Below, in pieces: positions 1-64,000 of a stretch of 64,000 nucleotides of DNA. Position 1 is the first letter of the stretch. Each line of letters begins with the position of its first letter. The stretch covers positions 2,080 through 66,079 of the forward strand of contig CAIYOY010000383.1 of the NCBI GenBank assembly GCA_903927905.1, read 5' to 3'. Under the pieces are notes generated by a model, which had not been told where the DNA came from, did not search any database, and saw nothing but the letters and a program-made list of their open reading frames with translations. A program made the position numbers and the translations under genes. This stretch comes from an uncultured Verrucomicrobiales bacterium (GTDB lineage Bacteria; Verrucomicrobiota; Verrucomicrobiia; Limisphaerales; Palsa-1400).

Positions 1-2
1 AT

Positions 3-668
3 CTTTTCAACGTCGTCATCCAAAGCGGGGCCGTCGCCGCCGTGATCCCGCTTTTTTGGCCCCGCTTGCGCCAATTTATTTTCCAATGGCGCGAACCGGC
101 CGTTTTTCAGATGATCCAGAAAGTTTTCGTCGCCTTCGCCCTGACCTGCGTCGGCGGTTATGTTCTGGAAAAGAAACACGTTAAACTGCCCGAACAACTC
201 ACGCCCGTGGCCATCGCGTTGCTGGTGGGGGGGATACTGTTTCTCCTCGTCGAATTTTGGCTGCGCGGCAAACCGGCGCGCAACGAAATCACCTGGACCA
301 TTGCCCTGGCGGTGGGCTTCGCCCAACTGCTGGCCGCCGTTTTCCCCGGCACCTCGCGTTCCGGCGCAACCATTTTGATTTCATTAGTCCTCGGCCTGGG
401 CCGCCCGCTGGCGACCGAGTTTTCATTTCTGGTCGGCATCCCCACGATGTTCGCAGCGGGTTCCTTGAAAATCTTCAAAGCCTTTCATCATCCCGTCGTT
501 CCAGTCCATGAAAATTGGACCAATCTGCTGATTGCCACCGTCGTCGCCGCCATCGTTTCCTTCATCGCAGTCAAATGGTTGCTGCGCTATGTCCAAACCC
601 ATTCCTTTGTCGGCTTCGGCTGGTACCGCATTGCCCTGGGTGTTTTGATTCTGGCGGCCTGGGTCTAA
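3..668 (+). CDS. uppP: Undecaprenyl-diphosphate phosphatase (5'-truncated by the window edge)
   Basis: Frame is open from base 3 (LFNVVIQSGAVAAV). It has the PGTSRSGATI and ATEFSFLVGIP motifs, a C-terminal FGWYRI and multiple TM helices. Confidence 0.95.
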   Translation, partial: LFNVVIQSGAVAAVIPLFWPRLRQFIFQWREPAVFQMIQKVFVAFALTCVGGYVLEKKHVKLPEQLTPVAIALLVGGILFLLVEFWLRGKPARNEITWTIALAVGFAQLLAAVFPGTSRSGATILISLVLGLGRPLATEFSFLVGIPTMFAAGSLKIFKAFHHPVVPVHENWTNLLIATVVAAIVSFIAVKWLLRYVQTHSFVGFGWYRIALGVLILAAWV

Positions 669-1663
669 TTACCTTTGGCCCAAGCCAAACCATCCGTTCC
701 CGGCCCGGTCTTGATCAACTTGGCCACCTTCCAGTTCTTCGTGTCAATCACCACCACTTGCTGGCTGGCATCGCAGGAAACATAGGCTTCGCCGCCGTCG
801 GGCCGGACAATCACTTCCTGCGGAGTCTTCGGCACATCAATGGTTGCTGCCATTTTCATCGCCGCCAAATCAATCACGCCCACCTTGTTCAACTTGATCA
901 GCACGACCAACAAATGTTTGCCGTCCGGCGTCGCTGCCGTGCCGTAACCGATGCCGGGCATTTCAATCCGGTTCGCCACTTTCCGAGTGGCGGTATCCAC
1001 CACCACCAATTCCGGTTTGGTTTGGTCGGAGGTAAAGGCCCAGCGATCATCCACCGACAGCGAAATCCGTTGCGTCTTCGGCGCGATCGGGATCACCGCC
1101 AAAACCTTCTTCGCCGCAATATCAATCACCGACATCGTTCCCGGTCCGACATTGGCCGTGTAAGCAAAACGGTTGTCGCTGGAAATCGCGAACATGTGCG
1201 ATTCGGTTTGCTCCGTCGGCAGCGCGCCCAGAACTTTCAAGGTTTTCGGATCAATCACCGAAATGGAGTTTTCGATTTCCGTGCCGACGTAGAGCAGATG
1301 ATCTTTCGGCCCGAAGACCGCGCAATGCGGACGAACGCCTTTCCCGAAATCCACCGTCCCGACGATCTTATGCGCCGCGATATCAATCACCCGGACCAAT
1401 TGCCCATCCGTCCCCGGTTTGCCCACGCCGGCATTCCCATAAATCGGCACATACGCGAGCTTGCCGTCCGGCGACGCCACCACTTCATGCCCGGTCACGC
1501 CATCCTCTTCCACCGTGGCGATGACCTGGCCCGCGATGGGGTCAACGATGGCAAGCGTGTGGTTGCCTTTATTGGCCACGAGTAAATAACCGGACGAATC
1601 CATGGCCGAAGTTTGCCGGGCCAGCCCTGCCGCCAGCAACAAAATAGAGAAGGTCAATTTCAT
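665..1663 (-). CDS. Secreted YVTN/YncE-like beta-propeller protein
   Basis: Signal peptide MKLTFSILLLAAGLA and repeated blades such as SPDGKLAYV, NSISVIDPKTLKV and RPDGGEAYVS. Start moved to ATG 1663. Confidence 0.8.
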   Translation of the reverse strand: MKLTFSILLLAAGLARQTSAMDSSGYLLVANKGNHTLAIVDPIAGQVIATVEEDGVTGHEVVASPDGKLAYVPIYGNAGVGKPGTDGQLVRVIDIAAHKIVGTVDFGKGVRPHCAVFGPKDHLLYVGTEIENSISVIDPKTLKVLGALPTEQTESHMFAISSDNRFAYTANVGPGTMSVIDIAAKKVLAVIPIAPKTQRISLSVDDRWAFTSDQTKPELVVVDTATRKVANRIEMPGIGYGTAATPDGKHLLVVLIKLNKVGVIDLAAMKMAATIDVPKTPQEVIVRPDGGEAYVSCDASQQVVVIDTKNWKVAKLIKTGPGTDGLAWAKGN

Positions 1664-1935
1664 ATCTGAAACAATTGACCGGAGGGAAATAGAAGTCAAA
1701 GCGAACTGCGTGAACGGGTGCAAATAAAAGTGATGGTCCGTACTGACGCTCGTCAGCCCATTCCATATTGACCTTAACTTTTAATCGCCCCCGTTCTGGC
1801 GATGGGAATGGACAAGGAATAAACAAGCCTTTAACCTAAAACGAAACCCAGCTTTTATTCGAGGACTGGCATGAACGCCTGAACAATGGGGATAACGTTG
1901 GGCTGTCGCTGCTCTCCGATAGATCAGCTATTTGC

Positions 1936-4875
1936 ATGAATATAAACTCGTTCATTTCAACTGCTCGGAATTTTTTCCGTTGTCGCTTCACGGTCGGTTT
2001 ACTCCTGTGGGTCACGTTTGTTCGGGCCGAGGCGGCGCCGAGTCCAGCTCCAGCCAAATCCGCCATCACCTCCCCGCCAGTTTCACCCACAGAGTCGCTC
2101 GCAAAAATCCATTTGCCGCCGGGCTTCTCCGCCGATCTCGTCGCCGCCGAACCGTTGCTCGAATCACCAGTCGCGATTGATTGGGACGATCGCGGGCGGT
2201 TGTGGGTCGTGGAAATGGTGGATTATCCGATGGGCATGGATGGCAAACAAAAACCCGGCGGTCGCATCCGCGTATTGGAAGATACCAAAGGCACCGGACA
2301 CTACGACAAGTCCACCATTTTCGCCGACGGCCTCAATTTCCCCACCGGCCTGCTCGTTTGGCGCGATGGCGTCCTCGTCACCGCCGCGCCGGATATTCTT
2401 TTTCTCAAAGACACCGATGGCGATGGCAAGGCCGATGTCAAACAGGTGTTGCTCACCGGTTTTTCCCAGGGCAACCAGCAGCTTCGCGTTAATGGCTTGC
2501 GCTGGGGACTCGATAACTGGGTGTATTGCGCCAGCGGTTCGCATGACAGCGGTTACGGCAACGAAACCAAAATCAAATCGCTCTTGACCGGCAAAGGCTA
2601 CGCGCTGGGCAATCACGATTTTCGTTTCCGACCGGACACGGGCGAGGTGATCGCCGAGACCGGACCGTCGCAATTCGGGCGCAACCCGGATGATTGGGGT
2701 TATTGGTTTGGCGAGATGAATTCGTGGCCCATCTGGCATTACGTTTTGCAGGATCGTTACATCAGCCGCAATCCGTATGTTCCTGCGCCCGATCCCGAGC
2801 ACCAGATCGTCACGCCCAAAAATCCGCCGGTCTATCCCGCGAGCAAACAGGAAAAGCGCTATCACAGTTTCACCGACGCAGGACATTTTACCTCCGCATG
2901 TTCCGCCACCATTTACCGTGACGAACTCCTTTTCGGCCCCGGCCCGAATCGACACGCCTTCACCTGCGAACCGTTTTCCAACCTCGTGCAACACAACATC
3001 GTCACGGATGAAGGCGTGACCTTCACCTCACATCGCGATCCGAAAGAGAAAACGGATTTCTTCGCCAGTGAAGATCGCTGGTGCCGCCCGGTGATGACAC
3101 GCACCGGTCCTGACGGCGCGCTCTGGGTGGTGGACATGTACCGCTACATCATTGAGCATCCCGAGTGGCTGCCGGCCGAAGGACGCGCGGAACTGATGCC
3201 GCATTACCGTCTGGGCCAGGAACGCGGTCGCATCTATCGCGTTTTCCCCGGTCAACAGCCACCAGCCATCCCTCGCCAACTAGGCCAACTCTCCGCCGCA
3301 GAACTAGTCAATGCGCTTGACTCCAGCAACGGCTGGCAGCGCGACAAGGCGCAGATGATGCTTTTCTGGAAACACGATCTCAGCGTCGGGCCGCTCCTCG
3401 TCAAGATGGCCATGGCAAGCAAGAATCCCATGGCGCGGCTCCATTCACTTTGGACGCTGGACGGGTTGTGCATACTAGAACCCGATTTAATCGAGCGCGC
3501 GCTGGCCGATCCGCATCCGGCGGTGCGCATCAACGCGCTGCGACTCGCAGAGTCGCGCTCCGGGCCGAACGTCATTAAAGCGGCCGTTCGACTGATGAAC
3601 GACAAAGATCCGAAAGTCCGCCTGCAACTCGCCTGTTCGTTGGGCGAATGGACCGACCCGCGCGCCGGAGCCGCGCTCGCGCGTCTCGCCGTGACCGATC
3701 ACGACGACAAATACATGCTCGCCGCCATCATGAGTTCCGCCGTGCCGCACAGCGCCGCGCTGGTGGATGCGGCGATTTCCGTGGGCGGAGCGCTTTCTGA
3801 ACAGGTGGTGAGTCTGGCCCTGGGTCTGAATCAGCGCGATGCTCTTGCTCGATTATTGACACCCACACTCATCGCCACGGACGGGAAATTCACCGCCGCG
3901 CAAATGGATGCCTTCAGCCAATTCCTCGACCGCCTGACCCGGCGCAAAACTTCCCTCGCGGAAATGAGCAAAGACAAAGACCTGCTCACCGATATTTTAG
4001 CCAAGGCCAGCAGTCTGTTCGAATTCGCCAGGACGGACAAATCGCTCTCCGCCGTCGGATTAATGGCCCGCGACCCGGATCACCGGGTGGAAACGGTGAC
4101 CGCGCTGGCCACGATGATCACCCCGCAAACTCCGAGCGAAATCCAGGCCGCCGCCGTTCACGATCTCGCCGTCACCGGCGATGATAAAGTTCCCGACCTG
4201 CTGCTGGCCGCGTGGCCCGGCTTCGGCGCAGAAACCCGTCTCGCGGTGTTGGATGAATTATTGGGCCGCGAGCCGTGGGCCTTTGCGTTGGTGCAAAACA
4301 TTGCCGACGGAAAAATCGGCGCCAGTTCTTTCGACGCCAGCCGTCGCGGGCGATTGATGCGTTATCCCTCGCCCCGGGTGAAGGAACTGGCCAAGACCGC
4401 GTTCAAAGCCACCACCTCACGCGCCACCGTCATGGCCGATTTCCAACCGGCCCTCGCGCTCACCGGCGATTCGCTCCGTGGCCGCGCCGTCTTCGCCAAA
4501 CTCTGCGTCTCCTGTCACAAACTCGCGGGCCTCGGCAACGAAGTCGGCCCCAACCTCCAGTCCGTCGCCAACCATCCCTCGGAAAAATTGCTCGTCTCCA
4601 TCCTTGATCCGAACGCGAGCATCGAGCCGGGTTACGTCGCCTATTCCTGCAAACTGACCGACGACGAAGAACTCTACGGCATCATCGCCGCCGAAACCGG
4701 CAACAGCCTGCTCTTCAAAATGGCCGACGGAAAATCGCGCACCCTCCTGCGCTCCGACATCGCGTCGCTCCGCAGCTCAAATCTGTCTCTCATGCCGGAA
4801 GGGTTGGAAGCTGGTTTGAGCAAGCAGGATTTGGCTGATTTGATTCATTTTCTGCAAAGTCCAATACAGCCTTGA
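1936..4875 (+). CDS. PVC-type membrane-bound dehydrogenase-like propeller / HEAT / heme c (CxxCH) protein
   Basis: LVAAEPLLESPVAIDWDDRGRLWVVEMVDYP, GPDGALWVVDMYR, HEAT-like repeats, CVSCH heme motif and C-terminal SLMPEGLE. Confidence 0.88.
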   Translation: MNINSFISTARNFFRCRFTVGLLLWVTFVRAEAAPSPAPAKSAITSPPVSPTESLAKIHLPPGFSADLVAAEPLLESPVAIDWDDRGRLWVVEMVDYPMGMDGKQKPGGRIRVLEDTKGTGHYDKSTIFADGLNFPTGLLVWRDGVLVTAAPDILFLKDTDGDGKADVKQVLLTGFSQGNQQLRVNGLRWGLDNWVYCASGSHDSGYGNETKIKSLLTGKGYALGNHDFRFRPDTGEVIAETGPSQFGRNPDDWGYWFGEMNSWPIWHYVLQDRYISRNPYVPAPDPEHQIVTPKNPPVYPASKQEKRYHSFTDAGHFTSACSATIYRDELLFGPGPNRHAFTCEPFSNLVQHNIVTDEGVTFTSHRDPKEKTDFFASEDRWCRPVMTRTGPDGALWVVDMYRYIIEHPEWLPAEGRAELMPHYRLGQERGRIYRVFPGQQPPAIPRQLGQLSAAELVNALDSSNGWQRDKAQMMLFWKHDLSVGPLLVKMAMASKNPMARLHSLWTLDGLCILEPDLIERALADPHPAVRINALRLAESRSGPNVIKAAVRLMNDKDPKVRLQLACSLGEWTDPRAGAALARLAVTDHDDKYMLAAIMSSAVPHSAALVDAAISVGGALSEQVVSLALGLNQRDALARLLTPTLIATDGKFTAAQMDAFSQFLDRLTRRKTSLAEMSKDKDLLTDILAKASSLFEFARTDKSLSAVGLMARDPDHRVETVTALATMITPQTPSEIQAAAVHDLAVTGDDKVPDLLLAAWPGFGAETRLAVLDELLGREPWAFALVQNIADGKIGASSFDASRRGRLMRYPSPRVKELAKTAFKATTSRATVMADFQPALALTGDSLRGRAVFAKLCVSCHKLAGLGNEVGPNLQSVANHPSEKLLVSILDPNASIEPGYVAYSCKLTDDEELYGIIAAETGNSLLFKMADGKSRTLLRSDIASLRSSNLSLMPEGLEAGLSKQDLADLIHFLQSPIQP

Positions 4876-4969
4876 TAACGGGTCAGGGAAATTTTAATAT
4901 ACACGCAAGTGACAGGCGCGTCCGAAGGGGCGGCAACGGATCAGTAGTCTGAATTTAAAAACCAAGCCA

Positions 4970-7234
4970 ATGAAAGGGTCTGGCATAAAGATGCAATGGA
5001 AACGTTTCGAAAAAACGTTTGCTTGGATATTGTTACTGACAGCCGCGCTTTGGTCACCGTGCGCTCACGCGCAACTGGTGGCTGACGGCCAGACAAATAT
5101 ATTGGATGGAACAACGGTCACCTTGACCAAGGTGATCGCCGTTGGCACCAACGGCACCCTCACTCGATTGATTCTGACCAACGGAGCCACGATCATCAGC
5201 AGCAACGTGACCGAAATCATCGGTTATAACCAGTCTGCTAAAACAAACAGGGTCGTTGTCAGCGGCCCCGGTTCGGCCTGGACAGGAATAAGCAATTTTT
5301 TTGTTGGCCTGAATGGTTCTTTCAATGAATTGGATATTCTTGATGGCGGACTCGTCTCTGATGCATCGGGATATTTGGGTTATAATACACCGAGCAGCAA
5401 CAACCTTGCCTTGATATCAGGAACCGGTTCTGTGTGGTCGAACAGCGCCCTTTTTGGATTGGGGTATGGCGGGAGCCGCAACCAGATAATCGTCACCAAC
5501 GGAGGGACATTTTATGGTGGAAGCTCGACCAATAATGGCACCAGCAACATGTCCGGCACTAACACCGTTACCATCACCGGCACCAACTCGAGTTGGATCG
5601 GAGGAAATGGCTTGTCCACGTTTGGGCAAGGAGGAACTCAATTATTGATCAAAAATGGCGGCTTATTGAACCTCTCTGCCAGGACGTTGGAGATTGGTCC
5701 TTCCACATCCCCCGATTATCTCACAGTGGCCGATCCCGGATCTTTGCTTCTATGCCGACAATTTCTTATAGACACTTTAAGCCCAAGCAATCAGTGCGTA
5801 ATCAGCAACGGAGCAACGCTCCGGATAGCCACTTCCAATGGTCCTGCGTGGGCGGATATTCAGGGCACGGGCACCAAAGTAACTGTCACCGGAGCAGGAT
5901 CTGTTTGGACCAATGATTACGATATGAATTTTGGTGACGTTTCCAACGTCCTCCTCATCGCCAATGGCGGGAGGGTTTTTGATCGAAATGCCTCTATTTT
6001 ATCCACCACTCACGTGACCGTATCCGGGACCAATTCCCTCTGGAATAATGCGGGCCAATTGCAACTCTGGTCTCCTTATTTGCAACTATTCATCACCAAT
6101 GGCGGAAATATGATCGATAATTCCTGCTACATGGGGCTGGGCAATGATTTAGACAATTGTTATGCGCTGGTTACCGGGGGTGGTTCCGTCTGGAGCAATC
6201 AGACCTTTTTGGACGTAGGAGGGCAATTGGTTATATCCAATTCCGGCACACTGGTGGCGCAAAATTTGACCCTTCAAAACGACAGCACTTACAACAGCAA
6301 TTACGTTACGGTGACCGGAGGCAATTTAATCGTGACGAACAACAACTCCGGAAATCTCTATGTTCAAGGTGGAACCCTGACCCTTAGCTCAGGATTGATC
6401 CAATGCGACACGCTTTCATTAAGCAATAGCAACTCGGGCAGATTCATTTTCAATGCTGGAACAGTGCTGGCTCATAATTTCATTTATCGCAACATGACCA
6501 ACATGGTCGTTGGCAACGGCACCAACGCGGCCACCCTCAATCTCACTGCGGCTGGCGGCAGTGGGGGGAGTCACCAATTTCTCAGCGGCCTGTTTGTTTC
6601 AAGCAACGCCCTATTGACCGGAGTGGGCACGATCAATGGGAATATTTATATCAGAGCAGGCGGAACGTTTTCTCCCGGCACCACAGACATCCTTTCACTG
6701 ACGGCCAGCAATGGATTGGTCTTGAGCAACGGCAGCTTCACGCTTCTCGGATTGAAACCGGGCACCAGCCAAAATTATCACGTGGATGGACTGACGAATG
6801 TGGTTTTTGGCGGCACGTTGCAATTGACCAATCTTGACGGGGGGGCCTATGGCGACGGCTTGAGTTTTGCGCTTTTCAATTCGACCCATTATTCCGGTGG
6901 TTTTAGTAATATCATCCCGTCGAATCCCGCTCCCGGACTTCGTTGGGACACAAATGAGCTGGCCGTGGATGGCACGCTGCGGATTTTTTCCACCAATACC
7001 CCCAGTCCGCACATCACTGGCACAGCCCAATCCAATGGGAATGTCGTGATCTCTGCCTCCGGTGGCATTTCTTACGACCCGTGCTACCTGTTGACGAGTA
7101 CCAATGTCGGCGCCCCAATCTCCAATTGGACCTGCATCGCCACAAATGCCTTCACCACGAACGGCGTCATCAGTTTTACCAACCTGATCAATATTGGAGT
7201 GCCTTCAAGTTTCTATCAACTCAAGGTCAATTGA
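4970..7234 (+). CDS. Secreted beta-helical repeat (adhesin/passenger-like) protein with C-terminal FYQLKVN domain
   Basis: Signal peptide ending AHA. Repeats of the form VxGxGSxWxN...LxIxNGG, Gly/Asn/Thr rich. No beta-barrel seen at the C-terminus. Confidence 0.75.
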   Translation: MKGSGIKMQWKRFEKTFAWILLLTAALWSPCAHAQLVADGQTNILDGTTVTLTKVIAVGTNGTLTRLILTNGATIISSNVTEIIGYNQSAKTNRVVVSGPGSAWTGISNFFVGLNGSFNELDILDGGLVSDASGYLGYNTPSSNNLALISGTGSVWSNSALFGLGYGGSRNQIIVTNGGTFYGGSSTNNGTSNMSGTNTVTITGTNSSWIGGNGLSTFGQGGTQLLIKNGGLLNLSARTLEIGPSTSPDYLTVADPGSLLLCRQFLIDTLSPSNQCVISNGATLRIATSNGPAWADIQGTGTKVTVTGAGSVWTNDYDMNFGDVSNVLLIANGGRVFDRNASILSTTHVTVSGTNSLWNNAGQLQLWSPYLQLFITNGGNMIDNSCYMGLGNDLDNCYALVTGGGSVWSNQTFLDVGGQLVISNSGTLVAQNLTLQNDSTYNSNYVTVTGGNLIVTNNNSGNLYVQGGTLTLSSGLIQCDTLSLSNSNSGRFIFNAGTVLAHNFIYRNMTNMVVGNGTNAATLNLTAAGGSGGSHQFLSGLFVSSNALLTGVGTINGNIYIRAGGTFSPGTTDILSLTASNGLVLSNGSFTLLGLKPGTSQNYHVDGLTNVVFGGTLQLTNLDGGAYGDGLSFALFNSTHYSGGFSNIIPSNPAPGLRWDTNELAVDGTLRIFSTNTPSPHITGTAQSNGNVVISASGGISYDPCYLLTSTNVGAPISNWTCIATNAFTTNGVISFTNLINIGVPSSFYQLKVN

Positions 7235-7296
7235 TCGGCCCTGATTCAAAACTCTGCACCAAATAATCCTGTCTGCGAATCTGTTTCCGGGTTACA

Positions 7297-10200
7297 TTGG
7301 CGGTAATTTCCACAGTTGTGTTTGACGCTTATCACATATCGGGATCGGTGGGTCGCTGGCCCAGCCTCGTTCCGCGAACACTTCTGATTTTGTTTTTACT
7401 GGCTACCCGGCCTGCGGCGATCCAGGCCGCCTATACCGGTTCCGTGGCGGTGGTCCCGGTCAATTCCTCCATTCAAAGCGCGGGCACCGAGATCATGGGC
7501 TCCGGCGGCGGCACCGGTAATTTTATTTATAAGGGCGGCGGCAATGCCGTGGACGCTGCGGTCGCGACCGCCTTGGCCGCATGCATCATAGTCCCCTCCA
7601 GTTGCAGCTTGGGCGGCTACGGCGGACATATGATGATCTGGAAATCTGGCTGGGACGGCGATCCGCAAAAGGCCACGTGCATTGATTTCAATACCGCCGC
7701 CGGTTCGCTCGCTTCCTCGAACATGTTCGTCGGCAGCGTCAATTTGACCAATGGCCACTGGACCGGCACCTTGCCCGCGGCCAATCTCGTCGGTTGGAAA
7801 ACAACCGGAGTTCCCGGCACGTTCGCGGGCTTATACATGGCCCAAACCAATTATGGACGGAAGATCAACGGCACGAATTTTTTTCCGTTCGCCGAAATCA
7901 TGAAGACCGCCCTCGCTCGCGTGGCCAACGGACAGGCCATCGCCACGCCGTATTACACTTTGACCAGCGTGAGCAATTTGCTCATGGACCTTTACACCAA
8001 TGCCGATCCCAACGCTGTTTTCTATACCGGCGATATCGCCCAAGCCATCGCCGCCACCATGCAAACCAACGGCGGACTCGTCACCTACGCCGACATGACG
8101 AATTATCGTCCGCGCGAAGTGACGCCGTACGCGCGCCACTTCAGTTGTCCCGGTGGCACGCCCGCAACGGTCTATATGGCACCGCTCGGTTCGTCCGGAC
8201 TTTCGGTCATGCAGGAACTCGCCATGATCGAAGCGCTCGGTTGGACCAATGGCCCGACCGGCACCTGGGACAATCTGCACTACTGGCATTCGCGCGCGGA
8301 AGTGGCACGCTTGAGTGTGAAGGACCATTATCAATGGATGGGCGATCCGTCGGCCGGAGTGACGCCGCCGGATTTTCTCGGCAACGGCAGCACCAATTTC
8401 TTCGATCAAATGCTGGCCCACGCCACAATCAGTTATTCTGCGGCTTGTCCCTGGGATGCGAACGAAATCCGGTTGACCAATAGCTACGCCAATTTGATCA
8501 CCGATGCTGTCAATCAACAAACCAATCTGACCATTTCCGTGGATTGGGATGACATTCGTTACGGCACTTGCAATATTTCCACTTCGGATCAATGGGGCAA
8601 TTGCGTCGCGGTCACTCTGAGCATGGGCGCGAGCTACGGCGCGCATGTGGCCGTGACCAATCGCGCCATCGTCTTTGGTCAGAGCATGGCGCTCTTCGAT
8701 GCGCGGCCCGGCTGGCCGAATTCCATCGCTCCCGGCAAACGTCCGGTGGATAATATGAGTCCTGCGATTGTCGTTCCCGATCTTCCAATTTCGCCCACGA
8801 ACGGTTCCGCCGGTGGCCGTCCGCCATTCGCCGTCGGCGCGGCAGGCGGTTCCACCATCGAAAATAATATGGCGATGCAGTTGGCCAAATATCTGATGGA
8901 CGGCCCGTCCAGCAGCACGGTGGATCCGGCTTATTGGTTGTATAATTTCGAAGCCAACACCGATATTTACATGCTGCCATCGTTTCCCGCCGGCGTGGCG
9001 AGTTATCTGAATTCCGTGGGTTTTGCCACTTCCACAAGCCCTCCGGAAACCGGCCTCGTGTCCCACGTCGAAGCCTGGATTGCTCCCGCCATTTTGACGC
9101 CACCCACCGGCAGCAACATCACCAGCGGCAGTTCAATTTCTTTGGCCGTGACCGCCACGGGTTTGCCCTTGTTTTACCAATGGTCCACGAATGGCGTCCC
9201 GCTGAGCGATGGCGGAAGCATCACCGGCAGTCAAACATCACAACTCAACATTTCTGCCATCGCCCAGGGCGCGGCTTATACTGTGACAGTCAGTAATGGT
9301 GCCGGAATCGTGACCAGTTCTGCGGCAAATCTGACCGTTGATGGCAAACCCGCCATCGTCACGCAACCCGCCAGCCTGACCAATGCCATCGGCTCTACCA
9401 CGACGTTTTCCGTTTCCGCCATTGGAAACAATCTCGCGTATCAGTGGATGAAAAATGGTTCGCCGCTCGCCGCCACCAACAGCGCATTGATTCTGACCAA
9501 CGTTTACGACCAAGCCTCCTACTCGGTCGTGATCACCAACGTCCAGGGCAGCGTCACCAGCGCCATAGCGACCTTGACCATCGTGCTGCCAAACACCCTG
9601 CTGCTCTATGAGCCATTCGATTACACAAATGTCGGCAGCTCCGTCAGTGCTAACACGCCGACGAACTGGACCTTCGGCGGCTCCGGCGCCGACGATCTGA
9701 ATGTCGCCAGCGGAAACCTTTCCTATCCGGGGTTGGCGGCCTCCATCGGCAATAGCGTGACCAACGGCGGCGCGGGCCTCGGCGTCCGCCGTTTGCTCGG
9801 CACCAATATCAGCGGCGGCAAAATTTATTTCTCCGCCTTGCTGCGCATCAATGATCTCGGCTTCGGCTCGTGGAACGGCCAGACCTCCAGCCTCGCGTCC
9901 CTGACCGCGCCTGACAACACCAGCTTTCGCCTCCAGGTCATTGTCAAATCAAATTCGCCCAACGGCTATCTCATCGGCACCCAAAAAAGCGGGACCGGCG
10001 CGACTTCCACTCTGGACACGACCGAACGTCATGCCGGTGACACTTTATTTCTGGTCGGCAAATACGATTTCACCGTCACGCCCAACGTGGCGAAATTATG
10101 GGTTAATCCCGCCGTCTTCGGCTCAGTCACCGAACCTTCCAACGGCGCTATCACCGCCACGAACGGTCTGGACGGTTTCACCATTGATCGCTTTAACCTC

Positions 10201-10518
10201 CGTCAAAACGCCGCCACCGGCAGCTTCAGTGTGCCGACATCAGTGCAATGGGATGAACTGCGTTTCGGTCTCGCATGGTCCGACGTCACGCCGCCCGCGC
10301 TGGTGACGTTGACTGGCTCCGCCCGGGCCGGTCCCGGGTCGTTTCAATTCTCCTATACCAATCTTAGCGGCCTGACCTACACCGTTTTCGCCGCCACGAA
10401 TTTGATCGATTGGAACGCCATCGGGCAGGCCACGCAGATTTCATCCGGGATTTTTCAATTCACCGATTCCGCGACCGCGAATTTTCCTTATCGTTTCTAC
10501 CAACTGCGTTCACCCTGA
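7297..10518 (+). CDS. Gamma-glutamyltransferase-family Ntn hydrolase fused to two Ig-like domains, a beta-sandwich domain and a C-terminal FYQLRSP domain
   Basis: GGNAVDAAVATA, GVPGT, NGGLVTYADMTNY, nucleophile region GTCNISTSDQWGN, APGKRP and GAAGG. Ig motifs YQWxxNG...YxVxVxN. Start codon uncertain. Confidence 0.85.
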   Translation: MAVISTVVFDAYHISGSVGRWPSLVPRTLLILFLLATRPAAIQAAYTGSVAVVPVNSSIQSAGTEIMGSGGGTGNFIYKGGGNAVDAAVATALAACIIVPSSCSLGGYGGHMMIWKSGWDGDPQKATCIDFNTAAGSLASSNMFVGSVNLTNGHWTGTLPAANLVGWKTTGVPGTFAGLYMAQTNYGRKINGTNFFPFAEIMKTALARVANGQAIATPYYTLTSVSNLLMDLYTNADPNAVFYTGDIAQAIAATMQTNGGLVTYADMTNYRPREVTPYARHFSCPGGTPATVYMAPLGSSGLSVMQELAMIEALGWTNGPTGTWDNLHYWHSRAEVARLSVKDHYQWMGDPSAGVTPPDFLGNGSTNFFDQMLAHATISYSAACPWDANEIRLTNSYANLITDAVNQQTNLTISVDWDDIRYGTCNISTSDQWGNCVAVTLSMGASYGAHVAVTNRAIVFGQSMALFDARPGWPNSIAPGKRPVDNMSPAIVVPDLPISPTNGSAGGRPPFAVGAAGGSTIENNMAMQLAKYLMDGPSSSTVDPAYWLYNFEANTDIYMLPSFPAGVASYLNSVGFATSTSPPETGLVSHVEAWIAPAILTPPTGSNITSGSSISLAVTATGLPLFYQWSTNGVPLSDGGSITGSQTSQLNISAIAQGAAYTVTVSNGAGIVTSSAANLTVDGKPAIVTQPASLTNAIGSTTTFSVSAIGNNLAYQWMKNGSPLAATNSALILTNVYDQASYSVVITNVQGSVTSAIATLTIVLPNTLLLYEPFDYTNVGSSVSANTPTNWTFGGSGADDLNVASGNLSYPGLAASIGNSVTNGGAGLGVRRLLGTNISGGKIYFSALLRINDLGFGSWNGQTSSLASLTAPDNTSFRLQVIVKSNSPNGYLIGTQKSGTGATSTLDTTERHAGDTLFLVGKYDFTVTPNVAKLWVNPAVFGSVTEPSNGAITATNGLDGFTIDRFNLRQNAATGSFSVPTSVQWDELRFGLAWSDVTPPALVTLTGSARAGPGSFQFSYTNLSGLTYTVFAATNLIDWNAIGQATQISSGIFQFTDSATANFPYRFYQLRSP

Positions 10519-10524
10519 TTCACC

Positions 10525-11571
10525 TCAAAGCAAAGTCATTTGCTTCCCTTCCGGTCCGCGAAACGAATCAATGGACAAGCTCGGGCTTTTGCCTTCGATC
10601 CCGGCTTTGCGGCAGGCGATGGCAAAAGTCTGTTTGATTTGATCGGCAAAAATTCCTTCACCCTTCATGCGCGACCCAAAATTAGGATCATTCAATTTTC
10701 CGTCGCGCAGGCTGCGGATGCGGTTGAGGACATTTTCTTTTTTATCCGGGAAATGGGCGGTCAGCCATTGTTCGAATAGATCTTTCACCGCGAAGGGCAG
10801 GCGCACGATGTTGTATCCGGCGAATTGTGCCCCGGCTTCAGTGGCGCGCTCGATGATTTTCAGCAACTCGTGATCAGTCAGCGCGGGAATGACCGGCGCG
10901 GCCAGCACTCCGACCGGGATGCCCGCATCGGCCAATTTTGCGATCGCGGCCAAGCGTTGCTGCGGCATGGAGGTGCGCGGTTCCAACACGCGGGTGAGAT
11001 CGGAATTCAGCGATGTGACCGAAATCATCACCGCCACGGCCTGATGTTTGGCCAATTCCTGCAACAGATCCAGATCACGCGTCACCAGAAAATTTTTAGT
11101 GATGATGACTACGGGATTGCGACATTCCGCCAGCACCTCGAGGCAACCGCGCGTGATGCGCAACTTGCGTTCGACTGGTTGGTAGCAATCGGTATTGGCG
11201 CTCATGGCGATGACGCGCGGTTTCCATTTGGGTGAGGAAAGCTCCTTGCACAACAGTTCCGCCGCGTTTTCTTTGACCATGATCTTGGTTTCAAAATCAA
11301 CCCCAGCAGACATGCCAAGGTATTCATGCGAAGGCCGGGCAAAACAATAAATGCAACCGTGTTCGCAACCGCGATATGGATTGATGCCAGTGTCGAAGCC
11401 GACATCCGGGCTATCGGTGTGCGATAGAATGGAAACGGTTTTGTCCTTGAGAAATTGCGTCTGGGGCGCGGAGGGAATTTCGACCTCGTTATCCGGATCG
11501 GCTTCCAAGTGCAATTTCTCAAACCGGTTGGCCGGATTGGAAGCTGCGCCTCTGCCGCGGAACGAAGTCAT
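10525..11571 (-). CDS. Radical SAM protein, PA0069/Rv2578c (spore-photoproduct-lyase-like) family
   Basis: INPYRGCEHGCIYCFARPSHEYLG (CxxxCxxC), TDCYQPVE and N-terminal GRGAASNPANRFE. Confidence 0.9.
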   Translation of the reverse strand: MTSFRGRGAASNPANRFEKLHLEADPDNEVEIPSAPQTQFLKDKTVSILSHTDSPDVGFDTGINPYRGCEHGCIYCFARPSHEYLGMSAGVDFETKIMVKENAAELLCKELSSPKWKPRVIAMSANTDCYQPVERKLRITRGCLEVLAECRNPVVIITKNFLVTRDLDLLQELAKHQAVAVMISVTSLNSDLTRVLEPRTSMPQQRLAAIAKLADAGIPVGVLAAPVIPALTDHELLKIIERATEAGAQFAGYNIVRLPFAVKDLFEQWLTAHFPDKKENVLNRIRSLRDGKLNDPNFGSRMKGEGIFADQIKQTFAIACRKAGIEGKSPSLSIDSFRGPEGKQMTLL

Positions 11572-11662
11572 AAGTGAGTTAAAGATAATCCATTTATCAT
11601 CTTGTCCAACTTTTAAAAACTCGCTCCCTCGAAATTTTTCCTTAAAATTTACCGGTCACTTG

Positions 11663-12142
11663 ATGAACAAAGCTCAAATCATAAAACAGATCGTCGCCGG
11701 TTTAACTGAAAGCCTGGAGATTTTGCAGAAGGCGGCCCAAGCCTCGCGGGCCGAGGCCACGCACGAAAGCAGCAAAGCGGAAAATAAATACGACACGCGC
11801 GGACTGGAAGCCTCCTACCTCGCCGGCGGACAAATGCGGCAGGCCAAGGAAATCATGGACGCCATCAATCTTTACGAGGTTTTGACCACGCAGAAATTTG
11901 GCAAAGATGAGCCGATTGATTTGACCGCGTTGGTGGAATTGGAAACCGATGGTGTCAGCAACTTTTACTTCATCGGCCCTAAAAGTGGCGGTTTGGAGAT
12001 CAAAGTAAAAGGCCAGGAAATCATGGTCATCACCCCGCAATCACCGCTCGGCCAAAATCTGATGGGCAAAATATCCGGGCAGCAATGGAAAGCGCAATTG
12101 GGCGGAACGTCTGTGAAATATCACGTTGTTTCCGTAAGCTAA
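11663..12142 (+). CDS. GreA/GreB-family elongation factor-like protein
   Basis: ATHESSKAENKYDTRGLEASYLA coiled coil and C-terminal VITPQSPLGQNLMGK. Start moved to ATG 11663. Confidence 0.8.
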   Translation: MNKAQIIKQIVAGLTESLEILQKAAQASRAEATHESSKAENKYDTRGLEASYLAGGQMRQAKEIMDAINLYEVLTTQKFGKDEPIDLTALVELETDGVSNFYFIGPKSGGLEIKVKGQEIMVITPQSPLGQNLMGKISGQQWKAQLGGTSVKYHVVSVS

Positions 12143-12146
12143 GATG

Positions 12147-12243
12147 GGAGCGCGGAATTTATTCCGCTTCAACTCGATAGCGACGGAAAAGCATCGAACG
12201 TCAAAGAATGTGTCACGTCGAAGCGGCATAAATGCCGCACTCC
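12147..12243. repeat. REP-like inverted doublet between convergent genes (possible bidirectional terminator)
   Basis: GGAGCGCGGAATTTATTCCGCTTC (12147-12170) and GAAGCGGCATAAATGCCGCACTCC (12220-12243) are inverted copies matching 21/24. Each has an internal hairpin. Confidence 0.75.
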
Positions 12244-12248
12244 TACTC

Positions 12249-13625
12249 TTACTCCAAAATTTCTTTCAAGACCCGGCCCTGGACATTTTTCATTTCCAGC
12301 CCAAGCAACGCGGCGGCGGTCGGCGCGACATCAAGGTTGTCAATGGAATCGAGCTTCACCCCTTTTTTGATGCCTGCGCCCCATGCCATGAACGAAGCCT
12401 GCATTTGCGGCATCAACGGACTATGGCCGTGTGCGCCCAGCAACTTCGCTGATTTGGCGGTTACGAAGGTTTCTCCATCCGTCCCGTCCGAAATGGAATA
12501 ATCGTCTTTGGCCGTCAGGATCAGATCGCCCATGCGTGGATCAACATCAGGCGTCGGCAAGCCGAACTTCGCGTAATCTTTTGGTTCCAGGACCAAATCA
12601 ATCCCTTCGGCACCCTTGAACATCGCGGCGATTTTCTTGGTCCAGGCCGGCAGATTCTTTTTGTCGTTGATATAAATGTAGCAACTGCCGCCCTGGCTGA
12701 TCGAATAGGCCGGCGATTTATTTTTCGGAACTTTGGATTTATACAAACCAGCCTGGCGCAGTTTCACATTGGGTTCGATTTTTTGGTGATAGCCGACAAA
12801 GCCATGGTCGGACGTCACAATTATAGTGGCTTTGCCCGGATACTGGGCTGCAAGGGCGGCTTTCACTTCTTTCACCCGTTGATCGGCGGCGTGCAGCGCG
12901 GCATAAGCTTCGGGACTGCGCGGGCCGTGTTCGTGTTCCAGATGATCCACCGCGATGAGGTGCAATAAAGCCAGGCCGGGATGATGTTTGAGCGCGAGCA
13001 GAAACATTTTGGTGTACATGAGGTCGCGTTCTACGCCCATGCCGGAATTGCGCCACACTTCCTGTTTCTCAACGGGAATCCCGGCCGCCACACTCTCGGC
13101 CCATAGTTCGGGCGTGCAATATTTTTTAAAATGTTCGTCCGTCCCGACATCAGGAATGGTCCAGTCCAACGTGTGAGCGTTGCGGCTGGCGGGCCAGAGA
13201 ATGGCGGCGGTTTTAATGCCGGCATCGTGGGCCACGTCATAAATTGTTGGGGCCTTCACCAGTTCGTCTTTGTCGAAAATGGGGTCGGAGATGAGCTGGA
13301 TGGTCTTGCCAGTGGAGCGTTCCCAATATTTATTGCCGATGACCCCGTGGCGATCCGGCGTGACGCCGGTCACCAGCGTGGTGTGATTCGCCCAAGTGGA
13401 GGTTGGCAGCACCGGTTTCATGCTTTTGGCGGATGCGCCTTCAGCCATGAGCGCGTGCAAGGTGGGAATGTCCGCTTTGGGATCATCCAAATAGTACGAC
13501 GCCATGCCGTCAATCGAGATGATGACCACGATGTGACCGTCGTCTTTGGCGGCTTGCGTGAGGTTAAACGCGCCCATCAGAACCGTGACCAACAGGCAAA
13601 TTTTCAATGTATATTTATTCATCAT
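12249..13625 (-). CDS. Secreted alkaline phosphatase superfamily protein (nucleotide pyrophosphatase/phosphodiesterase)
   Basis: VVIISIDG, PTSTWANHTTLVTGV (Thr nucleophile), DHLEHEHGP, TSDHGF, GAHGH and a signal peptide. Confidence 0.9.
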   Translation of the reverse strand: MMNKYTLKICLLVTVLMGAFNLTQAAKDDGHIVVIISIDGMASYYLDDPKADIPTLHALMAEGASAKSMKPVLPTSTWANHTTLVTGVTPDRHGVIGNKYWERSTGKTIQLISDPIFDKDELVKAPTIYDVAHDAGIKTAAILWPASRNAHTLDWTIPDVGTDEHFKKYCTPELWAESVAAGIPVEKQEVWRNSGMGVERDLMYTKMFLLALKHHPGLALLHLIAVDHLEHEHGPRSPEAYAALHAADQRVKEVKAALAAQYPGKATIIVTSDHGFVGYHQKIEPNVKLRQAGLYKSKVPKNKSPAYSISQGGSCYIYINDKKNLPAWTKKIAAMFKGAEGIDLVLEPKDYAKFGLPTPDVDPRMGDLILTAKDDYSISDGTDGETFVTAKSAKLLGAHGHSPLMPQMQASFMAWGAGIKKGVKLDSIDNLDVAPTAAALLGLEMKNVQGRVLKEILE

Positions 13626-13719
13626 AAGAACAGACACTTGGGGAGACGTGACGGAGATAAATTAGTTACAAGAACTTGTGACCGGGAAAGGGGTGATTGA
13701 TCAGACCGCGACGGATGAC

Positions 13720-13759
13720 TGCGCCAAACTTTGTAACGATTGTTACAAAGTTTGGCGCA
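13720..13759. promoter_or_regulatory. 40-bp palindrome in a divergent intergenic region; candidate operator
   Basis: TGCGCCAAACTTTGTAAC-GATT-GTTACAAAGTTTGGCGCA has perfect 18-bp arms. Confidence 0.6.
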
Positions 13760-13819
13760 CGAAAATGTTCGCGTGTAAAATTTCTCGCTTTCTCCGACTG
13801 ACCTTGGCCAACATTTCCC

Positions 13820-15655
13820 GTGTCCGCCAAACGCCACAGCCCCAAAGAACAGACGCCAGCCAAACCGGTCGCTCGTTCTTTCACAGTTCAGATCTGTTTG
13901 GGTCTCATGGTTTGCACACTGGTGGCATACTGGCATGTGACGAAGTGCGATTTCATCAGCTTCGATGATCTCAAATATGTCCGGGACAACAAAATGGTCA
14001 ATATCGGGCTGACTTGGCGCGGTATTGTTTGGGCCTTCACTCATGCTTACGCGAGCAATTGGCATCCGCTCGCGTGGATCTCGCACATGATTGATGTCCA
14101 GCTTTTCGGACTGAAACCAACGGGGCACCACTTCATCAACCTCGCGCTGCACACGACCAACAGCGTTTTAGTTTTTCTGGTGTTGAAGCGCATGACCGGC
14201 GCGCAATGGCGGAGCGCGTTTGTGGCTGGACTGTTTGCGCTCCATCCGTTGCGCGTGGAATCGGTCGCGTGGGTGGCTGAGCGAAAGGATGTCCTGTGCG
14301 GATTTTTCTGGCTGCTGACCATTTGGTTTTATGCGGGCTACGTACAAAAGAAAACTTTAGTGGCCCAATTTTCCGCCATCGGCTGTTTCATCCTCGCGCT
14401 TCTTTCTAAACCAATGGCCGTCACCCTTCCCTGCGCCCTTCTCCTCCTAGACATCTGGCCACTCCAACGCTGGGACCCTTTCAATCCGCAATCTGCAATC
14501 CGCAATCCACAATTGTTAGAAAAGTGGCCCTTCTTCCTGCTCATCCCAGTAATGAGCGTAGTAACTTTCTTCGCCCAAAAATCCGGCGGCGCAGTCATCG
14601 CTCTAAGCTCTCTGTCCCTGCACGATCGCTTCACCAACGCGCTCGTCTCATACGCTTCCTATGTCCGCAAAATGTTTTGGCCATCCGACCTCTCGCTTTT
14701 TTACCCACATCCCCCGCGCGGCGCAGATTGGCCGATGGAACGGATCGCGTTGGCGGCGGTTGTCCTGGTGGCCATCACGGTGGTGATGCTTTGGCAGGCA
14801 AAACGACGGGCTTATTTTGCCGTCGGTTGGTTCTGGTTTTTAGGGACGCTTTTTCCGGTGATCGGTTTTTTTCAAGTCGGGCCGCAAGCGATGGCTGATC
14901 GGTTCACGTACATTCCGATGATCGGACTGTTTATCATCATTGCCTGGGGCGCGGTGGATTATATAAAAAAGCCGGCTGTTCTCGCTCCTGCCGCCATCGT
15001 CGTGCTGGCGTTGTGCTTTGGATTGACCGTCAAACAAGTTGGCCACTGGGACAATTCAATCACCGTGTTCACTCACGCCATAGACGTGACCACGAATAAT
15101 GCGCTCGCCCATAACAATCTTGCTTCTGCACTGGATGAACACGGCCAGTCAACTGAAGCGCGGCAGCATTATATCAAATCCCTGGAAATCGAACCCGGCT
15201 ACGCTCTGGCCCACAATAATCTCGGTTACATGATCGCGATGGACGGAAAACTCGACGAAGCTATCGGCCATTTCAAAGCAGCTCTCGTGTCGGATCCTGG
15301 CTACGGCGGAGCGATGCTTAATCTCGGCAATGCTTACGCCGTTCAAGGAAAACTCGATGAAGCCATCGCCCAATTCAAAGCCGCCATCGCCATCGAACCC
15401 GACGACAGCGACGCGCAGGACAACCTCGGTAACGCGTTGACCCAGCAAGGCAAACTCGACGAAGCCGCGCAGCACTACACCGCGTCCATCACCAGCAATC
15501 CCAACAACAGCCAAGCGCATGTCAATTTTGGCCTTCTCCTTGTGCGCCAGGGAAAAAACGACGAAGCCCGCCAGCATTTCACCGAAGCCCTCCGTCTCAA
15601 TCCCAAAGAAACCACCGCCCAAAAAGAATTGGATCTCTTGCTGAAGAAAAAATAA
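13820..15655 (+). CDS. TMTC-like polytopic membrane protein (putative GT-C glycosyltransferase) with C-terminal TPRs
   Basis: FISFDDLKYV in the first loop, NWHPLAWISH, LFALHPLRVESVAWVAERKDVL, ALLSKPMAVTLP, MADRFTYIP, then about 5 TPRs (AHNNLG). Confidence 0.82.
   Translation: MSAKRHSPKEQTPAKPVARSFTVQICLGLMVCTLVAYWHVTKCDFISFDDLKYVRDNKMVNIGLTWRGIVWAFTHAYASNWHPLAWISHMIDVQLFGLKPTGHHFINLALHTTNSVLVFLVLKRMTGAQWRSAFVAGLFALHPLRVESVAWVAERKDVLCGFFWLLTIWFYAGYVQKKTLVAQFSAIGCFILALLSKPMAVTLPCALLLLDIWPLQRWDPFNPQSAIRNPQLLEKWPFFLLIPVMSVVTFFAQKSGGAVIALSSLSLHDRFTNALVSYASYVRKMFWPSDLSLFYPHPPRGADWPMERIALAAVVLVAITVVMLWQAKRRAYFAVGWFWFLGTLFPVIGFFQVGPQAMADRFTYIPMIGLFIIIAWGAVDYIKKPAVLAPAAIVVLALCFGLTVKQVGHWDNSITVFTHAIDVTTNNALAHNNLASALDEHGQSTEARQHYIKSLEIEPGYALAHNNLGYMIAMDGKLDEAIGHFKAALVSDPGYGGAMLNLGNAYAVQGKLDEAIAQFKAAIAIEPDDSDAQDNLGNALTQQGKLDEAAQHYTASITSNPNNSQAHVNFGLLLVRQGKNDEARQHFTEALRLNPKETTAQKELDLLLKKK
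14482..14513 (+). repeat. 7-bp tandem array (CAATCCG)n translated in-frame as NPQSAIRNPQL
   Basis: caatccg caatctg caatccg caatcca caat. The first 25 bp are identical to the reverse complement of 29815-29839. Confidence 0.8.
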
Positions 15656-15669
15656 GCCGGCAGGATTTG

Positions 15670-16875
15670 CTATTCCGCCGCCGCCTGCCAGCCGGCCTTT
15701 TTCAATCCCATCTTCTGCTCATAAGTCCCCAAGGCCTTGCTTTCAGTCTTGTCCAGCGCCTTCAATTCCTGATCCAGATAGGCCAACCGCGTCTGGGCCG
15801 CATGGGCGATGGCGGACTTGGGAAATCGTTCGATCAACCGATGCAACACTTGTTCCGCTCCGACGATATCGCCCCCATGTTTGACATACAGCGTCGCCAG
15901 CAGATTCATCCACCGCCCGATATGCGCGACGCTTTCACTCGGATGCGCGATGAGTTGTTCCAATTGATCCACCGCCAATTCCAATCGCTGAAATTTTTCC
16001 GCATACAGCAACGCCAATTTTTCCCGCGTGTCGGTGTCCATCGGATGCCGCTCCAATTGCTTGACGTATTGATTGGCCAAGACGGCTGGATTGATTTCAG
16101 CCTCCTCCTTTTTCACATCGTTACGCAAGCCGATGTTTCGTATACCGGGAGTCACTTCAAATTTTCGTTTGGCCTGGTCCTTTAAAAGGCTGTCCACCGA
16201 ATCCATCCGGGCGATGCGTTGTTCGGCTTGTTGTGCCAGTTGGGTGTCGGGATAAGCGTCCACGATCCGCTGCAACAGCGCGCTGGCCGCCGCCGTATCC
16301 TGCGTGTATTTCAATTGCCAATCGGCCAGCGTTTGCAATGCCGCCGCCGTGGAGTGAGGCGGCACCTGGCCGGTCGCCAATAATTTTTCCACCGTGAATG
16401 TTCCAGCCGCCAGATCTTTCAGGTCTTCCGTTTGAATCGCCGCCAGCAACATGGTTCCGGTGAAATCATCAGGAAATTTCTCCAATTGCTTGTGGATCTC
16501 AGCGATGGCTTCATCATAGAAATTGTTTTGCCGTTTGCTTTCGGCCATGGAATAAAGCGGCTTCGCTTCCACCTCCTGATCCCCGCCGTCAAAGAGACCG
16601 GTCAGCGGGCTGGCTACCCAGGCCCCGATATTTGGCGCCCAGGTAATGGCGATGGGCAAGCCAACCAAGACCGCGAGAATCGGCCAAAGCGGCGGAATAA
16701 GCAGGCGCATCCCCAAAAGCAAGCCCGCCACAAAAATCACGGTGAGAAACCATTTGAAAACCAAACGGGCAGGATCTTCGCTGCGCTCCAGGGCGCGCCA
16801 GCCAAAATAGCCAAGGAAGGCCAGCACAAAAACACCGCTGGCTATTCCAGAAATACTTTTCCACGCCGTCTCCAT
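15670..16875 (-). CDS. Membrane-anchored TPR-like protein
   Basis: Three N-terminal hydrophobic helices followed by helical repeats (LQRIVDAYPDT, LIERFPKS). Confidence 0.7.
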   Translation of the reverse strand: METAWKSISGIASGVFVLAFLGYFGWRALERSEDPARLVFKWFLTVIFVAGLLLGMRLLIPPLWPILAVLVGLPIAITWAPNIGAWVASPLTGLFDGGDQEVEAKPLYSMAESKRQNNFYDEAIAEIHKQLEKFPDDFTGTMLLAAIQTEDLKDLAAGTFTVEKLLATGQVPPHSTAAALQTLADWQLKYTQDTAAASALLQRIVDAYPDTQLAQQAEQRIARMDSVDSLLKDQAKRKFEVTPGIRNIGLRNDVKKEEAEINPAVLANQYVKQLERHPMDTDTREKLALLYAEKFQRLELAVDQLEQLIAHPSESVAHIGRWMNLLATLYVKHGGDIVGAEQVLHRLIERFPKSAIAHAAQTRLAYLDQELKALDKTESKALGTYEQKMGLKKAGWQAAAE

Positions 16876-17010
16876 GTATTGGAATCTAGCCTAATCCAAT
16901 TTTGGCGTAAATCAAATAAACGACCGGGGTCATGCGTGATTGGCTCGAACAGGCCTTTGGCCTTGACCAAAATTTTCCATGTGGCACCTTAAATCCAGAA
17001 CTTTTACGCC

Positions 17011-17316
17011 ATGAACTTCAGGAAACTTTTTACAAAATTGGGCCCAATCGGATGTATCGCCGCCGCCTTGATATTCGCCAACACTCTCCGTGCTGCTGAT
17101 TCCACCAATAACGCCACCGCCTCCAATAACGAGAAAAAGGCGGAACAACATGAAAAGGCTGCCGAGGCCGAGGCTGAACACAACGAACACAACAGCGAAA
17201 GCGCCGCCCAGCATCACGAAGAATCCGCCGCCGCCGCTGCTCATCACGAGAGCAATAACAATAAATCCGCAGAAGCAGCCAAGCATCACACCCCAAAGCC
17301 GCCGGCCCATAAATAG
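17011..17316 (+). CDS. Small secreted low-complexity His/Glu/Ala/Asn-rich protein
   Basis: Signal peptide ending LRA, then repeats such as AEQHEK, AEHNEH, AQHHEE and AAHHES. Confidence 0.65.
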   Translation: MNFRKLFTKLGPIGCIAAALIFANTLRAADSTNNATASNNEKKAEQHEKAAEAEAEHNEHNSESAAQHHEESAAAAAHHESNNNKSAEAAKHHTPKPPAHK

Positions 17317-17328
17317 ACGGGCGGAAAA

Positions 17329-20127
17329 TTAATCCCGCTCAGGGAATTCAAACGTGGCCTTGTTCTTTTCGTCCAGGACGAGGAAGGCGGAGAACGGCTT
17401 GCCGGCTTTGGAGATGAAATTGGTGAACAAATCGGTTCGTCCGTCTTTAATCAGTTTATTCAACTCCTCGTGATTGATCGCCTGCTGGCAGATGACTTTG
17501 CCGACTTTGAATTTGCAGGCGCGTTTGTCTGACTGCGTTTTCTCGCAGAGATATTCTTTTTCTGTTTCAAAAACACGGCCTTTGCAGATCGGGCAAACGG
17601 CGACCGGTTCTTTGCCGGTGAAATCCACTTTGACGACCGGCTCTTTCACTTTGGCCGGGCCGGATTTCTTTTCGCCGCGCGGTTCAAACTCGAAGCTGGT
17701 GCGGCCTTCTTTGGGATTCCAGACGAGATAGGCTTTGAACGGACGGCCTTTTTTGGAAATAAATTTCTCGAGCAGATCAGTTTTACCGGTGGCCAAAAGT
17801 TTCGCGACCTGTTCGGGTTCGATGGGGCGCTGTAAAATGATTTTGCCGGTGCGGAAATCGCAGCCCATTTGGCGGGCATTTTTTTCGCAGCAATAATTCA
17901 TGCCGTGCTCATAGACCGGCGAGCCGCACTTGGGACATTTACCGAGTGAAGTCTTGCCGGTGAAATCGGTGGCTTCGGCGGCGGCCTGGTCTTCGGCGTT
18001 CTGCTGACCGAAATCGAATTCCGGTTTCCATTCGGGCGACATCTTGATGATGGCGGCGAAGGGGCGGCCCATTTTGCTGCGGAATCCCTGGAGCGGGCCG
18101 ACCACTTTTTTACTGATAAGTTCCTCGACCTCAGCATTTTCCAACTGGCGGCTGGCGACGATTTTCCAAAGGGCAAAGTCGCAGTTGGAGCACTGGAATT
18201 TTTTGTAATTCTCTTTGATGACTCCCCCGCATTTCGGGCAGGGCACCTTCAGATCGGTGTAATTGCCCGGGACCGTGTCGCTTTCGTGCTGTTTGGCTTT
18301 GCTGACGATTTTGCGGGTCATCTCCTCGATCTGATGCATGAACTCCGGCCGCTGCAATTCGCCGCGCTCCATCTGCTTCAGCTTGAATTCCCAATCGCCG
18401 GTCAATTCCGGCGCGGACAATTCCGGGATGTCCAATCCGCGCAAAAGAGTGATGAGCGAAAATGCCTTGGCCGTCGGCTGCAATTCACGGAAATTGCGCA
18501 GCAGATATTTTTCAAAAAGCAGGCCTTCAATGATGGCCGCGCGGGTCGCTGGCGTGCCGAGTCCTTTTTGGCTCATGGCTTCGCGTAACTCCTCATCCTC
18601 GACCAATTTCCCGGCGCCTTCCATCGCGCTCAGCAACGTGGCTTCCGTGTAACGCGCGGGCGGCTTGGTCTGCGTCGCGATAAGTTCGATCTCTTTGGTT
18701 TTGACCTGTTCGTTCGGTTGCACCGGGCAAAGACTCGGAGTCTGATCTTCTTTTTCCGCTTCCTTGCCATAGACCGCCGTCCAACCGGCCACGACCATGA
18801 CCTTGCCTTCGCTTTTGAATGGCTCTTCCAACACGCGCGTGATGCGTGTCGTGACCAAAAATTCCGCCGCCGGATAAAACACGGACAAAAACCGCCGCGT
18901 CACCAGATCGTAAAGCTTCTGTTCAGGTTCGCTCAGACCTTTCGGGGCCTGGGAAGTCGGGATGATGGCATGGTGATCAGAAATTTTTGTGTTATTGAAA
19001 ATGCGTTTGTTAGGCCGCACCCAACCCTGCTTCAAAACATCTCCCGCCAACGGCCCATACTCGCCCTGACTCAGCATTTGCAGCGTCGTCTTCACCGTAT
19101 CCAGATAATCTTCCGGCAAGGCGCGCGAATCCGTTCGAGGATAGGTCAACACTTTATGCCGTTCGTACAGGGCCTGGGCCAAACCCAAAGTATTTTTTGC
19201 AGAGAAACCGAAACGACTGTTGCCGTCGCGTTGCAGACTGGTCAAATCATAGAGCAACGGCGAGAGCGACGTGGTCGGCTTGCTCTCTTCCGTGGCGATG
19301 CCGATCTGGCCGAGGCATTTCGCCTTGATCGCATCGGCTTTTTTGCGGTCCCAAATGCGTTCCGCTTTTAGATCAACGTCCGTTTCCTTTTTATCCCTGG
19401 TAAATTTTTCATCGAACCAGCGGCCGACATATTCGCCGGCCTTGGCGCCGAAAGTGGCGTGCAGTTCGGCGTAATCGCGCGGGACAAAGTTTTTAATTTT
19501 TTCCTCGCGCTCGACCACGATGGCCAAAGTCGGCGTCTGCACCCGGCCAACCGTGGTCAAATGGAACCCGCCGGTCTTGGAATTAAAGGCGGTCAAGGCG
19601 CGCGTGCCATTTATGCCGACCAGCCAATCCGATTCCGAACGGCAGACGGCGGCATCGGCCAGCGGTTGCATGGATTTGCCATCGCGCAACGCGGCAAACC
19701 CATCGCGAATGGAAGCCGGCGTCATGGATTGCAGCCAGAGCCGTTGGAAAGGCTGCTTGGCCTTGGCGTGCTGGATGATGTAACGGAAAATCAATTCCCC
19801 CTCGCGCCCGGCGTCGCAGGCATTGATCAGGCGATCCACGTCCTTGCGCTTGAGCAACTTGAGCAGGACCTTAAGGCGATCCTCCGATTTCTCGATCGGT
19901 TTGAGATCGAAGTTCGGAGGAATGACGGGTAAATGGGCGAACGTCCACTTGCCGCGCTTGACCTCGACCCCTTCCGGGAGGCTAAGCTGAAGCAAATGGC
20001 CGACCGCTGACGAAAGGACAAATTGGTCACTTTCGAAATGATCGCCTTCTTTTTTAAAACCGCCGAGCGCCTTTGCTATATCGCTCGCGACCGACGGCTT
20101 TTCCGCTATAATTAACGCTTTTCCCAT
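17329..20127 (-). CDS. topB: DNA topoisomerase III with C-terminal Zn-ribbon repeats
   Basis: LIIAEKPSVA, NACDAGREGELIF, GRVQTPTL, catalytic TYPRTDS, GLGTPATRAAII and three CPxC...F.SK.G[KR]PF repeats. Confidence 0.93.
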   Translation of the reverse strand: MGKALIIAEKPSVASDIAKALGGFKKEGDHFESDQFVLSSAVGHLLQLSLPEGVEVKRGKWTFAHLPVIPPNFDLKPIEKSEDRLKVLLKLLKRKDVDRLINACDAGREGELIFRYIIQHAKAKQPFQRLWLQSMTPASIRDGFAALRDGKSMQPLADAAVCRSESDWLVGINGTRALTAFNSKTGGFHLTTVGRVQTPTLAIVVEREEKIKNFVPRDYAELHATFGAKAGEYVGRWFDEKFTRDKKETDVDLKAERIWDRKKADAIKAKCLGQIGIATEESKPTTSLSPLLYDLTSLQRDGNSRFGFSAKNTLGLAQALYERHKVLTYPRTDSRALPEDYLDTVKTTLQMLSQGEYGPLAGDVLKQGWVRPNKRIFNNTKISDHHAIIPTSQAPKGLSEPEQKLYDLVTRRFLSVFYPAAEFLVTTRITRVLEEPFKSEGKVMVVAGWTAVYGKEAEKEDQTPSLCPVQPNEQVKTKEIELIATQTKPPARYTEATLLSAMEGAGKLVEDEELREAMSQKGLGTPATRAAIIEGLLFEKYLLRNFRELQPTAKAFSLITLLRGLDIPELSAPELTGDWEFKLKQMERGELQRPEFMHQIEEMTRKIVSKAKQHESDTVPGNYTDLKVPCPKCGGVIKENYKKFQCSNCDFALWKIVASRQLENAEVEELISKKVVGPLQGFRSKMGRPFAAIIKMSPEWKPEFDFGQQNAEDQAAAEATDFTGKTSLGKCPKCGSPVYEHGMNYCCEKNARQMGCDFRTGKIILQRPIEPEQVAKLLATGKTDLLEKFISKKGRPFKAYLVWNPKEGRTSFEFEPRGEKKSGPAKVKEPVVKVDFTGKEPVAVCPICKGRVFETEKEYLCEKTQSDKRACKFKVGKVICQQAINHEELNKLIKDGRTDLFTNFISKAGKPFSAFLVLDEKNKATFEFPERD

Positions 20128-20306
20128 CAGAAACTCTCGTAACTGCTCAATTTAGTTGTGCCTATCTCTTTTCTCTTGATTGCCGGAAAGTGGCTCAAAC
20201 CAAGCCGGATGTCAAAGGGGTATTTTTTGCAACCGGCAAATAAAGAGAATTTAATGTTAGGTTTAAGGAGTCGATCCACCGTCGTCAAAAGCACTTTGGA
20301 GGACAG

Positions 20307-20341
20307 GAAACTCGAAGCACGAATTCCGAAATCCGAAACAA
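20307..20341. repeat. 7-bp periodic array (GAAnnCC-like)
   Basis: gaaactc gaagcac gaattcc gaaatcc gaaacaa. Confidence 0.6.
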
Positions 20342-20410
20342 ATTTTAAATCTGAATGACGGAAATGGGGATAAACCATGCCGCCTGGCGGAAAATTTTTT
20401 GCGGGACGAA

Positions 20411-20460
20411 CCTTAATTTGGCTTAATTTACCTTTATTTACCTTCATTTGTCTTAATTTC
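20411..20460. repeat. Five phased 10-bp AT-rich tandem repeats upstream of topB
   Basis: ccttaatttg gcttaattta cctttattta ccttcatttg tcttaatttc. Confidence 0.7.
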
Positions 20461-20847
20461 ATACGAGGCAAAATCATAGCGGCAAAATCATCTTCCGGGA
20501 AAAATTTTGAAATGGGTGCCGTTAGGTCGAGTCTGCTGTCGCTAGGTGTCGTTAGCTCGAGTTTGGCGTCGGTAAATGAAGGTTTTAACCCGGTTGTTTG
20601 AACGAAAGCGAGGCTGTGGCGCAGGGCGGCGAATGTTGAGGCCGGGGGTTTTGAATGCGATGATGGAGCAGGGCGGCACGCTCTCGTTGAGGGCGAGTGT
20701 GACGGTTTGTTCTTCATGTATGGCTGTAATTGGTCCATTGGGGGCAGTTTGGCAGAAAAACGGCGGGCTGTCGTGTACATGGTGGACACCATTCCCATAT
20801 TTCTCACTATTCTCTTAGCTCAGCGCGAATTCGGAAGGGAACCCGGT

Positions 20848-21380
20848 TCAACTCAAAAACTCAAGCTGTTTGCGAATGTCCGGTGAACAATTAAATTTTC
20901 CATTTCCGTCCCAAACCAACAAAACGCCTCGATCTTTGATCAAATAATCCTCCATCCAGCGGTTTTCTTTGGGTAATGGATTCTCGATCACCAATACAAG
21001 TTTGGCCTCTTTCACATTCTGGATGTAGCGATACTCGTAAAGTTGGGAAAGGCCGCGCCGAATTTGTGAGTGCGGATTATGTTCCGTCGTGGATTTCATC
21101 TCGAACAGGTAATCTGCACCATCCCAGCGGGCCGAAAGATCAACGTAACGGTTGGCCTTGGGAATGGCTCCACGTTGCCGCAAACGTTCGGCCATCAGAT
21201 TCACCAGGGATTCATGGCTGGTGGTGGCGCGCTCGCGTTTTGCCCGATCAACGTAATACGCAATGGCCTCCTGCTTGCTGGCAACTCGTTGGGCCTGCTC
21301 CTGGTATTCCTTCAAATCATAACGATGCGGGAAAATGGGTTCGTCGTCTGACTCGTAACGGACGAGCGGCACGACGAGGT
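20848..21380 (-). pseudogene. C-terminal PD-(D/E)xK nuclease domain, probably N-terminally truncated
   Basis: VDL...YLFEMKS...QIRRGLSQLYEYRY resembles a restriction-type nuclease active site. There is no convincing start and the 5' end overlaps the upstream ORF. Confidence 0.6.
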
Positions 21381-21637
21381 TTGCGAACCAGAGTAATTTC
21401 CTCTTTCCAGAATTCTTCTGCTTTTGTTTTAAATTGGACGCCAATCATCGGGTCGTCCGGATAGGTCTGTCCGCATCCGCATGGATACTCAAACCAAACA
21501 ACTTTTCCCTGCTTTCTGAGAAAACGAGCGTTTGCTGTATCATCAGCAAGAAGAACCACTTTCACGATGTCACCAATTTTAAAGGGAGCACCAACAACAT
21601 CATGGTGGATACCGTGAGTTGACCGGATATTTTTCAT
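21317..21637 (-). CDS. CarS-like (SH3-fold antirepressor-like) small protein
   Basis: HDVVGAPFKIGDIVKVV...RFL...GKVV...YPDDPMIGV...FWKEEITL matches my recollection of Myxococcus CarS. Its ATG overlaps the upstream stop (TGATG). Confidence 0.65.
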   Translation of the reverse strand: MKNIRSTHGIHHDVVGAPFKIGDIVKVVLLADDTANARFLRKQGKVVWFEYPCGCGQTYPDDPMIGVQFKTKAEEFWKEEITLVRKPRRAARPLRVRRRTHFPASL

Positions 21638-22353
21638 CACCCGGCCCATGCTTGATGAAGCGCAGTCGCTTCAAATTCTTTCGTATGCATCTCGGAAACC
21701 AACTCGTAACTTGTGAATCGAGTTCGTGTTACTATCGTTGAGAATGACGGGTGAGTAATCTTGGAAGCAAACTCTTGCTTACGGGGCGCGGGAGATACGA
21801 TGCGAAAGGTAGAGTGGAAGCCGCTGAGCAAAACAAACTTTAGGAAAGCGCTGTGCATATCCGTCGTGTTTTCAACTTCGATAAACTCAGTCGGCATTTT
21901 TCGGTCGTCAAACCAGATGACATCTACTGCGGAGGCCCTACGAACCACATCCTCGTATGTGAACGGGTAAATATCGTCCACAGTTACCATGTCGCCGAGC
22001 TTCTTGCCGAGAAAGGTCCTTCCACGATCTTGTTTTGGGACAAACGTTTTTTGCTTTTTCAAATTTCCAAGTTCGACAAGTAAACCTTGGTAATAACTAT
22101 GATCGCTCTCCGGCTTCGGTTTTGATCTTAGATCAGCAGGCAACTTGTCCTTGGCTTCCAGCAAAGCCCACAATCCGGGGCGTATTTTGAAAAAGAACTT
22201 TGAATTTTGAACAATGCGATTGATGGATTTGAACGGTGTTTTCGTTCCCCACTCCACGCCAGAAATTTTTAAGGCTTCCTTGTAAAGATGACCGAGCGTT
22301 GCATAACCGCCATTTGCTTTCATTGCTTCGACGACTGCTTCGCGTTGGTTCAT
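21637..22353 (-). CDS. N-terminal (winged) HTH plus PD-(D/E)xK restriction-endonuclease-like protein
   Basis: NGGYATLGHLY...KTPFKSINRIVQ...RPGLWAL HTH. Nuclease motifs HSYYQGLLVELG and VDVIWF...FIEVENTTD. Lies downstream of a dam remnant and is AT-richer than the host. Confidence 0.7.
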   Translation of the reverse strand: MNQREAVVEAMKANGGYATLGHLYKEALKISGVEWGTKTPFKSINRIVQNSKFFFKIRPGLWALLEAKDKLPADLRSKPKPESDHSYYQGLLVELGNLKKQKTFVPKQDRGRTFLGKKLGDMVTVDDIYPFTYEDVVRRASAVDVIWFDDRKMPTEFIEVENTTDMHSAFLKFVLLSGFHSTFRIVSPAPRKQEFASKITHPSFSTIVTRTRFTSYELVSEMHTKEFEATALHQAWAG

Positions 22354-22407
22354 AACAGAGAGATTGCCGGTTTTTTAATTATTGTCATGCAGTTTTTCTG
22401 CGTGGAG

Positions 22408-22803
22408 TCAACATAAACTAGAAACATAAACTAGAAACGGGCGCAAATCCGGGAAGCGGTGTTTCAGGTGAAAGAACACGGCCCCGCCGCCGATAAATGG
22501 CTCCATGTAACGGTAAATTTCATGCGGGAAGAATTCTTCAAGCTGGCGCAGGAGGCTGGCTTTGCCGCCCACCCATTTCAGGAAAGGCTGGGCTTCAATG
22601 CGCTTCGGCACGATAAAAGGCATGGCGAGTTGTTCTTCTTTGAGCAGCGAGCCGTTGGTTCCTGTCTTCTTGATTGGGCGGGATAATGGGTCGGGGAATT
22701 TGCGGTGGATGACGTAGCGCGCCTTAGGATCGGATCTCTGATCCAGCCGCTTCTTTAAAGCGGCTTTTTTCCCTTTCGGAATACGCCGCGACTTCTCAGA
22801 CAT
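22408..22803 (-). pseudogene. dam: Truncated Dam-family DNA adenine methyltransferase
   Basis: QPFLKWVGGKASLL and YMEPFIGGGAVFF (SAM-binding motifs), then a stop about 20 aa later. No DPPY catalytic motif. Confidence 0.85.
22410..22435. repeat. Perfect 13-bp tandem duplication at the dam truncation point
   Basis: AACATAAACTAGA occurs twice in tandem. Confidence 0.8.
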
Positions 22804-22954
22804 TCACCATGGATCCATCCCGATCCGAGGCCAAGGATCAAGGAATTTTTACCATTTTCGATAGTTTTGAGATTTGGCTCCAAAAACTTCCGTGAGGTCT
22901 TCAATGAACTACTGTCGAAATAAGACAGGTTTAATTATCAATGGCCCGATAAAC

Positions 22955-22984
22955 CACCCCGGCTCGCGAGTACGACTCGCCCAC
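22955..22984. repeat. REP-like element, copy 1 (left of the MNT-HEPN pair)
   Basis: CACCCCGGCTCGCGAGTACGACTC is identical over 24 bp to 23758-23781 and contains the hairpin GAGT-ACG-ACTC. Confidence 0.75.
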
Positions 22985-23058
22985 GAATTTGTTTCAGATT
23001 TCGTGCTTTAAGTTTCCCCATTGCCAAGGCGGTCGCGGCCCGTTAAATTCTTCCCAGC

Positions 23059-23385
23059 ATGATTCAACGGCGCGACATCAAAAAATGGTGCGATACAGTG
23101 GCCCGGGAATTTCAACCCGACCGCATCATTCTTTTTGGCTCTTACGCCGCCGGCCAGCCGACGGAAGATTCGGACGTTGATCTTCTGATCATCATGCCTT
23201 TGGGCCGGGGGCGGCGCGATGTCCGGCAGGCGGCCGCCATCCGGGACCGCGTTCGCGCACCGTTCCCGATGGATCTCATTGTCCGTTCCCCAAGGCAAAT
23301 CGCGCGGCGATTGTCCGGGCAAGATGGGTTTATCACCGGAATCATGGAGGACGGGCGGTTGATGTATGAAAGCAAGCACGCGTGA
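23059..23385 (+). CDS. Minimal nucleotidyltransferase (MNT) antitoxin
   Basis: IILFGSYAAGQPTEDSDVDLLII (GSx10DxD) in 108 aa; overlaps the HEPN gene. Confidence 0.88.
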   Translation: MIQRRDIKKWCDTVAREFQPDRIILFGSYAAGQPTEDSDVDLLIIMPLGRGRRDVRQAAAIRDRVRAPFPMDLIVRSPRQIARRLSGQDGFITGIMEDGRLMYESKHA

Positions 23386-23749
23386 ATGGGTGGCCAAGGC
23401 GGAGGAAGATTTCCTCGCCGCCAGCGCGCTGAATCGGCGGCGCAATAAACCGCTCTGGACCATCGTTTGTTTTCACGTTCAACAAGCGACGGAAAAATAT
23501 CTCAAAGCCCGGCTGGAAGAAGCGGGTTTGCCCGTTCCAAAAACTCATGATCTTCTGTCGCTTCTGACGGTCGTCGCCCCGGTGGAACCGTTATGGTCGG
23601 CCTATACGAGTTCATTCAACCTGCTGGTCAGTTATGCCGTGCAGGCGCGTTATCCCGGCAATTCAGCGACCAAATCCGATGCCCAACATGCGATCAAACT
23701 TTGCCGCCAGTTCCGTAAAGAAGCCCGCCGCACGTTGGGATTGAGTTGA
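23366..23749 (+). CDS. HEPN-domain toxin
   Basis: WVAKAEED, CFHVQQATEKYLKA, PKTHDLLSL and YAVQARYP. Confidence 0.88.
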   Translation: MKASTREWVAKAEEDFLAASALNRRRNKPLWTIVCFHVQQATEKYLKARLEEAGLPVPKTHDLLSLLTVVAPVEPLWSAYTSSFNLLVSYAVQARYPGNSATKSDAQHAIKLCRQFRKEARRTLGLS

Positions 23750-23757
23750 TTTTCATA

Positions 23758-23789
23758 CACCCCGGCTCGCGAGTACGACTCACCCCACC
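23758..23789. repeat. REP-like element, copy 2 (right of the MNT-HEPN pair)
   Basis: Direct repeat of 22955-22978. Confidence 0.75.
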
Positions 23790-23873
23790 GTTAATCTCTG
23801 TCCATCCGTGGTTAACAACCGTCAACCTTAAATTTTAAACTTTGAACTTCCTCGCGCCCGGGCGTATTCTGTC

Positions 23874-24116
23874 GTGGATATGAAGCCAATCGTTAATCTG
23901 GAAGAATCCCCCGGCAAAACGGTGGGGCGGAACACCAGCCGTCCCGGGGATTATGAACGATTGGCCAAAACCAGTCAGGCCATGATGCCGCGCCTGCCCT
24001 TTCCCAAAGGCGTCTTTCGATTCCGCACCCACGAAGAAGCTGACGCATGGACGGACCAACACATCCTGACCGCGGCGCTGGAGAAAGCCCGCGCCCACCA
24101 GAAAAAAACGACTTAA
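23874..24116 (+). CDS. Small hypothetical protein, putative partner of the downstream nucleotidyltransferase
   Basis: 80 aa with PKGVFRFRTHEEADAW; overlaps the next gene by 70 nt. Confidence 0.6.
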   Translation: MDMKPIVNLEESPGKTVGRNTSRPGDYERLAKTSQAMMPRLPFPKGVFRFRTHEEADAWTDQHILTAALEKARAHQKKTT

Positions 24117-24619
24117 GCCGCCTCTGCGCCGAACTAAACCGCTGCAACGCGCGTTATCTCGTGGTGGGCGGATTCGCCATCATCGAAGCCGGTTTTCCGC
24201 GCTTTACCGGAGACATTGATCTGCTGGTGGACACCTCCCCGGAAAATGAGCAGCGGATTTTTGCCGCATTGCGCACCCTGCCGGACAAGGCGGTGGATCA
24301 ACTCAATCCCGGTGATATCGAACGTTACACTGTGGTCCGCGTCGGTGATGAAATCGTGGTGGACCTGATGAAAAGCGGTTGCGGAGTGGATTATGCCGAC
24401 GGCATTCGCGATGCCATCTGGCGTGAAATCGAGGGGGTCCGGATTCCGTTTGCATCGCCGCAAACCTTGTGGCGCATGAAACAGACCCCACGGGAAAAAG
24501 ACATTCCTGACCGGCAATTTCTTCGCCAGCTATTGGCTGCCCAGGGAGCCGACGTATCCGAAGCAGACCAGCCCAAAACCATTGGCCAATGGTTGCGAAA
24601 TATCTTCGGAAAGAAATAG
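24047..24619 (+). CDS. Nucleotidyltransferase (DUF6036/AbiEii-like)
   Basis: YLVVGGFA...PRFTGDIDLLV and MKQTPREKDIPD. Confidence 0.78.
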   Translation: MDGPTHPDRGAGESPRPPEKNDLSRLCAELNRCNARYLVVGGFAIIEAGFPRFTGDIDLLVDTSPENEQRIFAALRTLPDKAVDQLNPGDIERYTVVRVGDEIVVDLMKSGCGVDYADGIRDAIWREIEGVRIPFASPQTLWRMKQTPREKDIPDRQFLRQLLAAQGADVSEADQPKTIGQWLRNIFGKK

Positions 24620-24651
24620 GGCAACTCCGAGCTCCCGACTCTACACGTCCT

Positions 24652-26094
24652 TCACTTTCCAATACAAAACTGACTGAAGATCGAATCCAACAAATCTTCC
24701 GTGGTGGTTTTTCCGACGATTTCACCCACCGCATTGACGGCGATGCGGAGGTCAACGGCGGCGAGGTCGAGGCTGATATTTTGGCGCAAGGCGGTGGCGG
24801 TGCGTTCGACGCCGATGCGCGCGCGGTTCAAGGCTTCTTGATGGCGGGCGTTGATCATCACTTGCAACATCTCGGAATGGATTTCTCCGGCCCAGACCAA
24901 TTGTTTGATGGCGTCTTTCAGATCTTCCAAGCCTTTGCCGGTCAGGCAGCAGAGGCGTATGGTGGCGGGAGTGGCTTTTTGACTAAAATCCTCACCTCTC
25001 CCCGGCCCTCTCCCCTCCATCGGATGGAGCGGAGAGGGAGAAGATGTTAAGGCCGGCAATGTCAGACGAGTGGGCAGATCGGTTTTATTTTGGACGAGGA
25101 TGCGTTTTTTGGCGGAAAATTCGGCGAGAAGCTTTTCGTCGGAAGCGGAAAGGGGTTCGGAACCATCCAGCACATGCAAAATGAGTTCGGCGGCATCAAG
25201 GCTTTGGCGGCTGCGGCGGATGCCTTCGATCTCGATTTCATCGGCTGAATCGCGCAGGCCAGCGGTGTCTATGAAAACGATGGGCAACCCTCGGATGTTG
25301 GCCGTTTCCTCGATGGTATCGCGCGTGGTGCCGGGAATGGGCGAAACGATGGCGCGATCGCGACCGAGTAATTGATTCAGGAGGCTGGATTTGCCCACGT
25401 TGGGTCTGCCGACAATCGCCGCGCGGATGCCTCGGCGCAAAATTTGGCCTTCATTGGCCGTGCGCAGCAATTCCGCCATGAATTTTTCCGCTGCGCGCAA
25501 TTTTTCGATCAACTTGTCTTTGGTGTCCGGCGCGATGTCTTCATCGGGAAAATCTATGTGCGCTTCGACGTGCGCGAGGACTTTAATCAGGTCATCGCGC
25601 AAAAGATTGATGCGTTGAGAAAGTTTGCCGGCGAGTTGCTCGTTGGCGGCGGCGAGGGCGAGTTCGGTGCGGGAATGGATCAGGTCGGCCACGGCTTCTG
25701 CCTGGGTGAGATCAATCCGGCCATTGAGAAAAGCGCGGCGGGTAAATTCGCCGGGTTGGGCCAGGCGTGCGCCGTTTTCCAAAAGCGTTTCCAAAACCAT
25801 CTTGGCCGGGAGCAATCCACCGTGACAGGCGATCTCCACCACATCCTCACGGGTAAAAGTGCGCGGGGCGCGCATGACACTGAGCAGCACTTCATCCACC
25901 ACTTGGCCGCGATGGATAATTTTCCCGAAATGAATGGTGTGGGTCGCGGCGGCGGTCGGCTTTTGTGAAAACTTACCAGCCGGTTGGAAACAAGCCTCAG
26001 CAATAGCAAGCGAGTGAGGTCCCGAAACACGCAGCACAGCCAGCCCACCTTCTCCCAAAGGGGTAGCGATAGCGGCGATAGTTTCGGTAAACAT
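24652..26094 (-). CDS. mnmE: tRNA modification GTPase MnmE
   Basis: TIAAIATP, CHGG, PGEFTRRAFLNGRIDL, GRPNVGKSSL, PGTTRD, DTAGLR, NKTD and terminal FCIGK. Start at ATG 26094. Confidence 0.97.
   Translation of the reverse strand: MFTETIAAIATPLGEGGLAVLRVSGPHSLAIAEACFQPAGKFSQKPTAAATHTIHFGKIIHRGQVVDEVLLSVMRAPRTFTREDVVEIACHGGLLPAKMVLETLLENGARLAQPGEFTRRAFLNGRIDLTQAEAVADLIHSRTELALAAANEQLAGKLSQRINLLRDDLIKVLAHVEAHIDFPDEDIAPDTKDKLIEKLRAAEKFMAELLRTANEGQILRRGIRAAIVGRPNVGKSSLLNQLLGRDRAIVSPIPGTTRDTIEETANIRGLPIVFIDTAGLRDSADEIEIEGIRRSRQSLDAAELILHVLDGSEPLSASDEKLLAEFSAKKRILVQNKTDLPTRLTLPALTSSPSPLHPMEGRGPGRGEDFSQKATPATIRLCCLTGKGLEDLKDAIKQLVWAGEIHSEMLQVMINARHQEALNRARIGVERTATALRQNISLDLAAVDLRIAVNAVGEIVGKTTTEDLLDSIFSQFCIGK
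24990..25041. repeat. Palindromic repeat element inserted in-frame in mnmE
   Basis: CCTCACCTCTCCCCGGCCCTCTCC...GGAGAGGGAGA; a related intergenic copy lies at 32910-32942. Confidence 0.75.
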
Positions 26095-26099
26095 ATTCA

Positions 26100-26275
26100 G
26101 TCGAAAGTCGAGGGTCGAGGGTCGAGAGCCGGAGAAGCAAGCTGCACGACGAAGGCCGAGAGTCGAGAGTCGAGAGCTAGAGACGGAAATGCCGTCCACT
26201 TTTCAAATCGAACGCTGTTTTTCATATTTTATTGAGCATTTCTGGCTCTCGACACTCGACCTTCGCCCCTCGACT
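26100..26275. repeat. 7-bp arrays (GTCGAGR)n in two direct blocks and one inverted block upstream of mnmE
   Basis: Direct blocks at 26100-26134 and 26155-26182; inverted block ctctcga cactcga ccttcgc ccctcga at 26246-26273. Confidence 0.75.
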
Positions 26276-26534
26276 ACTCCCGATGCCCGTGACAGTTTCC
26301 GGCGGCGTTTTCAGCATCGCGCCCTTCGAGCCAAAGGCGCGCTTTTTGATAACTTTTTTTGTGCAAATAATGGAGCAAATCAGGCGCGGTTTTGGGCGGG
26401 AGCTGTTTCGTCAGCTCTTCCAATCGGGTAAAAATCGGGAGCAAATTGGGCTTTGGATTGCTTGTAGCCATCTGCGCCACAGTGCTTTCCAACTCCAGCA
26501 AGGTCTTGAGAATGTCGTTTTCAGTTTGAGTCAT
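26274..26534 (-). CDS. Small helical hypothetical protein
   Basis: 86 aa amphipathic ORF (LLHYLHKKSYQKARLWLEG), co-oriented upstream of mnmE. Confidence 0.65.
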   Translation of the reverse strand: MTQTENDILKTLLELESTVAQMATSNPKPNLLPIFTRLEELTKQLPPKTAPDLLHYLHKKSYQKARLWLEGRDAENAAGNCHGHRE

Positions 26535-26693
26535 AGAATCATGCAAGGCTGTTGCCCCAATTGACGGCGTTTCTATCGCCCGCCAAGCAAATTAAAACAA
26601 GAAAAATCGCTTCATCAGCCAGAAAAGCGTGGCCAAATCTGCATTAACCCTGTAAAGTTACTCACTCTGAAGAAAATAGACAGAAAAGTAACA

Positions 26694-28523
26694 ATGGAAA
26701 AACTTTCCCAGACGGCTTCCTTTTTAGGAATCGAATGTGGGGGGACACGCAGTATTGCCCTTTTGGCTCCCGGCGGCGACCGGCCTTGTATTCGGGCGGA
26801 ATTTGGCCCGTGCAACCTCCGCTTGATCACCGATGATCAACTGGCAGAACACTTTACGAAGATCAGCGGTTTGCAAACCAAAGGCACCCCCAACCTCACC
26901 GGCATCGCCATTGGCATTGCTGGCGCCCGCACTGAAGCCGATCGCGCCCGCATCCGCGCCGCTGCCGCCAAAGTCTGGCCCAAGGTCCCGTGTTACGCCA
27001 CTAACGACCTCGAAACTGCTTTGGTCGCTGCCGAAAATAACGGTGAATCACAGCCAGCCGCCCGCATTTTGGTTCTTAGCGGCACCGGTTCTTGTTGCTT
27101 TGGCCGGACCAGTGCCAAGAAGACCCTCCGCTATGGCGGTTGGGGGCACCTTTTGGGCGATAAAGGCAGCGGTTACGAAATCGGTTTGCGCGGATTGAAA
27201 GCTTCGGTTCACTATTTGGATCGCGATGGCAAATGGTCCTTACTCGGCCAGCATCTATTGCACGCCCTGCTCTTGAACGATCCGAACGATTTCATTGATT
27301 GGGCCAAGAATGCCGATAAATCGGAAATCGCCGCTCTGGCGGTTCATGTTTTTGCCGCGGCGGCCAAGGGTGATAAAATTGCCAAAGATATTTTGGAAGC
27401 CGCTGCCGCCAGTTTGGCACAGGATGGCGCGGATTGCGCCAGCCGCCTGGTCAAACGCGGCGCGCCCGTGGAATTTATTTTGTCCGGCAGCGTGCTGCTG
27501 AAGCAACCGGGCTTCGCCAAGCAGGTGGGCAAGAAATTGGTCAAGCTTTGGCCGAACGCCACGGTCATTCCGTTGGAACGCGAAAGTATTTGGGGCGCGA
27601 TTGAATTGGCCCGCGAACATTTCGCCGGCAAAAAACAGTTGACACAACCGGAAGGGGTGGTTCTGCACCGTGGAGAAATCGACGCGGCCATTGTGCCTGT
27701 TTCCAAGGCTTTATCGCCGACCGAACAACGCAATCCCCGCTCGGCCAAACTCGATCGTCTGCCGCTGGCCAAAGCCATCCAGTTGATGATCGAGGAAGAC
27801 GCCAATATCCCGAAGGCTTTAAACAAGGAGAAGCGTCACATCGAACGGACTGTCGCCCTGATCGTCCACTCCTTCAAATGCGGTGGACGGCTGTTTTACA
27901 TCGGCGCCGGCACCAGCGGACGGCTCGGGGTTTTGGATGCGTCGGAATGTCCGCCCACTTTCCGGACGCCGCCCGACCGGGTGCAGGGCATCATCGCCGG
28001 CGGCCAGACCGCGCTGTGGCGCGCCGCCGAGGGCGCGGAAGACGATTCGTTGGCCGGAGCATCGGCGATTGATTATCGTGGTGTCAACAAACGCGATGTG
28101 GTCATCGGCATTGCCACCAGCGGACGGACACCTTATGTCTGGGGCGCATTGGCCGCCGCCAAGAAGCGTGGAGCCAAAACGGTTTTGCTTTGTTTTAATC
28201 CGCATCTCGATATTCCCGCCGCCAGCAAGCCTGACGTGGTCATCGCTCCTGATGTCGGCCCGGAAGTCCTGACCGGTTCAACCCGTCTCAAAGCCGGCAC
28301 CGCCACCAAACTGGTCTTGAACATCCTGACCACTGTTTCGATGGTGCGCATGGGCAAAGTCGTCAGCAACTTGATGGTGGATCTGAACGCCTCCAACAAG
28401 AAGCTGCGCGAACGCGCCATCCGCATTGTCCAAGCCATCACCGGAGCCAATGCCACCGCCGCGCACGCGGCCCTGGAAAAATCCAAGTGGATCGTCAAAA
28501 CGGCCTGTCAACGGTTGCGGTAA
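26694..28523 (+). CDS. murQ: BadF-type amino-sugar kinase fused to N-acetylmuramic acid 6-phosphate etherase
   Basis: N-terminal LGIECGGT, GTGS and GGWGHLLGDKGSGY. C-terminal GAGTSGRLGVLDASECPPTF and GPEVLTGSTRLKAGTATKLVLN. Confidence 0.9.
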   Translation: MEKLSQTASFLGIECGGTRSIALLAPGGDRPCIRAEFGPCNLRLITDDQLAEHFTKISGLQTKGTPNLTGIAIGIAGARTEADRARIRAAAAKVWPKVPCYATNDLETALVAAENNGESQPAARILVLSGTGSCCFGRTSAKKTLRYGGWGHLLGDKGSGYEIGLRGLKASVHYLDRDGKWSLLGQHLLHALLLNDPNDFIDWAKNADKSEIAALAVHVFAAAAKGDKIAKDILEAAAASLAQDGADCASRLVKRGAPVEFILSGSVLLKQPGFAKQVGKKLVKLWPNATVIPLERESIWGAIELAREHFAGKKQLTQPEGVVLHRGEIDAAIVPVSKALSPTEQRNPRSAKLDRLPLAKAIQLMIEEDANIPKALNKEKRHIERTVALIVHSFKCGGRLFYIGAGTSGRLGVLDASECPPTFRTPPDRVQGIIAGGQTALWRAAEGAEDDSLAGASAIDYRGVNKRDVVIGIATSGRTPYVWGALAAAKKRGAKTVLLCFNPHLDIPAASKPDVVIAPDVGPEVLTGSTRLKAGTATKLVLNILTTVSMVRMGKVVSNLMVDLNASNKKLRERAIRIVQAITGANATAAHAALEKSKWIVKTACQRLR

Positions 28524-28557
28524 AACTAATCGGCCTTGTCCGGTTGTTGCCGGGGGC

Positions 28558-29808
28558 TCAATTATTTTCCTTGGGAGTAACCAGCGGGCCGGACTTCACC
28601 TTGTCCACCTGATTCGTCGGCTTCGTCTTGAAGGCCGAGCGCAATAGCCAGTGGCGTTTCAAACCTTCCACCAAGCCATCAGTATGAACGATGGCGTCAG
28701 AAATGTTTTTCACCAGATTCGTGTTGGCCGCGACTTGCGTGTTCAAGTTGCTGGTCAGGCTGGCCAGGTTGATGAGCGATTGATCCAGTTCGGTCGCCAG
28801 CGTGGTCAAGTTGGTGTCGGCGCTGTCAAGCGTGGCGTGGGCGGAAGTCAGGGTGTCGTTGGCTTTGGCCAGGGTTTGTTCCAATTGCGCGTGGAGATTG
28901 GTCGGAATCAACCACTCGCCCAGCGAACCATGCGGGTCGCGCAAGTTGGCGGTGATGACGTTGAGATTCGAGACGACCGTTTGCGCATTGAGCATGGTGG
29001 CTTGAGCCGTGGCGGCGGCACCACTGGCATTGGTCAACAAACCGGACACTTGATTGGTTAACCTCAGGAAATTGGGCAAGGCCGCCTCGACCGCCGAAAC
29101 CAGGGCTTCCAGGCGCTCGGTCAGGGCCGCAGATTCGAGCGGAGCGATCCAGTAAGGTTTCGCCCCGGCGAGGTTGGTGTAAAAATGTTCCGGTTGTTCC
29201 TTGATGATTTTGTTCAAGGCGTTGGTGGCTTCCAGGGCGATGGTATGAGGATTGTATTCAGCGTCTTCGGTGTTGGCCTCCTCCGCTTTCTTGTCCTTTT
29301 CCAAAATTTGCTCGGACAGTTTTTTATACTCATCACGAACCGCCGAGTGGATCAAAACGGAGACATTGCCATTGGTGTCCGTTCGGACCGTCGCATCGCC
29401 GGTTTGTCCTTTGACGATTTCCAGATAACGATTGCCGAGGAAATCCGAAGGGGCCACCCGCACGCGTGAATCCAACCAGATGTATCCGTAGTACGGCTCT
29501 TTGATCCAAAAGGAAACGGTCACGCCATAATAGGCATCGGGCGGCTCAGTATCGATCTTGGTGATTTCACCGACGTCAAACCCCATGAGTTTTACCGTGT
29601 TGCCGACCTTGATGCCGGTGGCGTTGTTCAGGCTGGTGGAATATTTCACCTTGGTGTCGAACCACCCCTTGCTTTGAGCGCGATTATGCAGATAGTAGGC
29701 AAAGCCGGCGATGAGAATGACGGTGGCTAAAATGATGAACCAGCCGACGGCGCGTTCCACCCGGCTGAGCCGGGTGCGCAATTGCGGAGTTAAGTCTTGT
29801 AGAGCCAT
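28558..29808 (-). CDS. MlaD/MCE-domain protein with long helical C-terminus
   Basis: N-terminal TM, ATGIKVGNTVKLMGFDVGEI, FLGNRYLEI and a coiled coil; third gene of the ABC operon. Confidence 0.85.
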   Translation of the reverse strand: MALQDLTPQLRTRLSRVERAVGWFIILATVILIAGFAYYLHNRAQSKGWFDTKVKYSTSLNNATGIKVGNTVKLMGFDVGEITKIDTEPPDAYYGVTVSFWIKEPYYGYIWLDSRVRVAPSDFLGNRYLEIVKGQTGDATVRTDTNGNVSVLIHSAVRDEYKKLSEQILEKDKKAEEANTEDAEYNPHTIALEATNALNKIIKEQPEHFYTNLAGAKPYWIAPLESAALTERLEALVSAVEAALPNFLRLTNQVSGLLTNASGAAATAQATMLNAQTVVSNLNVITANLRDPHGSLGEWLIPTNLHAQLEQTLAKANDTLTSAHATLDSADTNLTTLATELDQSLINLASLTSNLNTQVAANTNLVKNISDAIVHTDGLVEGLKRHWLLRSAFKTKPTNQVDKVKSGPLVTPKENN

Positions 29809-29814
29809 GATTTT

Positions 29815-29842
29815 ATTGCGGATTGCAGATTGCGGATTGGGG
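29815..29842 (-). repeat. 7-bp array (CAATCCG)n, intergenic copy
   Basis: attgcgg attgcag attgcgg attgggg. Confidence 0.8.
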
Positions 29843-29863
29843 AATAAACGTTGAATATTTCAT

Positions 29864-30622
29864 TTAAGTTTCCTCTGAGGGCAGGTCGTAGATGTCATCA
29901 AGATTTTTCAATTCATTGCGTCCACCGACGACTTGCCATCGTTGATCGCGGAGCAGGGCGAATTGCCGGCCGGAATCGGACCACGGCGCGACATCGTTGG
30001 TGGCGACGACCAACGTGGTTTTTTTGGCCGATAGTTGCGCGAGAAAATCGAGCCACCACCGGCGATGTTTCGGTTCCAGCCCGGCCAGAGGCTCGTCCAA
30101 CAATAACAATTCCGGTTGGAGCGCGAGGGCACGGGCCAGGCCGACGCGTTGCCGCCAGTTAATTCCCAGGTTGGAAGTGGTGCTTTTGGCAAATTCCGCC
30201 AAGCCGGTCAATTCGAGCAATTGTTCGACCACGGCGGGAATTTTTTCTTCTTCACCAAGGCCGTGATATTGCAATGGCAGGGCGACATTCTCGGCCACGG
30301 TCAGATGGGAAAACATGCGTCCGCCGTTTTTGAAAACCAGCCCCGTGCGGAGACGTTGTTTGAGCAGTTCATCTTCGTCCAAGGCATAAAGATCCTGCCC
30401 AAAAATCCGAAACTCGCCCGCCGCCGGGCGTTGCAAACCGGCGGTGGTCGCCAGCAAATCGCTTTTGCCCGAGGCATGAGCGCCGCCGATGACCCAAAAT
30501 TCGCCGCCTCCCACTTTCCAATCCATGCCCTTGATTTGCACTTGGGCAGTTTGCAGTGAGGTCACATCGGCCTGGATGGCCTCAATCAATGGAGCATGGT
30601 TGGCGATGTTTTCCACAATCAA
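29864..30622 (-). CDS. MlaF-like ABC transporter ATPase (degenerate signature)
   Basis: Walker A GAHASGKS and Walker B LLLLDEP. The signature reads LGINW rather than LSGGQ, and ATND replaces the H-loop. Confidence 0.8.
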   Translation of the reverse strand: MIVENIANHAPLIEAIQADVTSLQTAQVQIKGMDWKVGGGEFWVIGGAHASGKSDLLATTAGLQRPAAGEFRIFGQDLYALDEDELLKQRLRTGLVFKNGGRMFSHLTVAENVALPLQYHGLGEEEKIPAVVEQLLELTGLAEFAKSTTSNLGINWRQRVGLARALALQPELLLLDEPLAGLEPKHRRWWLDFLAQLSAKKTTLVVATNDVAPWSDSGRQFALLRDQRWQVVGGRNELKNLDDIYDLPSEET

Positions 30623-31503
30623 ATGGCCAGGTAAAAAATGATGAACAAAGCGTCAAGCAAAACGGCGGCGACAACGCATTTGACCACGGCGCGGGTGGTG
30701 GCGCCGGAAACTTCCTCCAATTGCAACGGTTGCGCCAGGCCTTCATACGAGGTGACGAGGGCGATGATGACGCCGAAGGAACACGTCTTGAGCGCCAGCA
30801 GGACAAAATCTTCCCAGAGCAACGCGCCGGCCAGTTGTTTAAAATAATCGCCGGGCAGAATCGGCACTTCTTGCAAGAAGGCGAACAGGTAACCGCTGAT
30901 CAAGGCGAACAGAATCAGATAGATGGTCAGGGCGAAAGTGGCCAGCGCCAACCCGATGACCCGCGGGACCACGAGATAATGCACCGGATCAATCCCGAGC
31001 GCCTCCAGTGCTTCCACTTCACCCAGAGCGCGCGCCGTGCCCAGCTCAATGACGTTGGCCGTGCCGATGCGGGCAAGAACCAGGAGGGCGGCGAGAATCG
31101 GGCCAAGCTCCCGCACGACCACTGTCACCATCACGGTGCCGAGCAAATTTTGTACTCCAAAACGGCTGGTGAGAAAAACTGTCTGACCAATGACCACCAG
31201 GCCCAAAGCCGCCGCCAGAAAAATAACCATGGGCATCAGGCGCACTCCCGCCCGGGTGATCTGCTTGCGGATCAATGGATGGATCAACGATCGGGAATCA
31301 TTATATTTGGTCACCGCAACCCCCAACGTGATCAACAAAAACGCCGTCAACCCCCGAACCGTCTCAATAAACCGAAAGACCTTATGCCCCACAGACGACA
31401 TAAAAGAGCGCGGCAGCGTGCCGAAGGCGGGAACCTTCGGAAACTCGACTGCTGGCAAATTATTTGGCACAAGAAAGATTAATCCATCAATCGGAGGCTT
31501 CAA
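30619..31503 (-). CDS. MlaE-family ABC permease
   Basis: VVRELGPILAALLVLARIG, ELG...EVEALEALGIDPVHYLVVPR and ATTRAVV. The true start may be downstream. Confidence 0.9.
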   Translation of the reverse strand: MKPPIDGLIFLVPNNLPAVEFPKVPAFGTLPRSFMSSVGHKVFRFIETVRGLTAFLLITLGVAVTKYNDSRSLIHPLIRKQITRAGVRLMPMVIFLAAALGLVVIGQTVFLTSRFGVQNLLGTVMVTVVVRELGPILAALLVLARIGTANVIELGTARALGEVEALEALGIDPVHYLVVPRVIGLALATFALTIYLILFALISGYLFAFLQEVPILPGDYFKQLAGALLWEDFVLLALKTCSFGVIIALVTSYEGLAQPLQLEEVSGATTRAVVKCVVAAVLLDALFIIFYLAI

Positions 31504-31622
31504 GGGAGGATTTTGCGATATTGTTTGTCACGTTTTCCTGTTCGGCGGACACTTATAAGGGTGAAGGAAACAACACATTTACAAATTAACAGTTGTATCC
31601 GGCCGGTGCGGACTCGTAATTT

Positions 31623-31991
31623 ATGATTGTGATGCGGCGGAGCATTTTCATGGCAATGATTTTCAGTTTGTTTCTGGCGGCTTGCGGTCGCAATTCCGCC
31701 GCGTTGCCGCCGGCCAACCCGGAACAATTGCGCCTCGATTGCATTCATTTGCTTAGTCAGCCGGAAGGCGAAATAGCATCGGACAAATGGGCCAGATCCA
31801 TCACGGCCTTGAAACCGTTGGAGGTCTCCCGCGACGCCGATCACATCGTCATCACGCAACAGCACGAGGACGGGCGGTTCAGCCGGGGTTACTATGTTTA
31901 TGCCGATCCCCAGACGATTCCACCGGGCAAAGGGGTCTGGATCCAAAAGACCGAGTGGAAAGGCATTTATATTTATAAGACGCAATACTGA
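31623..31991 (+). CDS. Hypothetical lipoprotein
   Basis: Lipobox LAAC after a hydrophobic stretch; its stop abuts the next gene. Confidence 0.6.
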   Translation: MIVMRRSIFMAMIFSLFLAACGRNSAALPPANPEQLRLDCIHLLSQPEGEIASDKWARSITALKPLEVSRDADHIVITQQHEDGRFSRGYYVYADPQTIPPGKGVWIQKTEWKGIYIYKTQY

Positions 31992-32849
31992 GTGAAACGA
32001 ACCGAGACAAATCAAAACAAAGTGAGACAAAGCGAGACAAGGCGCGGGTTCACGCTGATTGAACTGCTGGTGGTCATCGCCATCATCGGGATTCTCGCCG
32101 CTTTGCTCTTGTCCGCCCTGGCGACGGCCAAAGACAAGGGGGTGCGCACGGCCTGTCTCAACAATCAAAAACAAATCTGCCTGGGCGGGCAGATTTATGC
32201 GGACGACGACAAAAAACACGCGTTCAACGGCACCGCCAATTTCAAGGAAGACGACTTGAACTGGGCATTCCCCGCGTATGTGCCCAACTTGAAAACGTTC
32301 ACCTGCCCCGCCACCCAGAATAAATTAGTTGACAGTCGCCAGCCCGTTCCGGCCGTTTATCCCACGCCCGGCGAAGATTGGAGCGGGATGACTTACAGCG
32401 AACGGCTTCACGGCAACACTTTCATCGTGCCCGATCTCCAGCAAATCAATCCCGACGGCCGCGTCGGAACCTCCGGCGGCACCAGTTATGAAATGGCCGG
32501 CTATTTGCACGGCTCGTGGTCATTGAACGAAAATAATGTCCGCAAAACCCAGTCCACGGTGACCGGTTACATTTACCAACTGGACAACAGCGGCGGTGAG
32601 TTTGCCGAATTTAATTTCCTCGGCCAAGCCGGCGGCCCGGCGGATATGTGGACTTGTTACGATGCGGACGATCCCGGCTTCGGCGATGACAGCCGACCGA
32701 ATAATGATTATCCCGATCCGGGCGATAACCACGGAATACGCGGGGAGAACGTCGGTTTTTGCGATGGCCATGCCATCTGGGTGCCGCGAAGCGGTTATCT
32801 GCGCAGTTGGTTTCGCGGGACGGATGAGAGTCACCAGCCGATCCAATAA
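31992..32849 (+). CDS. Prepilin-type N-terminal cleavage / H-X9-DG domain protein
   Basis: [35 protein letters not shown] and [16 protein letters not shown]. Confidence 0.9.
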
Positions 32850-32851
32850 GG

Positions 32852-33007
32852 TAGTGTCCTAATTTAAAAAGCGAAGACAAAGTCAGCGCTACGCGGAGAG
32901 ATTACTCGACCTCACCCCGGCCCTCTCCTCCGAGGAGGGAGAATTTATCGCCGTCGCGGTTAGCATTTTATGCGGGCTGCCTATTTAAACATCAAATTAG
33001 GACACTA
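32852..33007. mobile_element. MITE-like element with 14-bp perfect terminal inverted repeats
   Basis: TAGTGTCCTAATTT ... AAATTAGGACACTA, TA at both ends, no coding capacity, internal palindromic repeat. Confidence 0.6.
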
Positions 33008-33082
33008 TCTCCAATAACGAAGCATTGGCAATGGGCGGTTTTTGGGTTTAAATGACGGGGCGCGCACCCAACGCGCACTAAA

Positions 33083-36000
33083 TTGAACCAGATTCTTCAG
33101 ATCGCAGGACTGTTGTGTCTTGTTATTTTGGCGGCGATGGCCTGGACGGCCGCCCTCCGAAAACAAGTCCGCCGCCAAACCGATTTATTACGGGAACAGT
33201 TGCGCCGTGAATTGACGCTGGCTGAGCTCGGCCAGAAACTTTCCTGCGCCGACACGGCCCTGAGCGCCGCCCGCATCATCGTGGAAACCGCCGACCAGTT
33301 GCTGGGCTGGGATGCCTGCGCAGTTTATCTTTATCTGAACGATAAAAATAAAATCGAGCCGATCCTTAACGTGGATCTGGTGGAAGGAAAGCGAGCGGAT
33401 GTGCCCAGCACTTATGACGGAGGCGATCCCAGCCCGATGGCGCGCGAGGTCGTTGAAATGGGGCCACGCCTCATCCTGCGCGACAAAACCAAAACCGCCG
33501 CGGGCCAGTCTTTGAAATCTTTTGGCGATGCGGGCAAAAAATCGGCCTCGCTTATGTTCGTGCCGATGCACGACGGGCCAAGGGTCATCGGTGTCCTGTC
33601 CATCCAGAGTTATCAATTCAATTTTTACGATCAGACGAAACTTCACCTGCTCCAATCCCTGGCCGACCATTGCGCCGGCGCGCTCGAACGCATCCGCGCG
33701 CGCGAGGCGTTGAAACTGGCCTACGACAAACTGGAATCGCTGGCCGCTGATCAACAGGCGGAACTTCATCGGTCGAATACCTGGTTGCAACAGGAATTCC
33801 TCGAACGCCGCGATACCCAGGCGGCGTTGACCGCCGGGCAGCATTTGCTGGACGCGCTCCTGGATAACGTGCCCGACCTGATTTATTTTAAAGATTCCGA
33901 CGGACGGTTCACCCGCATCAACCGCGCCGGCCTGCGCAAACTCGGCCGCGAGGAGGAAAAAGATGTGCTGGGCAAGACGGACTTCGATTTCCTTCAACCC
34001 GAATATGCCCAAGCCGCCGAAGCGGACGAAAAGGAAGTCATGCGCAGCGGAATTTCCATGCTGGACAAGGAAGAGCATGAATTCTGGCTCGACGGCCTGG
34101 AAAGCTGGGTCGTCACCACCAAAATGCCGCTGCGGGACAAAAACGGCGTCATCGTCGGCACCTTCGGCATCAGCCGCGACATCACCGCGCGCAAACGGGT
34201 GGAACTGGCCCTGGCCAAGCACGAAGCGGAGCAGCGGATGATATTTGACTCCGTCCCGGCCATGATCTGTTACAAGGACACGCACAACACCAATCTCCGG
34301 GTCAACAAATTCGCCGCCGAATTGATCGGTCTGCTGGCGGACCAGATCGAAGGCCGCAGTGATTTTGATCTGATGCCGCAATACGCGGAACAATATTATC
34401 GCGACGACTTGGAAGTGATCGAATCCGGCCAACCCAAACTCGCCATCATCCAACCCTATGTCCGGGCCAGCGGCGAGACCCGCTGGCTGCAAACGGATAA
34501 GATTCCGTATTGCGATCCCGATGGCAAGGTGGTCGGGGTGATCGTTTTCGCCACCGACATCACCGAGCGCAAGCTGTTTGATGAAGCGCTGCAAAAAGCC
34601 AACGACGACCTGGAACGACGCATCGAAGAACGCACCGCCAAGCTCTCGCGGGCGGTGGCCTTGCTAAAACAGGAAATTGCGGAACGCCGCCAGGTGGAGG
34701 TTCGGAACGAAGCCTTGTCCCACTTGGGCCAGCAATTAAGCCTGGCCACCGACTCGGTCGCCGCCGGTCATATCATTCTGGACGTGGCCGACCGGCTCCT
34801 GGGCTGGGACGCTTCTTATCTGCACCTGTTCACCCCGGACTTGAAACAGAACGTGCCCATCCTGATGTACGATCTGATTGACGGGAAGCGAACGGAAGTG
34901 GAGGACAAGGACATCGAATTTTCCGCGCGCGACCGGCGCACCATCGAACACGGGGCCGAACTGGTCAACACCCCTTCCACCGGGACACTTCCTTTTGGCA
35001 GCCCCAGGCGCACTCCTTCACGCCTCTACGTGCCGATCCGCAACGGCGCCAAAGTCATCGGCGTGATGTCGGCCCAAAGTTACACCGAAAATGCTTATGA
35101 CAAGGAGGATTTAAACATCCTGCAAGCCCTGGCCGATTTTTGCGCCGGAACGCTGGAGCGCATCCAGGCCGAGCAATCGCTCCGCCATTCCGAGGAACGT
35201 TTTTCCAAGGCTTTCCGCTCCAGCCCCATGCCCATGACCTTGAGCAATCAGGACCGGGGCACCTTCCTGGATGTCAATGACAGCCTGTTGCGTTTCCTGG
35301 GTTACACCCGCGAGGAAATGCTGGGCCGAAACGCGTTCGATCTGGGCATTTGGTTCCGACCGGAAGATCGCGCTGTCATGATTTCGCTGTTGCAGGAAAA
35401 AAATTCCGTGCGCGAATGGCCCACGCAGATGCGCACCAAAACCGGCGCGGTGCGCGACGTGATCATTTCCGTTGAGCCGATGGATTTCGCCGGCCAGCCG
35501 AATATCCTGTCCATCATTCAAGACGTGACCGAACGGCTCAACCTGGAGGCCCAATTGCGTCAGTCGCAAAAAATGGAGGCCGTCGGCCAATTGGCGGCAG
35601 GGGTGGCCCATGATTTCAATAACATCCTGACCATCATCCAGGGCCATGCCGGCATGTTGCAACAAGTCCGCAATCTGCCGGAAAATATCAGCCGCTCGCT
35701 CACCCAGATTTCGGCGGCGGCGGATCGCGCCGGTTCGCTCACCCGCCAATTGCTCACTTTCAGCCGCAAACAGGTGATGCAACCCCGGCAGCTCGATTTG
35801 AACGCCGTCGTCGGCAACGCCGCGCAAATGTTGCAACGTCTGCTCGGTGAAAACATCACGCTCCACTTCGATTATTCCGCGTCGCTGCCTCCCATCCAGG
35901 CCGACCCTGGCATGATGGAACAAATCATTGTCAACCTCGCGGTCAATGCGCGCGATGCCATGATCGCCGGCGGGAAACTCAGCATCAGCACCCAGTCGGT

Positions 36001-36694
36001 GATGGTGGATGACGAAAATATCCGGCGCAACCGCGAGGCCCGCACCGGTCGTTTTGTTTGCCTGCGCGTGGCCGACAACGGTTCCGGCATGGATGAAGCC
36101 ACGCTGGGCCGCATCTTCGAGCCGTTCTTCACCACTAAACAAGTCGGCAAAGGAACCGGTCTGGGATTGGCCACGGTCTATGGCATTGTCAAGCAACATC
36201 AGGGGTGGATCGAAGTCACCAGCACGCCGGGTCAGGGAACTGTTTTTCATATCTATTTTCCAGCCAGCACTCTGGCCCCGGTGCCCACCGCCGAGGCGGC
36301 GGCAGCGGTCGCGCCCAAAGGCGGGACCGAAACCATCCTGGTGGTGGAAGACGAATTCACCCTGCGCGAACTGGTGCGCAATCTCCTTCAACATTTTGGT
36401 TATCGCATCCTGGAAGCCGCCAACGGCCCGGAAGCCCTGAAAGTCTGGCGCGCTCATCGCTCGGAAATAAGCCTTATGTTGACTGACATGATGATGCCGG
36501 AGGGACTTTCCGGCTGGGAACTGGCCAAGCGCATTCACCAGGAACAACCCGATCTGAAAGTCATTTACACCAGCGGTTACAGTGTGGATTTATTCGGCGA
36601 AAACCGGGAATTGCGTGAAGGCGCGAACTTCCTGCCCAAGCCCTATCATCCCGTCACCCTGGCCAAGGCCATCCGTGATTGCCTGGATTCTTGA
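33083..36694 (+). CDS. Hybrid histidine kinase TM-GAF-PAS-PAS-GAF-PAS-HisKA-HATPase-REC
   Basis: IGVLSIQSY (GAF), [10 protein letters not shown] (PAC), [41 protein letters not shown] and LTDMMMP. Confidence 0.92.
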
Positions 36695-36733
36695 TTCTAT
36701 GGGCTCTGTATATCATCCAGCCCTTGCCATAGC

Positions 36734-37579
36734 ATGAAATCACCGGCACCAGTAAAAGGGTTTACGCTGATTGAATTGCTCGTGGTTATTGCCATCATCG
36801 CCATTTTGGCGGCCATGTTGTTGCCGACCTTGGCCTCGGCCAAACATAAGAGTCGGGACATCAAGTGTGTCAATAACTTGAAACAGATTACGTTGGCGGG
36901 GCTAATGTACATGAACGAGACGGGGCGAACCATCGTGGCTTGTACTACAAATGATTCGCGCGAGTGGGTGGACCGTTTGGCTCACTATGGATTATCGAGC
37001 AATCTCCTTATTTGTCCCACTACTCAGCCAAAGCCTGGCCAAGCGCCCGGAGCTAACGCGCCAGGATCAGCCAGCCAAACCTGGGATGCCTGGCCACCGA
37101 ATACGCCACTTACCAGTGGCAGCTACGGCATGAACGGCTGGCTTTTTTCATGGGATCCGAGTATAACAAGCATTAACTCGGGTTGGAGTTATCCGCCGCC
37201 TTTTCAAGTCGGCAATAATCCGCAATTTACCTTCACCACACCGAATTCGATCAAAATACCAACGCAGACACCCTTCTTTAATGATGCGATTTGGTGGAAT
37301 GAATGGCCATTTGAGACTGACCAACCTGCTCCAGACCTTTCTCAAGGAGCGGCTGCCAACATTACCGGCATGCAACGCTGCACCATCTGGCGGCATGGCG
37401 GCGGAAAAACCGCGACGGCACCCACACCAGTCAAACATACCATTTTGGGCTCGGTGTTGCCTAATGAGGCTGCCATCAATATTGGCTTTGCCGACGGCCA
37501 TGTGCAACAGACCAAACTCAAAGACCTCTGGACCCTCTATTGGCACGATCAGTGGAAGGCCCGGACTCAGCCGCCATGA
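36734..37579 (+). CDS. Prepilin-type N-terminal cleavage / H-X9-DG-like domain protein
   Basis: [37 protein letters not shown] and RH...[10 protein letters not shown]. Confidence 0.9.
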
Positions 37580-37665
37580 ACATGATTTACTTTGTAGAAA
37601 ACATCGAGAACAGGCCGCTGAAGCTGTTCACCATAACCAAGCCGCCCCGCCACTGGGATTGAAAA

Positions 37666-37700
37666 ATAGCCGATAGATGATAGACGATAGCCAATAGACG
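37666..37700. repeat. 7-bp array (ATAGACG-like), five copies
   Basis: atagccg atagatg atagacg atagcca atagacg. Confidence 0.75.
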
Positions 37701-37737
37701 GCAAAAGGGATAAAGGTTTCTACAAAGCAAACATGCT

Positions 37738-38556
37738 TCAAGCTGCCACCAACGAAACTTTATATTTCTTGGCCAACTCCGCCACCGCTTCCGTTTCCAA
37801 AATCAACGTCTTGCCTGGCTCAAAGGCCAGCACGGAAATTTTTGCCGTGTGACAGGTCTCGACCGTTTTCGGCCCAAGACATGGAATATCAAAACGCAGG
37901 TCATGCTTCTCTTTGGCCACCTTCACCGCCACCGCGCCGCCGTTCGGGCCGGCCAGTTCGCCCCCGCGTTGCAGGCAGGCGTCTGTCCCTTCAAAGCCTT
38001 CCACCGCCAGCACGGTTCCAGATTTCACCACCACGGTCTGGCCGATTTCCAATCGCGAACTTTCCTTGGCCAATCGAAAACCAAATGCCACTTCTTGTTT
38101 TTGCGTCGCGGTTAATTTTGGGCCCAACGCAAAACCCGCTCCCGCCATCAGCGGTTGCAGCCAGGGTAGCGGTTCAATCAATTCAATCCCGTCTTTTTTC
38201 ATTTCCTCGGCGATCCCGCCAAAAATGGTGTGCGCGTTCTTTTCCTTCAATCGCATCATTAGGGTCATCGCGCGCAGATCCGGGCGCAGATCGAAAAGGT
38301 TTTTGGGCGCGATCTGGCCGAGCATGACACATTGTTGCACTTTGCCTTGCTTGAGCGCGCTGATCATCTTACCCAGTTGCCCCACCTTGACCCAGGTGAT
38401 CTCATCCACCAGCTTCGCCAGGGCGGGATCGGTTTCGCCGTCAAACGCCACCGCGACCAATCGTTTCACGCCGAGCGCGCGGGCTTGTTGGGCGAAGAGC
38501 AAGGGCAGTGAACGGTTCCCGGCGATGATCCCGATGGTTTCAATAGATGGCGGCAC
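37738..38556 (-). CDS. lpxI: UDP-2,3-diacylglucosamine diphosphatase LpxI
   Basis: IGIIAGNRSLP, EIGQTVVV, LAVEGFEGTD and DLRFDIPCLGPKT. Confidence 0.9.
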   Translation of the reverse strand: MPPSIETIGIIAGNRSLPLLFAQQARALGVKRLVAVAFDGETDPALAKLVDEITWVKVGQLGKMISALKQGKVQQCVMLGQIAPKNLFDLRPDLRAMTLMMRLKEKNAHTIFGGIAEEMKKDGIELIEPLPWLQPLMAGAGFALGPKLTATQKQEVAFGFRLAKESSRLEIGQTVVVKSGTVLAVEGFEGTDACLQRGGELAGPNGGAVAVKVAKEKHDLRFDIPCLGPKTVETCHTAKISVLAFEPGKTLILETEAVAELAKKYKVSLVAA

Positions 38557-38605
38557 AAAACAGAATTAGCCATACTTCGCGGGGGGGAGCAACTATTTAG
38601 GGTGT

Positions 38606-38750
38606 GATTTTAAGTGCCGATCAAGAGGGCATGGTCCGAACAAAGGCCTCGGGTAAATTTTCACCGGTCAGCAGCGCGCCACCCGCTGCGACTGGTCCCC
38701 CACCCCCACACAGTCGCGCTCCGTCCGAAAATTGACCGGCACTTACAATC
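38606..38750. mobile_element. MITE-like element with imperfect 19-bp terminal inverted repeats and an internal REP-like hairpin
   Basis: GATTTTAAGTGCCGATCAA ... TTGACCGGCACTTACAATC match 17/19; internal GCGACTG...CAGTCGC. Confidence 0.5.
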
Positions 38751-38867
38751 GCCTGCAACCATTTAAGCGCTTCTTTTTTATCTGATTGAAGCCGGGCCGC
38801 TTTTCGGTAAGAATCCTGCTGATCACATTACGTCTCAAGTCTGCGAAGTCTTGGGGCGAATGAACTT

Positions 38868-41800
38868 ATGAATTTTCGTTTCCGAACTGCCTGGCACCCA
38901 ATCCAGGCCGCGCTGCTGCTTGGCCTGCTGGGTCTTATCCCGGCCCAAGCGGCCGGGAAAAGTGTCCAGTATCTGGATCAGCTCTGGCAAATTGAGGACG
39001 GTTTGCCTGGCCAGATCGTTCGCCAGGTTCTCCAGGGCCATGACGGTTATCTTTGGGCCGCCACCAGTCAAACGCTCACCCGCTTTGACGGCCTGCATTT
39101 TTCCCTCAACAATTTCCCCACTTACGAAAAGGACCGGCAATATCTGGCGCTCGCGAAAACTTCCGACGGCAGCATGTGGGTTTCGTCCAGTGACGGCCTG
39201 GCCCGGTTTAAAAACGGCCAGACCACTTTTTACACCCAAACCAACGGCCTGCCCTGCAACTACATCCTGACCGTTTATGAAGACCGGCATGGCACCATCT
39301 GGATCGGCGCGACCAACGGACTGGCCAAATTTCAGAACGAAAAATTTATCCACTTGACCAGTAACGAAGGCTTTCTGGAAAATTCCGTCCGCGCCATTCT
39401 GGAAGATCATGCTGGCACGCTTTGGGTCGGCACGGTCGAGGGTTTGATCGAATATCGCGAGGGCCACACCATTTACCACACTCAAACCAACCTCTACCAT
39501 AATTCGGTCCAATGCCTGGCCGAAACCGCCGACGGCAGCCTGTGGGTCGGCACCAGTGATGGCCTGGATCGCTACCGTAACGGTGTCTGCACCACTTACA
39601 ATCAAAGAGAAGGCGAACTTTACGATCACAATGTGCGCGCGCTTTATGAAGGGCCGGACGGCGGCTTGTGGATCGGTTCGCTCGGCGGGTTGCAGCGCTT
39701 TCACCGGGAAAAATTCGAGCGCGTCGCCATCGCCGGAGATTTGGCGGCGGATTATGACAACGCCGTTCCCGGCTACGTTTATTCGATCTGCGGCGACAGT
39801 GAAGGAGACATCTGGGTCGGCACCAGCCTCGGGTTGAACCGGCTCAAACCGCAACTGTTCCGCACCCTGCGGAAGGAAGACGGCCTGCCGGAACGCCAGA
39901 TCAATTCCGTCCTGCAGGATCATAATGGCGATCTGTGGGTTGGGACCTACGGCGGTGGGCTGGCGCAAATCCATGAAAATAAAATCAAGACTTGGACCAC
40001 CCGCGATGGTTTGAACAATAACCACATCTATGGCTTGTGCGAAGACCACTCCGGCGGCCTCTGGGTTGGCACCAAAAACGGCGGTCTGGATTATTTTATC
40101 CACGGAAAAGTCGCCAAGGAATACAACATCACCAACGTGGCCAATCTGGCGGACAAAACGGCCAGAGTCATCGTGGAAGATCGCAGGCACGATGTCTGGG
40201 TTGGCGGCAATAATGGCTTAAGCTGCCTCCATAACGGCGTTTTTCGAGCCCCTGACCTCAATCTCACCGTGGTCAAAACTATTCTCGAGGATGAGCAGGG
40301 AAATATCTGGGTTGGCTTCAAATCGGGGCTGGCCCGCATCACTGACGGCCAGACCAAAATTTTTGGCCGGGCTGACAATTTCCCCGTCGAAATGGTCAAT
40401 GCCCTCTGTCAAGGTGATCACGGCAGCATTTGGGTCGGGACCGATACCGGCCAACTGTTTCGCCTGAACAATGGCACCATCAAAACCTGTCCATCCACCC
40501 AATCTCTCTTCACCCGAATCCTGCATATCTTCGACGATAATACCGGCCATCTCTGGATCACCACGCAACGCGGCGTCTTTCGCCTGAACAAAACCCAGCT
40601 TGAAACCGGCTCGGACCCCGCCGTCCAGGCGGTCGCCTATGGCAAACTGGACGGCATGAAGCGCGCCCAGTGCAACGGCATTGCCCAACCCTCGGGTTGG
40701 AAATCCGCCGATGGACAACTCTGGATTCCAACCATCGCCGGGCTGGTATCGGTGGATGTCAAGTCGGTCCAGGCCAATCAGACCATCCCGAAAGTTGTCC
40801 TGAAAGAAGTCATTGTTGACGGCCAGCCCATTGCCATGGAAGGCGTCGCCCCCCGCCTGCCGCCTGATTGCGAAATTGAATTTACCAGCACGGCCCTCAG
40901 CCTCCAATCGCCGGAACATATCCTCTTTCAATGCCGCCTCTCTGGATTGGACGCCAAATGGCAAAACCTCGGGACCCGGCGCACTGTCCACTACCCTCAT
41001 CTGGCGGCGGGCAACTACATTTTCCAGGTGCGCGCTTGCAACAGCGAAGGACTGTGGAATCCGGTGGGCGCATCGTTCGCTTTTGTCATCGCACCCTATT
41101 TTTACGAAACGGGAGGATTCTGGTTGCTGGGTTTGATCGTCGTTGCCGGTTCTGTTTTGGCTCTGTTTCGGTTCCGCGCCCACCAACATGAATTGCGTGA
41201 AAAGAAACTGACCCGTTTAGTGGAAGAAAAAACCCGCGGGCTGGTCGAAACCCAGCAAATCGTCCTGCGCCAGGAACGTCTGGCCGCCGTCAGCCAGTTG
41301 GCCACCGGCATCGCCCATGAATTCAATAACATCCTGACCATCATCCAGGGCCACACCGCTCTCCTGATGGAAAACCCGAATCTCGATGCCGAGTCCATCA
41401 AATCGCTGAACCATATCGGCGAGGGCGTCGATCGCACGGCCAAGCTCACCCAACAAATCCTCGCTTTCAGCCGCAAACAAATCATGCAGCCTCAAGTCCT
41501 TGATCTCAACGCCGTCGCCGGCCACATCACCCAGGTGCTCGGCCGTTTGCTCGAAGAAAATGTCCGCGTCTGCTGTGATTTTGATCCCAAGATTCCCACC
41601 ATTGAGGCCGACCCCGGCATGATCGAACAAATGGTCATGAACCTCGCGGTCAACGCCCGCGACGCCATGCCCAAGGGCGGCCAATTAACCATCGCCACTG
41701 CTAACGCCACCTTCAATCAGGCGGATGTCCTGCTCCGGCCTGAGCGCCGTCCGGGTTCGTTTGTGCAATTGAGCGTGACCGACACCGGCTGCGGCATGGC

Positions 41801-42413
41801 TCCCGCCGTGGTCAATCGCCTCTTCGAACCGTTTTTCAGCACGAAAGAAGTCGGCAAAGGCACCGGCCTTGGCCTGGCCACGGTGTACGGCCTGGTGAAC
41901 CAGCATCAGGGTTGGATCGAGGTGGATAGCACGCTGGGAAAAGGAACAGCTTTTCGCATCCACTTTCCCATCAGTGGCAAACCTTTGCCCGTTATCCCGG
42001 AGAAAACTTCGCCCGCAAAAACAGGCGGTCACGAAACCATCCTCGTGGTGGAGGATGAACCGGTCTTGCGCGAGCTCGTCCGCGAAATTCTGCAGGACCA
42101 GGGTTATACCATTCTCGAGGCGGGCAACGGCGTCGAAGCGATCGCCGTCTGGGAGAAGGAGCGGCAGCGGATTGATTTGTTATTGACAGATATCATCATG
42201 CCCGAGGGGATTTCCGGCCATCAACTGGCGGCCCGTTTTCAGGCGGACAATCCAAGTCTGCCCGTGATTTTCAGCACCGGCCACAGTCGCGAGATGATCG
42301 AGCGCAACCATGGCACCGCCCCCGGCACCCTCTTCCTCTCCAAGCCTTATCATCCGGCGCAGCTTTCCGAAACCGTCCGGGAATGTCTGGATGCCGCCCG
42401 CGCCAAAAAATAA
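38868..42413 (+). CDS. Hybrid histidine kinase with periplasmic two-component regulator propeller and Y_Y_Y domain
   Basis: Many EDxxGxLWVGT blades, YIFQVRACN, a TM helix, IAHEFNNILT, HATPase and REC. Confidence 0.92.
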   Translation: MNFRFRTAWHPIQAALLLGLLGLIPAQAAGKSVQYLDQLWQIEDGLPGQIVRQVLQGHDGYLWAATSQTLTRFDGLHFSLNNFPTYEKDRQYLALAKTSDGSMWVSSSDGLARFKNGQTTFYTQTNGLPCNYILTVYEDRHGTIWIGATNGLAKFQNEKFIHLTSNEGFLENSVRAILEDHAGTLWVGTVEGLIEYREGHTIYHTQTNLYHNSVQCLAETADGSLWVGTSDGLDRYRNGVCTTYNQREGELYDHNVRALYEGPDGGLWIGSLGGLQRFHREKFERVAIAGDLAADYDNAVPGYVYSICGDSEGDIWVGTSLGLNRLKPQLFRTLRKEDGLPERQINSVLQDHNGDLWVGTYGGGLAQIHENKIKTWTTRDGLNNNHIYGLCEDHSGGLWVGTKNGGLDYFIHGKVAKEYNITNVANLADKTARVIVEDRRHDVWVGGNNGLSCLHNGVFRAPDLNLTVVKTILEDEQGNIWVGFKSGLARITDGQTKIFGRADNFPVEMVNALCQGDHGSIWVGTDTGQLFRLNNGTIKTCPSTQSLFTRILHIFDDNTGHLWITTQRGVFRLNKTQLETGSDPAVQAVAYGKLDGMKRAQCNGIAQPSGWKSADGQLWIPTIAGLVSVDVKSVQANQTIPKVVLKEVIVDGQPIAMEGVAPRLPPDCEIEFTSTALSLQSPEHILFQCRLSGLDAKWQNLGTRRTVHYPHLAAGNYIFQVRACNSEGLWNPVGASFAFVIAPYFYETGGFWLLGLIVVAGSVLALFRFRAHQHELREKKLTRLVEEKTRGLVETQQIVLRQERLAAVSQLATGIAHEFNNILTIIQGHTALLMENPNLDAESIKSLNHIGEGVDRTAKLTQQILAFSRKQIMQPQVLDLNAVAGHITQVLGRLLEENVRVCCDFDPKIPTIEADPGMIEQMVMNLAVNARDAMPKGGQLTIATANATFNQADVLLRPERRPGSFVQLSVTDTGCGMAPAVVNRLFEPFFSTKEVGKGTGLGLATVYGLVNQHQGWIEVDSTLGKGTAFRIHFPISGKPLPVIPEKTSPAKTGGHETILVVEDEPVLRELVREILQDQGYTILEAGNGVEAIAVWEKERQRIDLLLTDIIMPEGISGHQLAARFQADNPSLPVIFSTGHSREMIERNHGTAPGTLFLSKPYHPAQLSETVRECLDAARAKK

Positions 42414-42555
42414 AAAATTGGGATGTCCTACTGTTTTTGCGGGATGTTCATTTCACGCTTCCACTATTGAATTTCCGGGAAACCTTCCCCATACTTTAAT
42501 TCGATTGAATGGTGTTCCAATACTCAACGAGCAGCCAGCCCGCACCGATCTAACA

Positions 42556-43716
42556 ATGATCGCATCCGCTGGAGTCCCCTTTACGCCCACGGAAGAAGCG
42601 TTCCGCTTTATCTGGGAACATTCCCTGGATGGCATGAGGCTGACCAACGAGGAAGGGATCATGGTCATGGTCAACGACGCTTTCTGCCGGCTGGTCGGAA
42701 AAAATCGCGAGGAATTGATCAATCAACCGCTCTCCATGATTTACCAGACGGATCACGCCCCGGTCATGGCCAAACACATTGACCGGTTTGCCGCCCGCAA
42801 TGTCGAACCGCTGTTCGAGCGTGAATTATTTCTCTGGCACGGCCTGAAAGTCTGGTTCGAGCTGTCAAATAGTTTTATCGAAATCCCCGGCCAGGCAACC
42901 TTGTTGCTCAGTTTGTTTCGCGACATCACCGACCGCCGCCAGGCCGAGGAGAAATTGCGCGACTTCACCGCCCGGCTGGAACGGAGCAACCGCGAATTGC
43001 AGGATTTCGCCTACGTCGCCTCGCACGATCTGCAGGAACCGTTGCGCAAAGTCACGGTATTCGGCGACCGTTTGAAGACCAAATTCAGCCCGGCCCTGGG
43101 TGACGAGGGCCGCGACTATTTGGACCGGATGTTAAAAGCGACCGACCGGATGCAGTCGCTCATCAACGATCTTCTGACCTATTCCCGGGTGGCCAGCAAA
43201 CCCCAGGGTTTTGCGGCGGTGGATCTGGCCGAGGCGGCCCGGGAAGTCGTCAGCGATCTGGAAGGGCGCATCGAGCAGGTGAATGGCAAGGTGGAGATCG
43301 GCGCGCTGCCGGTGATTGAAGCCGAGTCCCTCCAGATCCGCCAGTTGTTCCAAAACCTCATCGGCAACGCCCTGAAATTTCACCGGCCCGGAACCAAGCC
43401 GCGCGTGACCATCGAAGCCGCCTATTTCGCCCAGCCGGCCCATTTGACAGCGGACGGCAAGCCCCACCCGATGATCCGCCTGACCGTGGCGGACAACGGC
43501 ATCGGCTTTGATGAAAAATATGCCGAGCGAATTTTTCAGGTGTTTCAACGATTGCACAGCCGCGCGGCCTACGAGGGCACCGGCATGGGGCTGGCCATCG
43601 CGCGAAAGATCGTCGAACGCCACCACGGCAGCATCGCCGCCCAAAGCAAGCCCGGCGAAGGCACCACTTTTATCATCACTTTACCTATCAAACAGCAAAC
43701 ACCCAACAACTCATGA
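42556..43716 (+). CDS. PAS histidine kinase with phytochrome-type HisKA
   Basis: SNRELQDFAYVASHDLQEPLRK, QLFQNLIGNALKF, DNGIGFD and FQRLH...YEGTGMGLAI. Start approximate. Confidence 0.9.
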   Translation: MIASAGVPFTPTEEAFRFIWEHSLDGMRLTNEEGIMVMVNDAFCRLVGKNREELINQPLSMIYQTDHAPVMAKHIDRFAARNVEPLFERELFLWHGLKVWFELSNSFIEIPGQATLLLSLFRDITDRRQAEEKLRDFTARLERSNRELQDFAYVASHDLQEPLRKVTVFGDRLKTKFSPALGDEGRDYLDRMLKATDRMQSLINDLLTYSRVASKPQGFAAVDLAEAAREVVSDLEGRIEQVNGKVEIGALPVIEAESLQIRQLFQNLIGNALKFHRPGTKPRVTIEAAYFAQPAHLTADGKPHPMIRLTVADNGIGFDEKYAERIFQVFQRLHSRAAYEGTGMGLAIARKIVERHHGSIAAQSKPGEGTTFIITLPIKQQTPNNS

Positions 43717-44174
43717 ATAAACCCGGAAAACTAATTACGATACTGCTGGCCGACGATGATCCCGATGATCGGCAAATGACCCAGGAAGCCCTGTCGGAAT
43801 GCCGCCTGGCCAACGAAATGCACGTCGTGGAAGATGGCGAAGAACTCCTGGATTATCTGTTCCGACGCAACAAATACGCCAACCTGGCCAAGGAACCGCT
43901 GCCCGGCTTGATCCTGCTTGACTTGAACATGCCCCGCAAAGACGGTCGCGAAGCGCTCAAGGAAATAAAAGCCAATCCCGATCTGCGCCGCATTCCCGTC
44001 GTCGTTCTGACCACTTCCAAGGCGGAGGAGGATATTTTGCGCACCTACGATCTCGGCGTGAATTCTTACATCACCAAACCGGTGACTTTTGATTCGTTGG
44101 TGGATACGATCAAGGTCCTGGGCCGGTATTGGTTTGAAATTGTGGAATTACCGCCGGATGAACATTCCATTTGA
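43713..44174 (+). CDS. Single-domain response regulator (Rcp1-like)
   Basis: ILLADDD, ILLDLNMPRKDGRE, PVVVLTTS and NSYITKP; ATGA overlap with the kinase gene. Confidence 0.92.
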   Translation: MNKPGKLITILLADDDPDDRQMTQEALSECRLANEMHVVEDGEELLDYLFRRNKYANLAKEPLPGLILLDLNMPRKDGREALKEIKANPDLRRIPVVVLTTSKAEEDILRTYDLGVNSYITKPVTFDSLVDTIKVLGRYWFEIVELPPDEHSI

Positions 44175-44177
44175 CCC

Positions 44178-46079
44178 ATGACTAACGGCCCCATTCGCGT
44201 CCTGCTGGTGGATGATGATGAAGATGATTACATCATCACGCGGGATCTTTTCAGCGAATTGGACGCGAAGTCGTATCAGTTGGACTGGGTCAAAACTTAT
44301 GAAGCCGGGCTGGAAGCGATGATCCGGCGGCAACACGATGTTTGCATCGTTGATTTTTTTCTCGGCGCGCGCACCGGACTGGATCTCCTCAAACAAGCCA
44401 AATCTTACGGTGCCCAGGCCCCGATCATCCTGTTGACCGGCCAGGGCGACCATAGCGTGGACTTGGATGCCATGCGCGCCGGGGCGGAGGATTTTTTGGT
44501 GAAAGGCCAGATCACCGCCAAATGGCTCGAGCGCGCCATCCGTTACGCCATTGAACGCAATCGGGCCGAGGAAAAAATCCAGAAGCTCGCGGCCTTTCCC
44601 CGGACTAATCCCAATCCAGTGCTGGAGTTCAGCGCCGAAGGGAAGATGACTTACAGCAATGACGCAGCCCAGCGCATGGCGGCGTCGCTCGGCAAGGACT
44701 CCCTGCTGCCCGCGCTGCCGCCGGACACGCAAATCATCATCGTGGAGTGCCTCCTGTCCGGCCAAAATAAAATCAACCTCCAGACCTCGCAGCAGGGGCG
44801 CACCATCTCCTGGTCGTTCATCCCGAATACCGCGAGCAAGACGGTGCATTGTTACGCCAATGAAATCACCGACCGTTTGAACCTGGAAGCGCAACTGCGC
44901 CATTCGGTCAAGATGGAAGCCATCGGCCAGTTGGCCGCCGGCGTGGCCCATGATTTTAATAACATTCTCACGGTCATTCAGGGACATGCCGACCTGTTGC
45001 TGCACTCGCCCAAGGTGACGCCGGAAACGGAAAAGCCCCTGCTGCAAATTTGCCAGGCCTCGGAACGGGCCGGCAAACTGATCAAGCAACTGCTCATGTT
45101 CAGCCGCAAACAGGTCCTGCAATTGCGCTTCGTGGATGTGAATGAGATCATCAGCAATGTCAGCAAGATGTTGCAACGCCTGCTCGGCGAACATGTCCAA
45201 TTTGACTTTATCCAGGGCCAGAACCTGGCCCCCATTTATGCCGACGTCGGCATGATCGAGCAAATCCTCCTCAATCTTTCAATCAATGCGCGCGATGCCA
45301 TGCCCGGCGGCGGACGCCTGATCATCAGCACGGCACAGGTGGTCTTGGAGCCGATGGCTTCGATCCTGAATCCCGAGGCGCGCCCCGGCAATTTCATCTG
45401 CCTCAGTGTCAAAGATACGGGTTGCGGGATGGACCATGCGACCCTGCATCATCTCTTCGAGCCGTTCTTCACCACGAAAGAAACCGGCAAGGGCACCGGC
45501 CTGGGGCTGGCCACGGTCTATGGCATTGTCAAACAGCATCAGGGCTGGATCGTGGTGGACAGCCAGCTCAATGCCGGCTCGACCTTTTCCATTTTTCTGC
45601 CCAGCGCGGCGCGCGAAACCGCCACGGTTGCGCCGGAAGCGCCGGAAGCCAGGCCGACCGTGCCCGGCGGCCATGAGACCATTTTGGTGGTGGAGGATGA
45701 ATCGGCCTTGCGAGAATTGGTGGTCAGCATTCTTGAGCTTTACGGTTACAAGATCTATCAGGCTGAAACCGGGGTGGCCGCGCTGAAAGTTTGGGAAAAA
45801 CACAAAGATGAAATTGACCTTCTATTGACTGACATGGTCATGCCGGAAGGGATTTCAGGACGGCAATTGGCCGAGCGCTTGCACCAGGAAGATCCCGAAC
45901 TGAAAGTCATCTATACCAGCGGTTACAGTCCGGGCATGGCGGGCAAGGACATCGCTTTGCTGGAAGGGTTTAATTTCCTGGCCAAACCGTATCCGCCCAA
46001 TCGTCTGGCCCAGGTGGTCCGCGAATGTCTCGACGGGGTCAAAAAGGGCCACACGGAATTATACCGGAAAAACAAGTGA
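44178..46079 (+). CDS. Hybrid REC-PAS-HisKA-HATPase-REC protein
   Basis: N-terminal [33 protein letters not shown] and a C-terminal REC. Confidence 0.92.
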   Translation: MTNGPIRVLLVDDDEDDYIITRDLFSELDAKSYQLDWVKTYEAGLEAMIRRQHDVCIVDFFLGARTGLDLLKQAKSYGAQAPIILLTGQGDHSVDLDAMRAGAEDFLVKGQITAKWLERAIRYAIERNRAEEKIQKLAAFPRTNPNPVLEFSAEGKMTYSNDAAQRMAASLGKDSLLPALPPDTQIIIVECLLSGQNKINLQTSQQGRTISWSFIPNTASKTVHCYANEITDRLNLEAQLRHSVKMEAIGQLAAGVAHDFNNILTVIQGHADLLLHSPKVTPETEKPLLQICQASERAGKLIKQLLMFSRKQVLQLRFVDVNEIISNVSKMLQRLLGEHVQFDFIQGQNLAPIYADVGMIEQILLNLSINARDAMPGGGRLIISTAQVVLEPMASILNPEARPGNFICLSVKDTGCGMDHATLHHLFEPFFTTKETGKGTGLGLATVYGIVKQHQGWIVVDSQLNAGSTFSIFLPSAARETATVAPEAPEARPTVPGGHETILVVEDESALRELVVSILELYGYKIYQAETGVAALKVWEKHKDEIDLLLTDMVMPEGISGRQLAERLHQEDPELKVIYTSGYSPGMAGKDIALLEGFNFLAKPYPPNRLAQVVRECLDGVKKGHTELYRKNK

Positions 46080-46205
46080 TTGGGTTGATCGAAGCGGGCA
46101 GAGGAATCTAAAATATTTACAGCGTCGAACCAAGAAATTAAACAAGCGAAATCAAACTTAGATTTCGCGTCCCGCACCTCGCTGAGATCAGCCAAGCGAG
46201 CCGCA

Positions 46206-46239
46206 GCAATTCCATGTAACATATGTTACATGGAATTGC
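46206..46239. promoter_or_regulatory. Perfect 34-bp palindrome upstream of pfk; candidate operator
   Basis: GCAATTCCATGTAACAT|ATGTTACATGGAATTGC. Confidence 0.6.
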
Positions 46240-46352
46240 CACGGCTTTGAGTTTCCCCTTTACAGTTTAGCTTCAGGTTGGCAAGGTTCGTTTCGTATTT
46301 ATTGCCGGTACTACCCAACTGGCAAAGCCACAGTTCGAACCCATTTACACCT

Positions 46353-47624
46353 ATGGCAGAATTAATCGGAAATCTTTTAGTCGCCCAATCAGGCGGGCCC
46401 ACCGCCGTGATCAACGCCAGCGTTGCCGGCGTCGTGCAGGAAGCCAAAAAACACGCCTGCATCAAAGGCATTTACGGCGGCATGAACGGCATCCTCGGAA
46501 TTCTCAACGAGCAGTTGATGGATCTGCGCGCGGAAAAGGATGAGGTCATTGAAGCGCTAAAGCACACTCCCGCCGCCGCGTTGGGCACCTGCCGTTACAA
46601 GATCGATTTTAAAAAGAAACCGGAAAAAGCAGCCAAAGACATGGATCGGTTGTTCCAGGTTTTTGAGGCGCACGACATCCATTTTTTCTTTTATGCCGGA
46701 GGCAATGATTCGCAGGACACAGCCGATAAAATTCACGGAGAAGCGATCAAGCGCGGGTATGAGATGCGGGTCATCGGGGTGCCGAAGACGATTGATAATG
46801 ATTTGCCGCATACGGACCATTGCCCGGGATTTGGCTCGGTGGCGAAATATAATGCCACCACGGTGATGGAAATCGCCACCGACGTCAGCAGCATGGCGAC
46901 GGATGACGGGGCTTGTTGCGTGGTGGAGGTGATGGGACGCGGGGCGGGCTGGATCGCGGCCAGCACGGTTTTGGCGCAACGCGCGCCCGGTGATGCGCCG
47001 CATATCATTTTGTTGCCGGAAATTCCGTTTAATGAAGCGGCCTTTTTGGCCAAGGTGAAATCGGTCGTGGCCAAGCTGCGCTACTGCGTGGTGGTGGTCG
47101 GCGAAGGGTTGAAGAAGGAAGACGGCACTGAATTCAGCGCGGACACGACTCGCTTGGACGCGTTCGGCCACCCGGTGCTTTCCGGCGCGGCGGAGCGGTT
47201 GGCGGAAATTGTTTACGGGAAATTGAACACCAAAACGCGTTCGGTGAAGCTCGGTTACGCCCAACGCTGCGCTGCGCATTACGCCAGCGCCACCGATGCG
47301 GCGGAAGCGGCCGCCTGCGGTGAAGCAGCGGTGCGAGCGGCCACCGAAGGCAAGAGCGGTTACATGGTGAAGATCGTTCGCACGCAACAATCTCCTTATA
47401 AATGGAAAACCGATCTGCAACCGCTGAAAGACATCGCCAACGTCGAGCATTTCATCCCGCGCGATTGGATCAGCGCGGATGGGTTCATGCCGAACGAAAA
47501 ATTTGTGGACTATGCGCGTCCGTTGATCGAAGGAGAAACAAAAGTCCCGACCGAAGGAGGCTTGCCCAAATTCGCCGTGCTGGAAAAGAAGCAATTGCCG
47601 AAAACGCTGGGGAAGAGAAGTTAA
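46353..47624 (+). CDS. pfp: 6-phosphofructokinase, probably PPi-dependent
   Basis: AQSGGPTAVINAS, GGNDSQD (Asp typical of PPi-PFK), PKTIDND and EVMGR. Start at ATG 46353. Confidence 0.85.
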   Translation: MAELIGNLLVAQSGGPTAVINASVAGVVQEAKKHACIKGIYGGMNGILGILNEQLMDLRAEKDEVIEALKHTPAAALGTCRYKIDFKKKPEKAAKDMDRLFQVFEAHDIHFFFYAGGNDSQDTADKIHGEAIKRGYEMRVIGVPKTIDNDLPHTDHCPGFGSVAKYNATTVMEIATDVSSMATDDGACCVVEVMGRGAGWIAASTVLAQRAPGDAPHIILLPEIPFNEAAFLAKVKSVVAKLRYCVVVVGEGLKKEDGTEFSADTTRLDAFGHPVLSGAAERLAEIVYGKLNTKTRSVKLGYAQRCAAHYASATDAAEAAACGEAAVRAATEGKSGYMVKIVRTQQSPYKWKTDLQPLKDIANVEHFIPRDWISADGFMPNEKFVDYARPLIEGETKVPTEGGLPKFAVLEKKQLPKTLGKRS

Positions 47625-47643
47625 AAAAAGGATTTTGGACTCG

Positions 47644-47736
47644 CGCGAAGCGTCTGGTGCGCCTTGTTAGTTGGCGTTTTTTGTCGGCACAGCGTCAAAA
47701 GGGGTAGAGAGCTAACCACACTCCAGGCGCTTCGCG
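47644..47736. repeat. Degenerate REP-like inverted doublet after pfk
   Basis: CGCGAAGCGTCTGG ... CCAGGCGCTTCGCG match 13/14. Confidence 0.55.
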
Positions 47737-47830
47737 AATTTTTCCATTTGATCCACCTGCGCGCACAGGCGCACCGGTGTTAACGCAAATCATGGCTTGA
47801 CTCCCGGTCGGGGCCCGATAATTTTCGCCT

Positions 47831-49912
47831 ATGTCAAAATCGGGCAAAAAAGCATGTTTTTTATTGGTTGTTTTGACCCATTTTCTCCTACTGGCTCCCT
47901 TTGGCTCCGTGGCGGCAGCGACCGCCAATTTCAACACCATTTTCCACTACAGCGTATTTTATTATGACGATAACATGGACTTCAATCCTGGCATCTTTCT
48001 GGGTATTACCGGCGAAGTTCATGGCAATCGAAATATTTACGTAGCCGCCTTAGCTAGCCTGACATTCTCCAACGAAGTAGAAGCGGCGGGGAATATAATT
48101 AGCGGGAAAAACCCGGCCAGTCCGCTGGCCGCCGGCACCGGTCCGGTGAATTTCCTGAGTACAAAAACCTCTGGAACACCCATTTATTTTCTCCCAAGTG
48201 ACGCAACCAGTCAAAACTTCAATGGACATGCCCTTGTTGAGGTGCCACCCGTAGGAGAATCGTCCACCACTGGATTTGGAACGAACCGACTTTACAATCA
48301 GGTGGACATGATTATCACCATAACCAACAGTCCAACCAATCCGGTCGTGATCCAAGCCAAGAGTGGGATAGCAATCAACGGCGGGCTGACCACCACCATC
48401 CCTTGGACCAATTTTTTATCCACAAATCTGACGTTCTATGATTTCCGTCAATCAGCCACGATCCAAGCCGTCACCCTTGATATTGGTAAATTAAAACGAT
48501 GGAGCGAAACTAATTCCCTGTTACGACCCTTGTTGGGCAATAGGGATGTCACATCTGTTTTCCTCGCCGATGTGCGCGCAATGGCCAGCACCAATCAGTC
48601 AGGCATCGTGATCACCAACGGGAAATTCCTTCCCTCGCTCGGGTTAACGATTGTCACGCCTAATCCTGTTTTTACCCTAGGAGATTTCAATACGACCATT
48701 GATGGAACCAACTTCTATCCCGGGACCAATGACACATCACATACACGACCGGCCGCAATCATGTGTGATGCAATTAATATATTATCGAGCTCCTGGAACC
48801 CGGGCGCCTTCGTTTTAGCCACCCGAATTGCCGCCAGCACTACGGTCAATGCCGCCATCGTGACCGGCAATGTCACCACCACTAACAGCCACTACAGCGG
48901 AGGGGTGGAAAATTTTTTCCGATTTTTGGAAGACTGGAGCTTTGGGACGTTTACATACAACGGATCCATGATCCAACTTTTTGCCAGCCGAATTGCCACT
49001 GCCCCGTGGGTCGCCCCCGGCCCATCAGCCAGCGTTTATAATCCTCCCGTCTGTCATTGGAATTTTGACCGGAATTTTTTAAATGCGGCAAAAGTACCGC
49101 CCTTGACGTTTTATATTGATACAGGGCCGGTTCCGTTGCCGACCATTTTGGCCGATCCTCAAAGCACAAATGTTCTAGTTGGAAGTTCTCTGACCTTGAG
49201 TGTTTTCGCGACCAACAATTTTTCTGGTTTCTATGCAACCACCCCTCTGACTAATCAATGGTATTTCAATACCAACACTCCGCTGACCAAGGCCACCAAC
49301 AACACCCTGATCTTGACCAATATCCAACTGGCCCAAGCCGGAGTGTATCACGTTATGGTCTCCAATGCTGCCGGAGGGGTCGCCAGCGCCTTTGCGACCG
49401 TCACCGTGACGAAGAGCGACACCGTAACCACCCTTGGCGCCTTGCCTTGGTCGCCTCAGTTCCAACCCTTAGATTTTTCTGCCACCGTCACCGCTGCTTC
49501 CGGAACGCCTACTGGCCAAGTCGAATTCAAAGACGGCGTCAATAGCTTGGGCTCCGCTCTCTTAATTTCCGGCACAGCCCTGTTGAACAACATCAACCTT
49601 TCTCTCGGCAATCATACCATCACCGCTTATTATTCCGGTGACGCCAAATACAACGCCAGCAGCTCCAGTTCCGCCGTGCAACGTCTTGGGTTTTATTTCC
49701 TGCCACCAATCTTGAAACCAGATGGAACGGTGAGTCTGGGTGGCTCAAGCACTCCCGGTCAAACCGCCGTTCTGGAACACGCGGACGCCTTGCAAACCCC
49801 GATGATCTGGCTCCCGCTTGACACCAATACGGCCGACACCAACGGTCGCTACAATTTCATTCAACCCATTTCTGGCGCTACTTCCAGTTTTTATCGCCTG
49901 CGCCTGCCGTAG
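47831..49912 (+). CDS. Secreted protein with a PilX/HpsA-C-terminal-like domain, Ig, Big_3-like domain and C-terminal FYRLRLP domain
   Basis: Sec-type signal; PAAIMCDAINILSSSW, YSGGVENFFRFLEDWS and YNPPVCHWNFD; GTPTGQVEFKDG...HTITAYYSGD. Confidence 0.7.
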   Translation: MSKSGKKACFLLVVLTHFLLLAPFGSVAAATANFNTIFHYSVFYYDDNMDFNPGIFLGITGEVHGNRNIYVAALASLTFSNEVEAAGNIISGKNPASPLAAGTGPVNFLSTKTSGTPIYFLPSDATSQNFNGHALVEVPPVGESSTTGFGTNRLYNQVDMIITITNSPTNPVVIQAKSGIAINGGLTTTIPWTNFLSTNLTFYDFRQSATIQAVTLDIGKLKRWSETNSLLRPLLGNRDVTSVFLADVRAMASTNQSGIVITNGKFLPSLGLTIVTPNPVFTLGDFNTTIDGTNFYPGTNDTSHTRPAAIMCDAINILSSSWNPGAFVLATRIAASTTVNAAIVTGNVTTTNSHYSGGVENFFRFLEDWSFGTFTYNGSMIQLFASRIATAPWVAPGPSASVYNPPVCHWNFDRNFLNAAKVPPLTFYIDTGPVPLPTILADPQSTNVLVGSSLTLSVFATNNFSGFYATTPLTNQWYFNTNTPLTKATNNTLILTNIQLAQAGVYHVMVSNAAGGVASAFATVTVTKSDTVTTLGALPWSPQFQPLDFSATVTAASGTPTGQVEFKDGVNSLGSALLISGTALLNNINLSLGNHTITAYYSGDAKYNASSSSSAVQRLGFYFLPPILKPDGTVSLGGSSTPGQTAVLEHADALQTPMIWLPLDTNTADTNGRYNFIQPISGATSSFYRLRLP

Positions 49913-49974
49913 CGGTCCGATGCTATAAGGAAACAAGACTTGTTTGGTCGTGGTAAACGGCATATGGTTTAAAC

Positions 49975-50253
49975 ATGAAAATGGTTACTGTCCTTGAAGC
50001 ACAGAATCAGCTTGGTCGTTTGGTGGCTGAAGCTTCGCGGGGAGACATCATTGTCCTGACGGATGGGGCCGTTCAAGCCACGCTGGCCCCTTGTGTTCCA
50101 AGTCCGCAGCTTGATCCAGAGGAAGACACGCCTCAGTTGGAAAATGAATTATTGAAAGCAGTCCGAGGGCCGCACGCTCCTTTTTCCAAATCCGAACTTC
50201 GTCAAATCGCCGACCGGACCATCCAGGAAGAGGGGGCGCGACGACCGCGATGA
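49975..50253 (+). CDS. Antitoxin with Phd/YefM-like N-terminus
   Basis: MKMVTVLEAQNQLGRLVAEASRGDIIVLT; ATGA overlap with the toxin gene. Confidence 0.7.
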   Translation: MKMVTVLEAQNQLGRLVAEASRGDIIVLTDGAVQATLAPCVPSPQLDPEEDTPQLENELLKAVRGPHAPFSKSELRQIADRTIQEEGARRPR

Positions 50254-50588
50254 AACTCGTCCTGCACCGTTCTGATTATTTTAATCTCGATTTTGATTTG
50301 CAATACCGGTGGTATTTGAAAAAAGCCGGATTGGAAGTAGCGGAGCGATATTTGAATGCACTGCTTCTGACTTTGGACGAGTTGGCCATGCAGCCAGACT
50401 TGGGGCGGGAACGGCATTTTCGCCATCGGGAATTAGCCGGCATCCGCACTTTCCGCCTGGTTGCGCCCTTTTCCGTTCATCTGATTTTCTATCGGCACAC
50501 TGAAACAGAATTATGGGCTGAGCGTTTGATGTCGGGGGTGCGCGATTTGCCAAGACGTTTAAGGGAACCGCCGGATTCGGCAGAATGA
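50250..50588 (+). CDS. RelE/ParE-family toxin (ParE-like)
   Basis: VAERYLNAL...LAMQPDLG...GIRTFRL..PF..HLIFYR...MSGVRDL. Confidence 0.8.
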   Translation: MKLVLHRSDYFNLDFDLQYRWYLKKAGLEVAERYLNALLLTLDELAMQPDLGRERHFRHRELAGIRTFRLVAPFSVHLIFYRHTETELWAERLMSGVRDLPRRLREPPDSAE

Positions 50589-50639
50589 CCGATGCAATCA
50601 GTTGCAGACAAACCAGATTCAATAGTATCCTTCACCTGA

Positions 50640-51986
50640 ATGACCGTTGCTCCCGCAATTTCTATACCAGTCGTTTCGGCCAAACCGAAGCGGCATTCTC
50701 ATTTGCACGACTTGGATTATTCCGTGGTGCAACAGTGCATGCACTGCGGGCTTTGCCTGCCGACCTGCCCGACCTACGACGCCACCAAGCTCGAGCGAAA
50801 CAGCCCGCGCGGACGCATCGCGCTGATGCGGGCCATCGCCGATGATAAACTGGAACCGACGAAGGCTTTTGCGGATGAGATGTATTTTTGCCTGGGTTGC
50901 CTGGCGTGCATGACGGCTTGTCCGGCGGGCGTGAATTACGCGGAGCTTTTTGAACACGCGCGGGCGGAGGCGGAGCAAAGCCGGGTGTTGGACAATCCGA
51001 AACGGAGTTTTATCCGGGCGCTGACGTTGCGCTGGCTGTTCATGGATTTGGGACGGTTGCAGTTGCTCGGCTTTCTGATCCGATTTTATCAGCAGCTTGG
51101 ATTGCAGAGTTTGCTGCGAAATTCAGGGGTGTTGAAATTGTTGCCGAAACGATTACAGGAATTGGAGGCGATGACGCCGACGATTCAACCGCAGTTCACT
51201 GCCGATCTGGTGACGCCAGTGACGCCGGCTTTTGGGGTGAAGAAATATCGTGTGGCGGTATTGACCGGTTGCGCGCAGGACCTGATGTATAGTGATGTAA
51301 ACCGTGACACCGTGGAAGTATTGGCGCGGAACGATTGCGAGGTGGTCACGCCGCCGGAACAAAATTGCTGCGGCTCGCTGCACGCGCACAACGGCGAGTG
51401 GGGCATGGCCCAGGAATTGGCGCGCAAAACCATTGACCAGTTTCCGCCGGAACAATTCGACGCCATCATCAGCAACGCGGCGGGGTGCGGGTCGCATCTA
51501 AAACATTATTCCAGCCTGCTGGCGGATGATCCGGTTTATGCGCCGCGCGCAAAATTGTGGGATGCAAAATTGAAAGACATTCACGAATGGCTCGCAAAAA
51601 TTGGGATTCAAACCCCGCCCGCCATGAACGCCCCGGCGCAGACGGTGACCTATCACGAAGCCTGTCATTTGTGCCACGGCCAGAAAATCACGGCCCAGCC
51701 GCGCCAGCTTTTGAAGGCGATCCCGAATCTGACGTTGACCGAATTGCCGGAAAGCAATTGGTGCTGCGGCAGCGCGGGGATTTATAATTTGATCCAGCCA
51801 GAGATGGCGAATCAGCTTTTGGACCGCAAATTGGGACATATTGTGGAAACGAAGGCGCCGATTGTGGCGACGGGGAACCCGGGGTGTCTGGCGCACATGA
51901 CGAATGGAGTGCGCCGCCAGAATCTGCCGGTGCGCATGGTGCATCCGATCACTTTGCTGGCGGAAGCCTATCGAAGAGGGAATTAG
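50640..51986 (+). CDS. glcF: Fe-S oxidoreductase, GlcF-like
   Basis: CMHCGLCLPTCPTY, CLGCLACMTACPAGV and two CCG domains. Confidence 0.8.
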   Translation: MTVAPAISIPVVSAKPKRHSHLHDLDYSVVQQCMHCGLCLPTCPTYDATKLERNSPRGRIALMRAIADDKLEPTKAFADEMYFCLGCLACMTACPAGVNYAELFEHARAEAEQSRVLDNPKRSFIRALTLRWLFMDLGRLQLLGFLIRFYQQLGLQSLLRNSGVLKLLPKRLQELEAMTPTIQPQFTADLVTPVTPAFGVKKYRVAVLTGCAQDLMYSDVNRDTVEVLARNDCEVVTPPEQNCCGSLHAHNGEWGMAQELARKTIDQFPPEQFDAIISNAAGCGSHLKHYSSLLADDPVYAPRAKLWDAKLKDIHEWLAKIGIQTPPAMNAPAQTVTYHEACHLCHGQKITAQPRQLLKAIPNLTLTELPESNWCCGSAGIYNLIQPEMANQLLDRKLGHIVETKAPIVATGNPGCLAHMTNGVRRQNLPVRMVHPITLLAEAYRRGN

Positions 51987-52019
51987 ACTTTTTAGCCGTT
52001 TCACTTTAGCCTCTTTTCC

Positions 52020-52991
52020 ATGAGCCATCTATCTCGCGCTCGCGCTGTGTTTGACATTGAGTTGGCCGCCCTGAAATCGGTGCGGGCCCAACTTGACCAA
52101 GCCTTTGATGAGGCGGTTGAAATCGTTGTCGAATCACTGCGGCAACGCGGCAAAGTAGTCATCGTCGGCATCGGTAAATCCGGCAATATCGGCCAAAAAA
52201 TCGCCGCCACCATGACCAGCACCGGCTCGACCAGCGTGGTACTCAATCCGGTGGATGCGTTGCATGGGGATCTGGGAATCGTGTCGGATGGGGATGTCGT
52301 TCTGGCACTGAGTTATTCGGGGGAATCGGAAGAGTTGTTGAATTTGATCCCGGCGCTCAAACGGTTTTCGGTTAAAATCATTTCTTTCACCGCCACCAAT
52401 AAATCTTCTCTCGCGCGGCACAGCGATGTGGTGGTGAAGGTCAAGGTTTCCAAGGAAGCGTGCCCATTCAATCTGGCCCCGACCGCCAGCACCACGGCCA
52501 TGCTGGTCATGGGCGATGCGCTGGCCATGGCGATTTTGCATGCGCGCGGGTTTAAGGAAAAGGATTATGCCAAACGCCATCCCTCCGGCGCGATTGGCCG
52601 GGCCATGCTGCTGAAGGTGCGCGACATCATGCGAACCGATGCGCGCAACGCGATCGTTGCGGAAAATATCACGGTGAAAGAAGCGTTGCTGGTCATGACC
52701 CGGGCGAAGTCCGGCAGTGTCAGCATCATCAATAAGCGCGGAAAATTGACCGGCGTCTTCACCGATGGCGATCTGCGCCGGCACATGACGGATGATGGGC
52801 TGATTCTGTTCAAGCCCCTGGCCAGCGTGATGACGAAGAATCCGATCTGCGTGCAGGACGACGCGATGGCACAGGAGGCATTGAAAATTTTCAACCAGCG
52901 GAACATTGATGACTTGGTGGTGGTGAACAGTAAACATGAGCCGGTCGGGCTGATTGATTTGCAGGATTTGCCCAAGTTGAAATTGATGTAA
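52020..52991 (+). CDS. kdsD: Arabinose-5-phosphate isomerase (KpsF/GutQ, SIS+CBS)
   Basis: GIGKSGNIG, ALHGDLG, EACPFNLAPTAST, HPSG and TDGDLRR. Confidence 0.92.
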   Translation: MSHLSRARAVFDIELAALKSVRAQLDQAFDEAVEIVVESLRQRGKVVIVGIGKSGNIGQKIAATMTSTGSTSVVLNPVDALHGDLGIVSDGDVVLALSYSGESEELLNLIPALKRFSVKIISFTATNKSSLARHSDVVVKVKVSKEACPFNLAPTASTTAMLVMGDALAMAILHARGFKEKDYAKRHPSGAIGRAMLLKVRDIMRTDARNAIVAENITVKEALLVMTRAKSGSVSIINKRGKLTGVFTDGDLRRHMTDDGLILFKPLASVMTKNPICVQDDAMAQEALKIFNQRNIDDLVVVNSKHEPVGLIDLQDLPKLKLM

Positions 52992-53064
52992 GTGGTCTGT
53001 TGTTTGTGGTCAGTTGTCCGTCGGCGTTGCGCAATAGTTTCACGGACTACTGACCACTGACAAA
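52992..53064. repeat. 7-bp arrays in inverted arrangement (hairpin)
   Basis: gtggtct gttgttt gtggtca gttgtcc ... ggactac tgaccac tgacaaa. Confidence 0.65.
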
Positions 53065-53067
53065 TTT

Positions 53068-53847
53068 ATGCCAGCAAAATCATTTACTCTAATTTGTGCG
53101 CTCCTGTGCGGGGGTATTACCCTGTACGCCCAGGACAAACCGCAGGACAAAATCTTCGCGGCGCAGACGTTTGAGAAGCAAATCACCAAGACGCTCCACA
53201 GCGATTATCTTTTGTTTCTGCCAAAAGGGTATGACGCCAAGGCCGAGAAAAAGTGGCCGTTGATCCTGCTGTTGCATGGCGCGGGAGAGCGCGGGACGAA
53301 TGTCTGGCGGGTGGATATTCATGGTCCGTCCAAATACATTCTCGAACACCCGGACTTTCCTTTCATCATGGTGTCGCCGCTTTGTCCAGAAGGGCAGACC
53401 TGGTCGAATGAAACACTGATGGAATTGTTGGATAAAGTAATGGCGAGCCATCAAGTGGATGCAGATCGGGTTTATCTGACGGGGTTGAGCATGGGTGGAT
53501 ATGGGACGTGGAGCCTTGCCCTGGCTTATCCGGAAAAGTTTGCCGCAGTGATTCCGATTTGCGGGGGGGGCGATTCTTTGCCGGTTCATTTGGCGCGCAC
53601 CGGTTATACGACGGCGGCGAAAAAAGAGGCGATGAAAAATCTGCCCATCTGGGCATTTCATGGCGGCAAAGACACGGTGGTGCCGCCGGATGATTCCGAG
53701 CACATGGTCAAAGCCTTGAAGCTGCTGGGCGCGAAAGAAGTGAAACTGACGATTTACCCCGAGGCCACGCATAACTCCTGGGCGCAAACGTACAGCAATC
53801 CAGAGATTTACGATTGGTTGTTGCAGCATAAAAGAACCAGACCCTGA
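53068..53847 (+). CDS. Secreted alpha/beta hydrolase (esterase/peptidase)
   Basis: LLLHGAGERG, TGLSMGGYG, FHGGKD and HNSW, plus a signal peptide. Confidence 0.88.
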   Translation: MPAKSFTLICALLCGGITLYAQDKPQDKIFAAQTFEKQITKTLHSDYLLFLPKGYDAKAEKKWPLILLLHGAGERGTNVWRVDIHGPSKYILEHPDFPFIMVSPLCPEGQTWSNETLMELLDKVMASHQVDADRVYLTGLSMGGYGTWSLALAYPEKFAAVIPICGGGDSLPVHLARTGYTTAAKKEAMKNLPIWAFHGGKDTVVPPDDSEHMVKALKLLGAKEVKLTIYPEATHNSWAQTYSNPEIYDWLLQHKRTRP

Positions 53848-53904
53848 ACCAGGATTCCGCCGACTCAAGTCTTTGAATTGTCGCCGGATCGTTTCATCAC
53901 TGGA

Positions 53905-53933
53905 TTGACAAAGGCCGGGAATAATGGCAGGAT
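53905..53933 (+). promoter_or_regulatory. Possible sigma70 promoter
   Basis: TTGACA-17 bp-CAGGAT with an extended TG; the -10 box is weak. Confidence 0.35.
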
Positions 53934-54036
53934 ATTCTCCCGACGAGATTCATCTGCCAAAACCCGGCAGACTCCCCGCTTTAACTGTTCCCTCTCCGCG
54001 ATCCATTCGCGGGGCGGACTATTTTATTTTATTATT

Positions 54037-54954
54037 ATGAAAACTGGCTATTTGATTGACATGGATGGCGTGATTTACCGGGAGAATCAGCTCATTCCCG
54101 GCGCGGTGGAATTTGTCAGCGCGCTGAGCGCGACGGGCACGCCGTTTCTGTTTTTGACCAATAATTCCGCCCCGACGCCGGAAGATCTTGCCGTCCGGCT
54201 GAAGCACATGGGCATCCATAATGTGTCGCCCCGGCACTTTTATACTTCGGCGCTGAACACGGCGGATTTTCTCAGTGAGACGGACCCAAGCTGCACGGTG
54301 TTTGTGGTGGGAGAAGGCGGGTTGCTGGCGGCATTGAATGAACGGAAGATCGCTAATGACTCGATCAAACCGCGTTATGTGGTGGTGGGGGAAGGTTCGG
54401 TTTCGATGGAGCGACTGGCCAAGGCGCATGAGTGCATTGAACGCGGCGCGCGATTGCTCGCGACCAACCCGGACAATTGGTGTCCGGTTTCCAGTGAGAA
54501 AACGCGGCCTGGTTCGGGGGCAACGGTGGCATTTTTGGAGGCCAGCACTGGTCGGCGCGCGTATTATCTGGGCAAGCCAAACAGCTATATGTTTCATCGC
54601 GCGCGCCGCAAACTGGCGGACATCACGCACACGGAACCGAAGCAGGTGGTGATGATTGGCGACACGATGGAGACAGACATTCGCGGCGCGTTTGAAGCCG
54701 GCATGCAATCGTATCTGGTTTTGAGCGGTTCAACGCGTTTTGAAGATTTGAGCGATTATGTTTATCAACCAACACGCTTGTTGCAAAGTGTGGCCGAACT
54801 GACCGAGGAAATTAAAACGGGTCTGCCGTCGGATGGCAAAGCCGCAGAAATTTTTCCGGGCAAAAGTTCAGACAGTCATAAATCCGGGCATCGGCATCAG
54901 ACGGATATTTTTGCGTTTCACAAACCGCGCCCCCGTCCCGCGATGACGAAGTGA
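54037..54954 (+). CDS. HAD-IIA hydrolase (NagD-like)
   Basis: LIDMDGVIY, FLTNN, ATNPD, LGKP and MIGDTMETDI. Start at ATG 54037. Confidence 0.9.
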   Translation: MKTGYLIDMDGVIYRENQLIPGAVEFVSALSATGTPFLFLTNNSAPTPEDLAVRLKHMGIHNVSPRHFYTSALNTADFLSETDPSCTVFVVGEGGLLAALNERKIANDSIKPRYVVVGEGSVSMERLAKAHECIERGARLLATNPDNWCPVSSEKTRPGSGATVAFLEASTGRRAYYLGKPNSYMFHRARRKLADITHTEPKQVVMIGDTMETDIRGAFEAGMQSYLVLSGSTRFEDLSDYVYQPTRLLQSVAELTEEIKTGLPSDGKAAEIFPGKSSDSHKSGHRHQTDIFAFHKPRPRPAMTK

Positions 54955-54973
54955 CAAGCGGCATTTTGACGGC

Positions 54974-55132
54974 AGCTCCAGAGGAGCGGACTGTCTATAG
55001 AAAAGAATTCTTAAAATTATTAAAGCTCCGTAGGAGCGATCTGTAATTCTTTAAATAAAACAACAGGTCGCTCCTACGGAGCTTTATTCGCAAGACACAA
55101 CATTACTATAGACAGGCCGCTCCTCTGGAGCT
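54974..55132. repeat. Nested four-unit REP/REPIN-like palindrome
   Basis: Outer arms 54974-55000 and 55106-55132 match 26/27; inner arms 55021-55044 and 55063-55086 match 23/24. Unit AGCTCC(A/G)(G/T)AGGAGCG. Confidence 0.8.
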
Positions 55133-55195
55133 TCCCGGTCTCCCGGCTTTCAGGGTTGAACTTTCTTCGGCAAACCCTAAACTTCTCAGCAACAG

Positions 55196-56275
55196 ATGGG
55201 AAATTCATTTGGCCAACTTTTTCGCATCACCACCTGGGGCGAGTCTCACGGTGGTGGAATCGGCGTTGTCATTGACGGCTGTCCGCCGCGCTTGAAGCTC
55301 ACGGAAGCAGACATCCAGCCTGATCTTGATCGCCGCCGCCCCGGGCAATCCAAAATCGTCACTCCCCGCAAGGAAGCGGATCGTGTGCAAATTCTTTCCG
55401 GCACTTTCGGCGGAAAAACCCTCGGCACGCCCATTTCCATGTGGGTCAAAAATGAGGACATGCGGCCGGAAGCGTATTCGGAAATGGCGACCATGTTCCG
55501 CCCGTCTCACGCTGATTACACTTACCAGGCCAAGTACGGCATTCGCAATTGGCAGGGCGGCGGGCGCACCAGTGCGCGGGAAACGATCGGTCGCGTTGCG
55601 GCCGGGGCCGTGGCCAAGAAAATTTTGCGCGAACAATTTGGCGTCAACGTGCTGGCTTTCGTGCAACAGGTGCAGAAGCTGACGGCCAAAGTGGACGCCA
55701 ATACCGTGACGTTCAAACAAGTTGAATCGAACATCGTGCGCTGCCCAGATCAAACTGCGGCGGAAAAAATGATTCGGCTGATTGAAAAAGTCCGCCGGGC
55801 CGGAGACAGTGTCGGCGGCGTGATCGAATGTGTGGCGCGAGGGGTTCCGGTGGGATGGGGCGAACCGGTGTTTGACCGCTTGGAAGCAGATTTGGCCAAG
55901 GGAATGTTGAGTCTGCCGGCGTCCAAAGGTTTTGAAATCGGTTCGGGTTTTGCTGGAACGTTGTTGACTGGTACGCAGCATAACGATGCGTTTCGTATGA
56001 AGGGCGGCAAAATCCGCACCACGACGAATCTTTCCGGCGGCATTCAGGGTGGAATTTCCAACGGTGAGACCGTTTATTTTCGCGTCGCCTTTAAACCGGT
56101 GGCGACAGTGCTGCGTCCGCAACAGACGGTGGATGTGAATTTCAAGAACGCCATTCTCAAAGCGCGAGGCCGTCATGATCCTTGTGTGTTGCCGCGAGCG
56201 GTGCCGATGGTGGAAGCGATGGCCGCGCTGGTGCTGGTGGATCACGCTTTGCGGCAGCGCGCGCAATGTGGGTGA
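55196..56275 (+). CDS. aroC: Chorismate synthase
   Basis: [35 protein letters not shown] and GRHDPCV. Confidence 0.97.
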
Positions 56276-56286
56276 TACACCTGCGC

Positions 56287-57402
56287 TTATCTAAGCAGCC
56301 AGTACATCAGTAAATAGTACCCACCGAAGATCCAGATCACTGCCGCCATGGCTATATATGGGCCATAGGGCAAACGACTGGACCAGGCTTGTTTCCGCAA
56401 AACAATCAGTGTGATTCCCACGGCTGCGCCGATCACGGAACTGATGGCCAGGGAAAAAATCACCGCCGGCCAGCCAAGAAATGCGCCGATGGCGGCCATG
56501 AATTTCACATCGCCCAGACCCATCGCTTCGCGCGGCAGAATGATCCGGTCGGTCACGGCTTCCATGTACAAAACTTTTTCGGGATCAAAAGTGTCTTCGC
56601 CGATTTTCAGTTCTTCCGGCTTCAGGCACACCGCCACGTTCAGATAGCAACGATCCACCATTTCGACGGTTTTGGCCTGCAAAAGAACCGCGTCCGATTT
56701 TCGGTAGAAAAGATCATCAAACGGAACATCCTGGTCGGGCAATTTGATTCCTTCATCGGTAAAGAAAATTTTGGCGCCCGCCGGCAGATTGATTTTCTGC
56801 CGGCCAAACAACAATTTGCCGAGGCGCAGAATGAGATACACCACCCCGCCGCCCACGGCCATGCCGAGCAGGCTTTGGCGCATGGCCGCGCCGGAATCTT
56901 GCAAGCGGTGAAATCGCGGCAGGGTAAAATGCAATGACGGCACCAGGAAGGAACAAATGAATCCGGCCGCCATCCCGCCGATGGTGATCTCGTCGGGGAT
57001 GATAAAATGCTCGAAGTCAATGAAGGTGGCGGCGATAAATCCGGCGAGCAAAAGACAGTAGGCCAGAACCAACCAAGCGGAGATCCCGCCAAAACAAATC
57101 CAGCAGGCGGCAAACATCAGTCCAGTCAACAATTCGACCAGAAAGTAACGCATGGAGATGGGCGTTTTGCAATTGGCGCATTTGCCGCCCAGCCAGAGCC
57201 AGGTGACCAGCGGGATGTTCAGATACCAGGGGATGGAATAATTACAGTGCGGACAATGTGATGGCGGGCTGACGATACTCTCGCCGCGCGGCATGCGATG
57301 GATGCAGACATTCAGAAAACTGCCGACGATGCAGCCGAACATGAAGAAGGCCAGCGACCAAAAATGAAACGGCACCCGGGCCCATGTCTCGGCATCAAAC
57401 AT
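56287..57402 (-). CDS. pilD: Prepilin peptidase (A24)
   Basis: GSFLNVCIHRMP, SHCPHC, CANC, FIDFEHFIIPD, EAMGLGDVKF and PYGPYI. Start at ATG 57402. Confidence 0.9.
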   Translation of the reverse strand: MFDAETWARVPFHFWSLAFFMFGCIVGSFLNVCIHRMPRGESIVSPPSHCPHCNYSIPWYLNIPLVTWLWLGGKCANCKTPISMRYFLVELLTGLMFAACWICFGGISAWLVLAYCLLLAGFIAATFIDFEHFIIPDEITIGGMAAGFICSFLVPSLHFTLPRFHRLQDSGAAMRQSLLGMAVGGGVVYLILRLGKLLFGRQKINLPAGAKIFFTDEGIKLPDQDVPFDDLFYRKSDAVLLQAKTVEMVDRCYLNVAVCLKPEELKIGEDTFDPEKVLYMEAVTDRIILPREAMGLGDVKFMAAIGAFLGWPAVIFSLAISSVIGAAVGITLIVLRKQAWSSRLPYGPYIAMAAVIWIFGGYYLLMYWLLR

Positions 57403-58408
57403 AGATATTTTTCTCCAAAGCCGCGCGCATGACTTGAATCGGAGCGGCTTGCCCGGACCAAAGCTCCAAAGCTTTCGCGCCTTGGTAAAGCAACATGCCC
57501 AGACCATTGGCCGTTTGGCAGGCGGTTCCGCCACCGGGCAAGGCCGAGGCTTTTTTAGCTTCGGCCAGCAACGGAGTTTCTGCCGGGCGATAAATCATAT
57601 CATACACTCTTTTTGGCTGGCGGGTCTGGAGCCAGGCCAAATCAATCGGCAACGCGTCGCTGGATTTAAGCCCCAACGAGGTGGCGTTGATCACCAGGTC
57701 AACCGGATCATGCGGATAGCCGTATTGCAGATTAACCCCGGAACCGGACAACAAGTTGCGCAACTCGCTTTCCTTTTGTTGATTTTGGAAAACGATTTTT
57801 ATTTGCTGGCCGGATTGTTCGCGACGTATTTCCAAGGCGATCTGAATGGATTTTTCTTCCGTGCGATTGGATAAAAAGAGCAGCCCAACACCTTCCTGAA
57901 CCAGGCGGATGGCGGTGGCCCGGGCAGCGCCGCCAGCCCCAAGCAACAACACCGAGGCACTTTTTAAATCCGGCCATTTAAAAGATTCCTTAAGATCCTG
58001 AATAATGGCATCCGCGTCCGTGTTATAGCCGTGGCTGCGAATTTCCGTGATTTCGTCAGCGGGAACTTTTGCCAACGGAACCCATTGGCCGTTTTTATCG
58101 CGGGTTTCAAAAACGATGGTGTTCACCGCGCCCCACAATTTCGCCCGCGCATCCACCACATCCACCATGTTCAGCGCGAGTAATTTGTGTGGCACGGTCA
58201 GATTCAGCCCGAGGTATTTCATGGCTTTCGCGCCTTCGATGGCGGCGCGCAAATCATTGGGATGCACCTCGAAAGCGACATAGCGCCAATTTAAGTTTAG
58301 AGCGGCGATGCCGGCATTTTGCATCGCGGGGGAGGCGGAATGTTTGATGGGATGGCCGTACACCGCGCAGATGCGCGTGACAGCATTGATTGCAGAACCA
58401 TCCGACAT
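57395..58408 (-). CDS. aroE: Shikimate dehydrogenase
   Basis: HSASPAMQN, NLTVPHK, GAVNT, NTD, GAGGAARA, INATSLG, DMIYRP and GLGMLLYQG. Confidence 0.93.
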   Translation of the reverse strand: MSDGSAINAVTRICAVYGHPIKHSASPAMQNAGIAALNLNWRYVAFEVHPNDLRAAIEGAKAMKYLGLNLTVPHKLLALNMVDVVDARAKLWGAVNTIVFETRDKNGQWVPLAKVPADEITEIRSHGYNTDADAIIQDLKESFKWPDLKSASVLLLGAGGAARATAIRLVQEGVGLLFLSNRTEEKSIQIALEIRREQSGQQIKIVFQNQQKESELRNLLSGSGVNLQYGYPHDPVDLVINATSLGLKSSDALPIDLAWLQTRQPKRVYDMIYRPAETPLLAEAKKASALPGGGTACQTANGLGMLLYQGAKALELWSGQAAPIQVMRAALEKNIYV

Positions 58409-58463
58409 AGGGAGGTTATAGGGCAAGCAGAACCGAAGTTCAAATTGCAAACTTGGCTAATTT

Positions 58464-58490
58464 GGAGCGGGGACGGGCCGTCCCCACTCC
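58464..58490 (-). terminator. GC-rich hairpin directly after the DUF4197 stop (REP-like or terminator)
   Basis: GGAGCGGGGACGGGCCGTCCCCACTCC; no clear U-tract. Confidence 0.45.
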
Positions 58491-59273
58491 TTACTTTAGT
58501 GCACCGAACACCGTTTGCAGCAACTCCGTTGTGCGGGCGGCGGGGCTCGAACGGATTTTCGCTTCTTCCACTGCGACCAGTTTGAAGAGGCTGTCCAGGG
58601 CCTTATCCGTGACGTAACCATCAACGTCCACCGCCTTGTTGTTCAAATATTCGGAGCCCGATTTGAGAAAGCCGCCGAAGGCATCGGAGGAGGTCAGTTG
58701 TTCCGACTTGTTCATCATCGCCTTGTAGGCTTTGGTCACGTGCGCGGCGTCGGTGGCTTTTTTCACGATGGGCAGGAACCTGACAGTCAGGTTGGTGCTG
58801 GTGGTTTTGCGAAAATAGAGGGTGGCGGCGTTGGTCGGGCCGGTCAAAATGCTTTTGGCATCGGCAATGGACATTTGTTTGACGGCATCGGCGAAAACAT
58901 CCACCGCCACCGGCACGGCCTGTTCCGCCGCACGATTCATGGTCAGGACAAATTCATCGGCCATCTTTTCCTGATGCAACGTGCGCAGGGTTTTTTCCAC
59001 TTTTTGCAATTTATCCGGCATGGGGATGCGCAGAGTGGCATTGGTGAAAAACCCGTTGGTCCGGCCCAATTCGCCGACCGCGCTCTTGACGCCGTTGGCC
59101 AGGGCATCCTTCAAGGCGCCCACCATTTGATCCTGGGAAAGCGGAACGGAGGAATCCAGGGTTTTGCCGCCGGTGATTTTGGACAAGCCAAGCTGGTCCA
59201 GCACACTCTGGGCGCGCGCCACGTTCAAGGACAACAGTGCGGCGACCACACAAAAGGAAATAAAACGTTTCAT
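58491..59273 (-). CDS. DUF4197-family exported protein
   Basis: LKDALANG, RIPMP, MNRAAEQA, DAKSIL...AATLYFR, EEAKIR..PAARTTELL..VFG and a signal peptide. Confidence 0.85.
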   Translation of the reverse strand: MKRFISFCVVAALLSLNVARAQSVLDQLGLSKITGGKTLDSSVPLSQDQMVGALKDALANGVKSAVGELGRTNGFFTNATLRIPMPDKLQKVEKTLRTLHQEKMADEFVLTMNRAAEQAVPVAVDVFADAVKQMSIADAKSILTGPTNAATLYFRKTTSTNLTVRFLPIVKKATDAAHVTKAYKAMMNKSEQLTSSDAFGGFLKSGSEYLNNKAVDVDGYVTDKALDSLFKLVAVEEAKIRSSPAARTTELLQTVFGALK

Positions 59274-59327
59274 GCCGCCATTAAGAAGCTTTTCCGCCCG
59301 ATTGGCAATTCAATTTACAGACGGGCG

Positions 59328-60074
59328 CTATTTTTTCACCAGAAATTTTGCCTGGCCCTTGAGCCGTTGCCCGGCGCGAACCAGGGCGCGCTTGACCCCG
59401 CAAAAAAGCCAGAACGAGCCTTCATGATATCGGCGCAGATGCAATATTTTGGGAACGGCTTCGCCCTTGCGCCAAACGTAGGGATATTTCACCAGGCAGG
59501 TGTTGTACTCCGGCGGGAGCGTTCCGATCTTGAGCTCCGTTTCCCAAAGCAATTCGCGCAGGGTGATTTGATCCGGGAAAAATCCGGCCGCATGGTAGTT
59601 TTTGCTCCAGGTTTGGAGCAGTTGGACGACCTCCGGGGTTTGCCGGAAAAGCATCACGCCGCTGCTGAATTCCGGGAAGCTCGGCGGCAGATCCCTTTTC
59701 CATTTTGTTTTCGGCGTGTTCCGGATGCAATCATGGGTCAACGCCAGATCATATTTTTCCAAGAGCGTAAAAACTTCCCGGAGATCCACCACCACTTCGG
59801 TATCGGTATCCAGAAAAAGAGTTTCGGCAAAGGGCGATTGGCTGATGTAATCCACTTTTGACCGCGGATGAGGATTTTCTATCAAAGAGTGGGAGTGGAA
59901 GGGTGAGTCGCCATTGTGCGCAAACAAGCCCAACTCCAAGTCAGAGAATAAATGAACGAGCAAGCCGGGGCAAAGCCGTCGCACCGACCAGGCGGAGCGG
60001 ATCGCCGATCGAATATACTTCTCCCCAGTCGCCACATAAATCACACCCTGGGCAGTGTTTGAGTTAGTTTTCAT
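59328..60074 (-). CDS. GT-A fold glycosyltransferase-like protein
   Basis: GVIYVATG, SPFAETLFLDTDT (DxD), EFSSGVMLF, DQITLR, LPPEYN and KILH. Confidence 0.75.
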   Translation of the reverse strand: MKTNSNTAQGVIYVATGEKYIRSAIRSAWSVRRLCPGLLVHLFSDLELGLFAHNGDSPFHSHSLIENPHPRSKVDYISQSPFAETLFLDTDTEVVVDLREVFTLLEKYDLALTHDCIRNTPKTKWKRDLPPSFPEFSSGVMLFRQTPEVVQLLQTWSKNYHAAGFFPDQITLRELLWETELKIGTLPPEYNTCLVKYPYVWRKGEAVPKILHLRRYHEGSFWLFCGVKRALVRAGQRLKGQAKFLVKK

Positions 60075-60266
60075 ATAACGCACACTCCGAACTCCAAACC
60101 TGAGACGGCCTGTTTGGGCCGCTGGTTACTGACGTTGTTTCTAAAAACAACAGGACAAACAATATTTTAAACTAAAATTTCCGGTGAAAGGCAAAGGTTT
60201 TCGGCCTGAATTTTAAAATTTTCACATCGGCTTGCGGTGCAAGGGCGTAGAGCTTAAATTCAGGTC

Positions 60267-60788
60267 ATGGCCAAGACATTATTGACGTTCGTGGACGATA
60301 TTTACGAAGATTTGGAATTGTGGTACCCGCTGCTCCGTTTGCAGGAAGCGGGTTACGGGATGTGTTTGGCCGCGCCTGAAATCCGCACTTACGCGGGGAA
60401 GCATGGTTATCCGGCGACGAGTGATTTATTGTTGCGCGAGGCGAAGAGTGAAGATTTCTGCGGCCTGCTGATTCCGGGCGGATTCATGCCGGATAAACTG
60501 CGTCGTGATCCCAAAGTTCTTTCCCTCACGCGCGAATTTTTTGAGCAGGGCAAGCTCGTCGCCTTTATCTGTCACGGCGGCTGGATTCCGATCTCGGCGA
60601 AGATTCTCCAGGGCAAGCGAGTTACCGGTTCCCTCGGCATCAAGGATGATTTGGAAAACGCCGGAGGGATTTGGGTGAATGAGCCGGTGGTGGTGGACGG
60701 GAATTTGATCTCCAGCCGCACGCCACGGGACCTCGCTCCGTTTGGCAGGGCGATGGTGGATTTTCTCGAAGGCAAGTTCGCAGCTTAA
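60267..60788 (+). CDS. PfpI/DJ-1 family protein
   Basis: YEDLELWYP, IPGGFMPDKLR, AFICHG and ISSRTPRDL. Confidence 0.92.
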   Translation: MAKTLLTFVDDIYEDLELWYPLLRLQEAGYGMCLAAPEIRTYAGKHGYPATSDLLLREAKSEDFCGLLIPGGFMPDKLRRDPKVLSLTREFFEQGKLVAFICHGGWIPISAKILQGKRVTGSLGIKDDLENAGGIWVNEPVVVDGNLISSRTPRDLAPFGRAMVDFLEGKFAA

Positions 60789-62065
60789 ACTTTTGGCTCC
60801 CAGCCCGCCCGATATTCCCGTTTCCATAACGCATCCGCTTCCGGATCGCCCACGACTTTGCGCGTCGTGGCGTCGAAGTTCAGGGTGTGCCCGGTGCGAT
60901 AGGCGATGTTTGCGAGGTGGCACAGCATCGTGCTCTTCTGGCCTTCTTCGATCGGCGCGTTCGGCTTTTTCCCGCTGCGCACGCAATCAATAAAATTCTG
61001 GAAATGTAGCTTGTCCATCTTCGGACCCGGTACTTCGAGCGCGACTTTATTGTTCGGATCGTAAATTTTGTAGCGATCACCGCCGATGAACATCGTCCCC
61101 TTCTCGCCGTAAAACATCATGCCGAAAGTCTCGTTCTCAAACCCGTGCGGGTCGCAACTGTGCGATTCGAAGGTGGCTCCCTTGTCACCGAAATCATACG
61201 CCGCGATGCAGGTGTCCGGCGTTTCCTGGTCGTCTTGGAAATGATAGCGGCCACCGGTGCAACTGATGCGCTTGGGATAATCCACCTGCAAGCCCCAACG
61301 GATCACGTCCAGGCAATGGATGCCGTTGTTGCCGACTTCGCCATTGCCCCAATGCCAGCGCCAATGCCAGTTGTACGGCACCAAGTTGTTGACATAAGGG
61401 CGTTCGGGCGCGGGTCCCTGCCAGAGGCCGAAATCCAGCGCGGCTGGCACCGGTGTCGCGTGACCGGTCCCGATGGAACCGCGCGTGTTGTTGTACCAGC
61501 AACGGCCAAAATGAACTTTGCCCAGAACGCCACTGTGGATCTTTTCAATCGCTTCCCTGATCCATGGAACGCTGCGGCGTTGCGTGCCAAGCTGGACGAT
61601 GCGATTGTGTTTTTTAGCCGCCGCCACCAGCATTTCGGCTTCGTTCGGGTCATGGCTGCCCGGTTTTTCCACATAGACATGTTTGCCCGCCGAGCACGCC
61701 AAAATCGCCGCCGGCGCATGCCAATGATTCGGCGTGGCGATGGAGACGGCGTCCACCGATTTGTCCTCCAGCATCTGGCGAAAATCGGCCACGCCTTTTG
61801 GGTTATGGCCCTTCTTCTTCGCCGCGTCCACCGCCTTGCTCAGCGCCTGGCTGTCAACATCACAGATATAGGCAATCTCCACGTTGGGCAAGCCGCCGAA
61901 CATGCTGAGATGGGTCATGCCCCGGCTGTTGACCCCGATGACGGCCAGACGGACTTTATTGGCCGCCGACTGGCCATAGGTACGAGAAACTCCTGAGAGC
62001 ATCGCACCGGCACCAACCAAAGCGGTTGTTTGGACAAAACTACGGCGGGAAATCTGATTATTCAT
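60785..62065 (-). CDS. Tat-exported Gfo/Idh/MocA oxidoreductase
   Basis: SRRSFV Tat motif, VDAVSIATPNHWH, GKHVYVEKP, LWQGPAP and HCLDV. Confidence 0.92.
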   Translation of the reverse strand: MNNQISRRSFVQTTALVGAGAMLSGVSRTYGQSAANKVRLAVIGVNSRGMTHLSMFGGLPNVEIAYICDVDSQALSKAVDAAKKKGHNPKGVADFRQMLEDKSVDAVSIATPNHWHAPAAILACSAGKHVYVEKPGSHDPNEAEMLVAAAKKHNRIVQLGTQRRSVPWIREAIEKIHSGVLGKVHFGRCWYNNTRGSIGTGHATPVPAALDFGLWQGPAPERPYVNNLVPYNWHWRWHWGNGEVGNNGIHCLDVIRWGLQVDYPKRISCTGGRYHFQDDQETPDTCIAAYDFGDKGATFESHSCDPHGFENETFGMMFYGEKGTMFIGGDRYKIYDPNNKVALEVPGPKMDKLHFQNFIDCVRSGKKPNAPIEEGQKSTMLCHLANIAYRTGHTLNFDATTRKVVGDPEADALWKREYRAGWEPKV

Positions 62066-62068
62066 GGG

Positions 62069-62102
62069 TAAAAGAATAGCGGCGGCTTTGGGCCGCCGCT
62101 AT
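62069..62102 (-). terminator. Rho-independent terminator-like hairpin after the DUF6600 gene
   Basis: On the minus strand: ATAGCGGCGGC-CCAAA-GCCGCCGCTAT followed by TCTTTT. Confidence 0.65.
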
Positions 62103-62120
62103 CCATAATTTTAGATTAAT

Positions 62121-63773
62121 TTATCTGGGTTTGTCCGAGCCGGACCGGGAGGAGGATGCAGGCGCGGAATAAGACCGCCCGGCATTTTCGCGACCGACAC
62201 TTGGAGCCGCGCTTTGATGCGGGGAGCTCATCGGGCTGGCGGTGGAATTATGGGAAACGGATGGAACGGACTCCGAATTGCCCGACCAGCCGCGCGGCTG
62301 ATAAGCGGGATGTTCCACTCCATGACGGGCGCTGGGAGATGGCTCGGTGGCACGGCTCTGACTTACAGTTGGTTCAATCCGGGAGGTGGAATGATTTATC
62401 GGCGCGGCTGGAGCACCGACCGGGGCGTCATGATGAACCACGACGTTGCGCGAGGGTTGGGTGGTTTCGGTTCGCGTGCTGGCCGACGCCGGATTACCCC
62501 GGTTGACCTGGGTGGAGCGTTCGGTCGTGACCGAAGTTGCAACGCTGGAGCGTTGGGTGTTATTAACCCGTTCATTCACCGTGGCCCGGGCGGGCGGAGT
62601 GGAGCGATTGATGATCACCGGCGCCGGATGTTGCCGCACCACCGCGACGTGCGAGGCCATCACCTCATGCGTCGGGCGGAACACGGTCAAACCGCCATTA
62701 TTTGCGGTGGCATGATTCACCCGGCCTGGACCGACCGTGGTGGTTTCATGAATGACGACGCGCGGCACTTCCTTGTGCGAAACCGCCACGACGCGATCGC
62801 GGCCAAAGCCCTCATTGACCACCGTTTTATTGACAATGGTGTAGTTGTTGATCACCGTGGTGCGGTTGTAAACATTGACCGCTTCGCGGCGCGGCACATA
62901 GTAACGATGGACATCGCGATCGCAGAAATGATCGAAACCGACAAAAGTGAACCAGCCGAGGTTGAGGCCGAAATCAAAATTCGCGCTGACCCGGCCATTG
63001 TGCCAAAATAGCCCGACGCCCGTTTCAAAACGCGCGCCCGGCGGCAAGGGGGCCCAGCCGCAATGGGTGTCGTTCTGGCGCCAGCAAACCCAGGACGGAC
63101 CCCAGACGGAATCCGGCGCCCAAACCCATCCGTAACGACCATGGTTAAACCAGCGGCCATAGTGGAAGGCGGCCCAGCCCCAAGTATAGTCCGATTGCCA
63201 AAACCAGCCGGCATCGGTGTAAACCCAGTGGCCGCGATCGCTGTAAGGACGCCACTCGTGATTGACCGCCACCACGGCTGGTTGCCAGCAGCGGCCATAT
63301 TCCGGGATTTCCACCCAGCTGCCGTAAGGCGACAGTTGCTCTTCAAAGTAAGCGGTTGTGACTGTTTCCGTTGGGGGTGCGGTCACCACTTGCACCGGAG
63401 GAGGCGTGACCGGAGCCGGTGCGGGCGGCGGCACGGTGCTGGGGGTCGGGCTTTGTAACAGGGCGGTGATCACGGCATCAGAGACACCGAGGTCTTTGAG
63501 ATAAAGAATTTCATCGGCCGTTGGGACGGTGGCTTCGCCGGAATTTTTGAGGTAAGCGAGAATAACATCGTCGCCCACGTTGGCTTCGGCGAGTTTGACC
63601 ACCTGGGCCAGACCGGGGGACAGATCGGAAGGCATGACTGGACTCCCGGCGGCCACGGCGGGAGGGGGTGGGGCGGCGTCTGTTCCGGGCTGGGCCATGG
63701 CCTGGCCGGAGAGCAGAGTTAATCCAGAAGCAGCTATCAACCACATTGAACCTGCGAACATATAGGCTTTCAT
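62121..63773 (-). CDS. DUF6600-like exported protein (Trp/Gly-rich repeats, disordered tail)
   Basis: Signal peptide, small helical domain, LSPYGSWV, WRPY..GHW, WGWAAFHYGRW, WGPSWVCWR, GWAPLPP and a Ser/Pro/Arg-rich tail. Confidence 0.8.
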   Translation of the reverse strand: MKAYMFAGSMWLIAASGLTLLSGQAMAQPGTDAAPPPPAVAAGSPVMPSDLSPGLAQVVKLAEANVGDDVILAYLKNSGEATVPTADEILYLKDLGVSDAVITALLQSPTPSTVPPPAPAPVTPPPVQVVTAPPTETVTTAYFEEQLSPYGSWVEIPEYGRCWQPAVVAVNHEWRPYSDRGHWVYTDAGWFWQSDYTWGWAAFHYGRWFNHGRYGWVWAPDSVWGPSWVCWRQNDTHCGWAPLPPGARFETGVGLFWHNGRVSANFDFGLNLGWFTFVGFDHFCDRDVHRYYVPRREAVNVYNRTTVINNYTIVNKTVVNEGFGRDRVVAVSHKEVPRVVIHETTTVGPGRVNHATANNGGLTVFRPTHEVMASHVAVVRQHPAPVIINRSTPPARATVNERVNNTQRSSVATSVTTERSTQVNRGNPASASTRTETTQPSRNVVVHHDAPVGAPAAPINHSTSRIEPTVSQSRATEPSPSARHGVEHPAYQPRGWSGNSESVPSVSHNSTASPMSSPHQSAAPSVGRENAGRSYSAPASSSRSGSDKPR

Positions 63774-64000
63774 ACTTCAATTTAATCCGCCATCGGTCAG
63801 GCCACAAGTTTATCCCAACTCTTCGTTGGTTCACCACTCCGGCTCAAGACTCTAAGCGGTTAAGAGCAGGACGCTGGGGTTTGGGGGTTATTCAAAAGGG
63901 GTGGTCACGGCGTTTGTAGTCGCTTGACAAAAGGAATTGTAAGTGCCACAGCCTCAACCGCTACAAAATGTATTGCGTGATGGCCCCGGGTGATTCAAAA

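Follow-up and report, generated by a model that had tools for sequence, protein, structure and literature searches.

A very large, uncatalogued Verrucomicrobiota family of predicted C-terminal beta-sandwich domains, possibly retaining secreted proteins at the cell surface

Three proteins encoded on the forward strand of a 64,000-nucleotide stretch of DNA from an uncultured Verrucomicrobiales bacterium (hereafter the window) finish alike (...SFYQLKVN, ...RFYQLRSP and ...SFYRLRLP, in gene order), which raises the question of what such a shared C-terminal tail does on proteins whose remaining parts are unrelated. Gene 1 (4970..7234, 754 aa) begins with a predicted signal peptide of about 35 aa ending in ...CAHAQ (4970..5074, read from the translation with a hydrophobicity heuristic only), followed by a passenger of T5SS/PEP-CTERM-associated repeats that matched TIGR04393 over 6 stretches in an NCBIfam search (E 1.2e-20) and no Pfam model at all. 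Its tail (6998..7231; contig coordinates 9077-9310 in the whole-genome search), an HMM match ending at the stop codon, diverges more than the other two (variant CYLLTSTNV..W..). Gene 2 (7297..10518, 1073 aa) encodes a gamma-glutamyltranspeptidase (PF01019, E 2.3e-57) with two Ig domains (Ig_3/I-set in Pfam, aa 597-681 and 692-762), an unassigned region of about 240 aa and a tail that likewise ends at the stop (10288..10515; contig coordinates 12367-12594, E 3.8e-19). Its true start is likely the GTG at 7348 rather than the first TTG at 7297, and a signal-like segment appears when the gene is read from that GTG (codon 18), not from the TTG. Gene 3 (47831..49912, 693 aa) combines a predicted signal peptide of about 30 aa (47831..47920, ...FGSVAAA, same heuristic) with an HpsA-like stretch (aa 333-394), an Ig_3 domain (437-526) and a Big_3_5 domain (545-615), as assigned with Pfam and NCBIfam, and a tail at 49676..49909 (contig-coordinate match 51779-51988).

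The last 89 residues of the three proteins are 25-29% identical, with nine invariant columns that include W, G, F and F-Y-x-L. The initial annotation had described a common C-terminal domain of about 70 aa on unrelated cargoes, and both points hold: the tails span about 72-78 residues and are matched by HMMs to which decoys are silent, and the TIGR04393 repeats, the PF01019 enzyme with its Ig domains and the HpsA-like, Ig_3 and Big_3_5 assembly are distinct. The hydrophobic N-terminal signals that it had reported were recovered as signal-like segments in all three proteins (from GTG 7348 in gene 2), and it was right that PEP-CTERM is absent from the tails, all of which end in a beta-strand motif without a hydrophobic helix. 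Neither Pfam nor NCBIfam has a model that covers one of the three window tails, and the portion of the literature reached by our search held no publication on the domain.

How far does the tail extend beyond these three genes? Tail HMMs matched, at E<1e-3, 102 of the 22,977 stop-to-stop ORFs of at least 80 aa in the genome (81% complete, from lake water), the three window ORFs included, and not one of the 22,977 reversed or the 22,977 shuffled ORFs; the similarity is thus not due to chance. The sequencing runs listed were three lake-water metagenome DNA data sets from one study, with no RNA among them. In 99 of the 102 carriers the tail lies at most 12 residues from the stop, never in two copies, and the three other copies are internal or N-terminal. 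A signal-like N-terminus is present in 66 of the 76 carriers with a complete 5′ end. Among 39 carriers scanned with Pfam, which gave no match over the tail region, the cargo includes glycoside hydrolases (GH18 and GH25), proteases (two sedolisins, two subtilases and one of the reprolysin type), a non-specific endonuclease, Ig arrays, PATR repeats and numerous beta-propellers. In many carriers, Ig domains directly precede the tail. Ig-array cargo also has tail-less paralogues, which indicates that not every such protein requires a tail. Recent shuffling of tails as cassettes was considered and rejected, given that only 4 pairs of tails reach at least 55% identity and that each of them sits on paralogous cargo.

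The same organization is found in other genomes. Within the order, 40 of 41 genomes have the tail, at 18 to 140 or more matches apiece, and in a wider sample of the phylum 68 of 161 genomes do; a library of 1.84 billion cluster representatives contains 81,307 tail-bearing ones, and matches in the ESM Atlas are confined to Verrucomicrobiota clusters, all of them without names. Among 120 database proteins retrieved with a profile of the tail, 117 have it as their last part, so that the strictly C-terminal position seen in our genome, like the co-occurrence with signal peptides, is a property on which the idea of a sorting tag proposed in the initial annotation can rely. In other genomes, tails also stand in tandem at the C-terminus, in arrays of 2 to more than 10 with a period of about 78 aa and disordered linkers. 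The tails belong to a very large, uncatalogued Verrucomicrobiota domain family, much larger than the three proteins first noted: in this order, each genome encodes about 100 secreted proteins that end in one unannotated domain, and a curated model of it would annotate very many C-termini that are now “hypothetical”.

The tail is a domain of about 75 residues with a near-invariant Trp and a terminal [R]-F-[YF]-R-[LVA] motif, after which 4-5 residues remain to the stop. Conservation is concentrated at W44 (97 of 99), F71 (82), Y/F72 (97) and R73 (87), and the tails are otherwise about 30% identical to one another. So few conserved positions on a drifting background suggest, from the alignment, a shared recognition feature carried by a stable scaffold. 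The gene 3 tail, modelled by AlphaFold2 from a 42-row alignment (pLDDT 87.1, pTM 0.72), has six strands, and we are confident in predicting a six-stranded beta-sandwich with an FN3-like fold that lacks the seventh (G) strand. Consistent with this prediction, a model of a protein containing one true fn3 domain and three tails displays the seventh strand in the fn3 domain and six strands in each tail, with linkers of low confidence. Foldseek returned nothing at E<=0.001 with the tail model, and the best VIA match was an unrelated eukaryotic lipid-binding domain (Z 8.7), the others having Z 6-7; the structural matches are only those of a generic Ig/FN3-like sandwich.

Is the tail then simply an fn3 domain? 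Both share the beta-sandwich topology (VIA matches between tail and FN3 reach Z about 6), but FN3 has seven strands and obeys no positional rule, whereas the tail has six and is placed at the end of the protein. None of 42 tails matched PF00041 at E<=10, and even a protein with four tails (P0023) lacks an fn3 match, whereas genuine fn3 arrays score between E 1e-94 and 1e-284. The repeat periods also differ (78 aa for the tail vs 92 aa for fn3), and hhalign gave a probability of 0.1% when the tail was compared with a small 18-row fn3 alignment. The tail profile does cross-match genuine fn3 arrays and the Clostridium Fn3-like protein 3mpc (E 0.0095).

In soil and fresh water, Verrucomicrobiota play a major part in polymer degradation, and we know of no account of how their many hydrolases are displayed or released. 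Most likely, the tail holds or sorts secreted enzymes and adhesins at the cell surface; the more specific reading that it is a lineage-specific surface-retention or docking module is the one we favor, with roughly an even chance of being correct. The tail is the final domain of enzymes and adhesins exported by Sec. Once past the cytoplasmic membrane, it would bind a common envelope component, either a surface protein or a glycan or EPS of the cell surface, such that diverse hydrolases and adhesins would be kept on or near the cell. In this scheme, we infer that binding takes place, what the ligand is and how the proteins cross the outer membrane. The C-terminal tandem arrays observed in other genomes are how avidity-type anchoring modules behave. 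Known parallels are SLH, LysM, GW, cell-wall-binding repeats and dockerins, terminal modules that occur singly or in tandem on unrelated exoenzymes and adhesins within a lineage and are best known from Gram-positive envelopes; the tail resembles them in its terminal, single or tandem placement, but is not known to be related to them in sequence or fold. Several points count against the retention reading: modules that bind carbohydrate or wall tend to be less tightly tied to the terminus than the tail, Ig-array cargo has tail-less paralogues, no gene family is enriched beside the carriers and the structural matches are generic. Whatever its exact role, the tail can serve as a marker for the surface or secreted proteome and as an entry point to the partner that sorts or anchors these proteins.

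An alternative that we consider unlikely is that the tail is an outer-membrane export signal, read in the periplasm by a putative Verrucomicrobiota translocon and possibly removed afterwards, in the manner of the C-terminal domain (CTD) of the Bacteroidota T9SS. The logic is indeed the same: like the tail, the T9SS CTD is a small C-terminal beta-sandwich found on dozens to hundreds of unrelated Sec-exported hydrolases and adhesins per genome within one lineage, and the traits of that system, an extreme C-terminal position, a signal peptide and unrelated cargo, are those counted above for about 100 proteins per genome (99 of 102, 66 of 76 and diverse Pfam families). End placement is very strict, with 4-5 residues following F-Y-R in 60 of 82 carriers, and on homologous cargo the tail alternates with PEP-CTERM, another C-terminal sorting signal. 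However, none of the 42 tails matched the T9SS CTD models (type A, TIGR04183/PF18962, and type B, TIGR04131, in NCBIfam and Pfam) at E<=10. The T9SS CTD has seven strands compared to six in the tail, and tandem arrays are a feature of the tail. Arrays of up to ten or more tails, and proteins made of a signal peptide, an fn3 domain and three tails with little other cargo, are unexpected for an export signal, as are the three internal or N-terminal copies in the genome. Together with the failure to find machinery, the arrays and these displaced copies are a better fit to anchoring or docking than to a translocation signal.

The search for such machinery covered several candidates. SprA_N (PF14349), taken as the sign of a T9SS translocon (SprA/Sov), was found in 0 of 5 genomes of the window organism's family (its own and four relatives), a result that would count against export, yet the control set was equally silent (0 of 14), which leaves this search unvalidated. 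Pseudopilin-type proteins with DUF1559 (PF07596) were rejected as co-distributed machinery because their distribution is unlike that of the tails: they occur in 24 of 25 and 13 of 15 genomes of tail-free families (f30 and f37) and in 0 of 5 and 4 of 15 genomes of tail-rich ones (f35 and f20). Secretin (PF00263) turned up in every one of the five genomes searched, three of which are tail-negative, and is therefore uninformative. The gene neighbours of the 102 carriers contain no enriched family (best uncorrected p 0.012). The co-occurring machinery that the initial annotation placed outside the window was not found among DUF1559 and secretin, and of its export-or-anchoring tag, the terminal position, signal peptides, diverse cargo and alternation with PEP-CTERM stand, export being a less probable role than anchoring.

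A broader proposal, to which we give a similarly low probability, is that the tail directs proteins into an undescribed pathway by which free-living Verrucomicrobiota sort or attach them at the outer membrane. The tail would then be a functional counterpart of PEP-CTERM/exosortase or of the T9SS CTD, served by a receptor or translocon of its own. If true, a dedicated pathway would handle 2-3% of the proteome, most secreted hydrolases included, and would constitute a new bacterial protein-sorting system.

It is quite improbable, in our view, that the tail is instead a CBM-like module that binds a substrate or polymer and aims enzymes at environmental polysaccharide rather than at the cell's own surface. 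Many carriers are glycoside hydrolases, proteases or lectin-like propellers, tails occur in tandem copies, and the tail profile partially matches the chitosan-binding discoidin modules of a glucanase/chitosanase in the PDB (2rv9 and 4zxe, E about 5e-5). This match covers 46 of 78 positions, with no full-length match to a discoidin domain, and spans just a W..Y.IQ.S....W motif that is common to true fn3 arrays and discoidin models as well; F5_F8_type_C/CBM family 32 models gave weak matches for 2 of 42 tails (best E 0.0038). Moreover, nucleases, gamma-glutamyltranspeptidase, proteases and adhesin-like repeats have no common substrate, and CBMs do not usually keep to the final 80 residues, as the tail does in about 97% of its carriers. 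Least credible is an inert cap or spacer, a degenerate domain of FN3 type that came along with extracellular proteins rich in Ig/FN3 and has no sorting or binding role: the generic fold, the cross-matches to true fn3 arrays and the adjacent Ig domains are compatible with it, but such a spacer would neither occur solely at the extreme C-terminus of unrelated enzymes encoded by about 100 genes in each genome, nor preserve W44 and F-Y-R almost without change as the remainder drifts, nor alternate with PEP-CTERM.

The relationship with PEP-CTERM (TIGR02595) also bears on surface retention. Among 120 homologues of the gene 1 passenger, the HMM identifies a terminal tail in 89, inspection by eye adds another 15, and 3 finish in a clear PEP-CTERM signal, which indicates that the tail takes the position otherwise held by a known sorting signal. 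The two share the C-terminal slot on secreted proteins, the phylum, passengers and genomes, but PEP-CTERM is a motif of about 25 residues with a transmembrane helix and a basic cluster, whereas the tail is predicted to be a soluble folded domain. Exosortase is encoded by 67 of 68 tail-positive vs 46 of 93 tail-negative genomes, and PEP-CTERM signals by 65 of 67 vs 33 of 93, a co-occurrence drawn from related genomes that probably reflects few independent events. Replacement of PEP-CTERM by tails at the genome level is unsupported, as presence is nested rather than complementary and copy numbers are uncorrelated (Spearman about 0). Genomes of the window organism's family have merely 0-6 PEP-CTERM matches each. 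In the window genome, a regular-expression search gave one convincing PEP-CTERM ORF, which is not a tail carrier, and the exosortase gene is located within an EPS-synthesis locus.

All three open reading frames that the initial annotation had described as sharing a C-terminal domain were recovered on the forward strand with unchanged coordinates. The first (4970-7234, 754 amino acids) has as its sole match NCBIfam TIGR04393, "T5SS/PEP-CTERM-associated repeat" (E = 1.2e-20). The second (7297-10518) combines a gamma-glutamyltranspeptidase (GGT), two Ig domains, an unassigned region of ~240 amino acids and the shared domain, an unusual extracellular architecture for a GGT; read from the first in-frame start (TTG, 7297) it has no signal peptide, and read from GTG 7348 it has one. 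The third (47831-49912) contains an HpsA-like stretch, Ig_3 and Big_3_5. None of the Pfam or NCBIfam matches reaches the last ~75 residues of these proteins, hereafter the tail, which show 25-29% identity and nine invariant columns when the three are aligned alone. Directly upstream of the first gene, on the same strand, lies a gene (1936-4875) for an exported protein of 979 amino acids in which DUF7133 (E = 1e-149) is combined with HEAT repeats and, at the C-terminus, a cytochrome c domain; this is the architecture of PVC-type 'membrane-bound dehydrogenases'. Elsewhere in the window, 13 kb contain three genes for hybrid histidine kinase/response-regulator proteins (33083-36694, 38868-42413 and 44178-46079, all forward), one with GAF and multiple PAS domains and another with Reg_prop/Y_Y_Y propeller sensors.

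The search was then extended to the whole genome (4.74 Mb, 427 contigs, 81% complete), in which the window occupies 2080-66079 of contig C383; stop-to-stop translation of the assembly gave 22,977 ORFs of 80 amino acids or more, and every one was searched. A C-terminal regular expression retrieved 36 ORFs, three apparently by chance as judged by eye; an HMM iterated from this set retrieved 85, with the domain terminal in 82, and the union of six HMMs amounted to 102 carriers. None of the 22,977 reversed or 22,977 shuffled ORFs was matched. Strict C-terminal placement and co-occurrence with signal peptides, both proposed as checks on a candidate sorting signal, were borne out: the tail lies within 12 residues of the stop in 99 of the 102 carriers, and our own heuristic, rather than a dedicated predictor, found a start codon with a signal-like hydrophobic segment in 66 of the 76 carriers of the 85-ORF set that are uncut by a contig end. 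The domain is never duplicated within a carrier, and its position is non-terminal in three: a signal-peptide protein with the copy near its N-terminus, followed by ~300 residues of pentapeptide repeats (contig C37, 11835-13157), a protein without any Pfam match, and a YHYH protein whose chain continues for 110 residues past the copy. The pentapeptide-repeat gene adjoins a gene for a tail-carrying propeller protein.

Of the 40 best-scoring carriers, one is the GGT protein, scanned separately; the other 39 were scanned with Pfam for their cargo. Enzymes among the 39 include GH18, GH25, two pro-kumamolisin/sedolisin proteases, two subtilases, a reprolysin-type metalloprotease and a non-specific endonuclease; other cargo comprises NHL/SBBP/PD40/RCC1/FG-GAP propellers, a beta-helix, arrays of DUF11 and of Ig domains, and autotransporter-type PATR repeats. 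Nine of the 39 lack any Pfam match, and in none does a match cover the tail. The consensus of 99 tails, ...L.W.G..G..Y.LQ.STNL....W..L.T....TNG...FTD......nRFYRl...., is anchored by W44 (97 of 99), Y/F72 (97), R73 (87), Y/F31 (87) and F71 (82). Four or five residues follow the aromatic-aromatic-Arg motif in 60 of 82 tails, and proline is the last residue in 46 of 82. Of 4,851 tail pairs, 1,866 align over at least 50 residues, with a median identity of 30%, and the only four at 55% or more are all on paralogous cargo.

On homologous passengers, the tail holds the slot of a known sorting signal, PEP-CTERM. Among the 120 homologues listed for residues 40-680 of the first window protein, 89 end in a tail by HMM and 15 more in the same divergent tail variant, as judged by eye; three (P0166, P0255 and P0265) end in a clear PEP-CTERM, a fourth regular-expression match being apparently false. 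One has its tail call away from the end, and 11 have other ends, many apparently truncated. As the name of TIGR04393 implies, an autotransporter barrel or a PEP-CTERM is the usual C-terminal element of such passengers.

Of the 41 genomes compared from this order, 40 have the tail, with 18 to at least 140 matches each; the sole negative is a 2.6-Mb genome, 94% complete. Across the phylum, 68 of 161 genomes (all at least 85% complete) are positive, with some families uniformly positive (15/15, 5/5, 5/5 and 4/4) and others uniformly negative (0/25 and 0/15). Exosortase (PF09721) is present in 113 of the 161, namely 67 of 68 tail-positive versus 46 of 93 tail-negative genomes (lists compared by hand), and PEP-CTERM signals in 98, namely 65 of 67 tail-positive (the studied genome left aside) versus 33 of 93 tail-negative. 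This association may rest on few events because the sampled genomes are related, and the copy numbers of tail and PEP-CTERM are uncorrelated (Spearman -0.10 and 0.00). Genomes of the studied family have 0-6 PEP-CTERM matches each versus at least 100 tails. The studied genome itself has only 0-2, so that substrates of its single exosortase are few or unrecognised; this XrtA-like enzyme lies among EPS-synthesis genes (contig C346, 12000-18000), under the NCBIfam cut-offs for every named subtype. ESM Atlas neighbours of the tail are Verrucomicrobiota clusters with no Pfam family in common, and the window's PPi-phosphofructokinase, a housekeeping enzyme, is 70-83% identical to those of Verrucomicrobiales, Verrucomicrobiia, Limisphaerales or Pedosphaera sp. 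MAGs. A full-text literature search, judged from its listings, returned no account of the domain.

A search of 1.84 billion cluster representatives with the tail profile yielded 81,307 proteins at E ≤ 0.001, of which 9,799 reach E ≤ 1e-10. The best 150 of the 81,307, ranked by summed score and hence biased towards multi-copy proteins, all have 2-22 copies, the last within 12 residues of the end in 124; among the other 26 are long arrays assigned to fn3 by Pfam (P0002, P0005 and P0008, E = 1e-94 to 1e-284). Repeat period tells the two apart, with a median of 78 residues (n = 296) where the tail is terminal versus 92 (n = 169) in the others. In a second, less biased check, a word-index search for longer proteins, the tail was at the end in 117 and single in 109 of the 120 proteins listed, with cargo that again includes sedolisins, reprolysins, GH5, pectin methylesterase, nuclease and PATR proteins. 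Few of the 120 have a named source, usually a Verrucomicrobia MAG.

The AlphaFold2 model of the third window tail (42-row alignment; pLDDT 87.1, pTM 0.72) has six strands. P0029, in which a signal peptide is followed by a single true fn3 and three tail copies, is modelled (pLDDT 84.5) with six strands in each tail versus an extra last strand (103-106) in its fn3, and we therefore regard the tail as a predicted FN3-like fold with strand G constitutively absent, which the linkers (111-116, 188-191 and 267-273, pLDDT <50) would not supply in cis. P0029 and 17 relatives form a family of small proteins with little beyond signal peptide, fn3 and three tails; instead of being cargo, they could serve as scaffolds or as components of a matrix. 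Evidence for homology to FN3 is mixed: the Pfam fn3 model does not recognise tails, hhalign against an 18-row fn3 alignment gives a probability of 0.1%, and the Clostridium Fn3-like protein 3mpc is weakly matched (E = 0.0095). Foldseek against the PDB returned no match to the tail model at E ≤ 0.001; the best hit of an exhaustive VIA search was the Nir2 C-terminal domain (Z 8.7, rmsd 2.6, 76 aligned), followed by Ig/FN3-type domains, whose scores (Z 6-7) VIA itself terms common.

Terminal placement on unrelated exported proteins, a very high copy number, restriction to a lineage and alternation with PEP-CTERM together indicate that the tail is a shared address or attachment module and not part of any catalytic function. 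Surface retention or docking is the reading we favour, at roughly even chances: the tail would bind or dock after folding, and the binding, its ligand and the route across the outer membrane are all inferred. An export signal, which the initial annotation proposed alongside an anchoring tag by analogy with the C-terminal domain of the Bacteroidota T9SS, is rather improbable, and we place it second because C-terminal tandem arrays with flexible linkers and occasional internal copies fit post-folding binding better than translocation, and because neither T9SS-like components nor a dedicated neighbour was found: SprA_N was not recovered in the studied genome or four good relatives (the control set being silent as well), and no gene family was enriched within 4 kb of carrier genes. 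A substrate-binding module is slightly less probable again; the profile does weakly match chitosan-binding discoidin modules over 46 positions, and the motif concerned is common to true fn3 arrays, which match discoidin models too. That the tail is an inert cap is the least probable reading of all. Secretins were present in all five genomes tried, tail-positive and tail-negative alike, and DUF1559 pseudopilin-type proteins are concentrated in tail-negative families. Two families of the sample, f30 and f37, have neither tails nor PEP-CTERM signals and show massive DUF1559 expansions, with up to ~300 first-look candidates per genome; the phylum appears to divide into lineages that differ in their repertoires of secreted proteins.
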